From Rhodothermus sp. (GTDB lineage: Bacteria > Bacteroidota > Rhodothermia > Rhodothermales > Rhodothermaceae): a stretch of DNA of 64,000 nucleotides. This document shows, piece after piece, positions 1-64,000 of the stretch. Numbering within the stretch: position 1 is the first letter of the stretch; the number at the start of each line of letters is the position of its first letter. The notes under the pieces are model-generated. The model was not told where the DNA came from, ran no database searches, and was given only the letters and a program-made list of their open reading frames with translations. The stretch is from the NCBI GenBank assembly GCA_030950375.1, contig JAUZRN010000018.1, positions 18,629 to 82,628 on the forward strand. Direction: 5' to 3'. A program made the position numbers and the translations under genes.

Positions 1-94
1 TCTATTATAGAGATTTGCTGATGCTCAGCTCAGCTCCCGTCGATGGGCTGGAGCACCTCTACGTCCGAACGCGATAGATCGACAGGGGCATGCT

Positions 95-2410
95 TCAGTC
101 GATGCGGCGCAACCGGGCAAACTTGAGCACCAGCTTTTTCTGGCCCACTTCCGGAAAGAAAACGACGGCACGAGCCTGATCGCCCTGCCCTTCCAGTGTT
201 AGGACCTTGCCCTCTCCAAACATCGGATGCTCCACGCGAGCACCGGGCACAATCTCACCGATGCCCTCATCATACACCACCCTCCGTGCTCCATCCAAAG
301 CACTATCTGTCCGGGATCGAGGCTTTCGAGAGGAATGAGGATCCTGCTCCACATAGTGACCGGTACGCAGCTTCCGATCGACTACCTGGCCACGACGGAA
401 AGGCAGCCCGGCTTCGGTCACGATAACATCTGTGTCGAGCTCTTCCAGAAAACGGCTACGTACGCTGGGCTGCTGTTCCCCATAACGGTAACGGCTGCGA
501 GCATAGCAGAGAAACAGGTGCCGCTGCGCCCGGGTTACGCCTACATAAAACAACCGCCGCTCTTCTTCCAGGTCCTTACGATCCTGCGTCGCCTGCGCAA
601 GCGGAAAGAGCCCTTCTTCAAGTCCCGTAATAAACACCACGGGAAACTCCAGTCCCTTGGAAGCATGCAGCGTCATGAGTGTGACGCGGTTATCCTCGGG
701 CATTTCGTCCAGATCCGTCAGCAGCGCCACCTCCTGCAGAAATCCGCTCAGCGTGGCCTGTTCGCCGGCCGTGGCCACGTACTCGGCGATGGCGTTCAGT
801 AACTCCTGCACGTTCTCCCAGCGAGCAAGGGCCTCTGGCGTACCTTCGCGACGCAGCTCTTCGAAGAGACCGCTTTCCTGCAACAGCGAGCGTGCCAGTT
901 CATCTGCCGGCATCGTGTCCATCCTGGCTGCATGACGGGCAATCAGAAAGTGAAACTGCTGCACGGCCTGCTGTGCCCGCGCGGGCAGTCCGACCGCTTC
1001 TACCCGTTCAAGCGTCTGCCACAGACTCAGACCGTGTTGCCGTGCGTAGTTCATCAGGATTTCGAGGGTGCGCTGACCGATGCCCCGTGCGGGATAGTTG
1101 ATGACGCGCTGCAGACTGGCCGTATCATGTGGGTTGACCAGCAGTCGCAGATACGCCAGCACGTCTTTAATCTCCTTGCGCTGATAAAACGACAGGCTAC
1201 CCACGACCCGATAGGGAATACCACCACGCCGCAGCGCTTCTTCGAGCGAACGACTCTGCGCATTGGTGCGATAGAGCACAGCAAAATCGCGAAAAGCATA
1301 ACCATAGCGCACGTGCAGATCCCGTATGCGCTGCTCGATTTTCTGTGCTTCATCGCGCTCCGAAAGCGCCTCGACGAGCACAATCGGATCGCCCTCGGGA
1401 TTTTCAGTCCAGAGCTGCTTTTCCAGCTGATCCCGATTGTGGCGAATGATTGCTTCGGCCAGCTTCAGGATACGGCGCGTCGAACGGTAATTCTGCTCCA
1501 GCCGGATGACGCGGGCGTCCGGGTAGTCGCGCTGAAACGACAGAATATTGCCGATGTCAGCGCCTCGAAAGGCATAGATCGACTGGGCATCGTCGCCCAC
1601 CACACACAGGTTGCGATGCGTTTCGGCCAGCTTGCGGGCCAGTACATACTGCACTCGGTTCGTGTCCTGGTATTCGTCGATGTGTAGATAGCGCCAACGT
1701 TCCTGGTACTGCTGCAGGACGTCCGGATGCTGTTCGAACAGCTCGATGGGTTTGAGTAGCAGATCGTCGAAGTCGAGCGCGTTGGCTTTACGGAGCGCCT
1801 CCTGATACGGGCCGTAGAGCCGCGCTGCTTTTTCCTGAAGCGGCGAAGCGGCCAGCCGGGCATACGCCTCCGGCCCGATCATCTGGTTTTTGGCGCTGGA
1901 GATCAGGTGTCGGATTGTGCGCGGACTGTACTGACGTGGATCAATCTGGTAGCGCAGCATCAGCTCCCGCAGCAATCGCTCCGCGTCGTCAGTGTCATAA
2001 ATGCTGAAGTCTGACGTATAACCGATGCGATGCCCTTCGCGGCGCAGGATCCGAGCAAAAATCGAATGGAACGTTCCCATCCAGATATGTCGGGCGGCCT
2101 TGGATCCGACCAGCCGTTCGATGCGCTCCATCATCTCCCGGGCCGCTTTGTTCGTAAAGGTCAATGCCAGGATCTGATGGGGCCGAGCCCGCCCCGCAGC
2201 AATCAGGTAGGCGATGCGATGCGTAAGCGTGCGTGTCTTACCCGATCCCGGTCCGGCGATGATCAGCACCGGTCCCTCGGTAGCCTGCACAGCCTGCCGC
2301 TGTACGGGATTGAGCCCTTCCAGAATGCGCGCAGCGGCTTCCGGGAATGTCTCGGAAACAGCGTCGGCGTCGGTTGTTGGCTCACGCTGTAAAAGAAACG
2401 TGCGCATCAA
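95..2410 (-). CDS. pcrA: ATP-dependent DNA helicase PcrA/UvrD (SF1)
   Basis: 771-aa ORF with Walker A AGPGSGKT, DEYQD, TLHASKGLEFP and EERRLFYVGVTRA motifs, plus a C-terminal Tudor-like tail (GARVEHPMFGEGKV). Confidence 0.96.
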   Translation of the reverse strand: MMRTFLLQREPTTDADAVSETFPEAAARILEGLNPVQRQAVQATEGPVLIIAGPGSGKTRTLTHRIAYLIAAGRARPHQILALTFTNKAAREMMERIERLVGSKAARHIWMGTFHSIFARILRREGHRIGYTSDFSIYDTDDAERLLRELMLRYQIDPRQYSPRTIRHLISSAKNQMIGPEAYARLAASPLQEKAARLYGPYQEALRKANALDFDDLLLKPIELFEQHPDVLQQYQERWRYLHIDEYQDTNRVQYVLARKLAETHRNLCVVGDDAQSIYAFRGADIGNILSFQRDYPDARVIRLEQNYRSTRRILKLAEAIIRHNRDQLEKQLWTENPEGDPIVLVEALSERDEAQKIEQRIRDLHVRYGYAFRDFAVLYRTNAQSRSLEEALRRGGIPYRVVGSLSFYQRKEIKDVLAYLRLLVNPHDTASLQRVINYPARGIGQRTLEILMNYARQHGLSLWQTLERVEAVGLPARAQQAVQQFHFLIARHAARMDTMPADELARSLLQESGLFEELRREGTPEALARWENVQELLNAIAEYVATAGEQATLSGFLQEVALLTDLDEMPEDNRVTLMTLHASKGLEFPVVFITGLEEGLFPLAQATQDRKDLEEERRLFYVGVTRAQRHLFLCYARSRYRYGEQQPSVRSRFLEELDTDVIVTEAGLPFRRGQVVDRKLRTGHYVEQDPHSSRKPRSRTDSALDGARRVVYDEGIGEIVPGARVEHPMFGEGKVLTLEGQGDQARAVVFFPEVGQKKLVLKFARLRRID

Positions 2411-2487
2411 ACTTCACAGGCTGGTTGGTGCCTTCTAAGAAAGCACATTTCTGACAGGAATGCCAGCAGGATTCTGATGAATCCGAC

Positions 2488-3324
2488 TCAGACTGCCAGC
2501 TGCTTATCACCCGACATAACCTGTCGGGCTTCGGGCCACATGCGTATCCAGACAGGCATCCCTGCGACGCTACGACGAATGATTGCCACAAGCTTCTGAA
2601 ATGCAGCTTCTTCCCGGGTAGTCCAGGCAAACCCATACGCTGCCCGCAACTCGGGCGGCAGCAGACCGAGCGTCAGTACACGCCAGGGTTTCGTAAACGG
2701 AGCAGCCCATCGCACCGGCGCAAGTACATGCGCAGCCAGCCGCCGAGCAGTAGGGGTCACCCTGAGCACATTGCTTGCCTGTATGGTCTGCACGTGCGCC
2801 ATCAGTTCGGTCCACGAATTCGGAAAAGTGCCCGGCGGAAGGCCCAGCCAGGTCTCCATGGCCCGGGCCTCCTGGCAGTACCGATCCCGTTCATCAGGCA
2901 TTAACGGTCGCACGAAGGTTTCATAAGCACAAAGCGTAGCTTCGATGGTGGTCACGTGCACCCAGGTAAGCAATGCCGGATCGTCGGCTCGATAGGTAGT
3001 GCCGGTCGGAAATATTCCCAGCGGCTCGGTGAGCGTGCCCCGCACCCGCTGATGCGCCTGTCGAATCCATTGCGCTACCTGCTCGGCTTCTGTTGCGGTC
3101 CCAAAGCTCAACCGCCGCATAGCTTGCACGGTGCGCGTAAAACGACGCCAGGCGGCTCGAAGTGATCGGGAAAAGTCCGAATGTTGGGCCACGGCAATGG
3201 CTATCAGCGGATGGGCCAGTTGCCAGAACAGCGCCCGTCCCCAGCCCAGCACCACTACCCGCTCGCGGTTCACCTGCCACGCAATGGAAATGCTCTCCTG
3301 CATAACCCCATGCAATACCCACAT
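2488..3324 (-). CDS. DUF2236 / MpaB-type oxygenase-family protein
   Basis: Motifs RERVVVLGWGRALFWQLAHP, YRADDPALLTWVHVT and ERDRYCQE..LGLP..FPNSW, and a C-terminal GLLPPELRAAYG, are typical of the family. Confidence 0.8.
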   Translation of the reverse strand: MWVLHGVMQESISIAWQVNRERVVVLGWGRALFWQLAHPLIAIAVAQHSDFSRSLRAAWRRFTRTVQAMRRLSFGTATEAEQVAQWIRQAHQRVRGTLTEPLGIFPTGTTYRADDPALLTWVHVTTIEATLCAYETFVRPLMPDERDRYCQEARAMETWLGLPPGTFPNSWTELMAHVQTIQASNVLRVTPTARRLAAHVLAPVRWAAPFTKPWRVLTLGLLPPELRAAYGFAWTTREEAAFQKLVAIIRRSVAGMPVWIRMWPEARQVMSGDKQLAV

Positions 3325-3468
3325 AGACTGTTAAACAGAAAAGCGCTGGCCCACCCACTGTTTCCGGCATAACAGTCTTTAACGAGTGGACATTGCTTCT
3401 GTCCATGAACTCCAACGTCACAACACACATCCAGCAATGTTGACAAGCATAGGCGCTGTCCGACATGT

Positions 3469-3943
3469 CCCCCCTCCGTCCTCCGGGCCAGCTCTCCCTT
3501 TGAGGGGGAGCAAAATTTTCTGGATCAGCACGTAACGCTTACTACAGCGTGATGGCCAGCTTTCTGGCAGAGCTTCTTCGTTGCGTCCCCCCCTCCCCGC
3601 TGGGAAGGGGCAACCATCGCTGCCGAATTAAGCTAACCGTCTTGTCTTCAGCGCAACGTAAGCCCAGAAAAACACCCCTCCGTCGCTTCGCAACAGCTCC
3701 CCCTATAAGGGGGGAGCAGATTCTTTGAATTTTACAGCAGTTGCTGCCGACGTCCTCCGGCAGTATATCCGGAGGCGGGAGCAGATTCTTTGAATTTTAC
3801 AGCAGTGCCTGCACCAACGCCACGCATTTCTCGAACGCCGACGCTGACACCGGCTTTCAAGTTCGGAAAAGGCCAATCCATCCTAAGTCCCAAGCAAGAC
3901 CTTCTTCTTTGACTCCCCCTCCGAGGAGGAGGTCGGGGGGGCT
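3469..3943. repeat. Hairpin-repeat array A (REP/REPIN-like, alternating orientation)
   Basis: Units CCCCTCMGTC..CAGCTCYCCYT-n-AGGGRGAGC at 3469-3511 and 3675-3717, inverted related hairpins at 3585-3611 and 3912-3943, and a degenerate unit near 3750-3782. Confidence 0.8.
3712..3806 (+). repeat. 30-bp exact direct repeat inside array A
   Basis: gggagcagattctttgaattttacagcagt occurs at 3712-3741 and 3777-3806. Confidence 0.9.
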
Positions 3944-4050
3944 TACTCTCCATCCGCAACACCTCTGAGGTCCATCACCCCCTCCTTGAAGAGCCTTTGC
4001 CGTTTTTTTCCTTTCGCAACCTTTCACGAAACCCAACCGCCAGACCAATC

Positions 4051-4074
4051 ATTTACTTGTTTAAACAAGTAAAT
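4051..4074. promoter_or_regulatory. Perfect 24-bp palindrome upstream of wrbA, putative operator
   Basis: ATTTACTTGTTT|AAACAAGTAAAT, AT-rich, ending about 30 bp before the wrbA start. Confidence 0.6.
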
Positions 4075-4103
4075 CCTCATTCACCTTCAAACCAGCGTGG
4101 TCC

Positions 4104-4739
4104 ATGATGGAAAAGACGCGCGTGCTGGTGCTGTACTACAGCATGTACGGTCACCTTGAGGTCCTGGCCCGTGAAGTAGCGGCCGGTGCGGCCGAAGTAG
4201 AAGGCGTTGAAGTGGTTGTCAAACGCGTGCCTGAACTGATTCCGGAAGAGCAGGCACGTCAGATCGGTGTCAAGCTGGATCAGGACGCGCCGGTCGCCAC
4301 GGTAGAAGAGCTTCCCGAATACGATGCGATTATTGTGGGCACGCCCACGCGCTTTGGCAACATGGCGGCCCAGATGCGCAACTTCTGGGATCAGACCGGC
4401 CCGCTCTGGGCAAAGGGTGCGCTGATCGGCAAGGTAGGCAGCGTGTTTACCGCCACGGCCACCCAGCATGGAGGACACGAAAGCACGATACTTTCCGTCC
4501 ACACCACATTCCTCCATCATGGAATGATTGTCGTTGGCCTTCCTTACAGCTGCGCCGAGCTCATGCAAATCGATGAGGTGGCCGGGGGGTCGCCCTATGG
4601 CGCCGGCACCATTACCGGTGGCGATGGTAAACGCATGCCGTCGGACGTAGAGCGGCGCATTGCGCGCTTCCAGGGACGCTACGTGGCCGAAATTGCCCGC
4701 CAGCTCAAAATCGGGCGGTTGCAGGCGCAGGCCGCCTGA
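4104..4739 (+). CDS. wrbA: NAD(P)H:quinone oxidoreductase WrbA
   Basis: Motifs [38 protein letters not shown] and GGSPYGA. Confidence 0.96.
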
Positions 4740-4763
4740 ATCCAGCAGGTTTGCTTACGCCTG

Positions 4764-4794
4764 GCCCGGTCGGCCTCTCCGGCCGGGCTTTTTT
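4764..4794 (+). terminator. Rho-independent terminator after wrbA
   Basis: Stem gcccggtcgg/ccggccgggc followed by a T6 tract. Confidence 0.8.
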
Positions 4795-5230
4795 GTATGC
4801 GTTTGCGAGAAGATAAACGGGACGCACTGAACCGGTCGATGCGGCTGCTGCGGTTAGGGCAGAGTGCTGCCCGGTCCTCTTCGGATCCTTCGGCCCGGCC
4901 ACGTCGAACAGGCATCGATCGGTGCTCCAACGTTCCGCGTCCATGCGCTCGGCCATCTACAGATTTTGCCTCTCGTAGCTGACCGACAGTCTCAGCGGAC
5001 AGGCCCGGCGCAGGGCATCCGGATGACGCAACGCGTCTTACCAGAAGCGACCGGACGTTTTCAGGAGCCAGCGTTGCATCGCAACGCTAAGCGTGCCGTG
5101 GCGAATGGACCGAAAAAAAAAGGGCAGTGCGTCGGCTTTCTTCAGCTATGCGGCCTCTCCCTCTTCCCCTTCTTTCTGCCGATCGCTGTATATTGTGCCG
5201 TTCGTATGACCAGATCGCAGGGGTGTTGCC

Positions 5231-7147
5231 ATGAAGAAGCGTTTGCGTTTGTTGCTGCTGGGATTGCTGCTCGGAGAAGGGCTGGCGGCGCAGCCTACCG
5301 CTTTTGCCCCGCTGGAGCTACCGGCTCCTAACGTCTATCGCACAGCTTCGGGGGAGCCTGGCCCGGACTACTGGCAGCAGCGCGTCGATTACGCCATCCG
5401 AGTAACGCTCGATACGACGTCGCACCGAATCACCGGCTCCGAGACGATCACCTACACAAACAACGCCCCGGTAGCCCTGCAGGAACTCTGGCTACAGCTG
5501 GATCAGAATCTGTTTGCTGCAGGCAGCCTGGGCGATGCCCTGATCGAACCTGGCTCGCGCTGGCGAGGCGCTTTCGAGGAGGGCGGCTTTCGTATTACCC
5601 GGGTCGAAGTGGTGCAGAACGGCCGCCGCTATGTGCCACACTACCTGATCGACGATACCCGTATGCGCATCGATCTGGACGAACCCCTGCCTGCCCGCGG
5701 CGGCCAGTTACAACTGGAGCTGGATTTCAGCTTCGTTGTGCCGGCTTACGGCGCCGACCGCATGGGCCGCCTGCGTGTCGAACAGGGTATCGTCTATGAG
5801 ATCGCCCAGTGGTATCCGCGGCTGTACGTTTTTGACGACGTAAACGGCTGGAACGTAGCCCCTTACTTAGGTCAGGGCGAATTCTACCTGGAATATGGTG
5901 ATTTTGAAGTAGCAATCACGGTACCTCGCAACTTCATTGTGGTAGCTACAGGGGTGTTACAGAATCCGGACGAAGTACTGACGGCCACACAACGCACCCG
6001 GTTGGAACAGGCGCGGCGAAGTGCCGAAACGGTACACATCATCCGACCGGACGAAGTTGGCCGCTCGGAAACGCGTCCGGCCGGCGAAGGGCCACTGACC
6101 TGGCGTTTTCGGGCCGAAAATGTACGCGACTTCGCCTGGGCCGCCTCACAGGCCTTTATCTGGGATGCCGCCTCCTGGCGGGATGTGCTTGTGATGTCGG
6201 TCTATCCGAAAGAAGGGCTCGGCACACCTGAGCAACCAGGATGGGAACAGTCCACCCGTTACGCACGCCACAGCATTGCCCACTACTCGGAGATGTGGTA
6301 TCCCTACCCCTACCCCGTGGCAATCAACGTAGCGGGCATCGTGGGCGGCATGGAGTATCCGATGATCGTATTCTGTTCGGTACGAGCACGGGGCCAGGGC
6401 CTGTTTGGCGTAACCGACCACGAATTCGGCCACACCTGGTTCCCTATGATCGTGGGTAGTGATGAGCGGCGTTATGCCTGGCAGGATGAAGGCATCAACA
6501 CGTTCATCAACTATTACGCTAACATAGCCTTCTACGGCGAAAAGGCGGCACGCACGCGGCGTCTGCAGCCCGACTACATTGCGCAGCGCATGCAGGATTC
6601 TCTGGTGCATCAGCCGATCATGACTTATCCGGACCAGATTCGGCCGCAGGCGCTGGGCTTTGTCGCTTACCGCAAGCCTGGATTCGGGCTCCGGTTGCTC
6701 CGCGAATACATCCTGGGGCCGGAGCGCTTCGACCGTGCCTTCCGCACATACATTCGCCGCTGGGCCTTCAAACATCCGCAGCCAGCCGACTTCTTCCGCA
6801 CCATCGAAAACGTGGCTGGCGAAGATCTGGACTGGTTCTGGCGCGGCTGGTTCTACACAACCGACTTGCTCGACCAGGCCATCGACAGCGTCCGCGTGGC
6901 CGAAGGCCAGACGCGCCTGTACCTGCATAATCGCCAGGGGCTGGTCTTTCCGGTCGTCGTCGAAGCTACCTATGCCGATGGCCGGAAGGTCCGCTACCGT
7001 TTTCCTGTCGAGCTCTGGGCTACCGGTGCCCGTCAGACCGTTGAAATTCCGGGAGAAGCCATCCAGGCAGTTCTGGATCCAGACCAGCTACTCCCCGACA
7101 TAGATCGGACCAACAACGTCTGGCCTGTGCATACCTCCACCAAGTAG
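5231..7147 (+). CDS. Secreted M1-family metalloaminopeptidase
   Basis: Signal peptide, GGMEYP, and zinc motif HEFGH..18..DEG. Confidence 0.92.
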   Translation: MKKRLRLLLLGLLLGEGLAAQPTAFAPLELPAPNVYRTASGEPGPDYWQQRVDYAIRVTLDTTSHRITGSETITYTNNAPVALQELWLQLDQNLFAAGSLGDALIEPGSRWRGAFEEGGFRITRVEVVQNGRRYVPHYLIDDTRMRIDLDEPLPARGGQLQLELDFSFVVPAYGADRMGRLRVEQGIVYEIAQWYPRLYVFDDVNGWNVAPYLGQGEFYLEYGDFEVAITVPRNFIVVATGVLQNPDEVLTATQRTRLEQARRSAETVHIIRPDEVGRSETRPAGEGPLTWRFRAENVRDFAWAASQAFIWDAASWRDVLVMSVYPKEGLGTPEQPGWEQSTRYARHSIAHYSEMWYPYPYPVAINVAGIVGGMEYPMIVFCSVRARGQGLFGVTDHEFGHTWFPMIVGSDERRYAWQDEGINTFINYYANIAFYGEKAARTRRLQPDYIAQRMQDSLVHQPIMTYPDQIRPQALGFVAYRKPGFGLRLLREYILGPERFDRAFRTYIRRWAFKHPQPADFFRTIENVAGEDLDWFWRGWFYTTDLLDQAIDSVRVAEGQTRLYLHNRQGLVFPVVVEATYADGRKVRYRFPVELWATGARQTVEIPGEAIQAVLDPDQLLPDIDRTNNVWPVHTSTK

Positions 7148-7153
7148 AGACCG

Positions 7154-7182
7154 GGCGACTCCGTTCGGAGTCGCCTCTTTTT
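7154..7182 (+). terminator. Rho-independent terminator
   Basis: Stem ggcgactcc-gttc-ggagtcgcc followed by a T tract. Confidence 0.8.
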
Positions 7183-7219
7183 GTGGCATTACCTTAATAA
7201 AACAGCGGTATAGCAAACG

Positions 7220-8542
7220 ATGAGCGGGATCGCACTACTTCGGGGTCTTCTGGGGTTGACCGTTATTCTGGGATTGGCTTACCTGCTTTCCAGCGACCGT
7301 CGTCACATCAACTGGCGTACCGTAGGCGGCGGCCTGCTCCTTCAGATTATGTTGGCTATCTTTATCCTGAAGGGCGAAGAGATGGGCGCCTGGTTTGCAC
7401 CGCTGGGCTGGCCCAAAGCGTTCTTCGCCTGGGTCAGTTCATTTTTTGTCCTGGTACTCAACTTTACCACCGAGGGTGCCCGATTTGTCTTCGGGAATCT
7501 GGCACTCAGTCCGGGCACGGAGGACAGTATGGGCTTTTTCTTTGCCTTTCAGGTACTGCCCACCATCATCTTTTTCAGCTCACTAATGGCCGTGCTTTAC
7601 CACCTGGGCATTATGCAACGCATCGTGCAGGGCATGGCCTGGCTGGTCAGTCGCACGCTAGGCACCAGCGGTGCTGAATCGCTGTCGGTCTCGGCCAATA
7701 TTTTTGTCGGGCAGACCGAGGCGCCGCTGGTTGTCCGGCCCTATCTGGAAAAGATGACGCGCTCGGAGCTGATGGCCGTGATGACCGGTGGGATGGCGAC
7801 CATCGCAGGTGGTGTCATGGCTGCCTATATTCAACTCCTCGGGGATCCCTATGCGCAGGCGCGTGGGTTGGCCCTTGATGTAGCCCGGTTGCAGTTTGCC
7901 GAGCACCTGCTGGGTGCCAGTGTGATGGCGGCTCCGGCGGCCTTGCTCCTGGCCAAGATATTGATTCCAGAAACGGCTCAACCGGTCACGGCTGGGAGCG
8001 TGCGTATTTCGATTGAGCGCACAACTCGCAATGTGATCGACGCGGCTGCCGCCGGTGCCTCTGACGGGCTGAAGCTGGCCCTGAACGTCGGCGCCATGCT
8101 GATCGCTTTCATCGCGCTCATTGCCATGCTCAACTACTTCCTGGGCTGGGTTGGTGGCCTGGTGGGTGTCGAGCTATCGCTGGAGCACCTGTTCGGTTGG
8201 ACGCTGGCACCGGTAGCCTGGTTGATCGGCGTCCCCTGGAACGATGCCGCTCAGTTCGGTGCCCTTGTAGGGACCAAGCTGGTAGTCAACGAATTTGTAG
8301 CCTATCTGAACCTGGCCACCCTCATCGGCCAGAACGCACTCTCGGAAAAAGCTACCGTGATGGCTACGTTCGCGCTGTGTGGCTTTGCCAACTTTTCATC
8401 CATTGCCATCCAGATCGGAGGCATTGGCCCGCTGGCGCCTTCGCGTATCTCTGAACTGGCTGCGCTGGGGCTCCGCGCCGTCCTGGCTGGCACGCTGGCC
8501 AATATGATGACGGCGACGATTGCAGGCGTGCTGATCGGCTGA
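7220..8542 (+). CDS. nupC: Concentrative nucleoside transporter (NupC/CNT family)
   Basis: Motifs [38 protein letters not shown] and [16 protein letters not shown]. Confidence 0.93.
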
Positions 8543-9250
8543 TCAGCCTTCCGGGATCTGGTAGCGAATGTTGAAACGTACCCAGGAAGGTACGGCAACC
8601 CATTCAGCACCACGACGCACGTAAGCCGGCTGCCAGCGCATCTGCGCCGTAGCCTGCATTGCCAGCCGATCGAGCGCTGGATGAATCCCCTTAAGCAGCT
8701 TGATAGCCCGGGGGTATCCCTCGGGATCCAGATAGACCTGCATCTCAACCTTGCCGGCAATGCCCTGTGCAATCAAACTATCAGGATACACAACGGGCAC
8801 GTCTTTTCCCAGGCGTGTAATCGGACGAGGTTCGCGGAAATACCGCTGCAGTTTGCGATAGCTCTCCTGACGCAGCCGGTCCACTTCGGCCTCCAGGTCG
8901 CCGGAAATCGACGTCTGCGCCAACTCAGGTGCAATATGCCGATCGAAGAGCGAATCGATGATTTCAGGCTGCACGCGAAACAGGGGCGTCAGGCTACGTC
9001 GTACGGCCTGCACCAGCACTTCCCCGGCGGCATATGTCCGGGAAACCGAGGCCATCGGGACACCTTCCAGCCCCATAGCAGTCAGCGATGTCAGATCGCG
9101 AAATGCCAGCGTTGTGTCCACTCCCTGATGCCACCAGCGTCCATCAGCCGCCAGCCAGCCCTCAGGAGGCTCCAGCGAAGTGGACGAAGAACGACAGCCC
9201 AGCAATGTCAATAGCAGCGTAAACAGCAGCAGACGAAAACGCATGCGCAT
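8543..9250 (-). CDS. Lipoprotein with a C-terminal TonB_C domain
   Basis: Lipobox LLGC, and a C-terminal YPDSLIAQGIAGKVEMQVYLDPEG..LDRLAMQATAQMRWQPA matching the TonB_C pattern. Confidence 0.75.
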   Translation of the reverse strand: MRMRFRLLLFTLLLTLLGCRSSSTSLEPPEGWLAADGRWWHQGVDTTLAFRDLTSLTAMGLEGVPMASVSRTYAAGEVLVQAVRRSLTPLFRVQPEIIDSLFDRHIAPELAQTSISGDLEAEVDRLRQESYRKLQRYFREPRPITRLGKDVPVVYPDSLIAQGIAGKVEMQVYLDPEGYPRAIKLLKGIHPALDRLAMQATAQMRWQPAYVRRGAEWVAVPSWVRFNIRYQIPEG

Positions 9251-9335
9251 TGGATGATCAAAGGATTGTGGCTAAAAAATCAACATTCGGCCAGCAAAAA
9301 TACGCGCTACCCTTTAGAAGCACAAATGCAGAGCG

Positions 9336-9848
9336 TCAGGATTCCGTAGATTCAGTCGATGAAGAGGATTCCAGACGTTTGGCCAATCGTACAAAGTAGC
9401 GCCGCCGATCCATCGCCACCACCCGTACCCGGCTGCCGGCCGCAATGTACTGCCCTTCGGTGGCGGCCTCAATACGCTCCCCCTCAACCTCCACGATGCC
9501 CACCGGGCGTAGTGGCGTTACAGCAATGCCTTCTTTTCCCAGATAGCGGGCACGATACGCTCCGGGCCGATCCGTCGCCGTACCTTTCAGGGACGTGGCC
9601 AGCACAAACTGGCGCCAGGCACCGCTACGCCAGAGTATCAGAAACAGCAAACCGCTGGCTGCCAGCGTACCGACCAGTACAGACAATCCGGCCATCCATC
9701 CGGAAGCCGTAAAGGCATAGCCCAACCCGAACAATACGAGCCCCACCCCCACAATCCCCGCGATGTTCATCCCGGGAATCAGGTACACTTCGGCCACGAT
9801 CAATGCCAGACCGATTAGAATCAATGTTATGGCAAGCAGCAGCTCCAA
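9336..9848 (-). CDS. Short NfeD-family membrane protein
   Basis: AEVYLIPG transmembrane region and an OB-fold tail GIAVTPLRPVGIVEVEGERIEA. Confidence 0.88.
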   Translation of the reverse strand: MELLLAITLILIGLALIVAEVYLIPGMNIAGIVGVGLVLFGLGYAFTASGWMAGLSVLVGTLAASGLLFLILWRSGAWRQFVLATSLKGTATDRPGAYRARYLGKEGIAVTPLRPVGIVEVEGERIEAATEGQYIAAGSRVRVVAMDRRRYFVRLAKRLESSSSTESTES

Positions 9849-9878
9849 GGCTCGTGTGCTGTTCGCAAACGGTTTGCT

Positions 9879-11288
9879 TTACGTCTGAGGAGGGAGCGGT
9901 CTGACCTCAATACGGCGTCCCTGTACCCGTACAACTTCAACGGGCGTGCCAGCTGCCACGAACTGGCCCGACGATACCACGTCGTAACGCCGTCCCTCAA
10001 TTTCAACTACACCAGCAGGCCGCAGGGGCGTAAGTGCCTGGCCCTGCTTTCCTACCAGCTGTTTGTCGGCGGCTGCAGCCGTATAGCCCTGCGTACGTGA
10101 TAACCCACTCCCCAGCACCAGCTCCTGAAAACGCCGGGTGCGCGGGATGTAACGTCCCAGTACCACCGCGCTTATTCCTACCAGCACCAGCGCACTGACC
10201 AGCGTAGCAATCGCACGCGTAATCTGCTGGGCTGAAGGAAACGATAACCCGATGTTCCCGATCAGCGCCGCCAGCAAGCCTACCAGCATGAACAGGATAC
10301 CGGCAATGCCAGCAATACCGAAGCCTGGAATTACCAGCAGCTCCACCAGTAGCAACCCAACTCCTACCAGAAAAAGCAATACCTCCCAGAACTCAACCAG
10401 GCCGGAGAGATAGTTCGGCGCAAAAAAGAGCAACGCGCCCGCTAACGCGATCAGTCCAGAAAGTCCCACCCCCGGTGTCTGCAGTTCGAAGTAGAGTCCG
10501 CCCAGCATCATCAGCAAAAACAGGGTCTGCAGCACGGGTGACGCCAGCACCCGCAGCACCCGCTCCGTGCTCGTCTGGGCAAAGGCCACGATCGGATGTG
10601 GGCCATATCCCAGCACCTGCAGGACTTCGTCGATCGATGCGGCAATGGCATCGGCCACGCCCAGCCGCAGCGCTTCCTGTGCCGAGAGCGTTAACACCTT
10701 ACCTGCCGGTACTACCCCTTCGATGGCTACGTCCGGATCGACCATAGCCTCGGCAATGCGCGGATCGCGACCGTTCGCCTCGGCTGTTGCCCGCATCAAC
10801 GCGCGCATATAGCTCTGGTATTTGTCCGGTGCTGCCTCACCAGTTGTGCCTTCAACCACTGTAGCTGCTCCCATGGAAGCGCCCGGTGCCATGACGATAC
10901 GATCGCAGGCATAGGCAATCAGGGCGCCGGCCGAAGCAGCATTTTTGTCAATGAAAGCAATGGTCGGCAGAGGTGTATCCAGTATATGCTGGCGAATCTG
11001 ATCGGCCGCCGTTACCAGTCCCCCGAACGTATCAATACGAAATACAATGGCCGCTGCATCAGCCGCTTCCGCCTCCCGGATGGCTCGATCAATGTACTGC
11101 ACCAGCACCTTATCTACCATGCCCTCTACTGCTACCACATAGACCGGCCCTTCTGAAGCACGGCTGGCTGTACCGATGCCCGACCACAGGGCCAACCACC
11201 CAAGGCATATCCCCCAGAGACTTCGCATAACCGTTGGTCTTCGCCCGATTTCTTCTCCACCTACGCAAAATTTTTCAGGAAGGTTCAC
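9879..11288 (-). CDS. Long NfeD (ClpP-class protease domain, TM region, OB fold); true start probably about 11228
   Basis: Motifs IDTFGG, AASAGALIAYACDRIVMAPGASMGAA, EAMVDPD, ELQTPG and TPLRPAG. Confidence 0.9.
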   Translation of the reverse strand: MNLPEKFCVGGEEIGRRPTVMRSLWGICLGWLALWSGIGTASRASEGPVYVVAVEGMVDKVLVQYIDRAIREAEAADAAAIVFRIDTFGGLVTAADQIRQHILDTPLPTIAFIDKNAASAGALIAYACDRIVMAPGASMGAATVVEGTTGEAAPDKYQSYMRALMRATAEANGRDPRIAEAMVDPDVAIEGVVPAGKVLTLSAQEALRLGVADAIAASIDEVLQVLGYGPHPIVAFAQTSTERVLRVLASPVLQTLFLLMMLGGLYFELQTPGVGLSGLIALAGALLFFAPNYLSGLVEFWEVLLFLVGVGLLLVELLVIPGFGIAGIAGILFMLVGLLAALIGNIGLSFPSAQQITRAIATLVSALVLVGISAVVLGRYIPRTRRFQELVLGSGLSRTQGYTAAAADKQLVGKQGQALTPLRPAGVVEIEGRRYDVVSSGQFVAAGTPVEVVRVQGRRIEVRPLPPQT

Positions 11289-11299
11289 GGAGCTGCCGG

Positions 11300-11908
11300 T
11301 TATTCGACGCGGCCTCGCGCCAGCTGATAGATATGTTTACGGACAATCTCTACTTCTTCGAAATGACGGCGTACGAAGTTTTCAAACCCCTGCCGATTCC
11401 AGAACTGCACATGTCCGGGGTCATCGCTAACGCCCAGCCACTGCCCGAGCACGTTCAACCATCGGAAATACGGCTCCAGCGGCACCGTGAGTACGACATA
11501 CTGCCGGGCCACGCGCTTCAACTCGTGCATAGCCCGGTCCGGTTCGTCCAGATGCTCCAGCACCTCGCTACAGACCACCGTGTCAAACGCCCCATCTGGA
11601 AACGGTAGCGCGTAAATATCCGCCTGCAGAAACGTTGCCAGCGCTCCGAAATGCTTGCGGGCATAGGATAGTGCCGTTTCTGATAGATCGACGCCTGTAA
11701 TGTCGGCCGCTGGCAACTGTTCTTTGAGAAAAGCTGCCACAAAGCCTTCACCACAACCCACATCCAGAATGCATCGTGGCTGCGTTGCTACGACAAGCCG
11801 TCCCAGTTCGTTTAAAAACTGCCGAATATGCCAGCGATAGATCCGGTTGTTGACCGTATAGCGTCGCGCGTTACCCGATACTTCCATACCGTACTGGTTA
11901 TGGTTCAA
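11300..11908 (-). CDS. Class I SAM-dependent methyltransferase
   Basis: Motifs ILDVGCGEG, ITGVDLSE, LPFPDGAFDTVVCSEVLEHL. Confidence 0.9.
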   Translation of the reverse strand: MNHNQYGMEVSGNARRYTVNNRIYRWHIRQFLNELGRLVVATQPRCILDVGCGEGFVAAFLKEQLPAADITGVDLSETALSYARKHFGALATFLQADIYALPFPDGAFDTVVCSEVLEHLDEPDRAMHELKRVARQYVVLTVPLEPYFRWLNVLGQWLGVSDDPGHVQFWNRQGFENFVRRHFEEVEIVRKHIYQLARGRVE

Positions 11909-12668
11909 TCAGAACAGGCGTGCCGATGACCACCAGTGGCCAGATAGCGTCCATGTCTTCGTTGCGAAGCGCCACGCATCCCTGCGTCCAGGTGATCTGC
12001 TGGCCGGTGCCGTCACCGTGAATTTCGATCCAACCGCCCAGCGCGGTGTTCATCGGGGGCATCCGAAAATACGCTTCGGCCTCGACGATCGCTCGATACT
12101 CTGCTTCGCTGATCAATCCTTCACGCAGGCCACGCAGCGCATCATCGGCGGTCGGATAGTTCAGTACCAGTGCCTTGTAATACTGACTCCGCGCATTTTT
12201 GGCCGCAACGTAGAAGACGCCTTCCGGTGTGCGCCAGTCATCGGGATTGGCTACACTCCCCCGTCGCTTTTTGTCAGAAAACGGATTCGTGCCCAGATCC
12301 ACCGGAAAGCTGCGCACCAGACGCGTTCCCCGATACACAAAAAGCCGCCGCTGGCGCTTGGAGACCCGCAGCCAGACGTTCGACAGATCGTGCGCCATCA
12401 CATATCCCACAGCCCCGTCCTGCGTGCGCACGCGCCACCACCTCCCCACGCGTTCGAGCACCTGCACGGGCTCGCGCCGCTTCAATACCAGATACGCGGC
12501 CTCACCAGGACGCGCATGCAATAGCGTTCGCTCGGCAGCTACATAGTAGAGGGCCTGACCGGAATCGGGCGTAGCAATCCGTCCACTGCTGAACGCCAGC
12601 AATATACCGAGCCAGACCGCTAACATGGTGTTGCTCCGTACGTGTTGGCTTAAAATAATGCAGCGCAA
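11898..12668 (-). CDS. SH3 + YkuD L,D-transpeptidase family protein
   Basis: Signal peptide, SH3-like WWRVRTQDGAVGYV, RTPEGVFYV, and catalytic IEIHG..WTQGCVAL. Confidence 0.88.
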   Translation of the reverse strand: MRCIILSQHVRSNTMLAVWLGILLAFSSGRIATPDSGQALYYVAAERTLLHARPGEAAYLVLKRREPVQVLERVGRWWRVRTQDGAVGYVMAHDLSNVWLRVSKRQRRLFVYRGTRLVRSFPVDLGTNPFSDKKRRGSVANPDDWRTPEGVFYVAAKNARSQYYKALVLNYPTADDALRGLREGLISEAEYRAIVEAEAYFRMPPMNTALGGWIEIHGDGTGQQITWTQGCVALRNEDMDAIWPLVVIGTPVLIEP

Positions 12669-12677
12669 CGCGCCATG

Positions 12678-13472
12678 CTACGAAGCCACCCTCTTTTGCT
12701 GATCCTGTTTGTTATGATGCACACACCATCGATAGGCGGCCAGCACTCCTTCGATGGTGCGCTCCTCCATGACAAAGGAAACCTGTTGCCGTACTGTTGC
12801 TGTCGCGTTAGCCGGTGCAAAAGCGTAGCCGACAAGTTCCAGCGCGCCCAGATCTCCGTTCGCATCGCCTATATAAGCCACCTCCTCGCTTATCAGTCCA
12901 AGCGTCTCCATGAGCCACTGCAATCCTTCACGTTTGGTGAAGCCGCGCGGGACGACGTCGATGGAAATATGCGTATGAAATACGTGAAAGGCTGGGAAAT
13001 GCGCGGCCACGTATTCCTCAACAACGGGCACCAGGCGCAGGATTTCCTCCGGATTGGGGCCTACCATCCCGGCCTGCGTGCGCTTGCCAATGTCAAGCAT
13101 CAGCGACGTGCCTGGAATACAGTGTGCGACCATCCAGCGACGTAACGCTTCGACCTGCTCGGCCAGTTCGTCGGTGAAGTTCGGATGCCAGCGCACCACC
13201 GCTGCACGCGGATCGAACATGCCGGCACCTGCTTCGAAAAGCACCGGCACCTGGACCCCCAGTACCTGCGTGACAGCCTCGACGTACGGATAAGGACGTC
13301 CTGAACAGATCGAAAAAGCCGGCAGCGAAGGATGATCACCGGGCCGACCGGCCTGCCGGATCAGATCGGCCAGGGCTTGAAAGCGATCCAGAGCAAAAGG
13401 CCGATAGGGTTCCGCCAGACAACCATCAATATCGGAAACAAACAGGCGAATCATGGAACTTCGCTGTTTCAC
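12678..13472 (-). CDS. HAD-superfamily hydrolase (class IIB-like)
   Basis: Motif I DIDGCL, CSGR, K in TKREGL, and motif IV YIGDANGD. Confidence 0.85.
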   Translation of the reverse strand: MKQRSSMIRLFVSDIDGCLAEPYRPFALDRFQALADLIRQAGRPGDHPSLPAFSICSGRPYPYVEAVTQVLGVQVPVLFEAGAGMFDPRAAVVRWHPNFTDELAEQVEALRRWMVAHCIPGTSLMLDIGKRTQAGMVGPNPEEILRLVPVVEEYVAAHFPAFHVFHTHISIDVVPRGFTKREGLQWLMETLGLISEEVAYIGDANGDLGALELVGYAFAPANATATVRQQVSFVMEERTIEGVLAAYRWCVHHNKQDQQKRVAS

Positions 13473-15031
13473 AGGTAAACTACCTTCATGAGAATCCCCA
13501 CTGGATGTACCACCGGCTGGTCTGTCGCCTCGGGCAGGTGCAGCGCAGCTGCGCGGGCGTCAACATATCGAACTTGCGCACCCTGTTGGACGGCCAGCTG
13601 AAACGGCAGCCCCTGCAGTGTACCCTCGTCGCCTGCCACCTTCCACGTGAGCCGATGCTGTGCGGCCTCCCAGCGCACTCGAAGCTCCGGTAGCCGCTTT
13701 CCATAGACCCAGTAATCAAACAAAGCTTTCAGGTCCTGCCCGCTCACCTCTTCAAGCACGGCCCGGAAGCCCTCGGTTGAAAGCGGCTTGCCGGCAAAGC
13801 GATGGTAGACGGTCTGCAACGCCCGCCGGAATGTCGCATCGCCCAGTTTTAGCCGGAGCAGGTGCAACACGGCGGCCCCTTTTCGATAGGGGACCCAGGT
13901 CAAATGCACCTCCGGGTCCACATACCGACCGGGCACCAGCGCACCATGTAGCTGAAGGGCATCGGACGTCAGACGGGCCATATCGACCCATTGCTGACGC
14001 GCTACCTCAAAGCCGTCGTAGGCTTCGTAGAACAGCGTGGTCAGGTAGGTCGCTATCCCTTCCGATAGCCACAGGTCGCGCCACCCGGCTATCGTGACCC
14101 GGTTCCCAAACCACTGATGCACCAGCTCGTGTACCTGTACCCCCTCCACGTTGCCCCCTTCAAATAGATCAGCGCGCACGAAAGGAGCCGATGCATTTTC
14201 CATGCCGGCATAGTCGATCGGGACCTGCACGACCGCATAACTGCGATACGGATAGGGCCCCAACCAGCGACTCAGCCAGTGCAGGGCGGTAAGCGTGCGG
14301 CGCAGGTGATAGATCTGATGCTGATCGGATGGCAGCAGGTAATAGCGTACCGGTAGGACATGTTCGGCCACGGTATCCACCTGCACAAAACGGGCCACGG
14401 CAAATGCGAAACTGTAGGTAGGGGCCGTAGCGTCAAGCTGCCAGCGGAAACGTACGCCGTCGGCAAGCGTGTCGACACGTACCAGACGGCCGCTACCGAC
14501 TGCCTGATAACCTGCTGGTACGGTGAGTGCCAGAGCCAGCGTGGCCGGATCTGAGGGATGGTGCACGGCTGGCAGCCAGGCACATCCCCGATAAGGCCAG
14601 GAATCGGTAAATACAACCTGCTGCCCCTTATAGGTGGCTGTGTACAAGCCTTCGGAAGGAGTGCCCCGGTACCAGAGCGTCACCTGCGTCTGCAACGCCC
14701 CGTTCAGGGGGACAATCAACCGACGACCTCGACGCACAGGTGCCACTGCACGCCCATCCACCTTGGCCGAATCGACCACCAGCATACCAAAACACAGGGG
14801 CAATTCGGCCGCTGACTGCGTGCGACGCACTTCCATTGTCACCTTTCCCACCAGACGACGCGTCTCCGGATCGAGCTGTAGCGCCACCTCATAATGCCGC
14901 ACATCAACTCCCACCGGAGGCAGATAAACCGGATAGGGCGGTGCCTGACATCCCACCAGAAATAGCACCACCAGCCATCGCTTCCAACCACCCGGGTTTA
15001 CCAGGCTGTCATGTGCACGCATGCGCTTCAC
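13469..15031 (-). CDS. M1-family aminopeptidase (probable lipoprotein)
   Basis: LVGC lipobox-like segment, AGMEN, HELVHQWFG..WLSEG and YRKGA. Confidence 0.9.
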   Translation of the reverse strand: MKRMRAHDSLVNPGGWKRWLVVLFLVGCQAPPYPVYLPPVGVDVRHYEVALQLDPETRRLVGKVTMEVRRTQSAAELPLCFGMLVVDSAKVDGRAVAPVRRGRRLIVPLNGALQTQVTLWYRGTPSEGLYTATYKGQQVVFTDSWPYRGCAWLPAVHHPSDPATLALALTVPAGYQAVGSGRLVRVDTLADGVRFRWQLDATAPTYSFAFAVARFVQVDTVAEHVLPVRYYLLPSDQHQIYHLRRTLTALHWLSRWLGPYPYRSYAVVQVPIDYAGMENASAPFVRADLFEGGNVEGVQVHELVHQWFGNRVTIAGWRDLWLSEGIATYLTTLFYEAYDGFEVARQQWVDMARLTSDALQLHGALVPGRYVDPEVHLTWVPYRKGAAVLHLLRLKLGDATFRRALQTVYHRFAGKPLSTEGFRAVLEEVSGQDLKALFDYWVYGKRLPELRVRWEAAQHRLTWKVAGDEGTLQGLPFQLAVQQGAQVRYVDARAAALHLPEATDQPVVHPVGILMKVVYL

Positions 15032-15879
15032 GCCTGCCTTTCTTTCGATGCTGCTACACCCAGCGGTTCTGCCAACGTCTCGATCAGTTCGTCAGAGATC
15101 CCCATGCTGCTGAAGCCGCCGTCGTGATAAAGCGTCTGCATGGTCACCATGCGCGTCAGATCACTCAGCAGCGTAACCGTATAGTCGGCACAGCTTCTGG
15201 CATCAGCGTTGCCCAGTGGCGCCACACGCTGGGCAAACTCGTACATTGCATCAAAGCCTGCAATGCCTGAACCGGCCGTGGTCGGCGTAGGACTCTGAGA
15301 AATCGCATTGATGCGAATGCGCCGTTTGCCCAGCCGATACCCCCACGAGCGGACAATGCTTTCGAGCAACGCCTTGGCATCCCCCATTTCCGAATACTTT
15401 GAAAACGTACGCTGCGCTCCGATATAGCTCAGCGTCACAATCGATGCCCCGTCAGCCAGCGCTTCCTGTTTAAGGGCACAGTGAATGATGCGGTGCAGAC
15501 TGATGGCCGAAATGTCAAGCGTCTTGATATACCAGTCATAGTTCAGGTCTTCATAAGGGCGATTCTTTCGGATGTTTAGTCCCATTCCGATCGAATGGAC
15601 AATAAAATCCAGCGGCCCGAACGTTTCCCGAGCCTGCCGGAAGAGGGCCATCAGGTCGTCATTGTTGGTGGCGTCAGCCCAGATGATCGGACTATTGGTC
15701 CTTTCGGCCAACTTTTCGAGTGTGCCCAGCCGCCGAGCCACCGGCGCGTTCGACAGAATGAACCGTCCTCCCTCACGATATACAGCTTCGGCAATCGCCC
15801 AGGCAATGCTCTGCTCGTTCAGCGCTCCGAAAATGATCCCTTTTTTGCCTTCCAGCAATCCATAGCTTTTCGCTGCCAT
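15028..15879 (-). CDS. fabI: Enoyl-ACP reductase FabI
   Basis: Motifs GALNEQSIAW, LDFIVHSIG, YSEMGDAKALLES, IRINAISQSP and TLYHDGG. Confidence 0.92.
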   Translation of the reverse strand: MAAKSYGLLEGKKGIIFGALNEQSIAWAIAEAVYREGGRFILSNAPVARRLGTLEKLAERTNSPIIWADATNNDDLMALFRQARETFGPLDFIVHSIGMGLNIRKNRPYEDLNYDWYIKTLDISAISLHRIIHCALKQEALADGASIVTLSYIGAQRTFSKYSEMGDAKALLESIVRSWGYRLGKRRIRINAISQSPTPTTAGSGIAGFDAMYEFAQRVAPLGNADARSCADYTVTLLSDLTRMVTMQTLYHDGGFSSMGISDELIETLAEPLGVAASKERQA

Positions 15880-15957
15880 AAGACTTCCATGTGTTTTGTG
15901 GACGGGAATGCCCTGAAAAATAGCACGAGCCCGTAGCTCTACGAAAGTCTGTACTGC

Positions 15958-16776
15958 TCAGGCATAGACATGGTGCAACGGCGCCACCAGCTCGCAAAGA
16001 GCTTCATGCAACCGCCCGTTGGTCGCCAGCAGCTGGCGTGCAAAGGTAGGATCGGGCCGTCCGTGAAAGTCCGTGACCCGTCCCCCGCCTTCTTCGACCA
16101 ACAGCACCCCGGCAGCCACGTCCCAGGGACTCAGACCTGTTTCAAAAAAGCCGTCAAATCGTCCACAGGCTACCCAGGCCAGGTCGATCGAAGCTGCACC
16201 CGGTCGCCGCACACCCTGTGCTGCACGCATCACACGCCCGAGCGCCTCCAGGTATTCTTCCAGATGGCCCATTTCCCGATACGGGAAACCCGTTGTGATG
16301 AGCGCCTCCCGAAGCGTTGGGGTCGAACTCACGCGTGCCCGCACACCGTTGACGTACACGCCCCCACCTTTCACTGCTGTAAACAGCTCATCGTGCGGCA
16401 CGTCATAAACAACGCCAACCACTGTCTGTCCCTCATGCTGCAGTGCCAGGCTGATGCCGTAAGGCGGCACTCCATGTGTGAAGTTGGTCGTGCCATCGAT
16501 CGGATCAATGATCCATCGAAACGGCGTTCTTTCCTGACCGTGCGTCGTCTCGCCCAGATCCTCTTCGGCCAGTATCGCGTGTTCGGGGAAGTTCCGTCGA
16601 ATCGCCTCGGTCAGAAAGTGCTGTACTTCTTCGTCGGCCTGCGTCACTAACTCATTGTGGCCTTTTTCACGAACAGTTACCCGGCCGGCATAATAGCGCA
16701 CGATCTGGCCAGCCTCACGAGCCAGGCGGGCTGCCACATTGCGAATTTCCTCATACAGGGGACATGGTTCCATCAT
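15958..16776 (-). CDS. suhB: Inositol monophosphatase SuhB
   Basis: Motifs LVTQADE, WIIDPIDGTTNF and WDVAAG. Confidence 0.92.
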   Translation of the reverse strand: MMEPCPLYEEIRNVAARLAREAGQIVRYYAGRVTVREKGHNELVTQADEEVQHFLTEAIRRNFPEHAILAEEDLGETTHGQERTPFRWIIDPIDGTTNFTHGVPPYGISLALQHEGQTVVGVVYDVPHDELFTAVKGGGVYVNGVRARVSSTPTLREALITTGFPYREMGHLEEYLEALGRVMRAAQGVRRPGAASIDLAWVACGRFDGFFETGLSPWDVAAGVLLVEEGGGRVTDFHGRPDPTFARQLLATNGRLHEALCELVAPLHHVYA

Positions 16777-16844
16777 ATCTATCGGAGCTAATTGCCGGGC
16801 AAAGACGTTCTTTCGACGCTTCGCCTTCTAAACCGCTGGCCAAC

Positions 16845-17636
16845 ATGCGTTCCCTGTGCTGGATGGGATTCCTGTGTGTTTTCGGTCTGGCATGTCAGCC
16901 CTCGGCCACAGGCCCCCCACCGTCCACCCCGCTTTCGATGGGGAACATTGAGACAGCACCTGTACGCCAGGCTTTCGAGCGCCTGGCGCGGGATACCTTT
17001 CGAATGCGCCGTACCCTGCTCCTACTGGACAGCCGCGGCCACCTGCTGGGACAGGACGTGCGCACAGGCTTTTACCACCCCGATACGGGCCTGCGCTGGC
17101 TTCGCATCGACCAGCACGGCCGTTTTCCCTCTGGCCTTTTCCCCCAGACCGTTCGTCAACGCACTCCGTTGACCGTCACGCAATTTCTCTGGCCTGATCC
17201 CCTGCCGTTTCTCCAGCCACGCCAGCGTGATGCGTATCGTTTGCAGCCGCTGCCCGACACGACATACGGGCAACGACGCATTGCTCGCCTGCGCGTTTAC
17301 ACCGCCGACACGGCACAGACCGCATCCTCTGCGACGCTTCAGGGCATGCTCTACCTTGATGGACAACAGCTCATCGGGGTTGAGCTTCAGGAATCACACA
17401 CGACCCTCTTCAGCACAGAGCGCCGTTATCTGAGCATCTGGCTCAATCCGAACGACAGAAGGCTGGTCCGGGAGCAGCTGATCCTGGAAGTGGATCCGAT
17501 CGGCTGGCCGCCATACCGCTTCTGCGTGGAGACGCAATACACGTACGGTGCGCAGGCAACCCACGCAGAAATCCTTCAGGCTTCCGGTTTCTGTCCGCTC
17601 CCTTCTGCTGACGACCATCCTGGGGATCGTTCATGA
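16845..17636 (+). CDS. Hypothetical lipoprotein (ORF open from 16764; ATG 16845 preferred)
   Basis: MRSLCWMGFLCVFGLAC lipobox; the stop overlaps the coaX start (ATGA coupling). Confidence 0.7.
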   Translation: MRSLCWMGFLCVFGLACQPSATGPPPSTPLSMGNIETAPVRQAFERLARDTFRMRRTLLLLDSRGHLLGQDVRTGFYHPDTGLRWLRIDQHGRFPSGLFPQTVRQRTPLTVTQFLWPDPLPFLQPRQRDAYRLQPLPDTTYGQRRIARLRVYTADTAQTASSATLQGMLYLDGQQLIGVELQESHTTLFSTERRYLSIWLNPNDRRLVREQLILEVDPIGWPPYRFCVETQYTYGAQATHAEILQASGFCPLPSADDHPGDRS

Positions 17637-18406
17637 TCTGGTTGGCTCTGGATCTCGGCAACAGCGCACTGAAAGGGGGCCTGTTTGAAAAAGCAGGTCG
17701 GCTGGTGCATACATTTCGCCTGACCGAGCGCGACGCAGCGCAGTGGCCAGAGCAGCTCACCCGGGCGCTGCACGGTCAGAAGCTGGCCCGAGCCGCCATG
17801 GCATCAGTCGTGCCTCCGCGTACGCCCATGGTGCAGGAGATCGTTCATCAACAGACAGGCGTGCGTCCGGTACTGATCAGCCCCGATTGGCAGTTACCCT
17901 TCACGCTGGCCTACGAAACCCCGCATACGCTGGGCACCGACCGGCTGGCAGCGGCTGTTGCTGCATGGGAAATCTACGGACGACCGCAGCGTCGTCCTGT
18001 TCTGGCCCTGCTGGCAGGGACCGCACTCACCATCGAAGTGGTCGAGGCAAACGGTTGCTACCCAGGCGGTGTCATTGCCCCCGGTCCGATGCTAATGCGC
18101 CAGGCCCTGGCGCACGGCACAGCCCAGCTTCCGGAAGTGCCGTTGGAGTGGCCGACCACACCGATCGGACGTTCTACACAAACGGCTATCCAGGCTGGAT
18201 TGCTTTATGGCTTTGTTGAAAGTGTTCGTGGACTACTGCAGCGGCTGGGCAAGAACCTGGAGCCTTCCCCCATCGTCGTTCTTAGTGGCGGCTGGGGCAC
18301 GCTACTGAAGACGCATCTTCCAGATATAGATGTGCATGATCCGCATCTGGTGCTCCGGGGCATTTACCATCTATTGGCGCTTAACCCTGAACGTGGCCTA
18401 CCGTGA
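17633..18406 (+). CDS. coaX: Type III pantothenate kinase
   Basis: Motifs LDLGNSALK, LGTDRLAA, GTALT, GGVIAPG, and IGRSTQTAIQAG. Confidence 0.93.
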   Translation: MIWLALDLGNSALKGGLFEKAGRLVHTFRLTERDAAQWPEQLTRALHGQKLARAAMASVVPPRTPMVQEIVHQQTGVRPVLISPDWQLPFTLAYETPHTLGTDRLAAAVAAWEIYGRPQRRPVLALLAGTALTIEVVEANGCYPGGVIAPGPMLMRQALAHGTAQLPEVPLEWPTTPIGRSTQTAIQAGLLYGFVESVRGLLQRLGKNLEPSPIVVLSGGWGTLLKTHLPDIDVHDPHLVLRGIYHLLALNPERGLP

Positions 18407-19042
18407 AATCTGAGCGTGCTGCTCCAGCAGCGCGGCAACGCGGGCAATGACCATGTCGATAGCAACCTGGTTGTACCCCCCTCCTGGAATGATCACATCC
18501 GCCAGACGTTTAGACGGTTCCACAAACTCCAGATGCATGGGCCGTACCGTCCGCTCATATTGATCCAGAATCGCCTCAATCGTACGACCGCGCTCCTGCA
18601 GGTCGCGCCGAATACGTCGAATCAACCGTACATCGTCGGGCGCATCCACGAACAACTTGATATCCATGAGCTCTCGCAAGGCAGGCTCGGCCAGTACCAG
18701 AATCCCCTCTACAATGATGACCGGACGGGGCTCGACGCGCACCGTGTAGGGTTCGCGCGTATGTGTGGTAAAGTTATAGACAGGTTTCTCGACAGGTTGG
18801 CCGGCCAGCAGGGCTTCGAGATGGGCCCGCAACAAGGGCGTTTCCAGGGCGTCCGGGTGATCAAAGTTCATCTGAACCCGGGCTTCAAAAGGCAGATGAC
18901 TCAGGTCGCAATAATAGGCATCGTGCTCTAAAACAGCGATCTGATCTGGTCCAAAGGCTTCAATGATGCGACGCAGGACGGTGGTCTTTCCAGAACCTGA
19001 TCCCCCGGCAATGCCGATCACCACCGGTCGTCCCATCGCCAT
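18398..19042 (-). CDS. udk: Uridine kinase
   Basis: Motifs GIAGGSGSGKTT, NFDHPDA and RDLQERGR. Confidence 0.96.
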   Translation of the reverse strand: MAMGRPVVIGIAGGSGSGKTTVLRRIIEAFGPDQIAVLEHDAYYCDLSHLPFEARVQMNFDHPDALETPLLRAHLEALLAGQPVEKPVYNFTTHTREPYTVRVEPRPVIIVEGILVLAEPALRELMDIKLFVDAPDDVRLIRRIRRDLQERGRTIEAILDQYERTVRPMHLEFVEPSKRLADVIIPGGGYNQVAIDMVIARVAALLEQHAQISR

Positions 19043-19864
19043 TCAGCTCCGCTTGACCATGACCAGCACAGCCCGGCGCGTCGATTCGTCGAACTGACTG
19101 GCCGCTTCGTCCAACACAAACCCTTCTGCATCCCGCCAAGCCTTCAACCCTTCAAGGTCTTCAAGGCCTTCACGCACGATAAAATTAACCAGTCGCCCCC
19201 GCAAGGGCTTGACCCCATGTGATACCGGTCGCCGCGTACCGCCTTCTTCCTGAAAGAATTTGATCTCCACCATCTGCCGGTAGGTATGTGCATCGTCCCA
19301 GGCTTCCTGATGGGCAACTGGTAGCAGATTCCATACAAATCGGTCCTTCAGCAATTCGTTGAGAATGGGACTGATGTAAGGCCGCCAGTAATGCGCCACT
19401 TTGCCAATACCGGGCAGTACTGCGTCCATGCGCAGGCGGTAGTTCGGAATCAGGTCATCGGGCCGCAGTAGCCCGAACATACCCGAGAAGATAATCGTGT
19501 TTTCCAGAAAGCGACGTTGCGCACCTGTCGGCAGTCCCTGAAAGTCCAGCGCCTGGTACATCACCCCCGGGCTATAGCGATCAAGCGCGGCCATACGAGG
19601 CGCCTTGTAGATCGCCAGGTTGACCTGAATGGCCTCCTCCAGCGCCGGGCCTTTGACCCCAAAAATTTTTTCCAGATCTTCGCCGGCCTGAATAACCTGC
19701 TGCACTGCATCGATCAGCCGCCGCCGCTCTGGATTGAGTTCGTTAAAGTAGTTAAAGGTATTCGAGGCGCGATAGTCGAACATATCAGGCGCCAGCGGAT
19801 TCCCGCCGGACTTTTTGCCTTCGGCCGGTGGTAGCAGAATGGCAAACTCAGGCATGGATGGCAA
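19043..19864 (-). CDS. yaaA: YaaA/UPF0246 peroxide-stress DNA-binding protein
   Basis: Motifs LLPPAEGK, ALDRYSPGVMYQAL, SGMFGLLRPDDLIPNYRL and KPLRGRLV. Confidence 0.85.
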   Translation of the reverse strand: MPSMPEFAILLPPAEGKKSGGNPLAPDMFDYRASNTFNYFNELNPERRRLIDAVQQVIQAGEDLEKIFGVKGPALEEAIQVNLAIYKAPRMAALDRYSPGVMYQALDFQGLPTGAQRRFLENTIIFSGMFGLLRPDDLIPNYRLRMDAVLPGIGKVAHYWRPYISPILNELLKDRFVWNLLPVAHQEAWDDAHTYRQMVEIKFFQEEGGTRRPVSHGVKPLRGRLVNFIVREGLEDLEGLKAWRDAEGFVLDEAASQFDESTRRAVLVMVKRS

Positions 19865-19875
19865 ACCAGACGGCT

Positions 19876-20205
19876 TCAGGAGCTTGCAGAGGTTCGCTTC
19901 CGGCGCAGATTGCCCAGAAGGGCATCAATATCCTGGCGAATATTTTCGGCTTCAGCACGGGCATTGGCAACCAGGGCCTCTCCCATCCGGCGCGCCTCGC
20001 CGGGAGCAGGCGCATGCAGCAACTGTTCCCCCAGTCGTTGCAAGCGCTCACCCAGCTGTTCCAGCTGATAGGTAAGACGCCGACGTATCTGACCGCCCGT
20101 CTCCGGAGCAATCAAAAGCCCCACCACAAAGCCAGCCACACTTCCAAGCAGCGCGCCCAGCAGTCCGGCGCGAATTACTTCACCGGTGGAGTATGTCTTT
20201 TTCAT
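19876..20205 (-). CDS. YtxH-domain protein
   Basis: GALLGSVAGFVVGLLIAPETGGQIRRRL followed by a coiled coil. Confidence 0.88.
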   Translation of the reverse strand: MKKTYSTGEVIRAGLLGALLGSVAGFVVGLLIAPETGGQIRRRLTYQLEQLGERLQRLGEQLLHAPAPGEARRMGEALVANARAEAENIRQDIDALLGNLRRKRTSASS

Positions 20206-20289
20206 CCTGTTTGCCTCGCCCGTTGTTGTGAAAATAAACGAAAAGCTACGTCGGAAACCGACCGCAGCTTTTCTCTTAATCCGCGTAGC

Positions 20290-20385
20290 TTAGCGCTTTT
20301 TCTTTTTGTGGCGGTTTTTGCGCAGGCGCTTTTTCCGCTTGTGGGTCGCAATCTTTTTCCGTTTCCGTTTCCGTCCGCAGGGCAT
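20290..20385 (-). CDS. 31-aa basic protein, bS22/AURKAIP1-COX24-like small ribosomal protein (not in ORF track)
   Basis: Hand translation MPCGRKRKRKKIATHKRKKRLRKNRHKKKKR*, resembling the Bacteroidota bS22 pattern MPSGKKRKRHKxATHKRKKR..NRHKKK. Confidence 0.88.
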   Translation of the reverse strand: MPCGRKRKRKKIATHKRKKRLRKNRHKKKKR

Positions 20386-20443
20386 AAGGCGCTACACGTT
20401 GGACTGAAGGTGAAGTTGTTTCATACTGAGCAGGGTAAACGCA

Positions 20444-21400
20444 GTGGTTGCCGGAGCGGTTTCTGACACACCCCTGGCATCTATGAAAAAGCTGCCGTAT
20501 TTTTTGTTTTACCTGCCTGAAGGTAAAGCGTTGGAAGGCATGTCCACGCCGTTTTGTCTGCAAACTACGCCCTCCGCGCATACGAAGGCTGGTTCCTCTA
20601 CATCCCTTCCGCCAGTGGTTCTGCTCTATGGGATGCTGGGCGAACCTGCCAACTGGACGACTACAGCTGAAGCCCTGAGAGCGGCCGGTTATCGCGTGCT
20701 GATTCCACCGCTCCCTATTTATGAGCTTCCTCTCCAGGAAAGCAATCTGCAGGGATTAATCGCCTTTCTGGAGCGCTTTCTGGACAGGGCATGTCCGAGA
20801 ACACCGGTCGTCCTGGCGGGAAATTCGCTGGGAGGACAGCTGGCCCTGCTTTATGCCCTGCGCCATCCAGATCAGGTAGCTGCGCTGGTACTGACGGGAG
20901 CCTCCGGCATCTACGAGGTGGAGCTGGGGACTTCGACGCTGCGCCGCTACGATCGGGAGTACATTCGTGAACGGGCGGCCCTGACGTTTTACGACCCCCG
21001 CCATGCTACCGACGAGCTGGTCGATCGTGTGCAGGTTACCCTCAACGATCGCCAGAAAGTCCTGCGGCTGATCCGCATGGCCCGTTCAGCTCAACGTGAA
21101 ACTGTTACCGAACGCCTGCACGAGCTCACGATGCCGGTATTGCTGATCTGGGGACGTAACGACCGCATCACACCGCCGGATGTAGCCTATACCCTCCGGA
21201 AACGCTTGCCTGCAGCCACGCTGCACTTTATTGACCGCTGTGGTCATGCCCCTATGATGGAGCATCCAACGCGGTTCAATGCGCTCCTGCTGGCATTTCT
21301 GCAGCAACACTTTCCTCCTGTTGCCCCGAATGGACGCCAGGCATCTGCTTTTGTTAACAGCCCAGACGCATCGCCCGCCCTGCCGACTAACACACGATAG
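20444..21400 (+). CDS. Alpha/beta hydrolase; true start probably about 20483-20540
   Basis: Nucleophile GNSLGG, WGRNDRITP and CGHAPMMEHP. Confidence 0.9.
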   Translation: MVAGAVSDTPLASMKKLPYFLFYLPEGKALEGMSTPFCLQTTPSAHTKAGSSTSLPPVVLLYGMLGEPANWTTTAEALRAAGYRVLIPPLPIYELPLQESNLQGLIAFLERFLDRACPRTPVVLAGNSLGGQLALLYALRHPDQVAALVLTGASGIYEVELGTSTLRRYDREYIRERAALTFYDPRHATDELVDRVQVTLNDRQKVLRLIRMARSAQRETVTERLHELTMPVLLIWGRNDRITPPDVAYTLRKRLPAATLHFIDRCGHAPMMEHPTRFNALLLAFLQQHFPPVAPNGRQASAFVNSPDASPALPTNTR

Positions 21401-21586
21401 TTTCCCCCTGTCGGCACGCTACTTGCAGGGTACTGTTCATGGCTGCGCGCTCTGCCTCCTGGGTGTTGCATGCCATCCTGCGGTGAGCCTCCGCCGATCG
21501 GGCAGGTACGAAGGGTGAGCGTACCTGCCCGATGCGTTTCTGGATCTTCCGCTCTGCAGCGTGGTGTACGTCGATAAAAACCGGCA

Positions 21587-22042
21587 GTGATGCAGAGGGA
21601 GCGCTTACAGGCCCTGTGTATGCTGCTGACAATAGCCGCCATGGGCTGCAGCCCGCGCCTGGTTCCGTTATACTACGACTACCGGGTGCCCGATACCACG
21701 CAGGCCCCTTTACATCTTGTGGCCCGCGCGCTGCAATCGACCGGCTGGATAGTAAGCCGGACCACCCCCACACATTTACAGACAACCCCACGCACCTTCC
21801 AACACTGGGGCCTCTACCGAGTTGTGGTACGCCTGGAAGCCGTTCCCGTAGACAGCGACTTCGTACGTCTGTTCTTTCATCCCTACCGACAGTACCTCAC
21901 CGGACAACGCAGTAAAATTCCTTACCTCCCGGCCGGTCTGCAGGCCACCTTGCTGCCCCAACTGCATACAGCCCTTGAAGCGCAGGGATTAAAACCGGCC
22001 GGCACGGCCTTCGAGCGAGACCAGATACGCCCGCATTGGTAA
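21587..22042 (+). CDS. Hypothetical lipoprotein
   Basis: Lipobox IAAMGC and a 151-aa ORF leading into tmRNA. Confidence 0.75.
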   Translation: MMQRERLQALCMLLTIAAMGCSPRLVPLYYDYRVPDTTQAPLHLVARALQSTGWIVSRTTPTHLQTTPRTFQHWGLYRVVVRLEAVPVDSDFVRLFFHPYRQYLTGQRSKIPYLPAGLQATLLPQLHTALEAQGLKPAGTAFERDQIRPHW

Positions 22043-22089
22043 TGGAACTTTTTGAAGCATTCTCGGGTTAGAAGCAGGCGTTCTTTGAA

Positions 22090-22456
22090 GGGGATGAACA
22101 GGATTCGACGGGTGGTAAACGCACGGCAGGCTGCGTGCCGAGCTGCCCGGCATGCTCGTTAATCTCGCCGGGAAAAAGTAAGTGCGAACGACTACTCGTA
22201 CGCGATGGCGGCCTAATTCGCCCGCCATCTGTCTCCCGCGCAGCGCGTCCGCCCGCGCGCGGCGAGGCATCGTCTCAGGCGGACTGGCTGTAGCCGGTGC
22301 CGGCTGAACCGGCACAGCGAGATACGCATCAGCCTGGGTTCATGCCTGGCCTTGCCGGCCGGCATACGGCATGAACGACAACGAATAGGCCGGCTACGCA
22401 CGTAGACGCCTGACCGGGCGGCCATCCGGACGCGGGTTCGATTCCCGCCATCTCCA
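22090..22456 (+). ncRNA. ssrA: tmRNA
   Basis: 5' GGGGATGAACAGGATTCGAC pairs with 3' CATCTCC-A (G3-U wobble), T-arm GGGTTCGATTCCC, and internal tag ORF ANDYSYAMAA* at 22184-22216. Confidence 0.97.
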
Positions 22457-22462
22457 CAATCC

Positions 22463-22506
22463 AAAGGCCGTAAGCCCTCTTTCGTAGAGCTTACGGCCTT
22501 TTTCTT
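22463..22506 (+). terminator. Terminator after tmRNA, possibly bidirectional
   Basis: 13-bp stem aaaggccgtaagc/gcttacggccttt followed by a T tract. Confidence 0.85.
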
Positions 22507-22525
22507 TTGCAACAAATTGTCTCCC

Positions 22526-25500
22526 TCACAGGCGTAATATCCGCTGAACCGTCTGAAACTGCTCGCCCACGACCCGTAGTACATACAGGCCGCTGGCCCA
22601 CCGATCCCCATCAAATCGAAAATGATAAGGTCTGGCTGCATCCAGCTTGCCCTGATATAAAACGGCAATGCGTCGTCCCAGTATATCAAAAAGTTCGATA
22701 CGGACCGGTTGGCCCTCTCGTACATGAAGCGTAAAGTGGATCCAGCGGCGTGTAGGGTTGGGATATATCTGACTTATCTGATAAGGCGCCTTTCCAAACT
22801 CGGCCCCCGGGGTTACAACCACCGAAAACATCTCGCGCGAGGTTGCCAGAGCAAACTCCGAAAAGGCGGTCAGCCCATCTGTGCATAGATAGACAACATT
22901 GCCTACCAGCCGAGCATAGGAGTCGTGCGGCCTCCATGCTTCGGTGTCTGTGGCACGGCGGGTAATGACCAGAGTCCCCGGATCCACCATTTGACTCAAG
23001 CTACTGATGTTCAAACACACCGTGTAGGTCATCCCGCTCAACATAGGGGCCTCCACGGTCCAGAACCACTCGGTCAATACGGTATCAGCCACGATAGCGC
23101 CCGAAGGGGCCTGCACGGTGATGCCGATCATACGCTGCGCATTTTCAGGGGCCTCGAAGCGCTGCTGCGCGGTCAGCGATCCATCTGTCGTGCTGCCTTC
23201 GGTAAACGTTATGAGCAGACCAGCTTCGCTGAGATCGAACGTACCGGTTTCATCCGCTGCGACGGTAACCGTGGCCGTTCTTGATCCCGACGGCTGCACG
23301 ACGAGTTCTATCTCGGCTTTATTGTTGGCCAACACCGTATCAAGCCCAGCCCCAGAAACCAGCGCATAACTAAGGTAGCGACCCGGAACGGTTGGCTGCG
23401 CCCCTACGGTAACCGTAACCGATGCGCCCGAGGTGATGGTACCCAACGCACAGCGTAAATGCTGACCATAATCCACCACGCAGCTACCCTGTGTGGCCGC
23501 AATCGACAGCGGCTCCAGGCCGACCGCCAGTACCGGTAACAGGCGCACAGCAGGTACATCTTTCCCGCCCTGGTTTGTTACCTGGAACAGGTAAACCACC
23601 GAATCCCCTAAGACAACCGTTGACCTCTCGGCAGATACGGTAACCCCCAGATCTGCCGGCATCAGCGTTGCCGGCGTCAGCAGATAAGCATACGTGCTGT
23701 CTTCGGCAGCGACCGTTCTCCCATATGTTGTAAGCCAATCATCCCTCGTGTAAGCTAAAATCTGACCGGCTTCGTTGATATCCACAGCGCCATCCAGACG
23801 CCTGCTCTCCTCAGGCACAACCAGACACTCCAACGCATAGGCTCTCTCGGCACTAGCCCAGAAGGCACGCCAGAAGACCATGCCCTTTTCCTCATCCTCG
23901 AAGCGAGCGTTTCCCACTACTTCGCCCGTGCTGGTTACCGCTGTAGGGTACATAAAGACATAACCCGGCAAGATCGGATAAGCAAATTGTGCCTCAATTT
24001 GATCCTGGTACTGATAGGCCTCCATAAGCGGCGCGACAATTGTGCCCGCACTGTTGAAACGTGGAATGCCTGTTGCCCCCGCGGTCCAGAAACGAAACGT
24101 AAACAGCGGCCGCTCCCCCTCACGCCAGACGATCCCGTGCGTCTCACGCGCCCAGGACGTAGCCCGCTGGATGATGCCCAGGACCTCACCCCGTTCATTC
24201 AGCCCCCGATACGGCATCGACAACGTGGCCCCGTCCCAGACTTCGGACAACCGCAACCGTTCTGGGGCTTCGCCACTCCATCGATAGATTCCATCTGCAC
24301 CGGCCCCAGCAAATTGTCCTCGGTTGTTCACGGCGACAAACGTGCCCGATTGATCCCAGATTTTCAGGATTCCATTCCGCCAGAGAACTGGTTGCGTTTG
24401 CGAAAGTCCTGAGGTGGCAAACCCGACAATCCATCCATGATCGTTCACATCAACAGGCCGGACCGAGGTGCTGGATTCAGGCAGAGGTAACGGCTGCAAT
24501 CCCTCTTGCATCGACCAGATATACGGTATCATACCTGCCATTCCCACAACCTGCCCATAATTATTCAGCGCTTCTGGCCGATTATGTGCGGTGCCCGGCG
24601 CAAAACCGATGTCGGTTACCCGGTATTGCCGGGGCGCGGGCATCAGGTCAAGGGTTTCACTGAGTTTGCGATCTCGATAGAAGGCGATCAGATCTGCCTG
24701 CACAGGCTCGTCCACTGGGGATGTCTGGGCGGTAATGGATACCTGCCGGGCACGAGCCGGGAACGATACCGTGGGCGTTAACCTCACCCGTGTCGGGTCG
24801 GTGCTCTGCAACTGGATTATTGCCCCTTCCGGCGGCGCTTCGCCATTCAGCACCAGATCCAGAACGATCGGAAACCCACCTACAGCCCCCCATCTTTGTC
24901 TCCCGTTCAGCTCCAGCAAACAGGGAGAAGCAAGCGGATTGTATGTAAGGCGCTCCAGATCTGCCGGACGCACCACGATCGTCGCATCCAGTCCGTAGAT
25001 AAACTGAGAAACCACAACCCTGACCGTAGTGTCCTGACTTACACCGCGAGTCTGCAAAGAGAAAAATCCCTGGGTTGTCCCTTCCCAGAAAATGAGCGAA
25101 TCTGCTTCGAGCTCAACAATCTGGGGGTTGTCTGAGGTTAACCAGGCTGTCCAGTTTCCGGAAGGCGCCGGGCCACTCAGCGTTACGGTTCCAGACACCG
25201 AAGCGCCCCCGACAACGGAATCAGGATCTAATTGCACGTCCGCAATAACCGGCGGATAGATTAAAAACGAAGCGGTCTGGTTGCTTGCGCCATACGTCGC
25301 GGTAAGCGTAACCGAAGTGGTGGTTCGGACGGGCTCTGTCCTTACCGTGAACGTCGCCTGCAACGCCCCTTCTTCAATTTCGACCGTCTGATTTACCGTA
25401 GCCGATTCGTGATCAACGGAAAGGGCTATCAAAACGCCCCCAGCAGGTACGACCCGATTCACAGCCACCGTTCCAGAAATCCGTGTCCCTCCGGTCACGG

Positions 25501-26863
25501 AAGTCGTTTCAAGAGCCAGGCTAACAAGCTGCACCCCGGACATACCCGCTCGCACCACCAGGGCTGCCGAGACCTGAACACTTCCATCCGTTGCCGTAAT
25601 TGTGACTGTTTCATCAGCAGCTACTGCCTGGGTAATGATCGTAAAACTCTCCGAAGTGTTACCAGTAGCCACCGTGACACTGCCCGGCAGCTGAACGGCC
25701 GCACTGTTGCTGCTCAGCGTAAACGTCTTTCCCCCGGCCGGAGCGGGTACAGCCAGGATCAGCGTGCCTGTGACCACCTCGCCCCCAACAACTTCCGAGG
25801 GGGCCAGGCTCAACGACACAGTTACACAGGCCTGAGGTGCCGCATTGACCGCCAACTCGGTATCGTTTCCTCCAGAGCGCAAGACGTGATGCGTATCGGT
25901 GCTTCGTAACTCATAAGGCACCAGCTTAGTGGTCTGACTGGTAAGAACCTCACCATTTCGAGTGCGAAACAGGGTAATCTGCATTTGCGTGGCGCCTGAC
26001 TGGAGCACCAGCCCAATCACATCCCCGCAGGGCGCAAATCGCCACGCCGCCCCGCTTACATTACTTATTGGTTGCGCCTGCACCACCTGGCCTGCGGCCA
26101 GATTCACCAGATACCAGCTGACCGAGTTCGGTCCGGTATCCACGACATAAGCCAACGTCCGGTCCTGCGTATCCGGACTGAACCCCCAGCTCATCCCTCC
26201 TACCTTATCGCCGGGCTGTCCTGCTTGATGTAACGAATGACTTGCCTGGTATGCGATGCGACCATCTCGAGCGCTCACGCTCATAAAGACCTGCCCCCGC
26301 CGACCGGTCACGCCATCCCCCGGATCGGTCACGACAACGTAAAGCAGATAATGCCCCTGATCCGAAAAACGAACAACCGAGGGACCTGCCTGGGTTAGCT
26401 CATATCGCTGAACCGGATTGCTGGAACCTTGCTCCAGGTCATACAACAACACACGTTGCTGTTCCGCACTATCTACCCCCCACACTACGAATCGATGGTC
26501 ATCCGGGCTGAATCCCCACCGCAAGTCTGCGCTATTAAACGATACACGTAATACTTCTTCACCGCTGGAAACTCTGACAATCGTCAGCGTCACACTGCTC
26601 CCTCCGCCTCCTTTTACAGACAACGCGTAAAGCCCATTGGGTGAAGTCGCCCGGTTTGCATACTGAGGATCTTCAACCAGTGCCGGCGCCTTCCCTTTAT
26701 CTGGCCGTTTATATGCACCGGTTTCTACACACGCGCAATCGATACCTTCAACCGGAACTGTCTGGGCGGTTGCTATGGATGCAGTGACCAGTCCAATGAG
26801 CAGTACCCCCCTCCGCTGCTTGAATCCAAGAGCTCCCATGACACACCTCCCACATGCATGCAT
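22526..26863 (-). CDS. 1445-aa multidomain T9SS cargo protein; start probably about 26839
   Basis: Signal peptide; WGFSPD propeller-like repeats; four Ig-like repeats (V.GG...GTV.L..PAP); HAF-type repeats (NNYGQVVG, NDHGWIVG, NNRGQFAG, NERGEVLG, NEAGQILA); a DUF11-like domain; and a type A CTD (YPNP..FDILGRRI..SGLYVLRV). Confidence 0.88.
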   Translation of the reverse strand: MHACGRCVMGALGFKQRRGVLLIGLVTASIATAQTVPVEGIDCACVETGAYKRPDKGKAPALVEDPQYANRATSPNGLYALSVKGGGGSSVTLTIVRVSSGEEVLRVSFNSADLRWGFSPDDHRFVVWGVDSAEQQRVLLYDLEQGSSNPVQRYELTQAGPSVVRFSDQGHYLLYVVVTDPGDGVTGRRGQVFMSVSARDGRIAYQASHSLHQAGQPGDKVGGMSWGFSPDTQDRTLAYVVDTGPNSVSWYLVNLAAGQVVQAQPISNVSGAAWRFAPCGDVIGLVLQSGATQMQITLFRTRNGEVLTSQTTKLVPYELRSTDTHHVLRSGGNDTELAVNAAPQACVTVSLSLAPSEVVGGEVVTGTLILAVPAPAGGKTFTLSSNSAAVQLPGSVTVATGNTSESFTIITQAVAADETVTITATDGSVQVSAALVVRAGMSGVQLVSLALETTSVTGGTRISGTVAVNRVVPAGGVLIALSVDHESATVNQTVEIEEGALQATFTVRTEPVRTTTSVTLTATYGASNQTASFLIYPPVIADVQLDPDSVVGGASVSGTVTLSGPAPSGNWTAWLTSDNPQIVELEADSLIFWEGTTQGFFSLQTRGVSQDTTVRVVVSQFIYGLDATIVVRPADLERLTYNPLASPCLLELNGRQRWGAVGGFPIVLDLVLNGEAPPEGAIIQLQSTDPTRVRLTPTVSFPARARQVSITAQTSPVDEPVQADLIAFYRDRKLSETLDLMPAPRQYRVTDIGFAPGTAHNRPEALNNYGQVVGMAGMIPYIWSMQEGLQPLPLPESSTSVRPVDVNDHGWIVGFATSGLSQTQPVLWRNGILKIWDQSGTFVAVNNRGQFAGAGADGIYRWSGEAPERLRLSEVWDGATLSMPYRGLNERGEVLGIIQRATSWARETHGIVWREGERPLFTFRFWTAGATGIPRFNSAGTIVAPLMEAYQYQDQIEAQFAYPILPGYVFMYPTAVTSTGEVVGNARFEDEEKGMVFWRAFWASAERAYALECLVVPEESRRLDGAVDINEAGQILAYTRDDWLTTYGRTVAAEDSTYAYLLTPATLMPADLGVTVSAERSTVVLGDSVVYLFQVTNQGGKDVPAVRLLPVLAVGLEPLSIAATQGSCVVDYGQHLRCALGTITSGASVTVTVGAQPTVPGRYLSYALVSGAGLDTVLANNKAEIELVVQPSGSRTATVTVAADETGTFDLSEAGLLITFTEGSTTDGSLTAQQRFEAPENAQRMIGITVQAPSGAIVADTVLTEWFWTVEAPMLSGMTYTVCLNISSLSQMVDPGTLVITRRATDTEAWRPHDSYARLVGNVVYLCTDGLTAFSEFALATSREMFSVVVTPGAEFGKAPYQISQIYPNPTRRWIHFTLHVREGQPVRIELFDILGRRIAVLYQGKLDAARPYHFRFDGDRWASGLYVLRVVGEQFQTVQRILRL

Positions 26864-27496
26864 TAAATCGGTGAAGAGGCAAAACGCAAACCTTGCAGCC
26901 TTCTTCCAGAATACAAACAGTTGAGCTACTGTCCTGGTAGAAAAAGATCGTCCTACCGTTTGCTTATCGCCCGGATGCTCTGCAATTATCGATCAAAATT
27001 TTCTGCGCCAGCAGCCTTTACTACCTTATAAAGGGCGACCATTGGAGTAAGTGCGCCCTGCAAATGGCCAGCAGAATAAATGCTATCTGTAGAACAGCAT
27101 CTCTGGAGCCCTCCTCATCAGATGACTCGCCCACAGACGGCGATTTCGGACATGATCCCTGACGTGTCCATTTCAAACCACTGCGGCCCTGATTCCGTAC
27201 GCAGCAGAAAGCTTCATTATGCCTTGCGCTGTGCCTCCAAATGCGTGACACCTGTAGCAGATTTTTCTCTGCTACGCTGGTCTTCCAGGACGGCGTTTCC
27301 TATGAGCGACCCATAGCCCCCCGGCACACGCCGAAGCCGTGGAGGGATGGCGACCAGGGTCTCGAGGAGCCCCGGACCGGACATGCAGGCTGCACGGTTC
27401 AGCGGGTCTTGCGATTTATTTCTTCTTATCCCCCTGCGAAACAAACTGCTCGCATCGTATTTTCTGTTGCACTACTCACGCAATCCCCCGTGTGCC

Positions 27497-27796
27497 ATGA
27501 CCGACCCGAGACCACAGACCCCGGCGATAACCCTGACCCTGGAGCAACTTTGTCAGGATCTGGCCCGACAGGTAGGTCCGGCACTCCTGCGCCGGTTTCA
27601 TCAGATGGGCTGGACGACGGCCACGCTACGCGATGCGGAAGCGTTCGTCACCAAGGTGGTGACGGAAGCCTGGCGCACGCCCAAGGAGCAATATGATCGC
27701 ACCATTGCCGCCTGCGTCAACCAGGCCCTGGAGCCAGTGCTGCAATTGCACAAGCGTTCGCGTACCAGCATTTCGCTGGAAGTACTTCCCGGTTAA
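27497..27796 (+). CDS. Hypothetical protein (99 aa)
   Basis: ATG-initiated helical ORF with host-like codon usage, ending 18 bp before the DUF2911 gene. Confidence 0.55.
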   Translation: MTDPRPQTPAITLTLEQLCQDLARQVGPALLRRFHQMGWTTATLRDAEAFVTKVVTEAWRTPKEQYDRTIAACVNQALEPVLQLHKRSRTSISLEVLPG

Positions 27797-27814
27797 GCTT
27801 ACCCTCTACCTGCC

Positions 27815-28381
27815 ATGTATCGCTTTTACCCCGCCAGTTTACTATTGGCCCTGCTGATAGCGCCAGCGCCTGCTTATGCTCAGGATACGGTCGAGGTCGT
27901 ACCACCCCCACGTTCGGGCAGTCTGGAGCGCAGCCCCCTGGCGCTGGCTACCACCTGGATCGACAGTACGTACGTCAAAATCGTCTATGGCTCGCCGCGC
28001 AAGCGAGGCCGCGAAATCTTCGGAGCCCTGGTACCCTATGGCGAAATCTGGCGTACCGGTGCCAACGAAGCAACCGAAATCACCACCACCGGCGACCTGA
28101 TCTTTGGCGGCCACCGCCTGCCTGCCGGTACCTATAGCCTCTACACAATTCCCTACCCCGATCGCTGGACGATCATTATCAACCGGGCGCTGGGACAGTG
28201 GGGAACCTTCAACTACAATCCAGAACTGGACCTTTTCCGCTTCGATGTGCCCACCCGTCAGACAGACAAGCGCTACGAAGGCTTTACAATCACCTTTGAA
28301 GAAACAGACGGCCAGACTTACCTGTACCTGCGCTGGGATCGCACCGAAGTACGCATTCCCATAGCGGTTGCCTCAGAATAG
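27815..28381 (+). CDS. DUF2911 family protein
   Basis: Motifs YGSPRKRGREIFG.LVPYGEIWRTGANEAT, AGTYSLYTIP and LRWDRT. Confidence 0.92.
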   Translation: MYRFYPASLLLALLIAPAPAYAQDTVEVVPPPRSGSLERSPLALATTWIDSTYVKIVYGSPRKRGREIFGALVPYGEIWRTGANEATEITTTGDLIFGGHRLPAGTYSLYTIPYPDRWTIIINRALGQWGTFNYNPELDLFRFDVPTRQTDKRYEGFTITFEETDGQTYLYLRWDRTEVRIPIAVASE

Positions 28382-28501
28382 GCGCGGCCTATTTTAACTG
28401 CGCCGTAAATTCTACCACCACCGGGAACGTTTTCCAGTGCGGGTGTCCTATCTTTTTTGTTTTTGAAGTTATCTCCCCCTAACCAAACCTGAACGCAACC
28501 C

Positions 28502-29926
28502 ATGGCACAGATCAAGTTTGGTACTGACGGATGGCGAGCCGTCATTGCCGACGACTTTACCTTCGCCAATCTGAGCCGTGTCGCACAGGCTACCGTTCGC
28601 TGGCTGAAAAAGCGCTATGGCGATCATCCACAGGTAGTCATCGGACACGACACACGTTTTCTGGGACGTGAGTTTGCCGAGCATGTCGCCCGCATTTTTG
28701 CAGCGCAGGGCATTTCAGTACGCCTGGCCAGTACATTCACGACAACGCCGGCCGTGAGCTGGGCTACCAAACACTTTGGCTGTAATGCCGGCATTGTGAT
28801 CACGGCCAGCCACAATCCGCCCAAGTACAACGGCTTTAAAATCAAAGCAGACTTTGGCGGGCCGGCTTCGCCGGAGATGATCGCCGAGGTGGAAAAAGAA
28901 CTGCCCAATGCCGAGCCACCGGCTCAGCTACCTGCTTTTGATGATCTGGTCAGTGAGGACCGCATTACGCTGGTTGATCTGAGCACAGCCTACCTGAACC
29001 ACCTTCGAGAAAAGCTGGACATCGACGGCATCGCTCATAACCTGAAGATCGCCCACGATGCGATGTTCGGTGCTGCCCAGGGCATGGTCAGTCGTCTGCT
29101 GGGCGCCGAGCATGTCGTCGAGCTCCACTGCGACTGGAATCCGGGCTTTCACGGCCGGCCGCCAGAACCCATTGAACGCAACCTGAAAGAGCTGGCCGAG
29201 GTGGTTGTCCGTGAAAAGTGCGACCTGGGCATCGCCAACGACGGCGACGCTGATCGCATTGGCCTGTTTGACGAAAACGGCCGTTTCGTAACTTCCCATG
29301 AAATTCTGGCCCTACTTGTCCGGTATCTCCATAAAGAGCAAGGCTTCAAAGGCGACATTATCAAGACCTTTTCCACCACCCATCTGCTCGACAAGATGGG
29401 TCAGGCCTATGGACTGCGCGTAGAAACGACACCCATCGGCTTTAAGCACATCGCCAAGCAGATGGTTACGCGCGATGTGCTGGTGGGCGGCGAAGAGTCG
29501 GGCGGTATCGCCGTCAAAGGACACATTCCCGAACGCGACGGCATCTATATCGGACTCCTTGTGGCCGAACTGCTGGTGCGCCGCGGAAAGAAACTATCGG
29601 AACTGATACAGGAACTCTTTGACGAATTCGGTCCGCACCATTTCTTCCGCATCGACCTGCACACCACGGATGAGAAAAAGCAGGCTGCGCTGAATCAGCT
29701 ACGTCAGACGGGCGGTCTGAAGGAGGTAGCCGGCGATGCCGTACGGGAGGTGCAGACGCTTGATGGCTTCAAACACATCACGGATCGCGGCTGGGTGCTG
29801 ATCCGGCCTTCGGGTACCGAACCGCTGTTGCGCGTCTATGCCGAGGCGCCTACGCCCGAACAGGCCGAAGCCTACGTGCACCATGCCATTGAGCAGCTTG
29901 GCTTTGCCGAAGTCCCCACTCACTGA
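28502..29926 (+). CDS. Phosphoglucomutase/phosphomannomutase family protein
   Basis: Motifs FGTDGWR, TASHNP, DGDADR, GGEESGG and IRPSGTEP. Confidence 0.95.
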   Translation: MAQIKFGTDGWRAVIADDFTFANLSRVAQATVRWLKKRYGDHPQVVIGHDTRFLGREFAEHVARIFAAQGISVRLASTFTTTPAVSWATKHFGCNAGIVITASHNPPKYNGFKIKADFGGPASPEMIAEVEKELPNAEPPAQLPAFDDLVSEDRITLVDLSTAYLNHLREKLDIDGIAHNLKIAHDAMFGAAQGMVSRLLGAEHVVELHCDWNPGFHGRPPEPIERNLKELAEVVVREKCDLGIANDGDADRIGLFDENGRFVTSHEILALLVRYLHKEQGFKGDIIKTFSTTHLLDKMGQAYGLRVETTPIGFKHIAKQMVTRDVLVGGEESGGIAVKGHIPERDGIYIGLLVAELLVRRGKKLSELIQELFDEFGPHHFFRIDLHTTDEKKQAALNQLRQTGGLKEVAGDAVREVQTLDGFKHITDRGWVLIRPSGTEPLLRVYAEAPTPEQAEAYVHHAIEQLGFAEVPTH

Positions 29927-29951
29927 GGCATCAAGCCACTGTATCTGTTGG

Positions 29952-29980
29952 CGCCGGGCCTGGGAGGGCCCGGCGTTTCT
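29952..29980. terminator. Hairpin between convergent pgm and msrC
   Basis: Stem cgccgggcc/ggcccggcg followed by tttct. Confidence 0.6.
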
Positions 29981-29986
29981 GTTACT

Positions 29987-30520
29987 TCAACGTAGAGACG
30001 TATCGGCAAATCGACGTCCCAGCTCGGCACAAAGCTGCTCCAGATAGTGCTGATCGGTCGCATTGAAAGCAGCCGGTTCGTCCGAGTCAACGTCCAGCAC
30101 GGCGAGTAGACGACCGTCGGGCGTCAGCACTGGAACGACGATTTCAGATTGCGTGGTTGAGGAGCACGCAATGTGATCGGGAAACTGATGTACGTCGGGC
30201 ACGAGCTGGGTCTGCCGCGTGCGGGCGGCGGCACCGCACACCCCTCGACTGAAAGGGATGCGCAGACATCCGTGCGTGCCCTGGTAGGGCCCTACAATAA
30301 GCAGATCGTCTGAAACGGCCCGGTAGAAACCCGTCCAGTGATAATAGTCAAAGGCATGATGCAGCGCACAGGCTACCGTTGCCATGGCGGCGATCCAGTC
30401 CGTCTCGCCTTCAAGCAGCGCATCGATCTGTCGGAGCACGGCTTCATAATGCCGGACTCGCTCTTTGACGCCGGCGTTAACTGAAAGTGGCGACAAAATC
30501 GATAGCGGCTCTGTCATCAC
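29987..30520 (-). CDS. msrC: GAF-domain free methionine-R-sulfoxide reductase
   Basis: Motifs WTGFY, GPYQGTHGCLRIPFSRGVCG, HIACSSTTQSEIVVP and LDVDS. Confidence 0.88.
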   Translation of the reverse strand: MMTEPLSILSPLSVNAGVKERVRHYEAVLRQIDALLEGETDWIAAMATVACALHHAFDYYHWTGFYRAVSDDLLIVGPYQGTHGCLRIPFSRGVCGAAARTRQTQLVPDVHQFPDHIACSSTTQSEIVVPVLTPDGRLLAVLDVDSDEPAAFNATDQHYLEQLCAELGRRFADTSLR

Positions 30521-30943
30521 TGGGAGCGCTCGTTTTAATGGCGTAACAGGAGCTCCCTTCTACGCCAGGTCGCGGTAGAAGATGCCTGACACCACACTTC
30601 TCAGGGCTGGATTTGTACAGTCTCCCCCGGGCGACCACTAAGCATGCACCCTGGCTTCAATGCAGCAACGGCCCCGAACTGTAGCGCAGGCAAAGCGCTT
30701 TCTGTTGAATCTGTTCATCCCCGAAAAAAGTTCGGCCATAACGGTCACTGTTCCTTACGTCAGCTTCCTCAAGCCAATGTCCCGTCTCCAAACCGGTGGA
30801 GCAGCTCTCTCTACATACATGAGGGAGCAAAATGCTTGGGGAGGCTCATGGCAAGGCTATCTTGGCCGAAATTGCCGCATCCGGCACAGGCTCGGAACAG
30901 CAAGCACTACCGCAAAACTCATCCTTCATTGCTCAAGTCTTCC

Positions 30944-31372
30944 GCCCCTTCCCATCAAGAAGGGAGACAGGCAGAGGGGCTCTACCATCTTCATTGCTAC
31001 CGCCCCATACGCTGGCAACCTGTTTCATCACCCCTTCAGTCACTTCGCGACAGCTCCCCCTCGAGGGAGAGCAAAACACCAGACCGGCACGGCACGGCGC
31101 ATCCCAGCGCTTGTGCCAGAGACAAGGCAACGCTCTGTGCTTGAGTCCCCCCTCTCCACAGGGGAGGGGTCAAACCCACTCCCTCCAATTGGGCTGCCGG
31201 CTTTTCTGATACTCAACTGCGCAGCCAGAAAGCCCCCCCTTAGGCCTCCGGCCAGCTCTTCCTACAAGGGGGCACAAAATTTTCTGGATCAGCACATAAC
31301 GCTTACACTGACGTGATCACCACATTTTTGGCAGAGCCTCTTCCTTACGTTCCCCCTCCCCGGGAAATGGGC
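30944..31372. repeat. Hairpin-repeat array B (5 units, alternating orientation)
   Basis: Reverse 30944-30983, forward 31031-31072, reverse 31145-31170, forward 31233-31274, reverse 31351-31372. Segment 31233-31372 is clearly homologous to 3469-3611. Confidence 0.8.
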
Positions 31373-31796
31373 ATCACTCAACCCCTGTCGCTGCTGTCCC
31401 ATACGCTGACAGCCTGCCTGAACTAAATCCCCCTTCAAGCCCTTGCGGATCAGCTCCTCCTACGCTGCAAACAGTCGCGCCGGAGCTGGTGTGGCAGATG
31501 GCACCTCCTGAGCAGGTTGGCTGGGGTTCGATCCGCTTCGAGGCAGACCGATTCACTGGCTAAACCATGGAGATGCTTGCTCGGTGTTTCCTCTCCCGTG
31601 CCGAGTAAAAGACCAGGCATTATCAAGCCATGCCGCTATCTGCAGCCCCCTACAAAACACGGCGGGTTTGGTCCTGGCGCATTAAAGGGGACTTTTAGCG
31701 CAGAGGGCTCTACCCAGGTCAGCTATTTCCAACGAAAGAGCCTCTGTTTTGCAACGCCAGGCCCTGTTCGCAAGCAGTTACAATCGGCTTCCGTCT

Positions 31797-33533
31797 TCAG
31801 GCTTCGGGCATTCGCTCGCGCGTGGTGACCTGACGAATCAGTTCTCGGGCGCTTTCCAGTGCCGCCTCAGTTACTTCCGCACCGCTCATCAGCGTCGCTA
31901 CCTGATGGGCCCGCTCTTCGTCCGACAACCGCCGAATCCGCGTCTTGGCACGACCGTCTTCGACTACTTTCTCCACGAGAAAATGCACATCGCCAAAGGC
32001 AGCAATCTGCGGCAGATGCGTAATGGCAATGATCTGATGGTAGCTGGCCAGATCGTGCAACCGTTCTCCTACCCGATGGGCGATAGCCCCCGAAATACCT
32101 GTATCGATTTCGTCGAATACCAGGATAGGCAGGCGGTCGCTTTTGGCCAGGATCGTTTTGAGCGCCAGCATGATGCGACTGACCTCGCCCCCTGAAGCCA
32201 CCCGCGCGAGCGGTCGCAACGGTTCACCGGGATTGGTCGTAATGTAGAATTCTACCTGGTCCATGCCTGTCGTAAAGGCCGCGTAGCGCTCAGGCTCCCG
32301 ACCGGGTACGGGCATTACGATCCATCCTTCTGGGTCGGGCCGATGGGTAAAACGCACCTCAAAACGGCTGTCTGGCATGCCCAGCACAGCCAGTTCGCTC
32401 ACAATGGCCTGCTCAATTCGCTCGGCCACCTCACGCCGTTTGGTCGACAGCCGCTGCGCTGCTGTCGAGAGGGCTTGCATGGCTTCGGCCAGTTGCCGAT
32501 CGAGCTGCTCCAACGTTCCTTCAAAGTCCGTGGCCAGTGCATACTTGCGGCCGATCTCCTCGCGATAGGACCGCACGGCCTCCAGCGTGCCTCCATATTT
32601 TCGCTTGAGTAGCTCCAGTTCGACCAGTCGGGCACGGATTTCCTCGAGCCGATCCGGATTGAACTCAATGCGTGCATTGTAATCCTGCAAAAACTTGGCA
32701 ATTTCGGCCACGCTGATCTGGGCCGAACGAATTTCCTGCAGCGCTTCCTCGAAACTTCGGTCAATCCGGGTCAGATCCTGCAGTTCGTTACGGGCCAGCA
32801 CCAACTGGTCATGCACAGCATTTTCGGACTCATAAAGTAATTCGTAGAGCCGTGCCGTAGCTTCGTAGAGTTGTTCAGCGTGTTCGAGGATGCGCAGCTC
32901 CGCCTCGAGCGCTTCTTCTTCACCTTCCTGTGGGTTGACCCGGTCAATCTCTTCAATTTCGAACGCGTAGCGTTCTTTCTGCTCCTGGAGTTCGCGTCGG
33001 CGTGCCATGAGCGCCTCGCGCTCCCGAATCAGACGTGCCACGGCCTCATAGTGGCGGTGGTAAGTGTCTCGCAAGCCTCCCAGGCTGCCGAAGTTGTCGA
33101 GCAGCTCCAGGTGCGTTTCGGTGCGGAGCAGGCTCTGGTGCTCATGCTGGCCATGCAGGTCAATCAGATGCGCGGCCACTTCACGCAGGAGCTGCACGGT
33201 GGCCGGGGTGTCGTTGATAAAGGCACGGCTCTGCCCGGCCATAATCTCGCGGCGGACGATAAGCTGGGGCATGGGATCGATGGCGTTTGCCTCCAGCAAC
33301 GCACGGATACGGGGCGTATCGGCTTCGTCGAACACGCCTTCGACCACGGCTTTACGAGCTCCGCTACGGATCATGTCCGTGTCGGCCCGCTCGCCCAGGA
33401 TCATTTTGAGCGCGCCAATCAGAATAGACTTACCCGCACCGGTTTCGCCGGTGAGGATGTTGAGTCCGCTGCCGAACTCAACCTCCAGCTCCTCGATAAG
33501 CGCATAGTCTCGAATGTAGAGCGTCCGCAGCAT
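31797..33533 (-). CDS. recN: DNA repair protein RecN
   Basis: Motifs LTGETGAGKS, HGQHEHQ, ASGGEVSR and FDEIDTGISG. Confidence 0.97.
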   Translation of the reverse strand: MLRTLYIRDYALIEELEVEFGSGLNILTGETGAGKSILIGALKMILGERADTDMIRSGARKAVVEGVFDEADTPRIRALLEANAIDPMPQLIVRREIMAGQSRAFINDTPATVQLLREVAAHLIDLHGQHEHQSLLRTETHLELLDNFGSLGGLRDTYHRHYEAVARLIREREALMARRRELQEQKERYAFEIEEIDRVNPQEGEEEALEAELRILEHAEQLYEATARLYELLYESENAVHDQLVLARNELQDLTRIDRSFEEALQEIRSAQISVAEIAKFLQDYNARIEFNPDRLEEIRARLVELELLKRKYGGTLEAVRSYREEIGRKYALATDFEGTLEQLDRQLAEAMQALSTAAQRLSTKRREVAERIEQAIVSELAVLGMPDSRFEVRFTHRPDPEGWIVMPVPGREPERYAAFTTGMDQVEFYITTNPGEPLRPLARVASGGEVSRIMLALKTILAKSDRLPILVFDEIDTGISGAIAHRVGERLHDLASYHQIIAITHLPQIAAFGDVHFLVEKVVEDGRAKTRIRRLSDEERAHQVATLMSGAEVTEAALESARELIRQVTTRERMPEA

Positions 33534-33559
33534 AGCCCGCGCCGCACGTGCCGATCGGA

Positions 33560-36500
33560 TCAGCGGTTGCGTCCGCAGCAGTGTTTGTACTTTTTCCCAC
33601 TGCCACAGGGACAGGGATCGTTACGTCCGATTTTTTCGCCCACCACGACGGGCTGTTCTTTGACCGTAGGATCGCGTCGGGCAGCTGCATCGGCCGGCGT
33701 CCGGCTACGGACCCGCACGCCATAGGAATCGACACTTGCATGCTGTACCCGAGCGCGCGATGGATCCAGACGCCGACGTGGTGTCGGTGCGCTTGGGCGG
33801 GTCTCCACCAAGGGGCCGGCCCGGAAGATAAACGAAATGGTGTCGCGGTTGATTTTGTCAAGCGTCTGCTGGAAGAGCTTGAAACCTTCGACCTTGTACT
33901 CCACAAGAGGGTCGCGCTGGCCAAAAGCTCGCAGGTTGATCCCTTCTTTGAGCTCGTCCAGCTCGCGCAGATGCTCGGTCCAGTGCTCGTCGATAAAGTG
34001 CAGTAGTGCGGCCCGCTCCAGCGCGTTATTGATTTCCTGACCGCGCGTGCGCATCGCTTCGTCAACACGCGCCACAGCCCGCAGGATGCGCCGTCCATCG
34101 GTGAAGTCGACCACCACCCGATCGGGCTTCTGCTCCAGCCCATCCTGGTTCAGAAAGGCCTGCAGTCGTTCATAAAACGGCTCAGCCAGCATTTCGCGTT
34201 TGCGCCGGTAAAAGTCGAGCGCCGCCTGATAGAGTCGGTCGAACACCCCGTCTTCCCCCAGACGCGCGAACTCGTCCAGACTCATTTCAAAGTCGAACGC
34301 AAGCGTACGCAGCACCTCTTCGCGTAGTCCCTCCAGGTCGCCTTCCTTATAATGCCGTGCCACGATCTGTTCGAGGACATCGCGCAGCATTTCCAGCACA
34401 TCATGGCTGATGCGCTCGCCAGTGAGCGCATGGCGACGGCGGCTGTAGATGACGCGACGCTGCGCGTCGAGCACGTCGTCAAACTCAAGCTGTCGTTTGC
34501 GAATGGCAAAGTTGTTTTGCTCGACCTTTTTCTGCGCTCGCTCGATGCTCTTGGTCACCCACGGATGCGTGATAACCTCTCCTTCTTCCATTTTGAGCCG
34601 GTCCATAATGCGGGCGATGCGCTCGGAGCCGAACAAGCGCATCAGGTCGTCTTCGAGCGAGACGTAGAACTGGCTTTCACCGGGATCGCCCTGACGACCG
34701 GCGCGGCCACGGAGCTGCAGGTCGATGCGTCGGCTTTCGTGGCGTTCGGTGCCGATGATGGCCAGTCCCCCCAGTTCTTTGACGCCCGGGCCGAGCTTGA
34801 TGTCGGTACCGCGCCCGGCCATGTTGGTGGCGATCGTTACCGCCCCTTTCTGGCCGGCCTGCGCAACGATCAGCGCTTCCTGCTTGGCCCGATCCCGGCG
34901 GGCGTTCAGCACGTTGTGGGGGATACCCTCCCGCTTGAGCATGCGGCTGAGCATCTCCGAGACTTCGACCGACGTCGTGCCCACCAGCACAGGCTGACCT
35001 TTTTTATGGTACTCCTTGATCTTCTGGATGACGGCGTTGTATTTCTCCCGCTTGGTGCGAAAGACCAGGTCCTCGTGATCAACGCGAATGACCGGCTTGT
35101 GCGTGGGGATGACGATAACGTCAAGGCCGTAGATTTTGTAGAACTCTTCCGCCTCGGTGATGGCGGTGCCGGTCATGCCGGCCAGCTTATGGTACATGCG
35201 GAAGTAGTTCTGCAGCGTGATCGTGGCGTAGGTCTGCGTGGCCGCCTGTACCTTGACCCCCTCTTTAGCTTCGATGGCCTGGTGCAGGCCGTCAGAGTAA
35301 CGACGGCCGGGTAGCACACGCCCGGTGTGCTCATCGACGATCAGGACTTTGCCATCCTGGACGATGTATTCAACGTCCCGTTCATAGAGGGTGTAAGCCC
35401 GCAGCAGCTGCTCAACGGCGTGCAGCCGTTCGGCGCGTTCGGCGTAACGATTATACAGCTCCCGCTTTTTCTCCTCCAGCTCCTTACGCAGAAGCCGCCG
35501 GTCGTTCTCCAGCTTGTTGCGGCGCTTTTCTTCAGAAAGATCCGTGCGCTGCGCCAGCTCTTCTTCCAGCTGCCGGAGCTTTTCCTGATATTCCTGTTCG
35601 AGCCGGGCCGTCTCTTCGCCGAGATCCGGCAGCACGAACATATCACGGTCCTGACCGGCAATGCGGGCGATCTCGTCGAGGCCTTTTTCGGTCAGCTCAA
35701 TGGTATGATTTTTTTCGTCAAGCGCGAAGTAGAGGGCTTCGTCGACGAAAGGCATATTCTTGGCGTTTTCCTGCAGATAGAAGGCCTCGGTGCGTTGCAG
35801 GAGCATCTCCACCCCGGGCTCGGTTTTGAGCTTCATGAAGCGTTTATTGCGGGGAAAACCCCGGGCAGCCCGGAGCAACGCCAACCCGGCCGCTTCTTCC
35901 AGCTCACTGGCTCGTTTGCGATCACCGGCCTCCAGCGCCTTGTCGCGCGCCTTCAGCTTCTGCTCGGCCTCGGCTACCAGATGCGCTACCAGACGCTGCT
36001 GCAGGTATACCAGCTTCTCGATCACCGGCTTGAGTTCGGTAAAACGCTCATCCCCCGACTGCGGCACCGGCCCCGAAATGATCAGCGGCGTGCGGGCTTC
36101 GTCGATCAGCACGGAGTCGACCTCGTCCACGATGGCGTAGTGGTGCCCGCGCTGCACCAGTTGATCGGGATCAATCACAAACGAGTGGTCACGCAGGTAG
36201 TCGAAACCGAACTCGTTGTTCGTACCATAGGTAATGTCGGCCTGATAGGCACGGCGACGCCCTTCGGAGTGGGGTTCATATTTGTCGATGACGTCGACGG
36301 TCAGTCCCAGAAATTCGTAGATGGGTCCCATCCACTCGGCATCGCGCTGCGCCAGATAGGGGTTGACCGTGACCACATGTACCCCACGACCGGCCAGCGC
36401 ATTCAGGTAGACGGGCATAACGGCCACCAGGGTCTTCCCTTCGCCCGTCTTCATTTCGGCGATTTTGCCCTGGTGCAGCACGATGCCACCGAGGATCTGC

Positions 36501-36964
36501 ACGTCGTAGGGGACCATGTCCCAGACGATCTTCTGCCCGCCCGCCATCCATTCCTTCCCCAGCATACGCCGGCAGGCTTCCTTCACCACGGCAAAAGCTT
36601 CTGGCAGCAGCTCATCCAGGGTGCGTTCAACACGCTCCAGCCATTCCTCTTCCAGCTCGTCCAGCTCTTCATAGAGGCGCTCCCGTTCTTCCGGTGGCAG
36701 TTCTTCAACTGCGGCGTGCCCGTTGCCGCTGATGTCCGTGGCCTCTCCCTTCAGACGGGCTTCGATTTCTGCCTTACGCGCCTCGATGTCGGCTACGGCC
36801 TCCTTGATCCGCTGTTTGAACTCGTCAGTCTTGGCACGCAGCGCTTCGTCACTGAGCGCTTTGAATTGCTCCGCGTATTCGTTGACTTTATGAACAATAG
36901 GCCAGAGTTTCTTCAGCTCGCGCTCGTTGCGATCGCCAAACAGCCGCTTCAGAAAGTCGAACAT
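33560..36964 (-). CDS. secA: Preprotein translocase ATPase SecA
   Basis: Motifs MKTGEGKT, DEVDSVLIDEARTPLIISG, TNMAGRGTDI and GRAGRQGDPG, and a C-terminal SEC-C GRNDPCPCGSGKKYKHCC. Confidence 0.98.
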   Translation of the reverse strand: MFDFLKRLFGDRNERELKKLWPIVHKVNEYAEQFKALSDEALRAKTDEFKQRIKEAVADIEARKAEIEARLKGEATDISGNGHAAVEELPPEERERLYEELDELEEEWLERVERTLDELLPEAFAVVKEACRRMLGKEWMAGGQKIVWDMVPYDVQILGGIVLHQGKIAEMKTGEGKTLVAVMPVYLNALAGRGVHVVTVNPYLAQRDAEWMGPIYEFLGLTVDVIDKYEPHSEGRRRAYQADITYGTNNEFGFDYLRDHSFVIDPDQLVQRGHHYAIVDEVDSVLIDEARTPLIISGPVPQSGDERFTELKPVIEKLVYLQQRLVAHLVAEAEQKLKARDKALEAGDRKRASELEEAAGLALLRAARGFPRNKRFMKLKTEPGVEMLLQRTEAFYLQENAKNMPFVDEALYFALDEKNHTIELTEKGLDEIARIAGQDRDMFVLPDLGEETARLEQEYQEKLRQLEEELAQRTDLSEEKRRNKLENDRRLLRKELEEKKRELYNRYAERAERLHAVEQLLRAYTLYERDVEYIVQDGKVLIVDEHTGRVLPGRRYSDGLHQAIEAKEGVKVQAATQTYATITLQNYFRMYHKLAGMTGTAITEAEEFYKIYGLDVIVIPTHKPVIRVDHEDLVFRTKREKYNAVIQKIKEYHKKGQPVLVGTTSVEVSEMLSRMLKREGIPHNVLNARRDRAKQEALIVAQAGQKGAVTIATNMAGRGTDIKLGPGVKELGGLAIIGTERHESRRIDLQLRGRAGRQGDPGESQFYVSLEDDLMRLFGSERIARIMDRLKMEEGEVITHPWVTKSIERAQKKVEQNNFAIRKRQLEFDDVLDAQRRVIYSRRRHALTGERISHDVLEMLRDVLEQIVARHYKEGDLEGLREEVLRTLAFDFEMSLDEFARLGEDGVFDRLYQAALDFYRRKREMLAEPFYERLQAFLNQDGLEQKPDRVVVDFTDGRRILRAVARVDEAMRTRGQEINNALERAALLHFIDEHWTEHLRELDELKEGINLRAFGQRDPLVEYKVEGFKLFQQTLDKINRDTISFIFRAGPLVETRPSAPTPRRRLDPSRARVQHASVDSYGVRVRSRTPADAAARRDPTVKEQPVVVGEKIGRNDPCPCGSGKKYKHCCGRNR

Positions 36965-37122
36965 GGCAACTCGTACTCCGGAATATTTACACGCAAGAAC
37001 CGCGGCATCACCACTGACACCGCGGGGAACCGGCCCTTTAACCAGGTACCGGCACTCTCACGCTGCCCGGAGCGGTCCGTTCCCGCTCACAGTCTCACAG
37101 AAGACAGCCGTTGGTGCGCCAC

Positions 37123-37497
37123 CTACCAGCGAGGATGCTCCTCAATGGGCATCGTGCTATACATCAGGTGGAGCAGCAGGCTGGACAGGTCCCAGTAATT
37201 GGCGCGCTGCTGTTCAATGGAAGAGCGAAAACGCCAGTCGTCGAAAACATCATCGCACAGGTAGTCGATCGCCCGTACAAAGGTGGGGCGTCCATCAACG
37301 TAAAGCCCCACCTTGCGGTGTAACGTTACCTCCCGAAAGGTGCAGAGTCCCCTGTCGCTCCGCATCTGTCGCACCGTTACCTCACCCCAAGGCGTGTCAC
37401 TTTGCCACACCTTCAGGCCATTTTCCGACTCCTGCGCTTTACGCGACCCGACGCATCCGCCGAGCAGCAGCGCCAGCCCGACAATCACCCACCGCAT
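37123..37497 (-). CDS. Hypothetical lipoprotein
   Basis: Lipobox LLLGGC after a short n-region; co-oriented with GH97 and secA. Confidence 0.72.
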   Translation of the reverse strand: MRWVIVGLALLLGGCVGSRKAQESENGLKVWQSDTPWGEVTVRQMRSDRGLCTFREVTLHRKVGLYVDGRPTFVRAIDYLCDDVFDDWRFRSSIEQQRANYWDLSSLLLHLMYSTMPIEEHPRW

Positions 37498-37577
37498 GCG
37501 TTTACCCGTTTTGCTCGCGGATCTCTGTTTTTATGAAGTTATTCGCAAATAGGTCCCGCACGCGGTGGTTCGATCGC

Positions 37578-39611
37578 TTACTCTTCCAAGGGATGAAACC
37601 GGATGGCCGTACCGCCACCCGGTGCCAGGCGGAGCGTCAGCACCGTAGAGGCATCGACGACCTGGCGGGTGATTTCAATCGCCAGTGGATTTGTACGCCA
37701 GTCGGCATCGGACGCATCGCGGTAGATCTCGGCCACATACTTGCGGCCGGGTTCCAGAAATGACAGCGGCGCCTGTAGCGTACGCCCATACTCATCGGTG
37801 ATACTGCCCAGGTACCAGTCGTCGCTGTGACGATCCTTACGTACGATCGTCACGTAGTCACCGATGCGGGCATGCAACACGCGCGTATCTTCCCAATCGA
37901 CGGGCACATCCTTGATGAACTGGAAAGCATCGGGCCGCGCCTCATAATGTTCCGGCAGATCGGCGGCCATCTGAAGCGGACTGTAGATGACCACGTAAAG
38001 CGCCAGCTGCTTGGCGAGCGTCGTATTGACCCGATTGTGCGGCCGGTCTTCGATCAGAATGTCAAAGATGCCCGGCGTGAAGTCCATCGGACCGGCCAAC
38101 AGCCGCGTAAACGGCAGGATCGTGGTATGCTCGGGTGGATTGCCGCCATCCTCGCTCCAAGCATTGTACTCCTGTCCACGAGCCCCCTCGCGACTGACCA
38201 TGTTCGGGTAGGTCCGACGCTCACCAGTGTCTTTGACGGGTTCGTGCGCATTGATAGCGATCTGGTAGCGGGCAGCCGTCTCCAGCACACGCCGGTGGTG
38301 GCGCACCATGAACTGGCCATGGTGCCACTCGCGATGCACCTGTCCCTGCTCGTCGATCCAGATGCAGTTGCGGCCATGGGCTACATAGCCGGTCTTCACC
38401 ATGCGAATCCCCAGCCGCTGATAGAAGGCAAACGCCTCTTCCATCTGACGCTCGTAGTTCGTGATATGACAGGCTGTCTCGTGATGACCAATGATCTGGA
38501 CCCCTTTTTCACGGGCATAGCGAGCAACCTCTTCAATATCGAAGTCCGGATAGGGCTCGGTAAACCGGAACTTATCGCCGTTCTGCGTCCAGTCGCCGTC
38601 CCAACCGATGTTCCAACCCTCAATAAGCACCGCGTCAAAACCGTGCCGCGCGGCAAAATCAATGTAGCGCTTGGCATTCTCCGTCGTGGCCCCGTGGCGC
38701 GGACCGGAGCCCCAGGTAGCGCGCCCGATATGCATCGCCCACCAGATCCCCACATACTTGGCCGGCCGTACCCAGGCAACCTCGTCCAGACGGCTGGGCG
38801 GATTCAGGTTCAGGATGGTGTAGTTCGTAATCAGTTCACCTGCATCGTCGCCCACCAGCAGCACGCGCCAGGGCGAACGGAAAGGCGTCTGGGCCTTAAC
38901 CCGGGTACCGTCGGACCAGGGTACCAGGTCTACCTCCAGGGTGAGCGAATCGGTGGGGGCCAGCGTCATCGTGGCGTAATCAGATACGTCGGCTTCGTGG
39001 AAACTCAGGAACCAGCCGTCGGCCGTCTCCATGGTGACCGGCGTGTGCACGGTGTCCAGCTGACTGACAGGCGTGTGGCGATAAAGGTACTCGTAGCGGT
39101 TGGGATGATAGGCCGGAATCCACCAGGCCATGTGATTGCCGGCCAACCGAAATGCTGTAAGCTCGTCCATGATCACAAACCGGTCCAGATGCGGCTGCAC
39201 GGGCCATTCGTAGCGGAAACCCACACCGTCGTCGAAGACCCGAAAGACGATGTCCATGCGGCGGGGCTGCTCGTTTGTTTCTTCGAGCTGCAGCCGAAGC
39301 TCATGGTAATGGCTACGGATGTCCTTCTTTTCGCCCCAGGGCTGGGTCCAGACGGTATCGACCGTGTCGCGGACGACACCTACCAGCCGAAACGGTCCGG
39401 TAAGCGGCGGTTGCTCTTTAAGTAAGAACCCCATGGGTGATCGTCGGATGAGCGGCAGACCAAAACGATCGATCTGGTAGGTAGGCCGCCCATTCTCCAA
39501 CGTAAACGTCACGGCCAGCGAACCATCGGGCGAAGCCACCGAAACCGCCTGGGCCCAAGCGTCCGTGCAGAAGCCTCCAACCAACAGCAGTACGAAAAGA
39601 ACCTGTCGCAT
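37578..39611 (-). CDS. Glycoside hydrolase family 97 (SusB-like)
   Basis: Motifs YVGIWW, VLIEGWN, HHET, NAHE, EGARGQE, PFTRLLAGPMDFTPG and QMAAD. Confidence 0.95.
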   Translation of the reverse strand: MRQVLFVLLLVGGFCTDAWAQAVSVASPDGSLAVTFTLENGRPTYQIDRFGLPLIRRSPMGFLLKEQPPLTGPFRLVGVVRDTVDTVWTQPWGEKKDIRSHYHELRLQLEETNEQPRRMDIVFRVFDDGVGFRYEWPVQPHLDRFVIMDELTAFRLAGNHMAWWIPAYHPNRYEYLYRHTPVSQLDTVHTPVTMETADGWFLSFHEADVSDYATMTLAPTDSLTLEVDLVPWSDGTRVKAQTPFRSPWRVLLVGDDAGELITNYTILNLNPPSRLDEVAWVRPAKYVGIWWAMHIGRATWGSGPRHGATTENAKRYIDFAARHGFDAVLIEGWNIGWDGDWTQNGDKFRFTEPYPDFDIEEVARYAREKGVQIIGHHETACHITNYERQMEEAFAFYQRLGIRMVKTGYVAHGRNCIWIDEQGQVHREWHHGQFMVRHHRRVLETAARYQIAINAHEPVKDTGERRTYPNMVSREGARGQEYNAWSEDGGNPPEHTTILPFTRLLAGPMDFTPGIFDILIEDRPHNRVNTTLAKQLALYVVIYSPLQMAADLPEHYEARPDAFQFIKDVPVDWEDTRVLHARIGDYVTIVRKDRHSDDWYLGSITDEYGRTLQAPLSFLEPGRKYVAEIYRDASDADWRTNPLAIEITRQVVDASTVLTLRLAPGGGTAIRFHPLEE

Positions 39612-40154
39612 TGCCCTTTATGTTAGCGCTTACACTGCTACTGCTCCAATATACTTGCTTTTCGGCAGCACGTCAACGGCAACAGGTGCCCCGGCGATTT
39701 GCCCTGAGACCTTTGCTATCCTTAAGTTCGAAAGAGCCAGCGCTTTCCGTTACGACATGTTCATCGACCCTTCCGGGCGAAGTACGCCCCCTTCGGCAGG
39801 ACCGGGGCTGCTGGCTGACAGCCCCTGGGTGCCGAACGGGTCCGACTATCGCTCTGTTACGCTCCGACGACCTGGTGCTGGTGGCCCTCCGGCAGAACCG
39901 GCCACTGGAACGATTGCGTTATTGCGCTGGCATCCGGCGCTATCTGAAAGCTACGCGGGCACGCAACACCGTTGGACGCCGTGGATGTCGGGAATGACCG
40001 AGAGCTCCGGGCAACCTGGTTGGATCGATCGTCTCCTGTCAGCCCGTGCCCGTAATCTGGCTGGTCCGGCTTCCGTGGCTGCGCGTTCGTCGGGCATACA
40101 CTGTACAGTCCTCGTCCCTTTGCTCAACGGAGAGGCACAACAGGCTGGAACCGC

Positions 40155-40850
40155 ATGGTAGATCCGCTGATTGGCCCACGGCCGCTCTCAGCATGGACGT
40201 CCGTCTTTGAAGCCCTGCTCCACAGCGTCTGGGCTGACCAGTCTGACCCGGCCCATGATCGGGCCCATGTACAGCGCGTTGTCCAATGGGCACAGCGCCT
40301 GGCCTTGTCCGAAGGAGCCGACCTGGCTATCGTCATGCCAGCCGCCTGGCTACACGATTGTGTGCTGGTGCCCAAAGATCATCCGGAGCGCTTCCGCGCC
40401 TCCCGCCAGGCCGCCGATCGGGCCGTCATCCTGCTTCGTGAAGTCGGCTACCCGGAAAATCTGCTACCAGCCATCCATCACGCAATCGAAGCCCACAGTT
40501 TCTCGGCAGGCATTCCCCCGCGCACCCTGGAGGCACGCGTCGTGCAGGATGCCGACCGACTTGATGCCCTGGGCGCCATCGGGCTGGCCCGCATGCTGAT
40601 GCTCGGTGGCGCTACCGGCCGTCTCCTCTATGATCCGGCAGAGCCTTTCCCTCACCAACGTCCCCCTGATGACCATCGCTACGTACTGGACCACCTGTTT
40701 ACCAAGCTCCTCCATCTGGCCGATCGGATGCAAACCGAAACCGGCCGTCGTGAAGCCCGACGTCGCACCGAATTTCTACAGACGTTTCTTAACGAATTAC
40801 AACGCGAGCTGGCTCATCCCAGTACTTCACCACGCCAGGATGAAACCTGA
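40155..40850 (+). CDS. HD-domain phosphohydrolase
   Basis: Motifs AHDRAHVQRV, WLHD, VQDADRLDALGAIG and HLFTKLL. Confidence 0.9.
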   Translation: MVDPLIGPRPLSAWTSVFEALLHSVWADQSDPAHDRAHVQRVVQWAQRLALSEGADLAIVMPAAWLHDCVLVPKDHPERFRASRQAADRAVILLREVGYPENLLPAIHHAIEAHSFSAGIPPRTLEARVVQDADRLDALGAIGLARMLMLGGATGRLLYDPAEPFPHQRPPDDHRYVLDHLFTKLLHLADRMQTETGRREARRRTEFLQTFLNELQRELAHPSTSPRQDET

Positions 40851-41607
40851 ATGGCTTCGGCAATGAACAGGGGAATAGGGACAGGATCAAGCGGCAAATA
40901 TACCGGATCCACCCAATCAACTGATCCCCCAGTCGTGCACTGCTACCCACATGCATGTGTCACAGCTCCAGCACCGCATCCCCCTTGTCACGGCCATACA
41001 CATTATACAACCTTCCCAGCGGAAGCCAGTGCTACGACTGCAGCATGAGCTTCGGGCCCGCTACCCACGTAAGCGCAGGCTACACCGATCTCCTCCTCCT
41101 GTAAATCCCAGGTAACCAGGATAATTCATAAGCTTATATTTTTCAGCTTGCTTTATCAAAGGATCTTCGAAGGCATCGCTGGCCTCCTGTCAGCCCTATG
41201 AAAACACCATACACCCCGGTTATCCCGGGTATCCAGCGTGTTAATCCATGGGATTCCTACGTCGTGACCGGCTTTCCTTGACCGTTGTATACCTGCCGTC
41301 GAAAGCCTTCGGGCTGTGCAGTACACGATATTCCCGTGCCGCGAAAATTCGCCGGACTATTTACGGGAAGGTATTCACCGCTCCCTGCGCTTTCCGGGAT
41401 CAGTCAAAGCGTGCGCTGATGGATTATTTGATATATAACTTATGGATTATAACTGATGTCACTTATGACTCAATATATTAAAATTTCTTGATACAATCGG
41501 TTTATTTACGTATCCTTTTTGCAACTGCTTCTCTTTGTAGGAAAAGCATGTCGGGCATTTCCTGAGAAGCAGGTTGGAGTAGTATATCAGATGGGCATCT
41601 ATGGCAA

Positions 41608-43242
41608 ATGCTACGCTGGATTGCATGGAGCTGGGTCGTAGTTTTTACGATAGTGCCCGAGAATGCGCGTCTACAACCGGTTCGCATTAATGGAGGCTTC
41701 TCGGTCTATAGTGAAGCTTACGGCCAGCAGGGATTACGCTTCAATCGTCGCCCTGGTCAGCAGCTGGGAGCCCAGGGTCAGCTTACCCTGACCATTGGCG
41801 GTCAGTTGACGTTGCCGTTTTCTTTTTATCTCTCCACGGACGATGTCGGCTACCAGCTTCCGTTCAACCAATTTGGCGTCAGCCCCCGCTGGCGCTGGAT
41901 ACAGCTCCATGCGGGGTACTTTTCCACTCGACTGACCGAGCTGACGCTGCGGGACGCGCGCCTGCTGGGTGGCGGCCTGTCGCTGACACCCGGACCGTTT
42001 CGACTGGCGTTTGTGCAGGGGCTGACGCAGCGAGCTGTGCCGGCCGATACGTTACGCGACCAACCACCGTTGCTGCGTCAGACGCTCACTGCAGTACAGA
42101 TCGGGGTAGGTGAGGAAGCAGGCTGGCACTTCTGGGTGACAGGGCTTCGCGCCAAAGATACGCCTGACCTGGAGGCATATGAGACCTATGGGGTAGCACC
42201 GCAGGACAATCTGGTCCTTTCGACAGCAGTTGGTCTGGCGCCCCTTCCCGGACGTTTACAGCTCAAAACGGAGGTGGCCGCCTCGGTATATACCCCCGAT
42301 GTGCTGGCTGGTGCGCTGGACTTCAATCGGGCGTTCCAGCAGCTGCAGGAGCTTTTCGGATCGCTGGTAGCGCTCCGGGTCGGCTCTCGCATAGACGTAG
42401 CGGTATCCTCCACGTTGATCCTCCGGCCCGCTCGGACTTTTCAGCTGCAATTGCAGAGTCGATACGTAGGGCCTGGTTTTCGATCGCTGGGAGCTATTCA
42501 GCTGGAAAACGATATTCTGGATCTGCTGGTCGCGCCACGCATCCTGACACGACCGGTCCAGGTGGCTGCTCGCTTTGGGGTACGTCGCAATAATCTGGCT
42601 GGTAGCCGCCTCAGCACACGCCAACGCGGACTGGCCGCCATCAATGCCACGTTTCTGTTCAGCTCGGCCTTCTCTGTAGCAGCCGAGTTCACCAACTTTG
42701 GCGTGCGACTTTCTCGCCGCATCGATACATTGACCGTCTCGAATATTTCGCGGCAATTCGGACTAACGCCTACGCTTCGTCTGCAATCCGGTGCCTGGTT
42801 GCACACGATAACGCTGAGTCTTCGCTATCAGCAGGCCAATGAACGCTACGTCGGCCTGACGCAAAGTCGCCTGACGCGCAATCAGGACCTGATGGTTTCG
42901 CACAGCCTGACGTTCCCACAGCGTCATACGCTGACCTCCAGCTTGAGCCTGAACCGTAGCCTTTTCGACAGCCTGCAGACAACCGTTTTAAACTGGAACG
43001 AATCGCTCACCCTTCAGTGGGGGCGTGCCCGGGCAACCCTTTCCGCGGGCTTGCAACGTTCCCAGGCGCAGTTTACCGACACGGGCTTCATCGGTCGATT
43101 CAATCTTTCCATTCCCGCAGGTCCCCGAGGCCAGCTTCAGCTTCGGCTAAATCTGCGGTCTTATCAATATGGACAGATGCGCCTGGATTCCCGCGGCTAC
43201 ACCGAGGGCACGGCCTACCTTGGCTACAGCTACCGATTTTAA
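41608..43242 (+). CDS. Outer-membrane beta-barrel protein of unknown function
   Basis: Signal-like N-terminus, alternating amphipathic beta-strands throughout, PFNQFGVSPRW..LGGGLSLTPG, and a terminal aromatic beta-signal YLGYSYRF. Confidence 0.8.
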   Translation: MLRWIAWSWVVVFTIVPENARLQPVRINGGFSVYSEAYGQQGLRFNRRPGQQLGAQGQLTLTIGGQLTLPFSFYLSTDDVGYQLPFNQFGVSPRWRWIQLHAGYFSTRLTELTLRDARLLGGGLSLTPGPFRLAFVQGLTQRAVPADTLRDQPPLLRQTLTAVQIGVGEEAGWHFWVTGLRAKDTPDLEAYETYGVAPQDNLVLSTAVGLAPLPGRLQLKTEVAASVYTPDVLAGALDFNRAFQQLQELFGSLVALRVGSRIDVAVSSTLILRPARTFQLQLQSRYVGPGFRSLGAIQLENDILDLLVAPRILTRPVQVAARFGVRRNNLAGSRLSTRQRGLAAINATFLFSSAFSVAAEFTNFGVRLSRRIDTLTVSNISRQFGLTPTLRLQSGAWLHTITLSLRYQQANERYVGLTQSRLTRNQDLMVSHSLTFPQRHTLTSSLSLNRSLFDSLQTTVLNWNESLTLQWGRARATLSAGLQRSQAQFTDTGFIGRFNLSIPAGPRGQLQLRLNLRSYQYGQMRLDSRGYTEGTAYLGYSYRF

Positions 43243-43258
43243 CTGACCAACGGATGCC

Positions 43259-46200
43259 ATGAAGCGCGTTTCGCTGGTGCTACTCGGACTGTGGCTGGGT
43301 CTGCTTCCTGCACAGGCCCAGGAAAATCTGGTCCAGGTGAATATTCTGATTCGCCGTCCGACGGCCATGCCCCGCTCGCTGGATAGCTGGCAGCGGGATC
43401 CTTCCCTGATTCAGGTCCAGGTACGCAATACAAGTTCTCGTCCCTTTGCCGACCTGCGCTTTTCCTTCGTGATCCGAGAAAGCAGTCGTGGCGAAATCCT
43501 GCGTGCTCGCGATGGACATCCGGCCCAGCCATCCTTCACGCTGGGGCCTTTCGAGTCCCGCACGTTCACGTGGGATCAGCTCATTGCCGAATCAGCGGTC
43601 CAGATTGCCCGACCGTTTCGCGAGGAGGTCGTACGCGACGGCATTCCAGAAGGTGACTACGAATTTTGTGCGACTATCCTGGATTTCAGCGTTTCGCCGC
43701 CTCAGGAGGTTGGTTCAACGGGTGCACTCTGCGCAATCTTTCAGGTCGTGGAGCCCGATCCGCCCGAACTTATTTCACCTCCTGACGACGAGACCTTAAT
43801 CACCGACTATCCCGTCTTCTCCTGGGCCTTTACGCCGCCTTCTGGCGTCAGTGGAGTCACCTATCAGCTTACGATCTGGCCTATTTATGCCGGGCAAACG
43901 CCGGTCGATGCCTCGCGCCACAATCGCAGGCTGTTTGCAACTGAGCTGACGACCACCACCTATCGCTACGGACCCGGGGACCCTGCCCTGCTTACCGACC
44001 GCCTGGACCCCCGTGCCATTGGCTACGTCTGGCAGGTACAGAGCTTTCTGGACGGCCAACCCTACGGCCGCGATCAGGGGCGTGGGCGCGGCGTCAGCCA
44101 ACTGGCCACGATCTGGCTACCTGAACGGGCGACCGCGCCAGAGACTCCGCTTCTTGTGCGTACGCTAACGCCCGAGGTGCTGCTGACGCCTGCTTCGAGA
44201 CGCCAGCCCGTCCGCTTCCTGCTGGAAAACATCAGCGGCCAGCCGCTAACGGTCTACCGCTTCCGCACGCGCTGGCAGACTCCAACCGGGGACCGTTCGC
44301 CGGAAGCATCCGAAGGGGATCCCCTTCCGGAAGGTCCGGTCCGACTGGATCCAGGCGAACGCTATACCGTGCAGTTCACGCTCCGTCCTCCGGAAGATCC
44401 AGATTACTTCGAAGACGTAATAACCCGCTTTGGGGACGGCACGTCGCTGACCTTCCCCATTGCCTTCACCTTCTTTGGCGAACAACATGAGCGTGCTTTC
44501 CAAACTGAATCGGACCGACCGGTCCAGTTAACGTACCGCATTCGCCCGGTCGCTCCTCTGCGCGTCCAACTACTCACTTCGTTCATTCGGCTGACACCGG
44601 ATGCGCCCCGGCAGCCTGTCGAGCTTCGGCTGGAAAACCTCGGGGATCAACCCCTTACAGTTACACGCTTCCGTACGACCTGGTATCCTCCAGACGATCG
44701 ACCACCGGAATCGCCCGAAGGAGCAGATGGGGATCCCCTGCCTGAAGGGGACGTCATGCTGGAGCCCGGGGCTACTCACACCGTACGTTTTTATCTCAAC
44801 TTCTCCCGCTCTCCCTTTGAACGACTGGTACGTGAGCTGGGGGATGGGCGGTCCATGTCTTTCCAGATCGCCTTCCTGTTCTTTGCCCGACAATCCGATG
44901 GGCGTATCTTGGAAGCGCCTGCCACCCCGCGTCTGAACGCTGAGCTTACGCTGGGCGAATCGCTTCGCATCCTGGCCATCCATCCGGCTCATCAGGACAC
45001 ATTACCCTGGCTTCCGCAACTGCTGGTGATTCGATGGGTGCCCTTCAACAACAGCTACCGGGGCGTCACCTTCGAGGTAACGGTGCAGGAAGAGGGTACC
45101 GGTCGCGTCTGGACCAACACGCGCCGGCTGAACTGGCCGCGCGGCCCGCTGGCCATCACACCAGGTAGAGAAATCTATCGGGCCAGCATGCATATTGTGA
45201 ACGCAACCGGGCGTCCACCCGAACTGGTGGACTGGGCCAACGAATTCCGGCCGGGACGTCGCTACCAGTGGACCGTCAGCGCCACCTTCCGCAATCCCGA
45301 TGGCAGTACCGAGACGGTCCGTTCGGAGCCCTTTACGTTTGTCCATGGCATGATTGCACCCGAGCTGGGTGTTCCGGCCAACAATGCGACGTTCGCCGCT
45401 GGCGAAAGCATCGCCTTTACCTGGACCCCCCGCCTTTCTCCTCGAGCCCTTTCGCCCGACGTGCTGGCCATTGCCCGCGGCGAAGCGGCTATGTTCTTTG
45501 AAGGCACCACCACCCATCGGGCACGACTCCAGGTAGCCACCAACCCGGACTTCTCTTCAGAAAACCTGATCCTGGAACAACCCTTCGAATTTTCCTTCAC
45601 GGAAACCGACTACGCTGACGTACTGACCGAGCAGAGCTGGCGTCCCGAGCATCGCTGGCGCCCGGGCACCTACTACTGGCGCGTCGTCTGGCTCGATGAG
45701 GATGACCGCCCCTATAGCGCCTCTCCGCTGCGTCAGTTCACTATCGGCGAGACAACGTTTGCCGTGCGAAACTACCAGCCGGCCGATGGCGCTGTAATCA
45801 ATGAGCTAAGCACGCCGTTTTACATTCGCACGACGCGTCCACTGGATCCAGCCCGCCTGCGCTCCGGATGGCTGGAAATCCGCCGCCTCACCCGCGACGA
45901 TGAGTCGCTCCGGGACGTCTTTTCCAATCCAGACCGGCTGGTAGCTCGCCTGGATATTACCCGGCTGGAACCCCATCCAGAGGAGCCGAATGTCTTTCAG
46001 GTGTACACCGGGACACCACCGGCGCCTTATGTGCTCACTTCCCCAGAAGCAGCCCAGTTCGTATGGATCGTCTCGCTCAACCTGAACAATGAGGGGACTC
46101 CTGAGCTACCAGCTCTGGCCGAAAGCTCCCCCACCCGTTTTCGCCTTCGCGAGCCTTCGGCAGCCTGTCTGGCGGCGTGTGAAGAACCGCTCCCCAGTAA

Positions 46201-49200
46201 TCGCACCCTCTCTACAGAACCCGCCTCAGCTTTTGTCAATCGGCAGGTACAGATCGGTAAGTTCTTCCTTCGTATCACCGAGGCCGAAGGCACTGGCAGC
46301 AACCTCTCCGGCCGCGGCATCATCCGAGTTACGCTGGGCAGCACGTTCAACCTGCGCGTACGCTTCGAAAATCTGCAGATCAACACCGACAACCAGGTCG
46401 TCGCTGGCGAGGCATTCGCCGAAGCCGACGGAGTGGTCCCGGACGAGTGGGCTACCCGGTTTGAACGCTTTGTGCCCGACACGGCCCGGGCTCGACGCAT
46501 CCGTGACGTCATCCGAACCGGTCGTAAACTGGCCAGTCTGCTTGGACTCTCTACCGAACCGGTCACGTTGCCGATCGGACTGGATCACGTCGTGGAAGGA
46601 ACCTCATGGGTACTGGCCATTGTGGGGATCCGCTTCCAGCCCACACGCGCCAGCCTGAACGCCCTCATGGACGTGCCGATGCCCTTCCTGGAAACCGGAC
46701 GGTTGGCCCTGGGCGTACGCGACGTGTGCATTAATCCACGTGGATTGGCCGGTGCCTTCCGGCTTGCGCTGGAGCGCTCGCTGCAATTCACGCTTCGGCG
46801 CAGCCCGGACCTGATCCTCCGCGTACTGGGCGAAGCCGACACCGAAGCCGGCGAAACCGGCACCGGTGCTGCCTGGGACTGCACCGGATTTCAGGAGCTG
46901 CAGTTGGCTCTCCAGTTCGAGTTTCCACGCGAATGGTTCGTTCCCATCAATGAAGCCGGCACCGACCGCGGTGACCGGGCGCGTGCTACCTTCCGTTTTG
47001 CGACCCGTAGCATGGACGGATGGCTGATTTCGGGTAACATGGATCGGGCCCGGATCACCGGTACCGACTTTATCTTTGAAGCAGCGGATATTGTCTATGA
47101 CAACGCTACAGATCGCAACCCGTCCGACCTTGTCTTTCCAGAGGGTTACGAAGGTCCTCGCGACAACTCCTGGACCGGCTGGTTTATCCGAAATGCGACC
47201 TTCTTCCTGCCCTCCCAGTTTGGCTCTTTCGAAGACCCCTCAGCCCGCCTGTCCTTTGGAGTGCAGAATGTGCTGATCGATGGCACCGGGCTTACGCTGG
47301 TTGCGCAGGCCAACAACCTGCTCAACCTGGACACCAACCCGGGCAGCCTGGATGGCTGGGCTTTTTCGATTGAGCAGATCCGGGCCGAATGGGTGAGCAG
47401 TTCCTTCCGAGAGGGCCGGATGCAGGGCCAGATCCGTATTCCCATTGGTGAGCCTGCCCTACAATATACTGCCCTGCTGCAATCGGCCGAGGCCTTTGAG
47501 GCCGAGCGAAGGGCCGAAGAGGGCGAGTCGGCCGAAACGGCGCGGCGCGACGAGGCGAGCGACCAGCCGGCGCTTTACTATACGTTTCGCATCGAGCCCC
47601 CGGAAACTTTCCGGGCTACCCTGTTTGAAGCGGCTCAGCTTCAACTGCAGCCTACCTCCCGGATCGAAATCACCAACCGCCCCCTTGAAAACTGCTTTGG
47701 TCGCACGCGGAGCGCTGAATTCCAGGCCTATGCCTGTTTGAACGGTACATTGACGCTGGCGGGCGATCTGGGAGGTATTCCGTTATCGTTCCGGGGAGTG
47801 CAATTCGAAAACTTCGGCATTAGCTCTCGCACGCCTTACTTCAATGCAGGCACCTGGAGCTGGGCCAGTCCGCCGCACTATCTGGGAGGATATGGACCGA
47901 CTGCAGTAGCCCCTGTCCAGGAAAGCACTTCAATGGGTTTTCCGGTTACGGTCGAAGATCTTGGGCTGGAAGTAGGCACGCGGGATGGTGACCCGGCCGC
48001 TGGCCTGCGCTTCGAGCTGGCCGTCCACCTGGGCAGCGACGGAGCTTCCCTGTCGGCAAGAACTACGCTGACCGTCTGGGGACGTCTGCAACGTCCCCCG
48101 CGCGCTCCCATGCGTCCCGCCTTTGCCGGTGTTGAGCTATCGGCTCTTTGCCTCGGCGGCAGCATCAGTGGCGTGGTATCGGTCGGTGAAGACAGTTGTC
48201 TGGAATTCTATCGGGATGATCCGACCTATGGCAATGGGTTTGCCGGAACGCTGAACGTCTCCTTCCTGGAAAGCGTGTCTGTCAGTGCTTCTGGGCGTTT
48301 TGGCGAAGTGGAGGGTTTCAATTACTGGTACATCGATGGCCTCGTAACGCTTGGCGCCAGCGGTGGTATTCCTATCGGCACCACGGGCATGGCCTTCTAC
48401 GGCTTCGGTGGGGGAATCTATTATCGCATGCGTCAGGAAAATCTGCCCGATCCCCAGACATTGACCGGCGGCACCCGCACTGTTCGCTACGTGCCCGATC
48501 GCAATGTCACGCTGGGGCTACGTGCGGCGACCGTGATAGGGACTTCCGGCCGTCCTGAACCTTTCAATGCGGACGTCACCCTGGAAGTCGCCTTTAATAG
48601 CGGCGGCGGCCTCAACCGGATCATCCTGCGCGGCGATGCCTACATGCTGGTTTCCGCCACGGATCGTCCCGAAAATCCCCCGATCACGGGTAGTGTCACC
48701 ATCGATATGAACTTTGCCGAACGTACGTTTGACGCGACCTTCCAGGCACGTGTCCTGCTACGCACCGGTGGGGTGACCGCCGTAGAAGGCCGGGGCGATG
48801 TGCAGCTCCATTTTGCGCCACGCGGCTGGTTTCTGCGGGTGGGGCGTCCCACACCTGAAGCCGACCGCATGCGCTTAAGTGTCATTGCGCTGACCCAGGT
48901 AAACGGCTACCTCTGGGTGGGCAATTGGCCGGAGGTCCCCCGCATGCCAGACCCGCCTCCGCCTGCGCCGCCGATCGTTCGAGCGGATTTTACCGCCGAC
49001 CTGACAGGGCGAGCCTTCCTTTTTGGCGCTTCAACCGGTTTTGAATTCTCTGGGCAATTTCTCATCTTCTACGGTGAGCTTCGCGCCTTCATGGGATTTG
49101 ATCTGGCGCTGATTGACTACGGCCGCGATGCCATGTGTACGCTGGAGGACGGACGTACCATGACGGGCATCGGCATCAACGGCTGGTATGCCCAGGGGCA

Positions 49201-51229
49201 ACTCTATGCCGGTATTACAGCGCGCCTGGGGATCGAAGTCGATCTGTTCTTTGCCAGCGGTCGCTTTGATATCTTCAATGCGGCTGTAGGAGCCACACTG
49301 GGCGGGGGACTCCCCAATCCGACCTATGCCAGCGGAGCTATTTCGGGACGTTATAGCATTCTGGGAGGCGCCGTCAAAGGCACCTTCCGGTATGATTTCG
49401 ATATTGGCGACGTCTGTAAGCCGCTCCCTCCCTCCCCGCTTGAAGGCATCGAGCTGATCACCGATCTGCGTCCGCGGGATGGAGAAAGAGACGTCGATGT
49501 CTTCACCGAGCCAGCCGCTGCCTTCAGTGCCGATCTGGATCGTCCCTTTGTGATGAAAGACGCAGAGGGCCGGCCTCATATTTACCGGCTGCGTACAGAA
49601 GGCATCGTGCTGCGCAAAGATAATGAACGCGGGCCTATCGTCCGAGGTCGCAATGTGGTAACCCCCGAAGGCGACGGCGTCTATTTCCAGCCTGATGAGC
49701 CGCTGGAGTCTTATGCCTGGTACTGGGCCCAGGTAAACGTCTACGCCGAAGAGCTCATTGGCGGACGCGTGGTTGGCCAGCGACGGGTCGGCGACGAGAT
49801 CGTCTACGATGTGGCTGGCGGTCGCTGGGAACCTGTGCGCAATGCCCGGGGTGAGCTCATTCAGGAAACCCGAAGCGTCCGTTTCCAGGCGGGCGTCCGT
49901 CCTGAACAGATTCGCCCGGAGCACGTCCTCTACAGCTATCCGCGCAACCGTCAGCGCTTCTTCCTGCAGGACATGTGTGATCCCGGGCGCATTTATCTGT
50001 CGGAAAACTATCAGTACCTGGCTGAAAATGCAGATATCCTGGTTCGATTCACGCCGGTAGAAGGCGGCGGCACCCCCATCACCGTCGAGGGGCAGCTCTC
50101 CCGAGGTGCTATAACGTTCCCCATTCCGGATCTACAACCAGCCACTTCCTACGTGCTGCAGGTGATTCGGCGTGAGCGCCCCCCGGTTGCCCTGACTGGT
50201 TTTGTGACCGCCTACGCAGCGGAAGCAGCTCGAACGGAGTCGCCACCTCGAACGGACGAAACCGCCACAGAACTTGATGTGCAACTGAGTCCGTCGGTAG
50301 CAGCGCAGGCCAGTCAACCCCGGCTGTTCGAACTTGCACTGCAGTGGCGGCAGCTACGCGGTACGCTGGCTCAGCTGCGGGTACGCACGCTCCCCCGTCC
50401 ACGCGTACAGCCCGGAGAAACGCAGCTGTACCTGTACTATTTCCGCACGAGCCGCTATCGGACGTTGCAGGAAAAATTCGCGCAGCTATCTACCACCAGT
50501 GTGTACCAGTTTGAGCGTGGCCGTCTCTTTGGCGCACCTGTGGAAATGCATGACTTCCAAGTAACCATCACCTGGGCCGATGAGGGCTTCGAGCGCTACG
50601 ACCTCGAGCGACAACACCTGCAGGGCAGACGCTGGCGCGAGGCGCTGCTGACCTACGGCATCAACTGGCAGGACGACTGGATGCGTCGTTTTGCACGGCC
50701 TTACATCTATGAACCTTTAAATATCCTGCGTCGCCGGGGCATCTCAGCCATTTCGTTCTACCATATGGCACCGCGCACAGCCCTTGAACTGATCCGCCGG
50801 CAGAGTCTGCTGGAAAGCCCGCTCCAGGACAGCGAACTCATGCCCCCTCCTTCTGTCGAGGAGCGGGTAGCCCGTGCCAGCACTCCCAAAGGCATCCTTT
50901 CCTGGTACTCCAGACAGTCTACTATTCGCATTCCGCCCCCGCCTCCTCCGCAACTGGTCTTCCGGTACCGATTCCCCACGCTGGCGTATCTGGATCATCG
51001 GATAGTGCAGAATCAGGTGGCCGCGCTGGTCAGTACCGATCGCTGGCGCTCGCTCTCTGAAGAGGACCGACGCCGACTCTGGCTGGCGGGCTTCTCCTCG
51101 TTTGTACGCCCCTATGGCCGGCTGTCCATCTGGTTTGGCTATCCCACCTGCGAGATGCTCGACGTAGGCATTCCAGGGGTAGAACTGTTCTTTGAGACCG
51201 GCAATCGGCCACCCCGAAACTTCCGTTAA
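43259..51229 (+). CDS. 2656-aa secreted multidomain protein (TANFOR-like N-terminus, Ig/FN3-like domains, long Gly/aromatic beta-rich core)
   Basis: Signal peptide (AQA|Q); VQVNILIRRP..IQVQVRN..DYEFC N-domain; PPELISP..FSW and TYYWRV Ig-like motifs; FYGFGGGIYYRM core; no YPNP-type CTD. The TANFOR resemblance is from memory, not a search. Confidence 0.72.
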   Translation: MKRVSLVLLGLWLGLLPAQAQENLVQVNILIRRPTAMPRSLDSWQRDPSLIQVQVRNTSSRPFADLRFSFVIRESSRGEILRARDGHPAQPSFTLGPFESRTFTWDQLIAESAVQIARPFREEVVRDGIPEGDYEFCATILDFSVSPPQEVGSTGALCAIFQVVEPDPPELISPPDDETLITDYPVFSWAFTPPSGVSGVTYQLTIWPIYAGQTPVDASRHNRRLFATELTTTTYRYGPGDPALLTDRLDPRAIGYVWQVQSFLDGQPYGRDQGRGRGVSQLATIWLPERATAPETPLLVRTLTPEVLLTPASRRQPVRFLLENISGQPLTVYRFRTRWQTPTGDRSPEASEGDPLPEGPVRLDPGERYTVQFTLRPPEDPDYFEDVITRFGDGTSLTFPIAFTFFGEQHERAFQTESDRPVQLTYRIRPVAPLRVQLLTSFIRLTPDAPRQPVELRLENLGDQPLTVTRFRTTWYPPDDRPPESPEGADGDPLPEGDVMLEPGATHTVRFYLNFSRSPFERLVRELGDGRSMSFQIAFLFFARQSDGRILEAPATPRLNAELTLGESLRILAIHPAHQDTLPWLPQLLVIRWVPFNNSYRGVTFEVTVQEEGTGRVWTNTRRLNWPRGPLAITPGREIYRASMHIVNATGRPPELVDWANEFRPGRRYQWTVSATFRNPDGSTETVRSEPFTFVHGMIAPELGVPANNATFAAGESIAFTWTPRLSPRALSPDVLAIARGEAAMFFEGTTTHRARLQVATNPDFSSENLILEQPFEFSFTETDYADVLTEQSWRPEHRWRPGTYYWRVVWLDEDDRPYSASPLRQFTIGETTFAVRNYQPADGAVINELSTPFYIRTTRPLDPARLRSGWLEIRRLTRDDESLRDVFSNPDRLVARLDITRLEPHPEEPNVFQVYTGTPPAPYVLTSPEAAQFVWIVSLNLNNEGTPELPALAESSPTRFRLREPSAACLAACEEPLPSNRTLSTEPASAFVNRQVQIGKFFLRITEAEGTGSNLSGRGIIRVTLGSTFNLRVRFENLQINTDNQVVAGEAFAEADGVVPDEWATRFERFVPDTARARRIRDVIRTGRKLASLLGLSTEPVTLPIGLDHVVEGTSWVLAIVGIRFQPTRASLNALMDVPMPFLETGRLALGVRDVCINPRGLAGAFRLALERSLQFTLRRSPDLILRVLGEADTEAGETGTGAAWDCTGFQELQLALQFEFPREWFVPINEAGTDRGDRARATFRFATRSMDGWLISGNMDRARITGTDFIFEAADIVYDNATDRNPSDLVFPEGYEGPRDNSWTGWFIRNATFFLPSQFGSFEDPSARLSFGVQNVLIDGTGLTLVAQANNLLNLDTNPGSLDGWAFSIEQIRAEWVSSSFREGRMQGQIRIPIGEPALQYTALLQSAEAFEAERRAEEGESAETARRDEASDQPALYYTFRIEPPETFRATLFEAAQLQLQPTSRIEITNRPLENCFGRTRSAEFQAYACLNGTLTLAGDLGGIPLSFRGVQFENFGISSRTPYFNAGTWSWASPPHYLGGYGPTAVAPVQESTSMGFPVTVEDLGLEVGTRDGDPAAGLRFELAVHLGSDGASLSARTTLTVWGRLQRPPRAPMRPAFAGVELSALCLGGSISGVVSVGEDSCLEFYRDDPTYGNGFAGTLNVSFLESVSVSASGRFGEVEGFNYWYIDGLVTLGASGGIPIGTTGMAFYGFGGGIYYRMRQENLPDPQTLTGGTRTVRYVPDRNVTLGLRAATVIGTSGRPEPFNADVTLEVAFNSGGGLNRIILRGDAYMLVSATDRPENPPITGSVTIDMNFAERTFDATFQARVLLRTGGVTAVEGRGDVQLHFAPRGWFLRVGRPTPEADRMRLSVIALTQVNGYLWVGNWPEVPRMPDPPPPAPPIVRADFTADLTGRAFLFGASTGFEFSGQFLIFYGELRAFMGFDLALIDYGRDAMCTLEDGRTMTGIGINGWYAQGQLYAGITARLGIEVDLFFASGRFDIFNAAVGATLGGGLPNPTYASGAISGRYSILGGAVKGTFRYDFDIGDVCKPLPPSPLEGIELITDLRPRDGERDVDVFTEPAAAFSADLDRPFVMKDAEGRPHIYRLRTEGIVLRKDNERGPIVRGRNVVTPEGDGVYFQPDEPLESYAWYWAQVNVYAEELIGGRVVGQRRVGDEIVYDVAGGRWEPVRNARGELIQETRSVRFQAGVRPEQIRPEHVLYSYPRNRQRFFLQDMCDPGRIYLSENYQYLAENADILVRFTPVEGGGTPITVEGQLSRGAITFPIPDLQPATSYVLQVIRRERPPVALTGFVTAYAAEAARTESPPRTDETATELDVQLSPSVAAQASQPRLFELALQWRQLRGTLAQLRVRTLPRPRVQPGETQLYLYYFRTSRYRTLQEKFAQLSTTSVYQFERGRLFGAPVEMHDFQVTITWADEGFERYDLERQHLQGRRWREALLTYGINWQDDWMRRFARPYIYEPLNILRRRGISAISFYHMAPRTALELIRRQSLLESPLQDSELMPPPSVEERVARASTPKGILSWYSRQSTIRIPPPPPPQLVFRYRFPTLAYLDHRIVQNQVAALVSTDRWRSLSEEDRRRLWLAGFSSFVRPYGRLSIWFGYPTCEMLDVGIPGVELFFETGNRPPRNFR
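44147..44962 (+). repeat. Tandem duplication of a 136-aa domain within the giant protein
   Basis: Units start at 44147 and 44555: RQPVRFLLENISGQPLTVYRFRT..GDPLPEG vs RQPVELRLENLGDQPLTVTRFRT..GDPLPEG. Confidence 0.88.
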
Positions 51230-51240
51230 CCGAACCGGCT

Positions 51241-53361
51241 ATGCGTACGCGACATTTCTGCATGGGCTATCTGCTGCTGGGCCTGTGGAGTATCGCCGGC
51301 CTGCCGGCACGGTCTCAGCAACCCGACACCTTGACCGCCGATACCCTCCGGGTTCCTTCGCTGGCCGTGCAGGCCTGGTCTGACGGGGCCCGCGTGGTAC
51401 TCCGATGGGCACCCGCTTCGTTTCTCGCCTGGGATCATGGCAATGCCGTGGGTTACCATGTGGAACGCACACGTATCAATCCCCAGGAACCCCCGTCCGC
51501 CCCGCTCACCTACGACCGACTGACGTCCCAACCCCTTCGCCCCTGGCCGCTGGAAACCTGGCGTCAACGCATTCCGAATCCTGAAGCACGTCCGCAGGCC
51601 GCCATCGCCGCTCAGATGCTCTATGGTACCCCTGCGCCCATTCAGGCCCGTAACCCCTTCGAAGCGGCCCAGCTACGCGCAGCCGAGCAGGAAAATCGCT
51701 TCAGCTTTGCCCTGTTTGCGGCCGATCTCGACTCCCTGGCTGCCGAAGGGCTGGGCCTGCGTTACGAAGATGCCACGGTTGAACCTGGCGCCACGTACAT
51801 CTATCGGGTTTTTGCAGCGGAACCCCATCCCTCGCTGCGTCTCGACACGGCCTACGTGGTGGTAACCGTGAACCCAACACCACCCGCCACGCTTGACTTC
51901 GCGATCGAAGTGGAAGCTGGAGACGGTCAGCTGCGGCTCTGCTGGGATCCCCGGCTGGCTACTTATGCCTTCACCGCCTACGTGGTCGAGCGATCCGAAG
52001 ACGGCCAGCAGTATCGCCTCATGACAGAAACGCCTCTGGTCCAGCTCGAAACCAACGCCACACTGGCCGAAAATCGCAGTCTCTGTTTTACCGATACGAC
52101 TACCGTCAATTACCGGCGCTACTTCTATCGGATCTATGGCATCGATGCCTTTGCCCATCGCTCACGCCCCCTTGAAGTCATTGGAATGTCCCGAGACAGG
52201 ACCCCACCTCCAGCCCCGGTGCTTGAAGCAACCGAACACGTGCGCGAAAGCACAGTACGATTGCGCTGGCGTCTCGATAATCCTTCGCCAGATCTGGAAG
52301 GGTTCTTTATTGGCATCTCCAACAGCCCGGACGGTCCCTTTGAGATTGGCGAGCAGCTTCCGCCTTCAGCCCGTGAGGCGACCGACAGCCGTGCAATCTC
52401 CGGCATCAATAACTATTACATTGTATTGGCGGTTGACACGGCAGGGAACCTCTCCTCTTCCATGCCGCACTACGTGCATCTGATCGACTCGATTCCACCT
52501 GCGCCTCCAACCGGACTGATCGCTCAAGTGGACACCACAGGCATCCTGACCCTTCGCTGGCGATCCAATCAAGAGCCTGACCTGCTGGGCTACCGCGTCT
52601 ATCGGGCCAACCAGCTCGACCATACCTTCACGCTGGAAACCGGCTTCCCCCTGACCGACACCGTCTTTGTGGACACCCTCAGCCTGAATACGCTGACCGA
52701 GGCCATCTATTACCGGGTGGTAGCCCTGGACCGCAATTACAATCCTTCGGCGCCTTCCGAACCGGTACAGGTACTTCTCCCCGATCAGATACCGCCCGTT
52801 TCTCCCCTCTTTACCCGCGTCACACCAACCGACTCCAGCATTATCCTCCACTGGATTCCCAGCAGTAGCCCGGACGTGGTGCGCGTCTACCTTTACCGCA
52901 AACGCCCCAATGAAATCCTCTGGCATGAAATCGCTGTACTGGACCCAACCACCAGCCGCTACGAAGACACCACGGTTCAGCCGGAACGCCGCTATTACTA
53001 CACCCTGCGTGCGGAAGACGACGCCGGAAACCTCTCCCGACCAGCTCCCCCGGTCCAGGCCCGTCCGTATGTCAAAACCTTACGTCCCCCTGTTACCCGC
53101 CTGCGGGCACGCTATGATGCCCGCCAACGGGCCATCCAGCTCACCTGGTCCTACACCCATGCCCGACCGCACTGGTTTGTCGTCTTTCGAGCCGTGGAAG
53201 ACCAGCCTCTCCGTCGTTATCAATCGGCCGGTCGGTTTACACAATTTCTGGATATGGACCTGATCGGCCCCGGCACCTACCGCTATGCCGTACAGGTTTA
53301 TTTTGAAGACGGAGGCATTTCGCCCCTTAGCGAACCGGTCACGGTGGTTGTAGAAGAGTAG
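51241..53361 (+). CDS. Secreted fibronectin type III multi-domain protein (706 aa)
   Basis: Signal peptide and about six FN3-like modules (VVLRW..YIYRV, LRLCW..YFYRI, VRLRW..YYIV, LTLRW..GYRVYR..YYRVVA, ILHW..YYYTL, QLTW..YRYAV); no T9SS CTD. Confidence 0.85.
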   Translation: MRTRHFCMGYLLLGLWSIAGLPARSQQPDTLTADTLRVPSLAVQAWSDGARVVLRWAPASFLAWDHGNAVGYHVERTRINPQEPPSAPLTYDRLTSQPLRPWPLETWRQRIPNPEARPQAAIAAQMLYGTPAPIQARNPFEAAQLRAAEQENRFSFALFAADLDSLAAEGLGLRYEDATVEPGATYIYRVFAAEPHPSLRLDTAYVVVTVNPTPPATLDFAIEVEAGDGQLRLCWDPRLATYAFTAYVVERSEDGQQYRLMTETPLVQLETNATLAENRSLCFTDTTTVNYRRYFYRIYGIDAFAHRSRPLEVIGMSRDRTPPPAPVLEATEHVRESTVRLRWRLDNPSPDLEGFFIGISNSPDGPFEIGEQLPPSAREATDSRAISGINNYYIVLAVDTAGNLSSSMPHYVHLIDSIPPAPPTGLIAQVDTTGILTLRWRSNQEPDLLGYRVYRANQLDHTFTLETGFPLTDTVFVDTLSLNTLTEAIYYRVVALDRNYNPSAPSEPVQVLLPDQIPPVSPLFTRVTPTDSSIILHWIPSSSPDVVRVYLYRKRPNEILWHEIAVLDPTTSRYEDTTVQPERRYYYTLRAEDDAGNLSRPAPPVQARPYVKTLRPPVTRLRARYDARQRAIQLTWSYTHARPHWFVVFRAVEDQPLRRYQSAGRFTQFLDMDLIGPGTYRYAVQVYFEDGGISPLSEPVTVVVEE

Positions 53362-53406
53362 CCACGTACCGTGACTTTCCGAAGCGGAGAAACAACTTCA
53401 GGCCGT

Positions 53407-54525
53407 TCACAATCCAGCGCGTGGCAAGGTACGGCCGGTTTCGGCATCAAACAGGTGTATCCTGGCAGGATCAACCCGCAAACCTACTGCCTGCCCTAAC
53501 GCAGGCCGCTTCGCTGTCTCAACCCGCGCCACAATCGTGTGCTGCCCCACCCGCACATACAGATGCACCACAGCGCCCAGCACCTCCAGCGTCTCCACCT
53601 GGCCATGTATCCCAGCGGCTTCGCCGGCAGCTGTCAATGCGACGGCTTCAGGACGTACGCCCAGCGTCACGGCCTGTCCCGGACGGACTTCCGGCCAGTC
53701 GGCCGCGTTAAGCTTAAGCTGCACCTGCCCCTCTTCTCCCACGAATTGCAGGCCATCCAGATGCTCTAATCGTCCTTCAATGAAGTTCATGGGAGGATTG
53801 CCAATAAATCCAGCTACGAAGCGATTGGCCGGCCGGTGATAGACCTCCAGCGGCGTCCCAATTTGCTGCACCTGTCCCTGATTGAGTACGACGATACGTT
53901 GGCCCAGCGTCATGGCCTCTACCTGATCGTGCGTCACATAGAGCATGGTACGTCCCAGCTCTCGATGGAGCCGGGCCAGTTCGGCCCGCATCTCCACCCG
54001 AAGCCGGGCATCCAGGTTCGACAACGGCTCATCAAACAAAAACACGCGTGGTTCTCGCACAATGGCGCGTCCGACGGCCACACGCTGGCGCTGTCCGCCC
54101 GATAGCTGGTGCGGTCGTCGATCCAGGAGGTGCTCCAGCTCCAGCACACGGGCAGCCGCCCGCACCCGACGGTCAATCTCAGCCTTCGGTACGCGACGCA
54201 GCTTCAACCCAAAAGCCATGTTCTCGTAAACCGTCATGTGGGGATAGAGGGCATAATTCTGAAAAACCATGGCAATGTCGCGGTCGCGCGGCGGCACATC
54301 GTTGACTATCTGATCCCCAATGCAGATCGTACCCCGCGTAGCCGTCTCCAGTCCGGCCACCAGCCGCAACAGCGTGGTCTTGCCACAGCCCGAAGGGCCC
54401 AGCAACACCAGAAACTCACCCTCAGCGACCTCAAACGTCACGTCTTCCACGGCCACGTAGCCATTGTCATAGATCTTCCAGACATGCTCCAAACGGACCC
54501 CTGTTTTTTGCGCTGTCTCACGCAT
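53407..54525 (-). CDS. Sugar ABC transporter ATP-binding protein (MalK/MsmX type)
   Basis: Motifs GPSGCGKTT, VFQNYALYPH, LSGGQRQR, DEPLSNLD and YVTHDQ, plus a C-terminal TOBE-like region. Confidence 0.95.
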   Translation of the reverse strand: MRETAQKTGVRLEHVWKIYDNGYVAVEDVTFEVAEGEFLVLLGPSGCGKTTLLRLVAGLETATRGTICIGDQIVNDVPPRDRDIAMVFQNYALYPHMTVYENMAFGLKLRRVPKAEIDRRVRAAARVLELEHLLDRRPHQLSGGQRQRVAVGRAIVREPRVFLFDEPLSNLDARLRVEMRAELARLHRELGRTMLYVTHDQVEAMTLGQRIVVLNQGQVQQIGTPLEVYHRPANRFVAGFIGNPPMNFIEGRLEHLDGLQFVGEEGQVQLKLNAADWPEVRPGQAVTLGVRPEAVALTAAGEAAGIHGQVETLEVLGAVVHLYVRVGQHTIVARVETAKRPALGQAVGLRVDPARIHLFDAETGRTLPRAGL

Positions 54526-54759
54526 GCTTACGGTCTTTCAAATGGATTGGCGTAATCGGGTATCTGTCTGCAATGATGCCTGACGGCTATGGCGCGCTCG
54601 AAATACCTGGCCCTTACCGACTGCGCCCCTGCTGCTACCTGAGACGCCCCGAATAAGCCAGAAGGTACCGCTCATCATCCCGGGTTCCTGTAGTGAAAAC
54701 CGCTCCGCATGAGCTCGTAACAAGGTAACTGCTGCAAGCTGCGGCATAAGCCCATGCGT

Positions 54760-56205
54760 TTAATGGAAAGTGGTTTCGGTGGTCACCTCCTGGAGAAATT
54801 GTGCCAGCGCTTCGCCTTCCAGCAGCCTCAGCTGTTCCATACTCAGGTTGAGCACGACAGCCACCGAGCGCATTTTGTCGTTTGCCTCCACCCTGAAAAC
54901 ACGATAGGCGTAACGCATCCCTTCGTGGGTTACCTCTACAGGCGGCGCTCCTCGCGCATGGAGCCAACGCCGGGCCGGTTCGTGTCGGCTCACTTCCAGC
55001 AGTGTATAGAGTGCTTCGATGGTAGATTCGGCGCCGGCATTGTAATTAACCGCGCCTGGCCCCTGAATGCCATCGTAACCACGCCCTGTGGTTGGGTCGT
55101 ACATGGGTACGCCGGCCTCATTGTTGCCTGTTAGCCAGCTGGCAGCCAGCCCTGCCATTGTAGCGTAGCGCACATCGCCGGTCTGCTCGTAGAGCCGAAT
55201 GAGTCCCACTGCTACGCAGCGCACGGCATAGGCGATCTGTTCGTAGCGTTGTACCTGTGTCGAGTCATCCAGCGACATGGCGTACATCCAACCGTAAACA
55301 AGCAACCGCGGATAGAAATGCTCGGCTTCGTGGCGGGCCGACGCCAGGAAACCGGCTTCGGCCAGTGCCTGTGTCTGTGCATTCCCCCAGCCATGCCAGG
55401 TATCGATCCAGGAAGCATGGGCGCCGTATGGATGGCGTGCCATCGATCCGTACTGCATGAGGGCCATCCCCTCGGCCAACTGTCGGATCATGCGGGCCAG
55501 CATGGTATCGGGCGCAACGCGCTGTAACCGTACCAGCCCCAGCAACAACTCGCTGGAGGCGTCGGCGCCGTAGCGATACACCAGCCACTCCGGTACGGTG
55601 CGGCCGTTCACCTGTCGCGTATGTGGATAGCGGACCAGCCAGGTGCGGTCCAGGTGCACCAGCGCCCGTCGGGCCGCTGCAGCCGCCTGCGCAGCCAGCT
55701 CCGGGTTGGCCTCCCGCAACACGTCAGCCGCCATTCCCAGCGCCCACACGGCTCGACCTGCCCACCAGCCGAAGGGTTCGGCCCGACTGTTCGGATGCGT
55801 CGTGTTAATGTCGAGCTGGCTGGAGTACACAAAGTTGTAAAAAAGCCCATCCTCGCGCTGCATATAGCGCACAAAGCGGAGCAATTTTTCAGCGGTACGC
55901 TGAAATGCTTTGTTGCCTGTCAGTTCGTAAAGCCGCAGGTAGAGTACGGCTGCACGGGCCGCATCATCTACACAGGCCGTGCCTTCGTCGGGATCATCTA
56001 CCCAGCGATAGTCCGGGGCCTCGGCATAGAGATGCACGATGCGCAACACCGAGTCGCCCTGTACCACGTCTTCGCTCAGATACTCCAGATGGTCCAGGTT
56101 GATGGGTAGCTCGTCGAGCCCAGATCGGTCCGGCGCACCGACCTGGCAGCCGACCAGCGCCAGCCCTAAAAAGCCCGTAATGCTCAGCCAGAAACAACGC
56201 CTCAT
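54760..56205 (-). CDS. Lipoprotein with a six-hairpin (alpha/alpha)6 glycosidase-like domain
   Basis: Lipobox ALVGC, CVDDAARA, QREDGLFYNF, WWAGRAVWALG, and GYDG..NYNAGAESTIEAL. Confidence 0.68.
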   Translation of the reverse strand: MRRCFWLSITGFLGLALVGCQVGAPDRSGLDELPINLDHLEYLSEDVVQGDSVLRIVHLYAEAPDYRWVDDPDEGTACVDDAARAAVLYLRLYELTGNKAFQRTAEKLLRFVRYMQREDGLFYNFVYSSQLDINTTHPNSRAEPFGWWAGRAVWALGMAADVLREANPELAAQAAAAARRALVHLDRTWLVRYPHTRQVNGRTVPEWLVYRYGADASSELLLGLVRLQRVAPDTMLARMIRQLAEGMALMQYGSMARHPYGAHASWIDTWHGWGNAQTQALAEAGFLASARHEAEHFYPRLLVYGWMYAMSLDDSTQVQRYEQIAYAVRCVAVGLIRLYEQTGDVRYATMAGLAASWLTGNNEAGVPMYDPTTGRGYDGIQGPGAVNYNAGAESTIEALYTLLEVSRHEPARRWLHARGAPPVEVTHEGMRYAYRVFRVEANDKMRSVAVVLNLSMEQLRLLEGEALAQFLQEVTTETTFH

Positions 56206-57011
56206 CCTTTCAGCCCACCAGTAGCAAAACTCTGAATGAAATACCGCTGGAAAAATAGGTAGGCCAGCACAATGGGTAACGCCAGCAGAAAGGCGGCTGC
56301 CAGTTGCGGACCGAGCTGTCCTTCAGCGCCGCCCCCCACCGCAAAAAGCGCCACCAGTTGTGGCAACGTCATCCACTGCACCTCTCGCACCACGATAATG
56401 GGCCACAGCACTTCGTTCCAGCTTCCAATAAAGGTGAGCAACCCCACGGTTACCAGGGCCGGCACCGACAGTGGCCAGATGATCGTAAACAGAATACGCA
56501 GTTCGCCACAGCCATCGATCCGGGCCGCATCGATCAAATCGCGCGGAATTGTCAGAAAGCTCTGGCGCAGGATCAGCACGCCCGTGGCGTTCATCATAAA
56601 GGGTACGATCAGCCCCAGCAGCGAGTCGGTCCAGCCCAGCCGCACTACCAGCGTGTAGAGTGGAATAAGCAGCAGCAGGAAGGGCACCATCATCGTAAAC
56701 AAGATGATCGAAAAGACCGTCTCGCGACCGCGCCAGTGCAGCTTGGCCAGCGCGTAGGCGGCCATCGACGTAAAAACAAGCACCGAAGCGGTCACGGCCA
56801 GGGCCACCACCAGGCTGTTCAGCAATCCGCGCCCGACCGGAATACGCTCGAAGACGAGCCGATAGTGGTCCAGCGTCCACCGGGAAGGCAGCAGCGTCAG
56901 CTCGGAAATTTCTGCCTCCGGTGTAAACGTGGCGATGCCCATCCAGACGAACGGATAGGCAAACACCACCAGCCCGATCCCGAGTAACAGGTAAAGTCCC
57001 AGCCGGCGCAT
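56202..57011 (-). CDS. Carbohydrate ABC transporter permease (MalG-like)
   Basis: EAA motif IPRDLIDAARIDGC, FIGSWNE and six TM segments. Confidence 0.95.
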   Translation of the reverse strand: MRRLGLYLLLGIGLVVFAYPFVWMGIATFTPEAEISELTLLPSRWTLDHYRLVFERIPVGRGLLNSLVVALAVTASVLVFTSMAAYALAKLHWRGRETVFSIILFTMMVPFLLLLIPLYTLVVRLGWTDSLLGLIVPFMMNATGVLILRQSFLTIPRDLIDAARIDGCGELRILFTIIWPLSVPALVTVGLLTFIGSWNEVLWPIIVVREVQWMTLPQLVALFAVGGGAEGQLGPQLAAAFLLALPIVLAYLFFQRYFIQSFATGGLKG

Positions 57012-57014
57012 GAT

Positions 57015-57917
57015 TCAGCTCCACGTGTCGGTTTCTACAAAACGTCGCTGTAGCAGCACCACGATGAAAATTACCAGTGCAAAGCAGAAACCCAGCGCCG
57101 CCGCATAGCCCATATGGTTGAAATAGAAAGCCTGGTTGTAGATGTAGAGCACAGCCGAGAGCGTGGCGTTGAGTGGTCCGCCGCCCGTCAGGATGTACGG
57201 TTCGATGAACAGGGAAAACCCACCGATTGTCGAGAGCACCACGACCGTTACCATCGTCGGGTTCAGCATGGGAAGCGTCACATGCCACCACCGCTGCCAG
57301 GCATTGGCCCCGTCCAGCTCGGCTGCCTCGTACAGATGCCGGGGAATGTGCTGTAATCCGGCCAGAAACAGCACAATGTACAGGCCTACGTTCTTCCAGG
57401 TCGCCATCAAGGCAATCGACGGCATGGCCAGCGTCGGCGACACCAGCCATGGTACCGGTTCGCCTCCCAGCGCCCGAATCATCCGATTGATCAGCCCGGT
57501 ATCGAACGCAAACAGTTGCTGAAACAGAATCGTAATGACCACCCCCGAGACGACTACCGGCATAAAGTAGGCTGCCCGAAAAAAACCTCGTCCTTTGAGT
57601 GGACGGTTCAGCAGCTCCGCAAAGAACAGGGCCACAATGATCTGCAGCGGAATGTGAATGGTCAGAAAGATCCCTGTGTTAAGCAGCGCCCGGAAGAACA
57701 GATCGTCCCGCACCAGTCGCACAAAATTTTTCACCCCCACGAATTCCATAGGGGTGACAATGTCCCAGCGATGGAACATCAGCACGAAGGCAAACAGGAG
57801 CGGATAGCCAAAGAACACGGCCATGTGCAACAGGTAAGGCGCTACCAGCACATAGCCGCTCCGCTCACTGCGTGGACGGCGTTGCCAACGCGGCCGTATC
57901 GATGGCATCTCAGGCAT
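57015..57917 (-). CDS. Carbohydrate ABC transporter permease (MalF-like)
   Basis: EAA motif IPRHLYEAAELDGA..WHVTLPML and MGYAAA. Confidence 0.95.
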   Translation of the reverse strand: MPEMPSIRPRWQRRPRSERSGYVLVAPYLLHMAVFFGYPLLFAFVLMFHRWDIVTPMEFVGVKNFVRLVRDDLFFRALLNTGIFLTIHIPLQIIVALFFAELLNRPLKGRGFFRAAYFMPVVVSGVVITILFQQLFAFDTGLINRMIRALGGEPVPWLVSPTLAMPSIALMATWKNVGLYIVLFLAGLQHIPRHLYEAAELDGANAWQRWWHVTLPMLNPTMVTVVVLSTIGGFSLFIEPYILTGGGPLNATLSAVLYIYNQAFYFNHMGYAAALGFCFALVIFIVVLLQRRFVETDTWS

Positions 57918-59250
57918 TCCAGTCCAGGATCATCCGAATGCGACGGAGTGCGCGACGCGTTGCTTCGGTCGGAGCGCGCACGCCATAAACGGCGGCGGCC
58001 TCGAACTCCTGGGCAAAGGCATCCAGGATTTCCTTCAGATCGGGTACGCTGTCGACGCTTCGCGTATAGGCTGCCTGGGCAGCAAAATGGCGAAGAATCG
58101 GGTACCGTTCAAACACCGGCGCAAAATACGGATCGTCCAGCAGCCCCCGACGCACAGGAATCTGACGCGTGCGTTCCAGCAGTCGCCGATCGGCTCTGCG
58201 TGAAACCAGAAAACGGGCCAGTCGCCAGGCCGCTTCGGGATGTTGCGTGGTCGAAAAGATTACAATGTTTTTGTAATCGCCGTAAGTATAAACCGGTCCC
58301 TCGTGGTCATCCGGCACAGGAAGCGGCGCCACATCGTAGGTCAGGGCCGACGGTGCGTTCTTCTCCAGCCAGATCAGGTGCCAGGGACCAGTAAAATCGG
58401 TGGCAAGCTGCCCCTGGATGAACCGGCTTCCCCCGCTGGTCCAGACGGCTTTCGGGAAAGCGCCCATTGCGTAGAGACGAGCAAAGAAAGCGAACACACG
58501 GTTTGAAGCGGCCGTGTCGAGCGCCAGTTGTCCCTGGCGGTCAAAAAGCGTGCGCCCGCCTGAAGCGGCAATGTAAAAGGCGTAGTAGTCGAAATAGCGT
58601 TGCCACCAGATGGGGCGGATGTCGCGATAGCCCATCCATCGATCAATGAGCCCGTCGCCATCGATGTCGGCCACGAGGCGGCGGGCTGCTTCCAGGTATT
58701 CGCTGTAGGTGCGCGGTGGCCGATCAAGACCTGCTTCTCGAAGTAGTTGGACGTTATAGAACATCATAACCGGATTCGTCTTCCAGGGCAGCTGGTAGAA
58801 ATGACCGTCGCGGGATCGGAACGATTCGCGTACTGTCTCGGGAATGCGCGCCACAAGTAGCGAATCAAAATCCGGAAATTGATCGAGTGGTACCAGGGCG
58901 CCAGCCTCAACGAAATCCTCAACAATGCCCGGCCAGATGTTCGAGCACAGATCAGGCGTCGTGCCTGCAGCCACAGCGGCCAGTAGCACCTCTTCGCTCG
59001 ACTGACCGGCCGGGATGGGCTGCACAATCACTTCAACGTCCGGATTGGCCACCGTCCATTCGGCTACCAGCTCCCGGGCCAGAGCCAGTTCATCGGGGTT
59101 AGGAGCCGTCCAGTAGACGAGCCGAGTTTTTCCGTTCTCCACGACGTACCTCGAAGCCGGCCGCTGGCATCCTATCAGCAGCATGACCAGCAACACGCCC
59201 GACAGCACGCTGCCCTCCATCAGCAGCCGTAGCTTTTGCCCGGGATTCAT
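57910..59250 (-). CDS. Extracellular solute-binding lipoprotein (family 1)
   Basis: Lipobox LIGC, AAGTTPD, YNVQLLREAG, PRTYSEY and GPW. Confidence 0.92.
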   Translation of the reverse strand: MNPGQKLRLLMEGSVLSGVLLVMLLIGCQRPASRYVVENGKTRLVYWTAPNPDELALARELVAEWTVANPDVEVIVQPIPAGQSSEEVLLAAVAAGTTPDLCSNIWPGIVEDFVEAGALVPLDQFPDFDSLLVARIPETVRESFRSRDGHFYQLPWKTNPVMMFYNVQLLREAGLDRPPRTYSEYLEAARRLVADIDGDGLIDRWMGYRDIRPIWWQRYFDYYAFYIAASGGRTLFDRQGQLALDTAASNRVFAFFARLYAMGAFPKAVWTSGGSRFIQGQLATDFTGPWHLIWLEKNAPSALTYDVAPLPVPDDHEGPVYTYGDYKNIVIFSTTQHPEAAWRLARFLVSRRADRRLLERTRQIPVRRGLLDDPYFAPVFERYPILRHFAAQAAYTRSVDSVPDLKEILDAFAQEFEAAAVYGVRAPTEATRRALRRIRMILDWNA

Positions 59251-59271
59251 GTTCAGCGGAATTTTACGTTT

Positions 59272-60333
59272 TCAACGTACGGACGAAGCGCGAACCAACA
59301 GCTCGCAGGGTACCACAATAATATGCTGTCCTCGGGCATACGGCCGGTATGCTGGATCTGGCGTCATCCGTTCGATCAGATGACGCATGGCCAGCTCGCC
59401 CAGCTGCTCCTTGAAAACCCGCACGCTGGTGAGCGGCACTGGGGCCTGTGCGGCGCTCTGTACGTCGTCGAACCCCACCAGCGCTATATCATCAGGCACG
59501 CGCAGACCGTTTTGTAACAGCGTCTCCATCACCCCCAGTGCCAGCGCATCGTTGGCACAGAAAGCAGCGGTAGGACGCTCCGCCAGCGCCAGCAGACGCT
59601 GTCCCAGTAACTGTCCCGTAGCTCGCGTAGGTTCAGCTTCCGGTTCGATAAGCACCAGTGCCGGATCCATCGACCGCCCGATCCGCCCCAGTGCGATCCG
59701 ATAGCCCTCTAACCGATGGGCAATGCTCGGATGCTGAAGGTCCGCCCCGATAAAAGCGATCCGCTGGTGTCCCTGCCGAATCAAATGCTCGACGGCCGCT
59801 CGGGCCCCTCCCTGGTTATCAATCACCACCGCCGGCAACCCCTCAGCCTCATAGTCGATGAGCACGGCAGGCAGCTTCATCGACCGCACCTCCTCCAGAA
59901 ACGCATCACTGACCTTACCTGCAATCAGCAGACCGTCAACGCTCCGTTCTCGCAGAAAACGCGGTGTATGCTCACCCCTGCGATAGGCCCGAGGAATCGT
60001 GGTCAACAGCACATAGAGGTTGTGCAGCCGTGCTTCAAATTCGGTTCCAAGAAAAATATAAGTATAAAACGGTTCACTTCGGGTAAAATGGTCTTCACGA
60101 AGCACAAAACCTACATTGCCAGTGCGTTGTAACGATAGATCACGCGCCGCCCGCAATGGCACATACCCCAGCTCCCTGGCAGCCTGCAACACACGCCGAC
60201 GTGTCGCCTCGCTAACCTTCCCTTTGTTGTTGAGCACCAACGAGACGGTCGAGATAGACACACCAGCAACCCGCGCGACCTCTCGAATGGTACATCGTGA
60301 AGGGCCCATGCAGATACAGGTTTTATTGTTCAC
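59272..60333 (-). CDS. LacI-family transcriptional regulator; true start probably 60309
   Basis: HTH TIREVARVAGVSISTVSLVLN..LGYVP, and ligand domain CANDALALG and GFDD. Confidence 0.95.
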   Translation of the reverse strand: MNNKTCICMGPSRCTIREVARVAGVSISTVSLVLNNKGKVSEATRRRVLQAARELGYVPLRAARDLSLQRTGNVGFVLREDHFTRSEPFYTYIFLGTEFEARLHNLYVLLTTIPRAYRRGEHTPRFLRERSVDGLLIAGKVSDAFLEEVRSMKLPAVLIDYEAEGLPAVVIDNQGGARAAVEHLIRQGHQRIAFIGADLQHPSIAHRLEGYRIALGRIGRSMDPALVLIEPEAEPTRATGQLLGQRLLALAERPTAAFCANDALALGVMETLLQNGLRVPDDIALVGFDDVQSAAQAPVPLTSVRVFKEQLGELAMRHLIERMTPDPAYRPYARGQHIIVVPCELLVRASSVR

Positions 60334-60345
60334 TAAATCGATTTA
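60334..60345. promoter_or_regulatory. Putative LacI operator
   Basis: Perfect CG-centred palindrome TAAATC|GATTTA about 25 bp upstream of the likely lacI start. Confidence 0.6.
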
Positions 60346-61253
60346 CTTAAAATTTACCCTATTTTATGTAATCCTGTCAAGTTTTCTCCTCTTTTTGTCC
60401 GGACGCCCTGAAGCCCCCTTTCCCTACAACAAGCACTGTGCTCAACATGCACTTATTTTAACGGTTGCGCAGGAAAGCGCATGCTCCTCTCTACTACGAG
60501 GGCTATGTTTTGGCGGGCCAGTCCCGAAGCGATAGATGCTCGCCCCGCCCGCCTATCGCTGCCTCTATACCCTCTATGTACACGGCATCTCGACCGCTGC
60601 AGGTCGAGGATGGATTCAAGCCCTCTGTACCCCATACCGCAACAAAAACGCGCCTTTCTGCCCCCATTGTGCAATCAAAAAAGCCGATTCGGGAACTTGA
60701 CAAGCTGTGTGTGCCAATTAGAAAGGGTCGTGCCGACCTGCGTCCCCACCGCCTGACCGAACCCATCAGACGCGCCTCGGCTCTTCTCAAAGGCAATGGG
60801 TTATGAAACACGATGCTTTTCTGAGCCCTGCCTCAGCCATCTTTTTTTTCTCACGTACAGCAATTGCGAAACGCCGCCTCTAAAAGCACGCCAGCCAGTT
60901 ATTCAGATCATGCTTTCCAGCCCTTCCTATCTATGCAAAGGAATGAATATCGCAAGTGATCAAACGGAACATTCTCAAAGACCAACTTTGGGCAGCTTAT
61001 CAGCAAGAAGATGCAGAACAGTTAGTTCCCTTTGAAACTTACTCCAGCAGATTTAAAATTATCTGTTTACACACAGGAAATATGCTATACAATAACGCGG
61101 GCTCACATAAGGCAGCGCTACTGGTTTGCACCAAGGTGGATCCGGGTTATATATTGGCTTTGTGCGTATTGAGCATCATACTCCTTCTGTGAAGAAGAAT
61201 GGGTTGATACTGCTTGCCAGGGCCGACCTAACGAATAAACGTAGCCTGTAACT

Positions 61254-61496
61254 ATGATCACCAAAATCTTGCCTTTGCTACTGATTCTTTTACTTTATCC
61301 TCTGGTCTTTGCATGGAAAAGGATGCCGCCACTCTTTGCTTTGCTTATCGTAGGCGGACTGGTGCTGTTCTTTCTGGCCGTTGCCTTCGTGGAAGAACAG
61401 AACAGATATACTCATCTACTTTTTGCTACGATTGCTCTGGGAGCAGGCGTACGATACCTGAAAAGATATCGTCCGCTTCAGGCATCCTCAGATTAA
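61254..61496 (+). CDS. Small membrane protein (80 aa, about 3 TM)
   Basis: ATG start, three hydrophobic segments and a basic C-tail. Confidence 0.65.
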   Translation: MITKILPLLLILLLYPLVFAWKRMPPLFALLIVGGLVLFFLAVAFVEEQNRYTHLLFATIALGAGVRYLKRYRPLQASSD

Positions 61497-61651
61497 TGCT
61501 GGCCGCTACACCGTCAAACATCCGAGAGACCAGACGGGCTTCGTTGAAAAGACACGCTCTGTGGTGGGGAGGAGGCCAACCTTTTATTCTCGCCCGAAAT
61601 AGTTGCCATGCTTGAACGAACCATAGCGCTGCTTCGGCAGACACTTCCGCG

Positions 61652-62105
61652 GGTCCTCCGGACCAGCTCTCCCTTTAAGGGAGAGCCATCTAAGCCGGTT
61701 CGGCAGTGCAAATGGTAGCATAGCAGTAAACTACCCGAACAATGTGATCGATCATGCCGTCATCAAGGAGCATGGAAGTGTTTTTATCAGGTTCCCCCTC
61801 CCCCGGGGAGGGGGACAGGGGGAGGGGCTCTCCGTTCCCTATCGCTATCGTCCCAGACACCGTTGCGCTGACCAAGCCCTCAGTCGCTCTCGCGACAGCT
61901 CTCCCTACGAGAAGAAGCAGATTTCCTCGTTTGTAACGCTACTGCCAGAGCGCTGGCAAAGCTTCTGCTTTACATGCTCCCCTCCGAGGAGGGAACAAGC
62001 GAAAGGGCCTGCCTCCAACACCACTGCCGTCCCGTAGGCCAGGCACTCTTATCAGGCAACAACGTCCCCTCAGTCCTTCGGACAGCTTTCCCTTGTAGAG
62101 GAAGC
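61652..62105. repeat. Hairpin-repeat array C (5 units, alternating orientation)
   Basis: Forward 61652-61686, reverse 61792-61831, forward 61877-61919, reverse 61976-62009, forward 62066-62105. Confidence 0.8.
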
Positions 62106-62473
62106 AATTTTTGGAGTCTTGAACATTTACGGTAGAGCTGACTTCAACGTAACCGCTGGATTCCGTGCGACGTCAGATAGCAGAGCTGACCGTTGACTAC
62201 GCTTTCGAAACGACCATCTCTGGACGTCCAATGCAGCCATACACAGACAACGGCCGAACAGCAGCACAGCCCTCGCCTATTGCAAATGCGAATGCCAGTA
62301 CTACCATCAGCAACCATCCAGGCCTTTACACTAATGATACCTCCAAAGAGAAGGGAGACTTGACCTGATCCACGTTTATAGATATTATACTGATATGTTA
62401 AAGGAGTTTGCCTCTAAAGAGAAGGAGCTCTGTTCAGCCCATCATTACCGTTCAGACTAGCCAGGAGGAGTCC

Positions 62474-62734
62474 ATGAAGCTTCAAGACTGGCTGCCGATT
62501 TTACTGATGTCGGGCATCCTGTTGCTCTATCTCCCCTTCCGCCGGGTCTATCAACAGCTACCAGACTGGGCGGCCTACAGCCTCTACTGGGCTGTCATCG
62601 GCCTGATGGTGCTAGCGGCCTTCCTGAGTCAGGCTACCGAACATCTGGTTTTCATATTGGCCTTCTTTACGCTGGCCTTTGTCTACCTGGTGCATACCCG
62701 CCGGCAGCAGCAACAGACAGGCCGTGCTTCCTGA
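62474..62734 (+). CDS. Small membrane protein (86 aa, about 3 TM)
   Basis: Strong RBS AGGAGGAG before ATG 62474 and three hydrophobic segments. Confidence 0.75.
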   Translation: MKLQDWLPILLMSGILLLYLPFRRVYQQLPDWAAYSLYWAVIGLMVLAAFLSQATEHLVFILAFFTLAFVYLVHTRRQQQQTGRAS

Positions 62735-62876
62735 ACCACCGGTATCGGTAGCCCGAACTTTTTGTACCGCCCGGGCCGTCGGACGTGTATAACAGTGCGC
62801 CCTGCCGCCCCTGTCAGCCCCCTCGCCATTGGGGAAGCTGAGGCGACGGCCAGGCACCTGAACAGGTGGCGTCCAC

Positions 62877-64000
62877 TCAGCCTGCGGTCCGTAGTATCTC
62901 GAGCGGCAGGCGACGGTAAACGTGACGGTTGCCCAGCAGTCCGACCCCCAGCGTCAGCATTATGGCACTCAGTAGCGCTACCATCAGCACCTCCGGCGCC
63001 CACACGGGCGAAGCCTCAAACACCAGGCGGGCCAGCAATCCGGCTGCACCCACAGCCAGCACCAGTCCCACCATAGCCGCCAGCAATCCCAGCAACCCGT
63101 ACTCTACGGCTGTGATCTGCAGTACCTGGTGTTGCGAGGCTCCCAGCGTCTTGAGCAGCATGGTTTCCTCCTCACGAGCTACCCGCGTAACGGCAATCGC
63201 TCCCAGCAACACGATTACGCCGGTCAGCACGCTGAAAAGTGCCATGAACTGCAGCACCAGGGCAATGCGACCGAAGATTTCGTCGGCCACGTTCAGGATA
63301 AGCTGCAGATCAATGGCCGACACGTTCGGAAATGCTTCGATCACTGCCCGCTGAATGCGCGGCGAGGCAGAGCCGGCCCGCACCAGCAGCACGAACATCT
63401 GCGGAGCTTCTTCCAGCACGCCCTGTGGAAACAGCACGAAGAAATTCGTTCGAAATCGCCGCCAGTTCACCCGTCGAATACTTCCCACCACTGTGGAGAT
63501 CTCAACCCCCTGCACATCCCACACCAGCGTATCGCCGAGCGTTACGCCCAACTCAGCGGCTATCTCTTCTTCAAGCGAAATGGGCGGCACGGCCGTTCCG
63601 TGTGGCACTGCAGGCGTAAACGTGCCGGCCAGGAGCGTTTCGGTGTCCGTCAAATAGCTGCGATAGGATGAGCGGTACTCATGCCGAAAAGCCCAGCCCA
63701 GCCGAACGGTCGAGTCGGCCCGAAGCGCCTCAAGGCGACGGCCTTTGACAGCGGCCAGCCGCATCGTTACGATTGGTACGGTTTCGAGCACAGGCACCCC
63801 GCTCGCTTCGATGAGTGCCCTCAGGCTGTCCCGTTGATCAGGTTGCACATCGAAAAAGACCAGGTCAGGCCGTTCGCCCCCTCCGGCCTGCTGCACCTGC
63901 GCCAGGAGCGTCCGCTCGACCAGCAGCACCAGTACGACCAGGAACGTCCCCAGCCCGAGCGCCAGCGTCAGCACGAGCGTCTGGTTGTGCGGACGGTAAA
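62877..64000 (-). CDS. FtsX/YbbP-type ABC transporter permease, C-terminal part (5' end beyond the window)
   Basis: Frame open to the window edge (YRPHNQTLVL..), FFDVQPDQ, IVTMRL, TNFFVLF and LLKTLGAS. Confidence 0.9.
   Translation of the reverse strand, partial: YRPHNQTLVLTLALGLGTFLVVLVLLVERTLLAQVQQAGGGERPDLVFFDVQPDQRDSLRALIEASGVPVLETVPIVTMRLAAVKGRRLEALRADSTVRLGWAFRHEYRSSYRSYLTDTETLLAGTFTPAVPHGTAVPPISLEEEIAAELGVTLGDTLVWDVQGVEISTVVGSIRRVNWRRFRTNFFVLFPQGVLEEAPQMFVLLVRAGSASPRIQRAVIEAFPNVSAIDLQLILNVADEIFGRIALVLQFMALFSVLTGVIVLLGAIAVTRVAREEETMLLKTLGASQHQVLQITAVEYGLLGLLAAMVGLVLAVGAAGLLARLVFEASPVWAPEVLMVALLSAIMLTLGVGLLGNRHVYRRLPLEILRTAG

Follow-up and report, generated by a model that had tools for sequence, protein, structure and literature searches.

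The closest described counterparts of the repeats analysed here are the REP/BIME elements of Enterobacteria and Pseudomonas, which are short GC-rich palindromic intergenic units that also occur as inverted REPIN doublets. Their partner, RAYT (TnpA-REP), is an HUH Y1 transposase whose gene is bracketed by inverted units and is single-copy and syntenic within a lineage. In BIME-2, organized as (Y-s-Z2-l)n, two alternating unit types are joined by a few conserved linkers. E. coli BIMEs bind gyrase and IHF.

Three clusters in a 64,000-nucleotide (64-kb) stretch of a Rhodothermus genome, hereafter the window, resemble these systems in their short GC-rich palindromic intergenic units, in their two alternating unit types and in their few linkers, and inverted doublets are also present in the wider family (the Caulobacter A/B doublets). 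While similar in build, the two systems differ in three respects. First, the repeated module, M, lacks the GTAG/CGTC tag of REPs and has a mirror-repeat G-run in addition and, in many copies, a GNA mini-hairpin. Second, the gene associated with the module in other genomes encodes a PD-(D/E)XK Vsr-like DUF559 protein, whereas the partner of REPs is an HUH Y1 transposase; like RAYT, the DUF559 gene is bracketed by inverted units and is single-copy and syntenic in one lineage. Third, unlike the species-specific REPs, the module has a core sequence conserved between phyla. We consider it probable, with moderate confidence, that the three clusters are non-autonomous, partly decayed, BIME-like mosaic arrays of this DUF559-associated DNA module. 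A previous sequence-only reading had offered two interpretations, a modular non-autonomous repeat system or structured-RNA arrays; the first is supported, including its alternating orientation and common linkers, and the second is disfavoured.

Three intergenic arrays in the window

The clusters of alternating hairpin units reported previously are real. By direct reading and with a covariance model, the three gene-free intergenic arrays resolve into F units, seven in total and + strand throughout, interleaved with inverted relatives, the R units, likewise seven in total; the orders are those originally described (Table 1). The model, R1, was trained on 20 copies from other genomes only, and in the 64 kb it finds exactly the seven F units (E < 1e-3, all +), with no credible match in the window beyond the three clusters. 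A pattern search of the window with CAGCTYYYCCY-N2-5-RGRRRRRGC gave six matches, all on the + strand and all within the clusters, compared with none in 100 shuffles. The R units, sited between F units, consist of a C-arm, a loop and a G-arm, with or without ACA and a second G-run.

Table 1. Arrays and repeat units in the window, with neighbouring genes
Position	Strand	Feature	Evidence and setting
3467..3942	+	Array 1, F-R-F-(partial f)-R	Direct reading, R1; divergent neighbours MpaB-like 2488-3324 (-) and flavodoxin-like 4104-4739 (+)
3467..3514	+	F unit, M(-) orientation: C-run, mini-hairpin, main hairpin	R1 32.1 bits, E 1.5e-6
3586..3611	+	Truncated R unit, hairpin TCCCCCCCTCCCC-GCTG-GGAAGGGG, lacking the second G-run	Direct reading; weak partial R2 match
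3672..3720	+	F unit	R1 39.3 bits, E 2e-8
3741..3812	+	Partial F-like unit (3741-3790) and local duplicate of F tail/linker	Repeat family D17
3913..3942	+	Degenerate R unit	Direct reading, weak model match
30943..31489	+	Array 2, R-F-R-F-R and a marginal F	Direct reading, R1; within a ~1.28 kb non-coding insertion, downstream of recN 31797-33533 (-) and upstream of a GAF gene 29987-30520 (-)
30943..30979	+	Degenerate R unit, ACA spacer and second G-run retained	Direct reading, repeat family D10
31028..31075	+	F unit, best preserved of all	R1 54.6 bits, E 2.6e-12
31146..31169	+	R unit, hairpin alone	Direct reading, weak R2 match
31232..31276	+	F unit	R1 22.1 bits, E 5e-4
31350..31372	+	Degenerate R unit	Direct reading
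31427..31489	+	Marginal decayed F-like unit	R1 12 bits, E 0.2
61641..62108	+	Array 3, F-R-F-R-F	Direct reading, R1; in a gap of 2.5 kb, gene-poor and lower in GC, with a LacI-family gene 59272-60333 (-) on one side and an FtsX-like gene 62877-63974 (-) on the other
61641..61689	+	F unit, C-run lost	R1 31.6 bits
61792..61827	+	Intact R unit (R6): CCCCCTCCCC/GGGGAGGGGG hairpin, ACA spacer, mirror G-run GGGGGAGGGG	R2, full-length match, 28 bits, E 6e-6
61872..61921	+	F unit, main stem broken	R1 25.4 bits
61977..61996	+	Degenerate R unit	Direct reading
62062..62108	+	F unit	R1 32.6 bits

The units are joined by a few recurring types of linker, a feature also of E. coli BIMEs, and the shared spacers noted before are confirmed: 3486-3597 agrees with 31250-31361 at 79% over 112 nt, 30961-31010 with 61809-61858 at 74%, and 3708-3747 with 3773-3812 at 93%. 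Regular repeats with intervening sequence are also a feature of CRISPR arrays; that reading was rejected on the alternating unit orientation, on 'spacers' that are themselves repeat families and on the absence of cas genes or a leader in the window ORFs examined. Many of the window copies are degraded, with just three perfect stems of at least 7 bp left and R1 scores of 22-55 bits vs. 57-66 bits in a related MAG. Since its copies are partly decayed, the family may now be inactive in this Rhodothermus genome.

Module anatomy and stem covariation

The F core reads CCCCCTCAG, a mini-hairpin, then CAGCTCCCCCT-loop-AGGGGGAGC, and the conserved 5′ part of the consensus is CCCCCTCAGTC. As claimed earlier, the consensus has no GTAG/CGTC tag, CGTC being found just in window copies that read CCGTC. 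In module M, a hairpin made of a pyrimidine arm, loop and purine arm leads through a turn into a G-run that mirrors the purine arm. The turn is of two kinds, one 2-4 nt long, the other a very stable mini-hairpin whose loop is GNA. R units have the short kind and are in M(+) orientation, whereas F units have the mini-hairpin kind and are in M(-) orientation. The mini-hairpin loop is TNC in 114 of 130 cases, i.e., GNA on the opposite strand, as in d(GCGAAGC)-type mini-hairpins.

In the F stems, 94.4% of cells are paired vs. 83.5% in shuffles, and double-change cells, the covariation check proposed with the original reading, number 161 vs. 40 in shuffles. One-sided changes such as G-U account for 2 of 1762 cells. 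The mirror repeat is perfect across the whole arm in 56 of 104 modules, compared with 12.6 ± 2.8 when tails are permuted, and a direct-repeat fit of arm and tail is seen in only 1 of 104 modules. The permutation statistics are inflated because copies inside one genome are related. At column pairs 23/27, 21/29 and 18/32 the covariation is of G-G or A-A type; at pair 20/30, 26 of 27 are A-T. The module structure is under selection. The strong covariation of the mini-hairpin with near-zero G-U pairs points to a DNA-type element rather than an RNA.

The purine arm and the mirror G-run fit a fold-back triplex. As in H-DNA/purine-motif triplex mirror repeats, they form a mirror repeat with A or T opposite A, matching the triplex rules G·G:C, A·A:T and T·A:T. 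Unlike in H-DNA, one and the same strand carries an inverted repeat fused to the mirror repeat, the whole is part of a dispersed repeat family, and the fold is a predicted one. Single-strand folds of the window copies were no better than shuffles (z -0.6 and -1.3).

The same evidence bears on the proposal that the arrays are tandem sRNA genes or another structured RNA, in which a C-rich, anti-Shine-Dalgarno-like CCCCUC would lie beside stable hairpins and each ~210-nt unit would be an independent transcript. The stems do covary, the unit length and tandem layout are like those of sRNA gene arrays, and copies of the Rhodothermus lineage have AAAATTTT after the F hairpin. However, G-U-type changes are nearly absent, the GNA loop rule and the mirror repeat are read on the strand opposite to F, and modules occur in both orientations. 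In addition, the A/T tail behind the F hairpin is absent in other phyla, the arrays are missing from close relatives, a search for consensus promoters and intrinsic terminators found none, and no Rfam family matches the repeats in scans of the window and of intact arrays in two other loci (L067/L107). We regard an RNA role as very unlikely.

Distribution and lineage-specific gain

Loci with the F core number at least 120 and come from about nine bacterial groups, including Caulobacterales, Chloroflexota, Clostridia, Bifidobacterium, a gammaproteobacterial MAG, Planctomycetota, Bacteroidota and Rhodothermus, and R1 gave 237 matches in 765 kb. In related Rhodothermus MAGs, the intact unit of ~210 nt consists of R, linker a/b/c, F and linker x/y/z; these units are intergenic and high-copy, and MAG contigs often terminate in them. 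Gene-less singlets, doublets and arrays of the module are also present in other genomes. The gene-less doublets (~120-135 nt) have imperfect terminal inverted repeats and are related to a gene-bearing unit whose gene is not a DDE transposase; unlike plain terminal inverted repeats, their ends are internally structured modules. The Caulobacter A/B doublets are inverted module pairs, and they may correspond to the Caulobacter CIR repeats (Chen & Shapiro 2003, cited in PMC3372372), which are likewise intergenic, exceed 100 bp and contain internal inverted repeats.

Comparison of syntenic loci, which the sequence-only reading had proposed, covered two of the three arrays and found empty sites for both. 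The spacer orthologous to array 1 measures 183 nt in L122 vs. ~780 nt in the window; L122 and L123 have an empty site, and L121 has different modules there. At array 2, the orthologous sites of L213-L215 are empty, with a RecN-GAF spacer of 98 nt (L213) or 13 nt (L214/L215). No F or R copies were found in ~50 kb of sequence from relatives. Arrays 1 and 2 are, judging from these empty orthologous sites, lineage-specific insertions, and the comparison supports mobility, or at least lineage-specific gain. Target-site duplications and sharp insertion boundaries were not found; REP/BIME elements also lack target duplications.

These comparisons also bear on the view that the arrays are host-domesticated structural DNA, immobile now, whose cruciform-, triplex- or G-quadruplex-forming sites would act topologically, bind gyrase or nucleoid proteins, or insulate transcription, roles also proposed for BIMEs. 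Such a role, which is compatible with a selfish origin, is suggested by the combined mirror and inverted symmetry, which predicts non-B DNA, by the R unit, which is a canonical G4 motif (GGGGAGGGGGACAGGGGGAGGGG), by the position of array 1 between divergent promoters and by the binding of E. coli BIMEs to gyrase and IHF. However, the orthologous sites of relatives lack the arrays or differ in content at the same site, and the decay of the window copies argues against purifying selection in this genome, leaving this view improbable.

DUF559 genes flanked by modules

DUF559 proteins (Pfam PF04480) are Vsr-like PD-(D/E)XK nucleases with 3HRL as the closest solved structure and are, to our knowledge, little studied. 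The earlier statement that such hairpins flank DUF559 genes was borne out in other genomes. Loci containing F, 950 kb in total, hold two DUF559 ORFs, each with inverted modules on its two sides. In 80 metagenome DUF559 loci selected by protein similarity alone, the density of module-type hairpins is 5.24 per kb up to 200 nt from the gene vs. 0.205 per kb farther off, a 25-fold enrichment; 58 of 75 loci have such a hairpin on the upstream side and 63 of 79 on the downstream side. Conversely, a model trained on DUF559-flanking modules only (R2) matches Rhodothermus R units full-length (E 4.5e-9 to 2e-7). Inverted modules and the small gene form compact units of ~420-540 bp, commonly as M(+)-gene-M(-), and as M(-)-gene-M(+) in Dehalococcoidia and Deinococcus. 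In Dehalococcoidia, all four syntenic orthologues are laid out F-gene-inverted F, in genomes with many solo F copies. Named isolates with a module-flanked gene include Azospirillum, Deinococcus, Synechocystis and Pseudanabaena.

The association, one of guilt by proximity, suggests an undescribed repeat-plus-nuclease partnership parallel to that of REP/BIME and RAYT. A DUF559 nuclease encoded now or once elsewhere in the genome, in line with the earlier inference of a nuclease acting from elsewhere, would recognise or cut the folded or palindromic module; repair or recombination would then copy modules into new intergenic sites, and local recombination between modules would enlarge and reshuffle the arrays. 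As stated previously, the window itself has no DUF559 gene (six-frame hmmsearch), and none was found in the ~120 kb of Rhodothermus sequence searched; thus, any cognate enzyme of this genome is putative.

Alternatively, the arrays could be classical REP/BIME elements moved by a RAYT encoded elsewhere, with DUF559 irrelevant to this genome. The alternating unit types, typed linkers and intergenic, high-copy units at which MAG contigs often end are what this would predict. However, the consensus lacks the tag, the module (a hairpin with a mirror G-run) is more than a simple imperfect palindrome, every case examined flanks DUF559 and never a Y1 gene, no recurrent neighbour gene appears among 120 F-core loci, and ten small window ORFs gave no Y1 transposase match, in agreement with the original reading. 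We give this alternative little credence.

A different role for DUF559 is that of a free-standing homing endonuclease gene parasitising existing inverted module pairs, while the modules spread otherwise, by some transposase, recombination or replication slippage. DUF559 is of the Vsr type in fold and catalytic residues, as are the Vsr mismatch endonuclease and I-Bth0305I-type EDxHD homing endonucleases, a family that includes selfish free-standing nuclease genes and proven homing endonucleases (PMC3239194, PMC3384342). Furthermore, DUF559 units are tiny and lack target duplications, gene-less doublets share their topology with gene-bearing units, and one locus (L208) holds a second, degraded DUF559 copy between modules. 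Module-flanked DUF559 genes differ from those of homing endonucleases in that they encode a minimal catalytic domain (~100-120 aa), lie outside introns and inteins, are bracketed by repeated palindromic modules that also occur gene-less, and have no known target site or homing event. Against a parasitic role, the gene in Dehalococcoidia occupies one syntenic locus at 75-94% identity, looks vertically inherited and is therefore not obviously mobile there; no same-site pair of loci with and without the gene was found, and no other candidate enzyme was seen beside the modules. We consider the parasite reading unlikely, though it has a real chance of being correct.

Several of the findings above count against the favoured partnership between module and nuclease, namely the lineage-dependent orientation of modules around the gene, the lack of target-site duplications and sharp boundaries, the single syntenic site of the Dehalococcoidia gene and the single-strand folds no better than shuffles. 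The relation between protein and repeat sequence also counts against it. The F-flanked DUF559 has its close homologues in Chloroflexota only, so recent co-transfer with the protein does not explain why F is the same in different phyla, and protein clade is weakly linked to arm sequence (55.0% vs. 53.3% identity).

The arrays and their gain in Rhodothermus

Direct reading of all three window regions bears out the three clusters of hairpin repeats in alternating orientation that had been described by the sequence-only reading (see the table of coordinates). In the F unit, a C-run (CCCCTCMG) precedes a small hairpin (GTCGC-TTC-GCGAC or GTCC-TCC-GGAC); after an A comes a second hairpin (GCTCYCCCT-n3-AGGGRGAGC), to which the Rhodothermus lineage adds an A/T tail. 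A pattern of the second hairpin has six matches in the window, every one on the + strand, and matched none of 100 shuffles. Between the F units sit the R units, hairpins whose C-arm and G-arm enclose a 4-nt loop; the intact copy adds an ACA spacer and a second G-run after the G-arm. The stretches between units repeat as well, both between arrays and within array 1. A CRISPR-like reading was rejected because the "spacers" are themselves repeated and the unit orientation alternates. A terminator role for the flanking genes was rejected too, since the genes beside array 1 are divergent, with their starts facing it, and arrays 2 and 3 run counter to their neighbours.

Coordinates of features in the window and in loci from other genomes (R1 and R2 are covariance models described in the text; sequence identities come from a repeat finder)
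Feature	Sequence	Position	Strand	Details
Array 1	window	3467-3942		flanks (Pfam): divergent MpaB-like and flavodoxin-like genes
Array 2	window	30943-31489		flanks (Pfam): recN and GAF gene, both - strand; includes marginal F 31427-31489
Array 3	window	61641-62108		
Setting of array 3	window	60334-62876		2.5 kb, gene-poor, lowest GC of the window (0.51 vs ~0.59); otherwise only small ORFs without Pfam match
Small ORF near array 3 (example)	window	61254-61496		80-aa hydrophobic protein
Intact R unit	window	61792-61827		
Inter-unit match	window	3486-3597 vs 31250-31361		79% over 112 nt
Inter-unit match	window	30961-31010 vs 61809-61858		74%
Local duplication	window	3708-3747 / 3773-3812		93% identical
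Non-array part of recN-GAF insertion	window	30521-30942 and 31490-31796		
F-like hairpin, very degraded	window	~30777-30831		R1, E 1.9
Mechanical ORF	window	30660-31316	+	218 aa, spans array 2
R2 match	window	24886-24928	-	full length, weak, E 0.011; within gene for a 1445-aa DUF11 / T9SS-sorted protein
tmRNA gene	window	22090-22459	+	Rfam RF00023, 177 bits, full length
ORF without match	window	41608-43242		544 aa
ORF without Pfam match	window	43259-51229	+	2656 aa
Internal DNA repeats of the 2656-aa ORF	window	44201-44769		period ~410 nt, families D6 and D7
fn3-containing ORF	window	51241-53361		706 aa
F	L025	6491-6538		
DUF559 gene	L025	~6590-6889		
Inverted F	L025	6904-6953		
Tandem DUF559 genes	L208	1501-2387		139 aa and truncated 84 aa
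F direct tandems	L075	6475-6580		
F direct tandems	L083	4184-4280		
Second Rhodothermus repeat	L029	2760-2880		
Second Rhodothermus repeat	L042	~2590-2650, 2900-2990	-	
Second Rhodothermus repeat	L213	5280-5300		GGCTTACTACAAGCGGGCG
Mini-hairpins	L021	3590-3640		

Intact arrays are present in related Rhodothermus MAG contigs (L067, L107, L031, L056, L082, L061, L106 and L121), where the repeat unit of ~210 nt runs R, linker, F, linker. Here, R reads TCCCCCCTCCCC-n4-GGGGAGGGGG-ACA-GGGGGAGGGG, the linker after R is of about three types (55–65 nt), and the linker after F is of about three other types (65–75 nt). E. coli BIME-2 arrays join two kinds of palindromic unit, alternately oriented, through typed linkers, and the MAG arrays follow the same logic. 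Many of the MAG contigs terminate within arrays, as is expected of dispersed repeats.

Comparison of syntenic loci, which had been proposed as a check, reveals empty sites in relatives of the window, whose closest named relative is Rhodothermus profundi (RecN identity 92%). At the array 1 site, the flavodoxin–MpaB spacer measures 183 nt in L122 (GCA_900175145.1) versus ~780 nt in the window, a more than fourfold enlargement between divergent promoters, with conserved flanks recognisable on both sides; L123 likewise lacks array 1. In L121, whose MpaB is 81% identical, an array begins at the same left boundary but carries other linkers and modules. At the array 2 site, 1276 nt separate RecN from GAF in the window, ~13 times the 98 nt of the sister genome L213; in L214 and L215 the spacer is 13 nt. 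No F or R copies were found in ~50 kb of the array-free relatives. The empty sites and the differing content in relatives therefore indicate that the arrays were gained and are turning over, i.e., they are lineage-specific insertions gained at two sites, at a species divergence too great to fix the exact junctions.

Within the recN–GAF insertion of ~1.28 kb, recognisable array 2 occupies only ~550 nt; the remainder is non-coding and may be older decayed array material. The mechanical ORF across array 2 illustrates that such arrays are a likely source of spurious "hypothetical proteins" with motifs like PQS..TAPP.GG. A second, unrelated repeat (TTTGTAGTAAGCCACGAAGGCG ... CTTACTACAAGC) occurs in other Rhodothermus, including the short RecN–GAF spacer of L213.

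A cross-phylum hairpin family with DNA-type pairing

A degenerate F pattern was scanned over one genome per prokaryotic species and found at least 120 loci, against ~0.4 chance matches expected from its information content. Among the matches listed are Caulobacter, Phenylobacterium, Dehalococcoidia and other Chloroflexota, Clostridia MAGs, Bifidobacterium, a gammaproteobacterial MAG, Planctomycetota, Muribaculaceae, Robertkochia and Rhodothermus MAGs. The degenerate positions of the pattern prove near-invariant (CCCCCTCAGTC ... ACAGCTCCCCCT ... AGGGGGAGC), and at its fully free positions the mini-hairpin is completed every time. A covariance model and a wider copy count had been suggested for the repeat, and the model R1, trained on 20 copies with none from the window, finds 237 copies in 765 kb of examined loci. 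At E<1e-3, it recovers exactly seven F units in the window, plus one marginal copy. The window copies are more decayed, scoring 22–55 bits versus 57–66 bits in a related MAG, and only three perfect stems of at least 7 bp are left in them.

Rfam matched only the tmRNA of the window at the gathering threshold, leaving the repeats unmatched, as they also were at an E-value threshold on loci with intact arrays. A literature search by sequence string gave irrelevant matches only, these taxa go unmentioned in the REP catalogue paper, and one array queried against a plasmid collection had no match. Viral contigs gave only 4 F matches, so phages are no obvious vehicle. Among 1562 ORFs lying no more than 2.5 kb from F copies, all-against-all blastp yielded no recurrent gene beside solo F copies except common metabolic families. 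In rabbit-gut Clostridia MAGs (L075, L083 and L104), F forms head-to-tail direct tandems with a period of ~50 nt, and its orientation does not alternate.

Structured-RNA arrays had been offered as an alternative to a mobile repeat, and the stems do covary. In an alignment of 127 distinct copies, paired cells make up 94.4% versus 83.5% after shuffling, and 161 cells are changed on both sides versus 40. A caveat to these figures is that the alignment was fitted to the model, although the pattern search that first found the copies had left the mini-hairpin positions free. The mini-hairpin pair 16-35, for example, is GC in 52 copies, CG in 40 and AU in 32. One-sided departures from the commonest pair (G-U type) account for only 2 of 1762 cells. 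Wobble is usually tolerated in RNA helices but not in palindromes that have to pair on each of the two DNA strands; the F family is under selection for DNA-type pairing. Of 130 mini-hairpin loops, 114 are TNC (TTC 52, TCC 40, TGC 12, TAC 10), i.e., GNA on the opposite strand, and F units of the window have TTC, TCC or similar loops. Mini-hairpins of the GCGAAGC type with GNA loops are exceptionally stable structures of single-stranded DNA. No consensus promoter or intrinsic terminator was predicted in array 3, the A/T tail is absent from F copies outside Rhodothermus, and the folds give local hairpins only, with no long-range R–F stem. An sRNA or structured-RNA family is disfavoured by the near absence of G-U changes and by the lack of an Rfam match and, in array 3, of promoter or terminator signals. 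Judged from the sequences, the scarce G-U changes, the GNA loops, the missing promoter and terminator and the lineage-limited tail favour a DNA-level element.

DUF559 genes between modules across phyla

A six-frame motif scan of 950 kb of F-containing loci gave two DUF559-like ORFs (PF04480, E 2e-37 and 5e-36), both bracketed by inverted modules: the gene in L025 (Dehalococcoidia) lies between F and inverted F, and that in L021 (Caulobacter) has on each side a variant of this module that differs in sequence. Circularity was avoided with 80 metagenome loci picked by DUF559 protein similarity alone, in most of which inverted repeats surround the gene. The density of perfect pyrimidine-arm hairpins is 5.24 per kb up to 200 nt from the gene versus 0.205 per kb beyond, a 25-fold enrichment; 58 of 75 loci have such a hairpin upstream, and 63 of 79 have one downstream. 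The usual order is hairpin, turn, G-run, gene, C-run, turn, hairpin, and the whole unit spans only ~420–540 bp. These units and the gene-less doublets have TIR-like ends, and no target-site duplication was seen in a comparison that had no clean filled/empty site pair. Four Dehalococcoidia MAGs have orthologous DUF559 genes (75–94% identical) at one syntenic site, each between F and inverted F (the F type flanks DUF559 in L025, L208, L209 and L211), and the same genomes carry many solo F copies. The same bracketing is found in annotated isolate records of Azospirillum lipoferum, Deinococcus proteolyticus, Synechocystis sp. B12 and Pseudanabaena sp. The DUF559 association of such hairpins, raised in the sequence-only reading, thus holds across phyla in other genomes.

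In L208 (Dehalococcoidia), two consecutive DUF559 genes, of which the second is degraded and followed by another F, have modules alternating before, between and after them, making this locus the gene-bearing counterpart of the alternating arrays.

Both Rhodothermus unit types have the layout of the DUF559-flanking modules. In the M(+) form, a hairpin of pyrimidine arm and purine arm leads into a turn and then a G-run; the M(-) form is its reverse complement. R is M(+) with a short turn and F is M(-) with a mini-hairpin as the turn, and both forms are found beside DUF559 genes; therefore, the R-linker-F topology corresponds to M(+)-DUF559-M(-) minus the gene. The model R2, trained on 27 modules that all flank DUF559 genes, matches R units of the Rhodothermus MAGs at full length (E 4.5e-9 to 2e-7) and the intact R unit of the window (E 6e-6), and has no match in array-free relatives. 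The cleanest gene-less form is found in Caulobacter, with 23 doublets of ~120–135 nt that combine type A (AGC arm, GTCGC mini-hairpin) and type B (AGG arm, GGCCC mini-hairpin) in either order. The window arrays look like ageing, gene-less members of this DUF559-associated family. A further R2 match, inside the DUF11 protein gene, is poor by eye and probably due to chance.

The G-run that follows the hairpin in DUF559-associated modules mirrors the purine arm and is neither its copy nor its complement, with A or T facing each A; both the R and the F units of Rhodothermus obey the same rule.

Purine arms and the G-runs that mirror them
Purine arm	G-run	Unit
GGGAGAGGG	GGGTGAGGG	
GGGGGAGGG	GGGTGGGGG	
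GGGGGAAGG	GGATGGGGG	
GGGGGAGGA	AGGTGGGGG	
GGGAGAAGG	GGATGAGGG	
GGGGGAG	GAGGGGG	F
GGGGAGGGGG	GGGGGAGGGG	R

The mirror is perfect over the whole arm in 56 of 104 modules versus 12.6 +/- 2.8 (maximum 22) when tails are permuted, the modules being related copies of few classes, and a direct repeat fits only 1 of the 104. The bases opposite A are A in 93 cases, T in 86, G in 12 and C in 12. Covariation as G-G or A-A is seen at column pairs 23/27, 21/29 and 18/32 of the ungapped alignment, and 26 of 27 rows have A-T at column pair 20/30. Antiparallel purine-motif triplets are G*G:C, A*A:T and T*A:T, and the mirror pairs obey these rules. The M(+) strand could thus form a hairpin and lay a third strand on its purine arm, the short spacer or mini-hairpin forming the turn, and some module classes could form G-quadruplexes. 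The mirror rule predicts a defined non-B DNA fold that is testable.

A candidate REP/RAYT-like partnership

The arrays share with REP and BIME elements GC-rich imperfect palindromes of 20–40 nt that are intergenic and multi-copy, as well as mosaic arrays in which two unit types alternate with typed linkers. In contrast to these elements, the GTAG/CGTC terminal tag is missing from the consensus, whose 5' part is CCCCCTCAGTC; its absence, noted earlier for the window units, stands for the consensus, and CGTC appears only in window variants reading CCGTC. No Y1 (HUH) transposase was found in the small ORFs of the window or among the neighbours of the at least 120 F loci listed. Where a bracketed gene is seen between units, it is DUF559. 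The best-supported reading is a REP/RAYT-like partnership, in which a small nuclease gene would be kept between its own modules and gene-less modules are dispersed as singlets, doublets and arrays. The earlier proposal of a modular, non-autonomous repeat system thus survives together with its DUF559 lead; its RNA alternative is disfavoured. In such a partnership, DUF559 would bind or cut the module, this would drive module copying, and the Rhodothermus arrays would depend on such an enzyme.

Four observations count against this DUF559 reading. First, no DUF559 gene was found in the window or the other examined Rhodothermus sequence, no remnants of one lie within the arrays, and the best 120 of 4035 homologues of one DUF559 query (E<=1e-10) come from Chloroflexota and mixed taxa, none from Rhodothermus. 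Second, the module orientation relative to the gene differs by lineage. Third, the F-flanked DUF559 clade is confined to Chloroflexota among the matches listed. Fourth, protein clade and arm sequence are only weakly associated.

We consider it possible, rather than probable, that DUF559 is the cognate enzyme of cross-phylum fold-back DNA modules (hairpins with a mirror-image third strand, the turn often being a GNA mini-hairpin). This would be a second, independent system of repeats plus domesticated nuclease, REP/RAYT-like but with a Vsr-like PD-(D/E)XK enzyme and triplex-capable DNA, of which the Rhodothermus arrays would be the BIME-like gene-less form. The cross-phylum module, its mirror-plus-inverted symmetry and the DUF559 bracketing seem undescribed and are testable; no paper tying DUF559 or Vsr to REP-like repeats was found in the openly accessible literature. 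DUF559 is 14-fold enriched among predicted programmed-inversion targets in one survey (PMC9881135), so the inverted repeats there were detected earlier but read differently. True homing endonucleases exist among the Vsr-like EDxHD proteins (PMC3384342). Caulobacter VsrA is a DUF559 protein that is SOS-induced and, in a methylase mutant, damages DNA, and the functionally linked methylase ScmA methylates YGCCGGCR (PMC12907096). Caulobacter mini-hairpins (L021; type-B modules) contain GCCGGC or GGCCC..GGGCC; the resemblance of GCCGGC to the ScmA site may be coincidence.

DUF559 is a large nuclease family of "unknown function". Its proteins number in the thousands, and their annotation goes no further than "endonuclease domain-containing" or "very-short-patch-repair endonuclease". 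The family would gain a testable function if the bracketing modules are its natural substrates. The proposal, if true, would also explain widespread GC-rich intergenic repeats, spurious ORFs and assembly breaks, and would provide a second example in which a nuclease and a short-repeat population are long-term partners.

Elsewhere in the window, the tmRNA gene is the sole Rfam match at the gathering threshold. The 2656-aa ORF is preceded by the 544-aa ORF and followed by the fn3-containing one, and its internal ~410-nt repeats suggest tandem protein domains.

Follow-up and report, generated by a model that had tools for sequence, protein, structure and literature searches.

Three co-oriented genes in a 64,000-nucleotide stretch of Rhodothermus sp. 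DNA (referred to here as the window) encode an outer-membrane (OM) barrel, a giant protein with predicted Sec export and a chain of FN3 domains. The trio exemplifies a cell-envelope module that is widespread in the Bacteroidota–Rhodothermota–Ignavibacteriota group and has not been described, and it matches no described system. TANFOR proteins, as published, are polymorphic toxins exported by Sec, and the route by which they need to leave the cell is undescribed (PMC7073777); the trio is a candidate that may supply the missing export or anchoring machine for them.

Operon layout and predicted proteins

The genes lie on the plus strand at 41608-43242 (barrel, 544 aa; ORF call), 43259-51229 (giant, 2656 aa; ORF and translation) and 51241-53361 (FN3 protein, 706 aa; ORF call), with gaps of 16 and 11 bp. 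Coordinates, lengths, strand and gaps were confirmed as exact, and by their anatomy the three genes form one operon. The AT-rich upstream region of roughly 750 bp that the first-pass annotation described corresponds to a 757-bp presumed promoter spacer (40851-41607, unstranded), recognised by base composition and the lack of an ORF, in which GC content is 0.48 (41000-41499) compared with about 0.60 around it. The spacer holds no ORF of 80 aa or longer in an ORF scan and no Rfam family in an Rfam search. Sigma-70-like matches within it do not exceed the expectation from shuffled sequence, nor did scans for promoters and terminators yield more matches than shuffled sequence did. A search for expression evidence of co-transcription returned no RNA runs containing this sequence. 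The window genes that flank the trio (GH97, an HD-domain protein and a MalK-type ABC transporter) are unrelated to it, and they are not kept beside it in the five distant barrel loci described below. Signal-like N termini can be read from the sequences of all three proteins, as had been proposed, that of the barrel being the weaker.

An AF2 model of the first protein, built from 25 sequences (pLDDT 85.2, pTM 0.73), is all-beta over residues 25-543 and bears out its earlier identification as an OM barrel. The modelled barrel is large, with 24-26 strands and no plug, POTRA or other extra or periplasmic domain; a low-confidence helix at residues 2-14 precedes the strands, which begin at residue 25. 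The C-terminal beta-signal (YSYRF) that had been noted is present (...TAYLGYSYRF, 43210-43239, plus strand), and the family consensus retains both the terminal F and the pattern of Y residues. By sequence searches the barrel family is undescribed: there are 27 homologues, down to 25% identity, and the sequence has no match in Pfam, NCBIfam or PDB sequences. Its Foldseek neighbours are generic large barrels only (FimD/PapC, TonB-dependent transporters and MtrB). The best TMq, 0.49, is to MtrB, and the top matches FimD and PapC have TMq values of 0.29-0.47 at 10-12% identity. The most conserved stretch in the 25-sequence alignment, aa 77-98 (41836-41901, plus strand; motif QQPFNQFG.SPR..W), has invariant N87, P93 and W97 and nearly invariant P85, Q88 and G90. 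In the model it is mostly non-strand, with sparse strands and lower pLDDT, and it is a candidate partner-contact loop.

The giant starts with a signal peptide that is predicted, by reading the sequence, to be cleavable (MKRVSLVLLGLWLGLLPAQA, followed by QE), and the same reading finds no membrane anchor. Identity to its homologues is 72-91% for those in relatives of Rhodothermus and 28-37% for those from other phyla. Four parts can be distinguished, all on the plus strand: the TANFOR-like head, within an N-terminal module kept in all giants (aa ~21-290, 43319-44128); lineage-variable Ig-like repeats (aa ~300-974, 44156-46180; homologue alignment and sequence reading); an all-beta core whose fold has no known match (aa 975-2075, 46181-49483; profile search and AF2); and a conserved tail (aa 2076-2656, 49484-51226; alignment to homologues). 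We infer the Ig-like character of the second part from its beta-rich repeats, among them a tandem duplicate (aa ~300-430 and ~435-560, sequence reading); this region has no Pfam match, and three homologues (P0005-P0007) lack it, with no counterpart to window aa 276-968 in the alignment. Both large proteins had been described as built from Ig/FN3 modules. That description holds for the FN3 protein and for only about the first third of the giant, and fails for the ~1100-aa core, which is non-repetitive, all-beta and without a family match.

On the evidence of profile comparison, this core defines an unnamed family of very large size. An exhaustive profile search returned 3008 clusters (at 50% identity) with E ≤ 1e-3, of which 1794 reach E ≤ 1e-30, with matches in at least 545 species genomes, all unnamed; a word-indexed homologue search, with 10-20 matches, had missed most of the family, the size of which the exhaustive search revealed. 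Cysteines at core positions 183, 234, 986 and 1079 are invariant. An AF2 model from a five-sequence alignment was poor (pLDDT 49.8) and consisted almost entirely of long beta-hairpins; its Foldseek matches (LptD, porins and ApoB) were dropped, with TM ~0.1 on an unusable model. The family profile has no match among PDB sequences, and 23 members searched against Pfam at E ≤ 10 gave weak Big_5 alone. We also considered two ideas about the core, an RHS-like shell of repeats and a second barrel homologous to the first; neither is supported, because hhalign found neither internal repeats in a 130-sequence core profile compared with itself nor a relation between that profile and the barrel. The tail comprises a weak Big_5-like Ig domain (Big_5 matches weakly in 10 of the 23 core-family members) and then a conserved C-terminal region. 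It aligns to the very end with the homologues P0008 and L001, and the same region is kept in core-only proteins. The window giant's tail has no toxin domain, CTD or Pfam or NCBIfam match of any kind.

The third protein, with a signal-like N terminus by sequence reading (...LWSIAGLPARS, followed by QQ), is formed by a split FN3 domain (aa ~40-210) with an ~85-aa insertion and then five tandem FN3 domains (aa 213-704). Pfam fn3 matches at aa 528-606, and the protein aligns in tandem to RPTP and fibronectin structures. Parsing with a self-built FN3 model gives an identical six-domain layout in homologues from other phyla.

Conservation, split loci and the TANFOR-like head

That similar trios occur elsewhere was confirmed by a gene-neighbourhood survey, in which they were seen across Rhodothermota, Ignavibacteriota and Bacteroidia. 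The giant and the FN3 protein lie downstream in 5/5 distant barrel homologues, which were picked solely by the length of their sequence records, and barrel-side synteny is also present in L008 and L009. Where the giant is a single gene (fused loci) and the locus is centred on it and fully flanked, the barrel is found in 16/17 cases and the FN3 partner in 17/17. The conserved families of the fused loci are the barrel, giant and FN3 protein only; a ~1000-aa family, tried as a fourth conserved gene, occurs in few related loci and is non-adjacent. The barrel directly adjoins the TANFOR-bearing ORF in 24/35 loci with room for it, and this adjacency persists though gene order within the trio differs from locus to locus; some loci have no barrel within 10 kb. 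The module is usually single-copy. Because homologues of all three genes co-occur in distant phyla, sequence comparison indicates that the trio is a conserved unit, associated far beyond chance. The statement in the first-pass annotation that such trios have no assigned function also stands, as we found none in the literature searched.

In many Bacteroidia the giant is split, with the TANFOR piece separate from a core–FN3 pair. FN3 partner length is kept in both arrangements, with medians of 714 aa (fused) and 690 aa (split). Small, signal-less ORFs that look immunity-like often come after the TANFOR piece, and in one split locus a gene for an ADP-ribosyltransferase (ART) toxin follows the TANFOR gene. 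Directly after the core–FN3 pair, 35 Bacteroidia loci have a SprB-repeat protein, with a type A CTD in those checked. This position right upstream of SprB-repeat genes raised the idea that the pair is SprC–SprD, the operon being sprCDBF. The idea was rejected on annotation, which argues against it: in F. johnsoniae SprD (Fjoh_0980) is annotated as PorP/SprF and SprC (Fjoh_0981) is a predicted lipoprotein (SPII).

The head of the giant is a divergent TANFOR-like domain with a conserved pair, C137/C158, followed by an FN3-like domain (motif DPP.L..P...F.WTP). For window aa 1-200, TIGR02542 is the best match, a weak one (E 0.017, 15 bits against a cut-off of 67, aa 108-141). The same model is matched by 28/51 family N termini at E ≤ 0.01 (best 1e-21), same-architecture relatives score up to 62 bits (L054), and a model made from TANFOR-positive split-locus heads alone finds the window head at 3e-12 (aa 126-262). 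By transitive homology the earlier label 'TANFOR-like' is probably right.

A Sec signal peptide is present in ~87% of the TANFOR class (Jana, Salomon & Bosis 2020, PMC7073777), and one is predicted from sequence for the window giant. TANFOR proteins carry polymorphic C-terminal toxins that include nucleases and anti-eukaryotic toxins; their neighbourhoods are Fn3-rich and enriched in SprB repeats and Por_Secre_tail, and T9SS is present in >95% of TANFOR genomes; T9SS export was proposed as a guess (PMC7073777). Our search found no later literature on the export route. In the table of Jana et al., canonical TANFOR genes lie immediately beside genes for a ~450-aa PKD lipoprotein and for a protein of 750-800 aa (PMC7073777). 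A 3078-aa TANFOR protein is listed in a vesicle proteome of Tannerella forsythia, with a CELLO prediction of periplasmic (PMC10682907).

Candidate routes and functions

We tentatively prefer a reading whose chances we put somewhat short of even, in which the barrel would be a dedicated OM portal or anchor for the giant, the TANFOR head would recognise or plug the barrel and the FN3 protein would be a stalk or escort. The first-pass interpretation is supported in part, its barrel-mediated export and its independence from T9SS being proposals. In the preferred reading BAM would insert the barrel into the OM, where it would then act as both portal and anchor. The TANFOR-like head (~145 aa, with its conserved Cys pair) would be the barrel-recognition or lumen-plugging element, with a role like that which TPS domains have in two-partner secretion, or LptE within LptD, and the remainder of the giant would be displayed on the cell surface. 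The FN3 protein would serve as a rigid, fixed-length stalk or spacer, or else as a periplasmic escort. We counted in favour of the portal or anchor that the nearest barrel folds are barrels with a protein in the lumen (FimD/PapC and MtrB), together with the operon anatomy, the confident plug-less barrel model, synteny, barrel–TANFOR adjacency, head homology, CTD absence, the split-locus neighbours, the need of published TANFOR toxins to leave the cell (PMC7073777) and the listing of a TANFOR protein among T. forsythia vesicle proteins (PMC10682907). Counted against it were the TANFOR score of the window head (15 versus 67 bits), the loci that are barrel-less within 10 kb, the unusable core model (pLDDT 49.8, Foldseek TM ~0.1) and the PKD lipoprotein and 750-800-aa neighbours of Jana et al. 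A ~1100-aa core with conserved Cys pairs may also be hard to pass through a barrel, which argues against a portal.

T9SS-dependent assembly, in which the giant, the FN3 protein or both would cross the OM via SprA with an unrecognised signal and the barrel would be a PorP/SprF-like carrier or anchor, seems to us unlikely. Type B cargo is held by a cognate barrel (PMC12635249), and the SprB/Por_Secre_tail-rich neighbourhoods and T9SS content of TANFOR genomes also fit such a route, as do the SprB-repeat proteins, with CTD in those checked, right after the FN3 gene in 35 loci. The window genome itself encodes a T9SS cargo: the one placed by the first-pass annotation at 22.5-26.9 kb is ORF 22526-26863, whose match to Por_Secre_tail (E 8.5e-6, 26.4 bits), just below the 27-bit cut-off, served as a positive control. 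However, neither the giant nor the FN3 protein matches a type A (PF18962/TIGR04183) or type B (TIGR04131) CTD at E ≤ 0.1 in Pfam and NCBIfam, in line with the original claim on type A, fused loci including the window have no adjacent CTD protein, and the barrel has no PorP/SprF or PorV Pfam match. The PorP/SprF and PorV carriers are small barrels, and one of 24-26 strands looks much larger.

We likewise doubt a periplasm-facing or envelope-spanning complex like LptDE, MtrAB or TAM, with the lumen of the barrel plugged from within by a domain of the giant or of the FN3 protein, most of the giant in the periplasm and a role in OM homeostasis or lipid/polymer transport. A plug-less barrel of this strand number is sized like LptD and MtrB, the latter giving the best TMq; the module is usually single-copy and kept across phyla; the constant FN3 length suits a periplasmic ruler; and the T. 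forsythia TANFOR protein is predicted to be periplasmic (PMC10682907). The core, a long beta-hairpin meander, has weak local matches to LptD, porins and ApoB, but these carry no weight because TM is ~0.1 on a low-confidence model. No AsmA, TamB or LptD/OstA match was found at any threshold in the three proteins, or in the 23 core-family members at E ≤ 10. The giant has a predicted cleavable signal peptide and no membrane anchor, and relatives carry this head on nucleases and anti-eukaryotic toxins, proteins that need export (PMC7073777). A very improbable reading makes the window giant one of the published TANFOR polymorphic toxins and its neighbours incidental. The giant shares with that class a TANFOR-like head, large size and predicted Sec export, but L001, P0008 and the core-only proteins show its C-terminal region to be conserved and not polymorphic, Pfam and NCBIfam find no toxin domain in it, the next gene, 11 bp on, encodes the conserved FN3 partner and not an immunity protein, and the neighbours are kept across phyla.

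The immunity-like ORFs of split loci, the ART gene and the published TANFOR toxins together point to the module being an adhesion or antagonism apparatus at the cell surface. The form found in Rhodothermus, with no toxin or immunity gene, is probably a structural or adhesive basal form. A broader proposal, possible but doubtful in our estimate, is that barrel, core and FN3 protein would make up an unrecognised OM secretion/display pathway of the FCB group, a new type that exports TANFOR-headed proteins, including the Bacteroidia toxins, independently of T9SS; the TANFOR module would provide the signal that targets proteins to this pathway, and the operon in Rhodothermus would be a fused version reduced to the minimum. 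The trio and its relatives offer a concrete candidate for TANFOR export, consisting of a large barrel, a core family of ~3000 clusters (50% identity) and a fixed-length FN3 protein, and, the Pfam fn3 domain match aside, these families have no Pfam family, name or solved relative. If the barrel–TANFOR link is functional, common unannotated envelope biology of the Bacteroidota group becomes testable and could bear on surface adhesion, interbacterial antagonism and OM protein export. Even if the trio proves to be structural, it defines three protein families that are new and follow a clear rule of co-occurrence.

Comparison with known systems

The trio resembles the TANFOR polymorphic toxins in having a large Sec-exported protein whose conserved N-terminal module precedes an FN3-like domain, and in neighbourhoods rich in Fn3 and SprB-repeat/CTD genes. 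It differs in that the window giant scores 15 bits on TIGR02542 and has a conserved tail; the polymorphic C-terminal toxin and downstream immunity gene are absent in the window, the downstream gene being the FN3 partner. Jana et al. 2020 (PMC7073777) describe no barrel, core family or fixed FN3 partner.

LptD–LptE, MtrB–MtrA and FimD/PapC are similar in barrel size, have a lumen that encloses or passes a protein and rank first among the structural neighbours, although at TM values of only 0.3-0.49 and with no sequence relation to the trio barrel. Unlike ushers, the trio barrel has no plug or N- and C-terminal domains and no PapD-like partner, and the three proteins match no usher or chaperone family in Pfam or NCBIfam; unlike LptD it has no jellyroll or LptE partner, and unlike MtrB no cytochromes. 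T9SS type B cargo (SprB–SprF) occurs in the same phyla, with a dedicated barrel gene beside a giant surface protein, and Bacteroidia versions of the module adjoin SprB-repeat genes; the trio differs in having no type A or B CTD and a barrel without a PorP/SprF match.

Two-partner secretion and CDI (TpsB/CdiB with TpsA/CdiA) share with the trio the logic of a barrel gene beside that of a giant beta-rich Sec passenger with a conserved N-terminal targeting domain, and relatives have polymorphic C-terminal toxins and immunity genes. The T5bSS, however, combines an Omp85-type 16-strand barrel and POTRA with a TPS domain, whereas the trio barrel has 24-26 strands and no POTRA/Omp85 homology, the giant has no TPS domain or FHA repeats in Pfam or NCBIfam, and the trio adds an obligatory FN3 component.

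A three-gene operon encoding a barrel, a giant and an FN3 protein

The operon encodes, on the forward strand, a barrel protein of 544 amino acids (41608–43242), a giant of 2656 amino acids (43259–51229) and an FN3 protein of 706 amino acids (51241–53361), and the co-orientation and the 16- and 11-bp gaps reported in the first-pass annotation hold. The AT-rich region of about 750 bp described 5′ of the operon corresponds to a 757-bp spacer (40851–41607) in which GC content falls to 0.48, compared with about 0.60 nearby. This spacer contains no Rfam family, and sigma-70-like sites in it do not outnumber those in shuffled sequence. The neighbouring genes are unrelated to the trio: a GH97 protein and an HD-domain protein are encoded before it, and a MalK-type ABC ATPase after it in convergent orientation. 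The nearest relatives are from Rhodothermus, with 86–89% identity for R. profundi proteins. Signal-like N-termini, claimed for all three products, are clear for the giant and the FN3 protein and weaker for the barrel, which does end in the proposed beta-signal (...LGYSYRF), with a terminal F that is kept across the barrel family. The reported lack of a T9SS C-terminal sorting domain (CTD) was borne out, as neither the giant nor the FN3 protein has a type A or type B match at E ≤ 0.1. The T9SS cargo noted at 22.5–26.9 kb was recovered as a reverse-strand ORF (22526–26863) for a protein of 1445 amino acids that contains DUF11 and, at 26.4 bits (slightly below the cut-off), a Por_Secre_tail CTD, so that T9SS cargo is encoded in this genome about 15 kb from the operon.

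Comparison with homologues divides the giant into an N-terminal module, a variable Ig-like region, a core (residues 975–2075) and a conserved tail. The N-terminal module (about 290 amino acids) is kept in every relative, with C137 and C158 invariant. The Ig-like region varies by lineage and contains a Rhodothermus-specific tandem duplicate of a unit of about 130 amino acids (window 44156–44938, giant residues ~300–560; LTP...RQPV...LEN..GQPLTV.RFRT.W...); the region that holds it is missing from three homologues of 1965–1969 amino acids (P0005–P0007). The core and tail have no relatives in Pfam, NCBIfam or the PDB, even when 23 members were scanned at E ≤ 10, and the sole match in the scan of core-family members was a weak Big_5 Ig domain downstream of the core. 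An AF2 model of the core, for which five sequences were aligned, is of poor quality (pLDDT 49.8) and consists almost entirely of long beta-hairpins; its structural neighbours were set aside, with a TM of only ~0.1 (Foldseek). Using a 130-sequence core profile, we detected neither internal repeats nor a relationship to the barrel. In the FN3 protein, an insertion of about 85 amino acids interrupts the first FN3 domain, and five tandem FN3 domains follow; this six-FN3 layout recurs in homologues from other phyla. Six such domains would span an estimated 20–25 nm.

The barrel was modelled with confidence (AF2, 25 homologues, pLDDT 85.2) as unbroken beta-strand across residues 25–543, with 25–26 strand elements and neither a plug nor a POTRA nor any further domain. 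Its sequence has no match in Pfam, NCBIfam or the PDB, and its structural neighbours in the PDB are generic large barrels only, namely FimD/PapC ushers, TonB-dependent transporters and MtrB (Foldseek; TMq 0.3–0.49, 8–12% identity). The best-conserved segment (residues 77–98, QQPFNQFG.SPR..W) is mostly non-strand in the model. Some homologues are longer (750–886 amino acids; L005:6112–8532, L009:5131–7791 and L067:84–2561, locus-internal coordinates here and below), with an N-terminal extension of about 290–340 amino acids that has no Pfam match and might form a plug or periplasmic domain missing from the window barrel.

Conservation of the trio across phyla

Five distant barrel homologues (25–32% identity), selected solely by the length of available sequence, are all followed by a giant (1925–2477 amino acids) and an FN3 protein (roughly 700). 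The trio layout is also kept in Rhodohalobacter and Rhodothermales MAG loci that were found via giant homologues, with giants of 3.7–3.9 thousand amino acids. In an exhaustive profile search, 3008 clusters (50% identity) matched the core at E ≤ 1e-3, and 1794 of them still did so at the stricter E ≤ 1e-30; no cluster that was checked has a name. When a single genome was scanned for each species, the core was present in at least 545 species, including Rhodothermales, Ignavibacteriota, Kapaibacterium and many Bacteroidia (Flavobacterium, Aquimarina, Chitinophaga, Fulvivirga and Marivirga among them).

We surveyed the neighbourhoods of the best 80 of these at least 545 loci using purpose-built models. 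Among fused loci, in which one giant carries both the N-terminal module and the core, those with at least 2.5 kb on each side (n = 17) all have the FN3 partner and, with one exception, the barrel (16 of 17), which upholds the first-pass claim that such trios recur. The barrel, the giant and the FN3 partner are the only families conserved in fused loci within the best 80, and gene order differs (barrel–giant–FN3, giant–barrel–FN3 or barrel–FN3–giant). A locus labelled as Thiohalospira sp. MAG (Gammaproteobacteria; L036) has ORF coordinates identical to, and scores nearly identical to, those of a Bacteroidales MAG (L035), and is probably mis-binned Bacteroidales DNA. Two scaffolds of Chitinophaga filiformis (L076 and L078) carry a core–FN3–SprB-repeat locus whose coordinates and scores are the same on both; the locus was either duplicated recently or entered the assembly twice.

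Split loci and the link to TANFOR proteins

The best 80 also include 51 split loci, all from Bacteroidia, in which the core forms its own protein of about 1537 amino acids without the N-terminal module (the head). In 30 of 32 flanked loci the FN3 partner comes after the split core gene. Upstream of the core gene, many split loci have the barrel and a second giant, which carries the head together with roughly the first 90 residues of the core profile. The TANFOR model TIGR02542 matches 28 of 51 head N-termini at E ≤ 0.01 (best E 1e-21) and scores 62 bits at L054, a fused-type locus. TANFOR is the best match of the window head too, but at just E 0.017 and 15 bits; a model from split-locus heads alone nevertheless recovers it at 3e-12, so by sequence comparison it is TANFOR-like through transitive homology rather than a scoring member of TIGR02542. 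Of 35 loci with room, 24 have the barrel directly adjoining the TANFOR-bearing ORF.

TANFOR proteins carry polymorphic C-terminal toxins, and SprB-repeat, Fn3, PKD and Por_Secre_tail domains are over-represented among the genes around them (Jana, Salomon and Bosis, PMC7073777). The listed neighbours of canonical Flavobacteriaceae TANFOR genes are a PKD lipoprotein and a protein of 750–800 amino acids (Jana et al.). Export of TANFOR proteins by the T9SS is those authors' guess only (PMC7073777), and we found no later work on the export machinery in the literature searched. A proteome table of Tannerella forsythia vesicle preparations lists both a 3078-amino-acid TANFOR protein and a 606-amino-acid FN3-domain protein (PMC10682907).

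The split loci agree with this published picture. Small ORFs without a signal peptide often lie 3′ of the TANFOR gene (for example, L066:8274–8966, L052:8109–8813 and L074:8591–9076), placed like the immunity genes of polymorphic toxin loci, and at L070 an ORF for an ADP-ribosyltransferase (ART; L070:7337–8731) comes after the TANFOR-bearing giant. In 35 Bacteroidia loci (L035–L089), a gene for a SprB-repeat protein directly follows the FN3 partner (for example, L057:16538–20938, L066:16732–21078 and L079:16481–20947); several of the proteins checked, of about 1450–1490 amino acids, carry a type A T9SS CTD. The window operon has no SprB-repeat neighbour, small signal-less ORFs or ART gene. A secreted family of about 314 amino acids with weak HEAT-repeat matches, encoded immediately upstream of the core-only gene in 20 split loci (for example, L040:8809–9753, L066:8938–9906 and L071:8786–9727), may be an additional component of the split form.

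Proposed function and comparison with known systems

Known barrels of about 24–26 strands hold a partner (LptD–LptE, MtrB–MtrA) or pass folded domains (ushers), and by analogy a plug-less barrel of this size is unlikely to stand open. The operon encodes three co-inherited secreted proteins, among them a large, empty barrel and a giant with a TANFOR-like head, and has no CTD; in relatives it is genetically linked to exported toxins and also to a surface protein. We propose that the barrel would serve the giant specifically, as both portal and anchor: the head (about 145 amino acids) would dock in or at the barrel, the remainder of the giant would be displayed outside the cell and the six-FN3 protein would act as a fixed-length stalk or escort. 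This proposal as a whole is tentative, with a somewhat less than even chance of being right.

The same three secreted products could form a periplasmic or envelope-spanning complex, an arrangement that we consider unlikely. T9SS-dependent assembly, with the barrel acting as a PorP-like carrier, would draw on the T9SS cargo in the window and the CTD-bearing SprB-repeat proteins of Bacteroidia loci; neither the giant nor its FN3 partner has a CTD match, and we regard such dependence as rather improbable. To a further reading, a stand-alone toxin, we give very little credence; the tail of the window giant is conserved rather than polymorphic, which argues that this giant is not itself a toxin. 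Equivalence of the operon to SprC/SprD, also considered, is unlikely: the supplementary table of PMC12045153 lists Fjoh_0980 (labelled SprD) among PorP/SprF-type barrels and assigns to Fjoh_0981 a lipoprotein-type signal for signal peptidase II (SPII).

Judged from the sequences, TANFOR is the only known family involved besides the generic FN3 fold, and it covers the head alone. We found no description of the barrel, core and FN3-partner families, or of their co-occurrence, in the family libraries or literature searched. The operon proteins fall outside T5b, chaperone-usher, T9SS cargo, T9SS carrier, LptD and AsmA/TamB. Given that the operon belongs to none of these classes and that its families are undescribed in the literature searched, we regard the system as new in kind, with a putative function; the proposed barrel–giant mechanism has none of the defining features of two-partner secretion or CDI, but its logic is similar to theirs.
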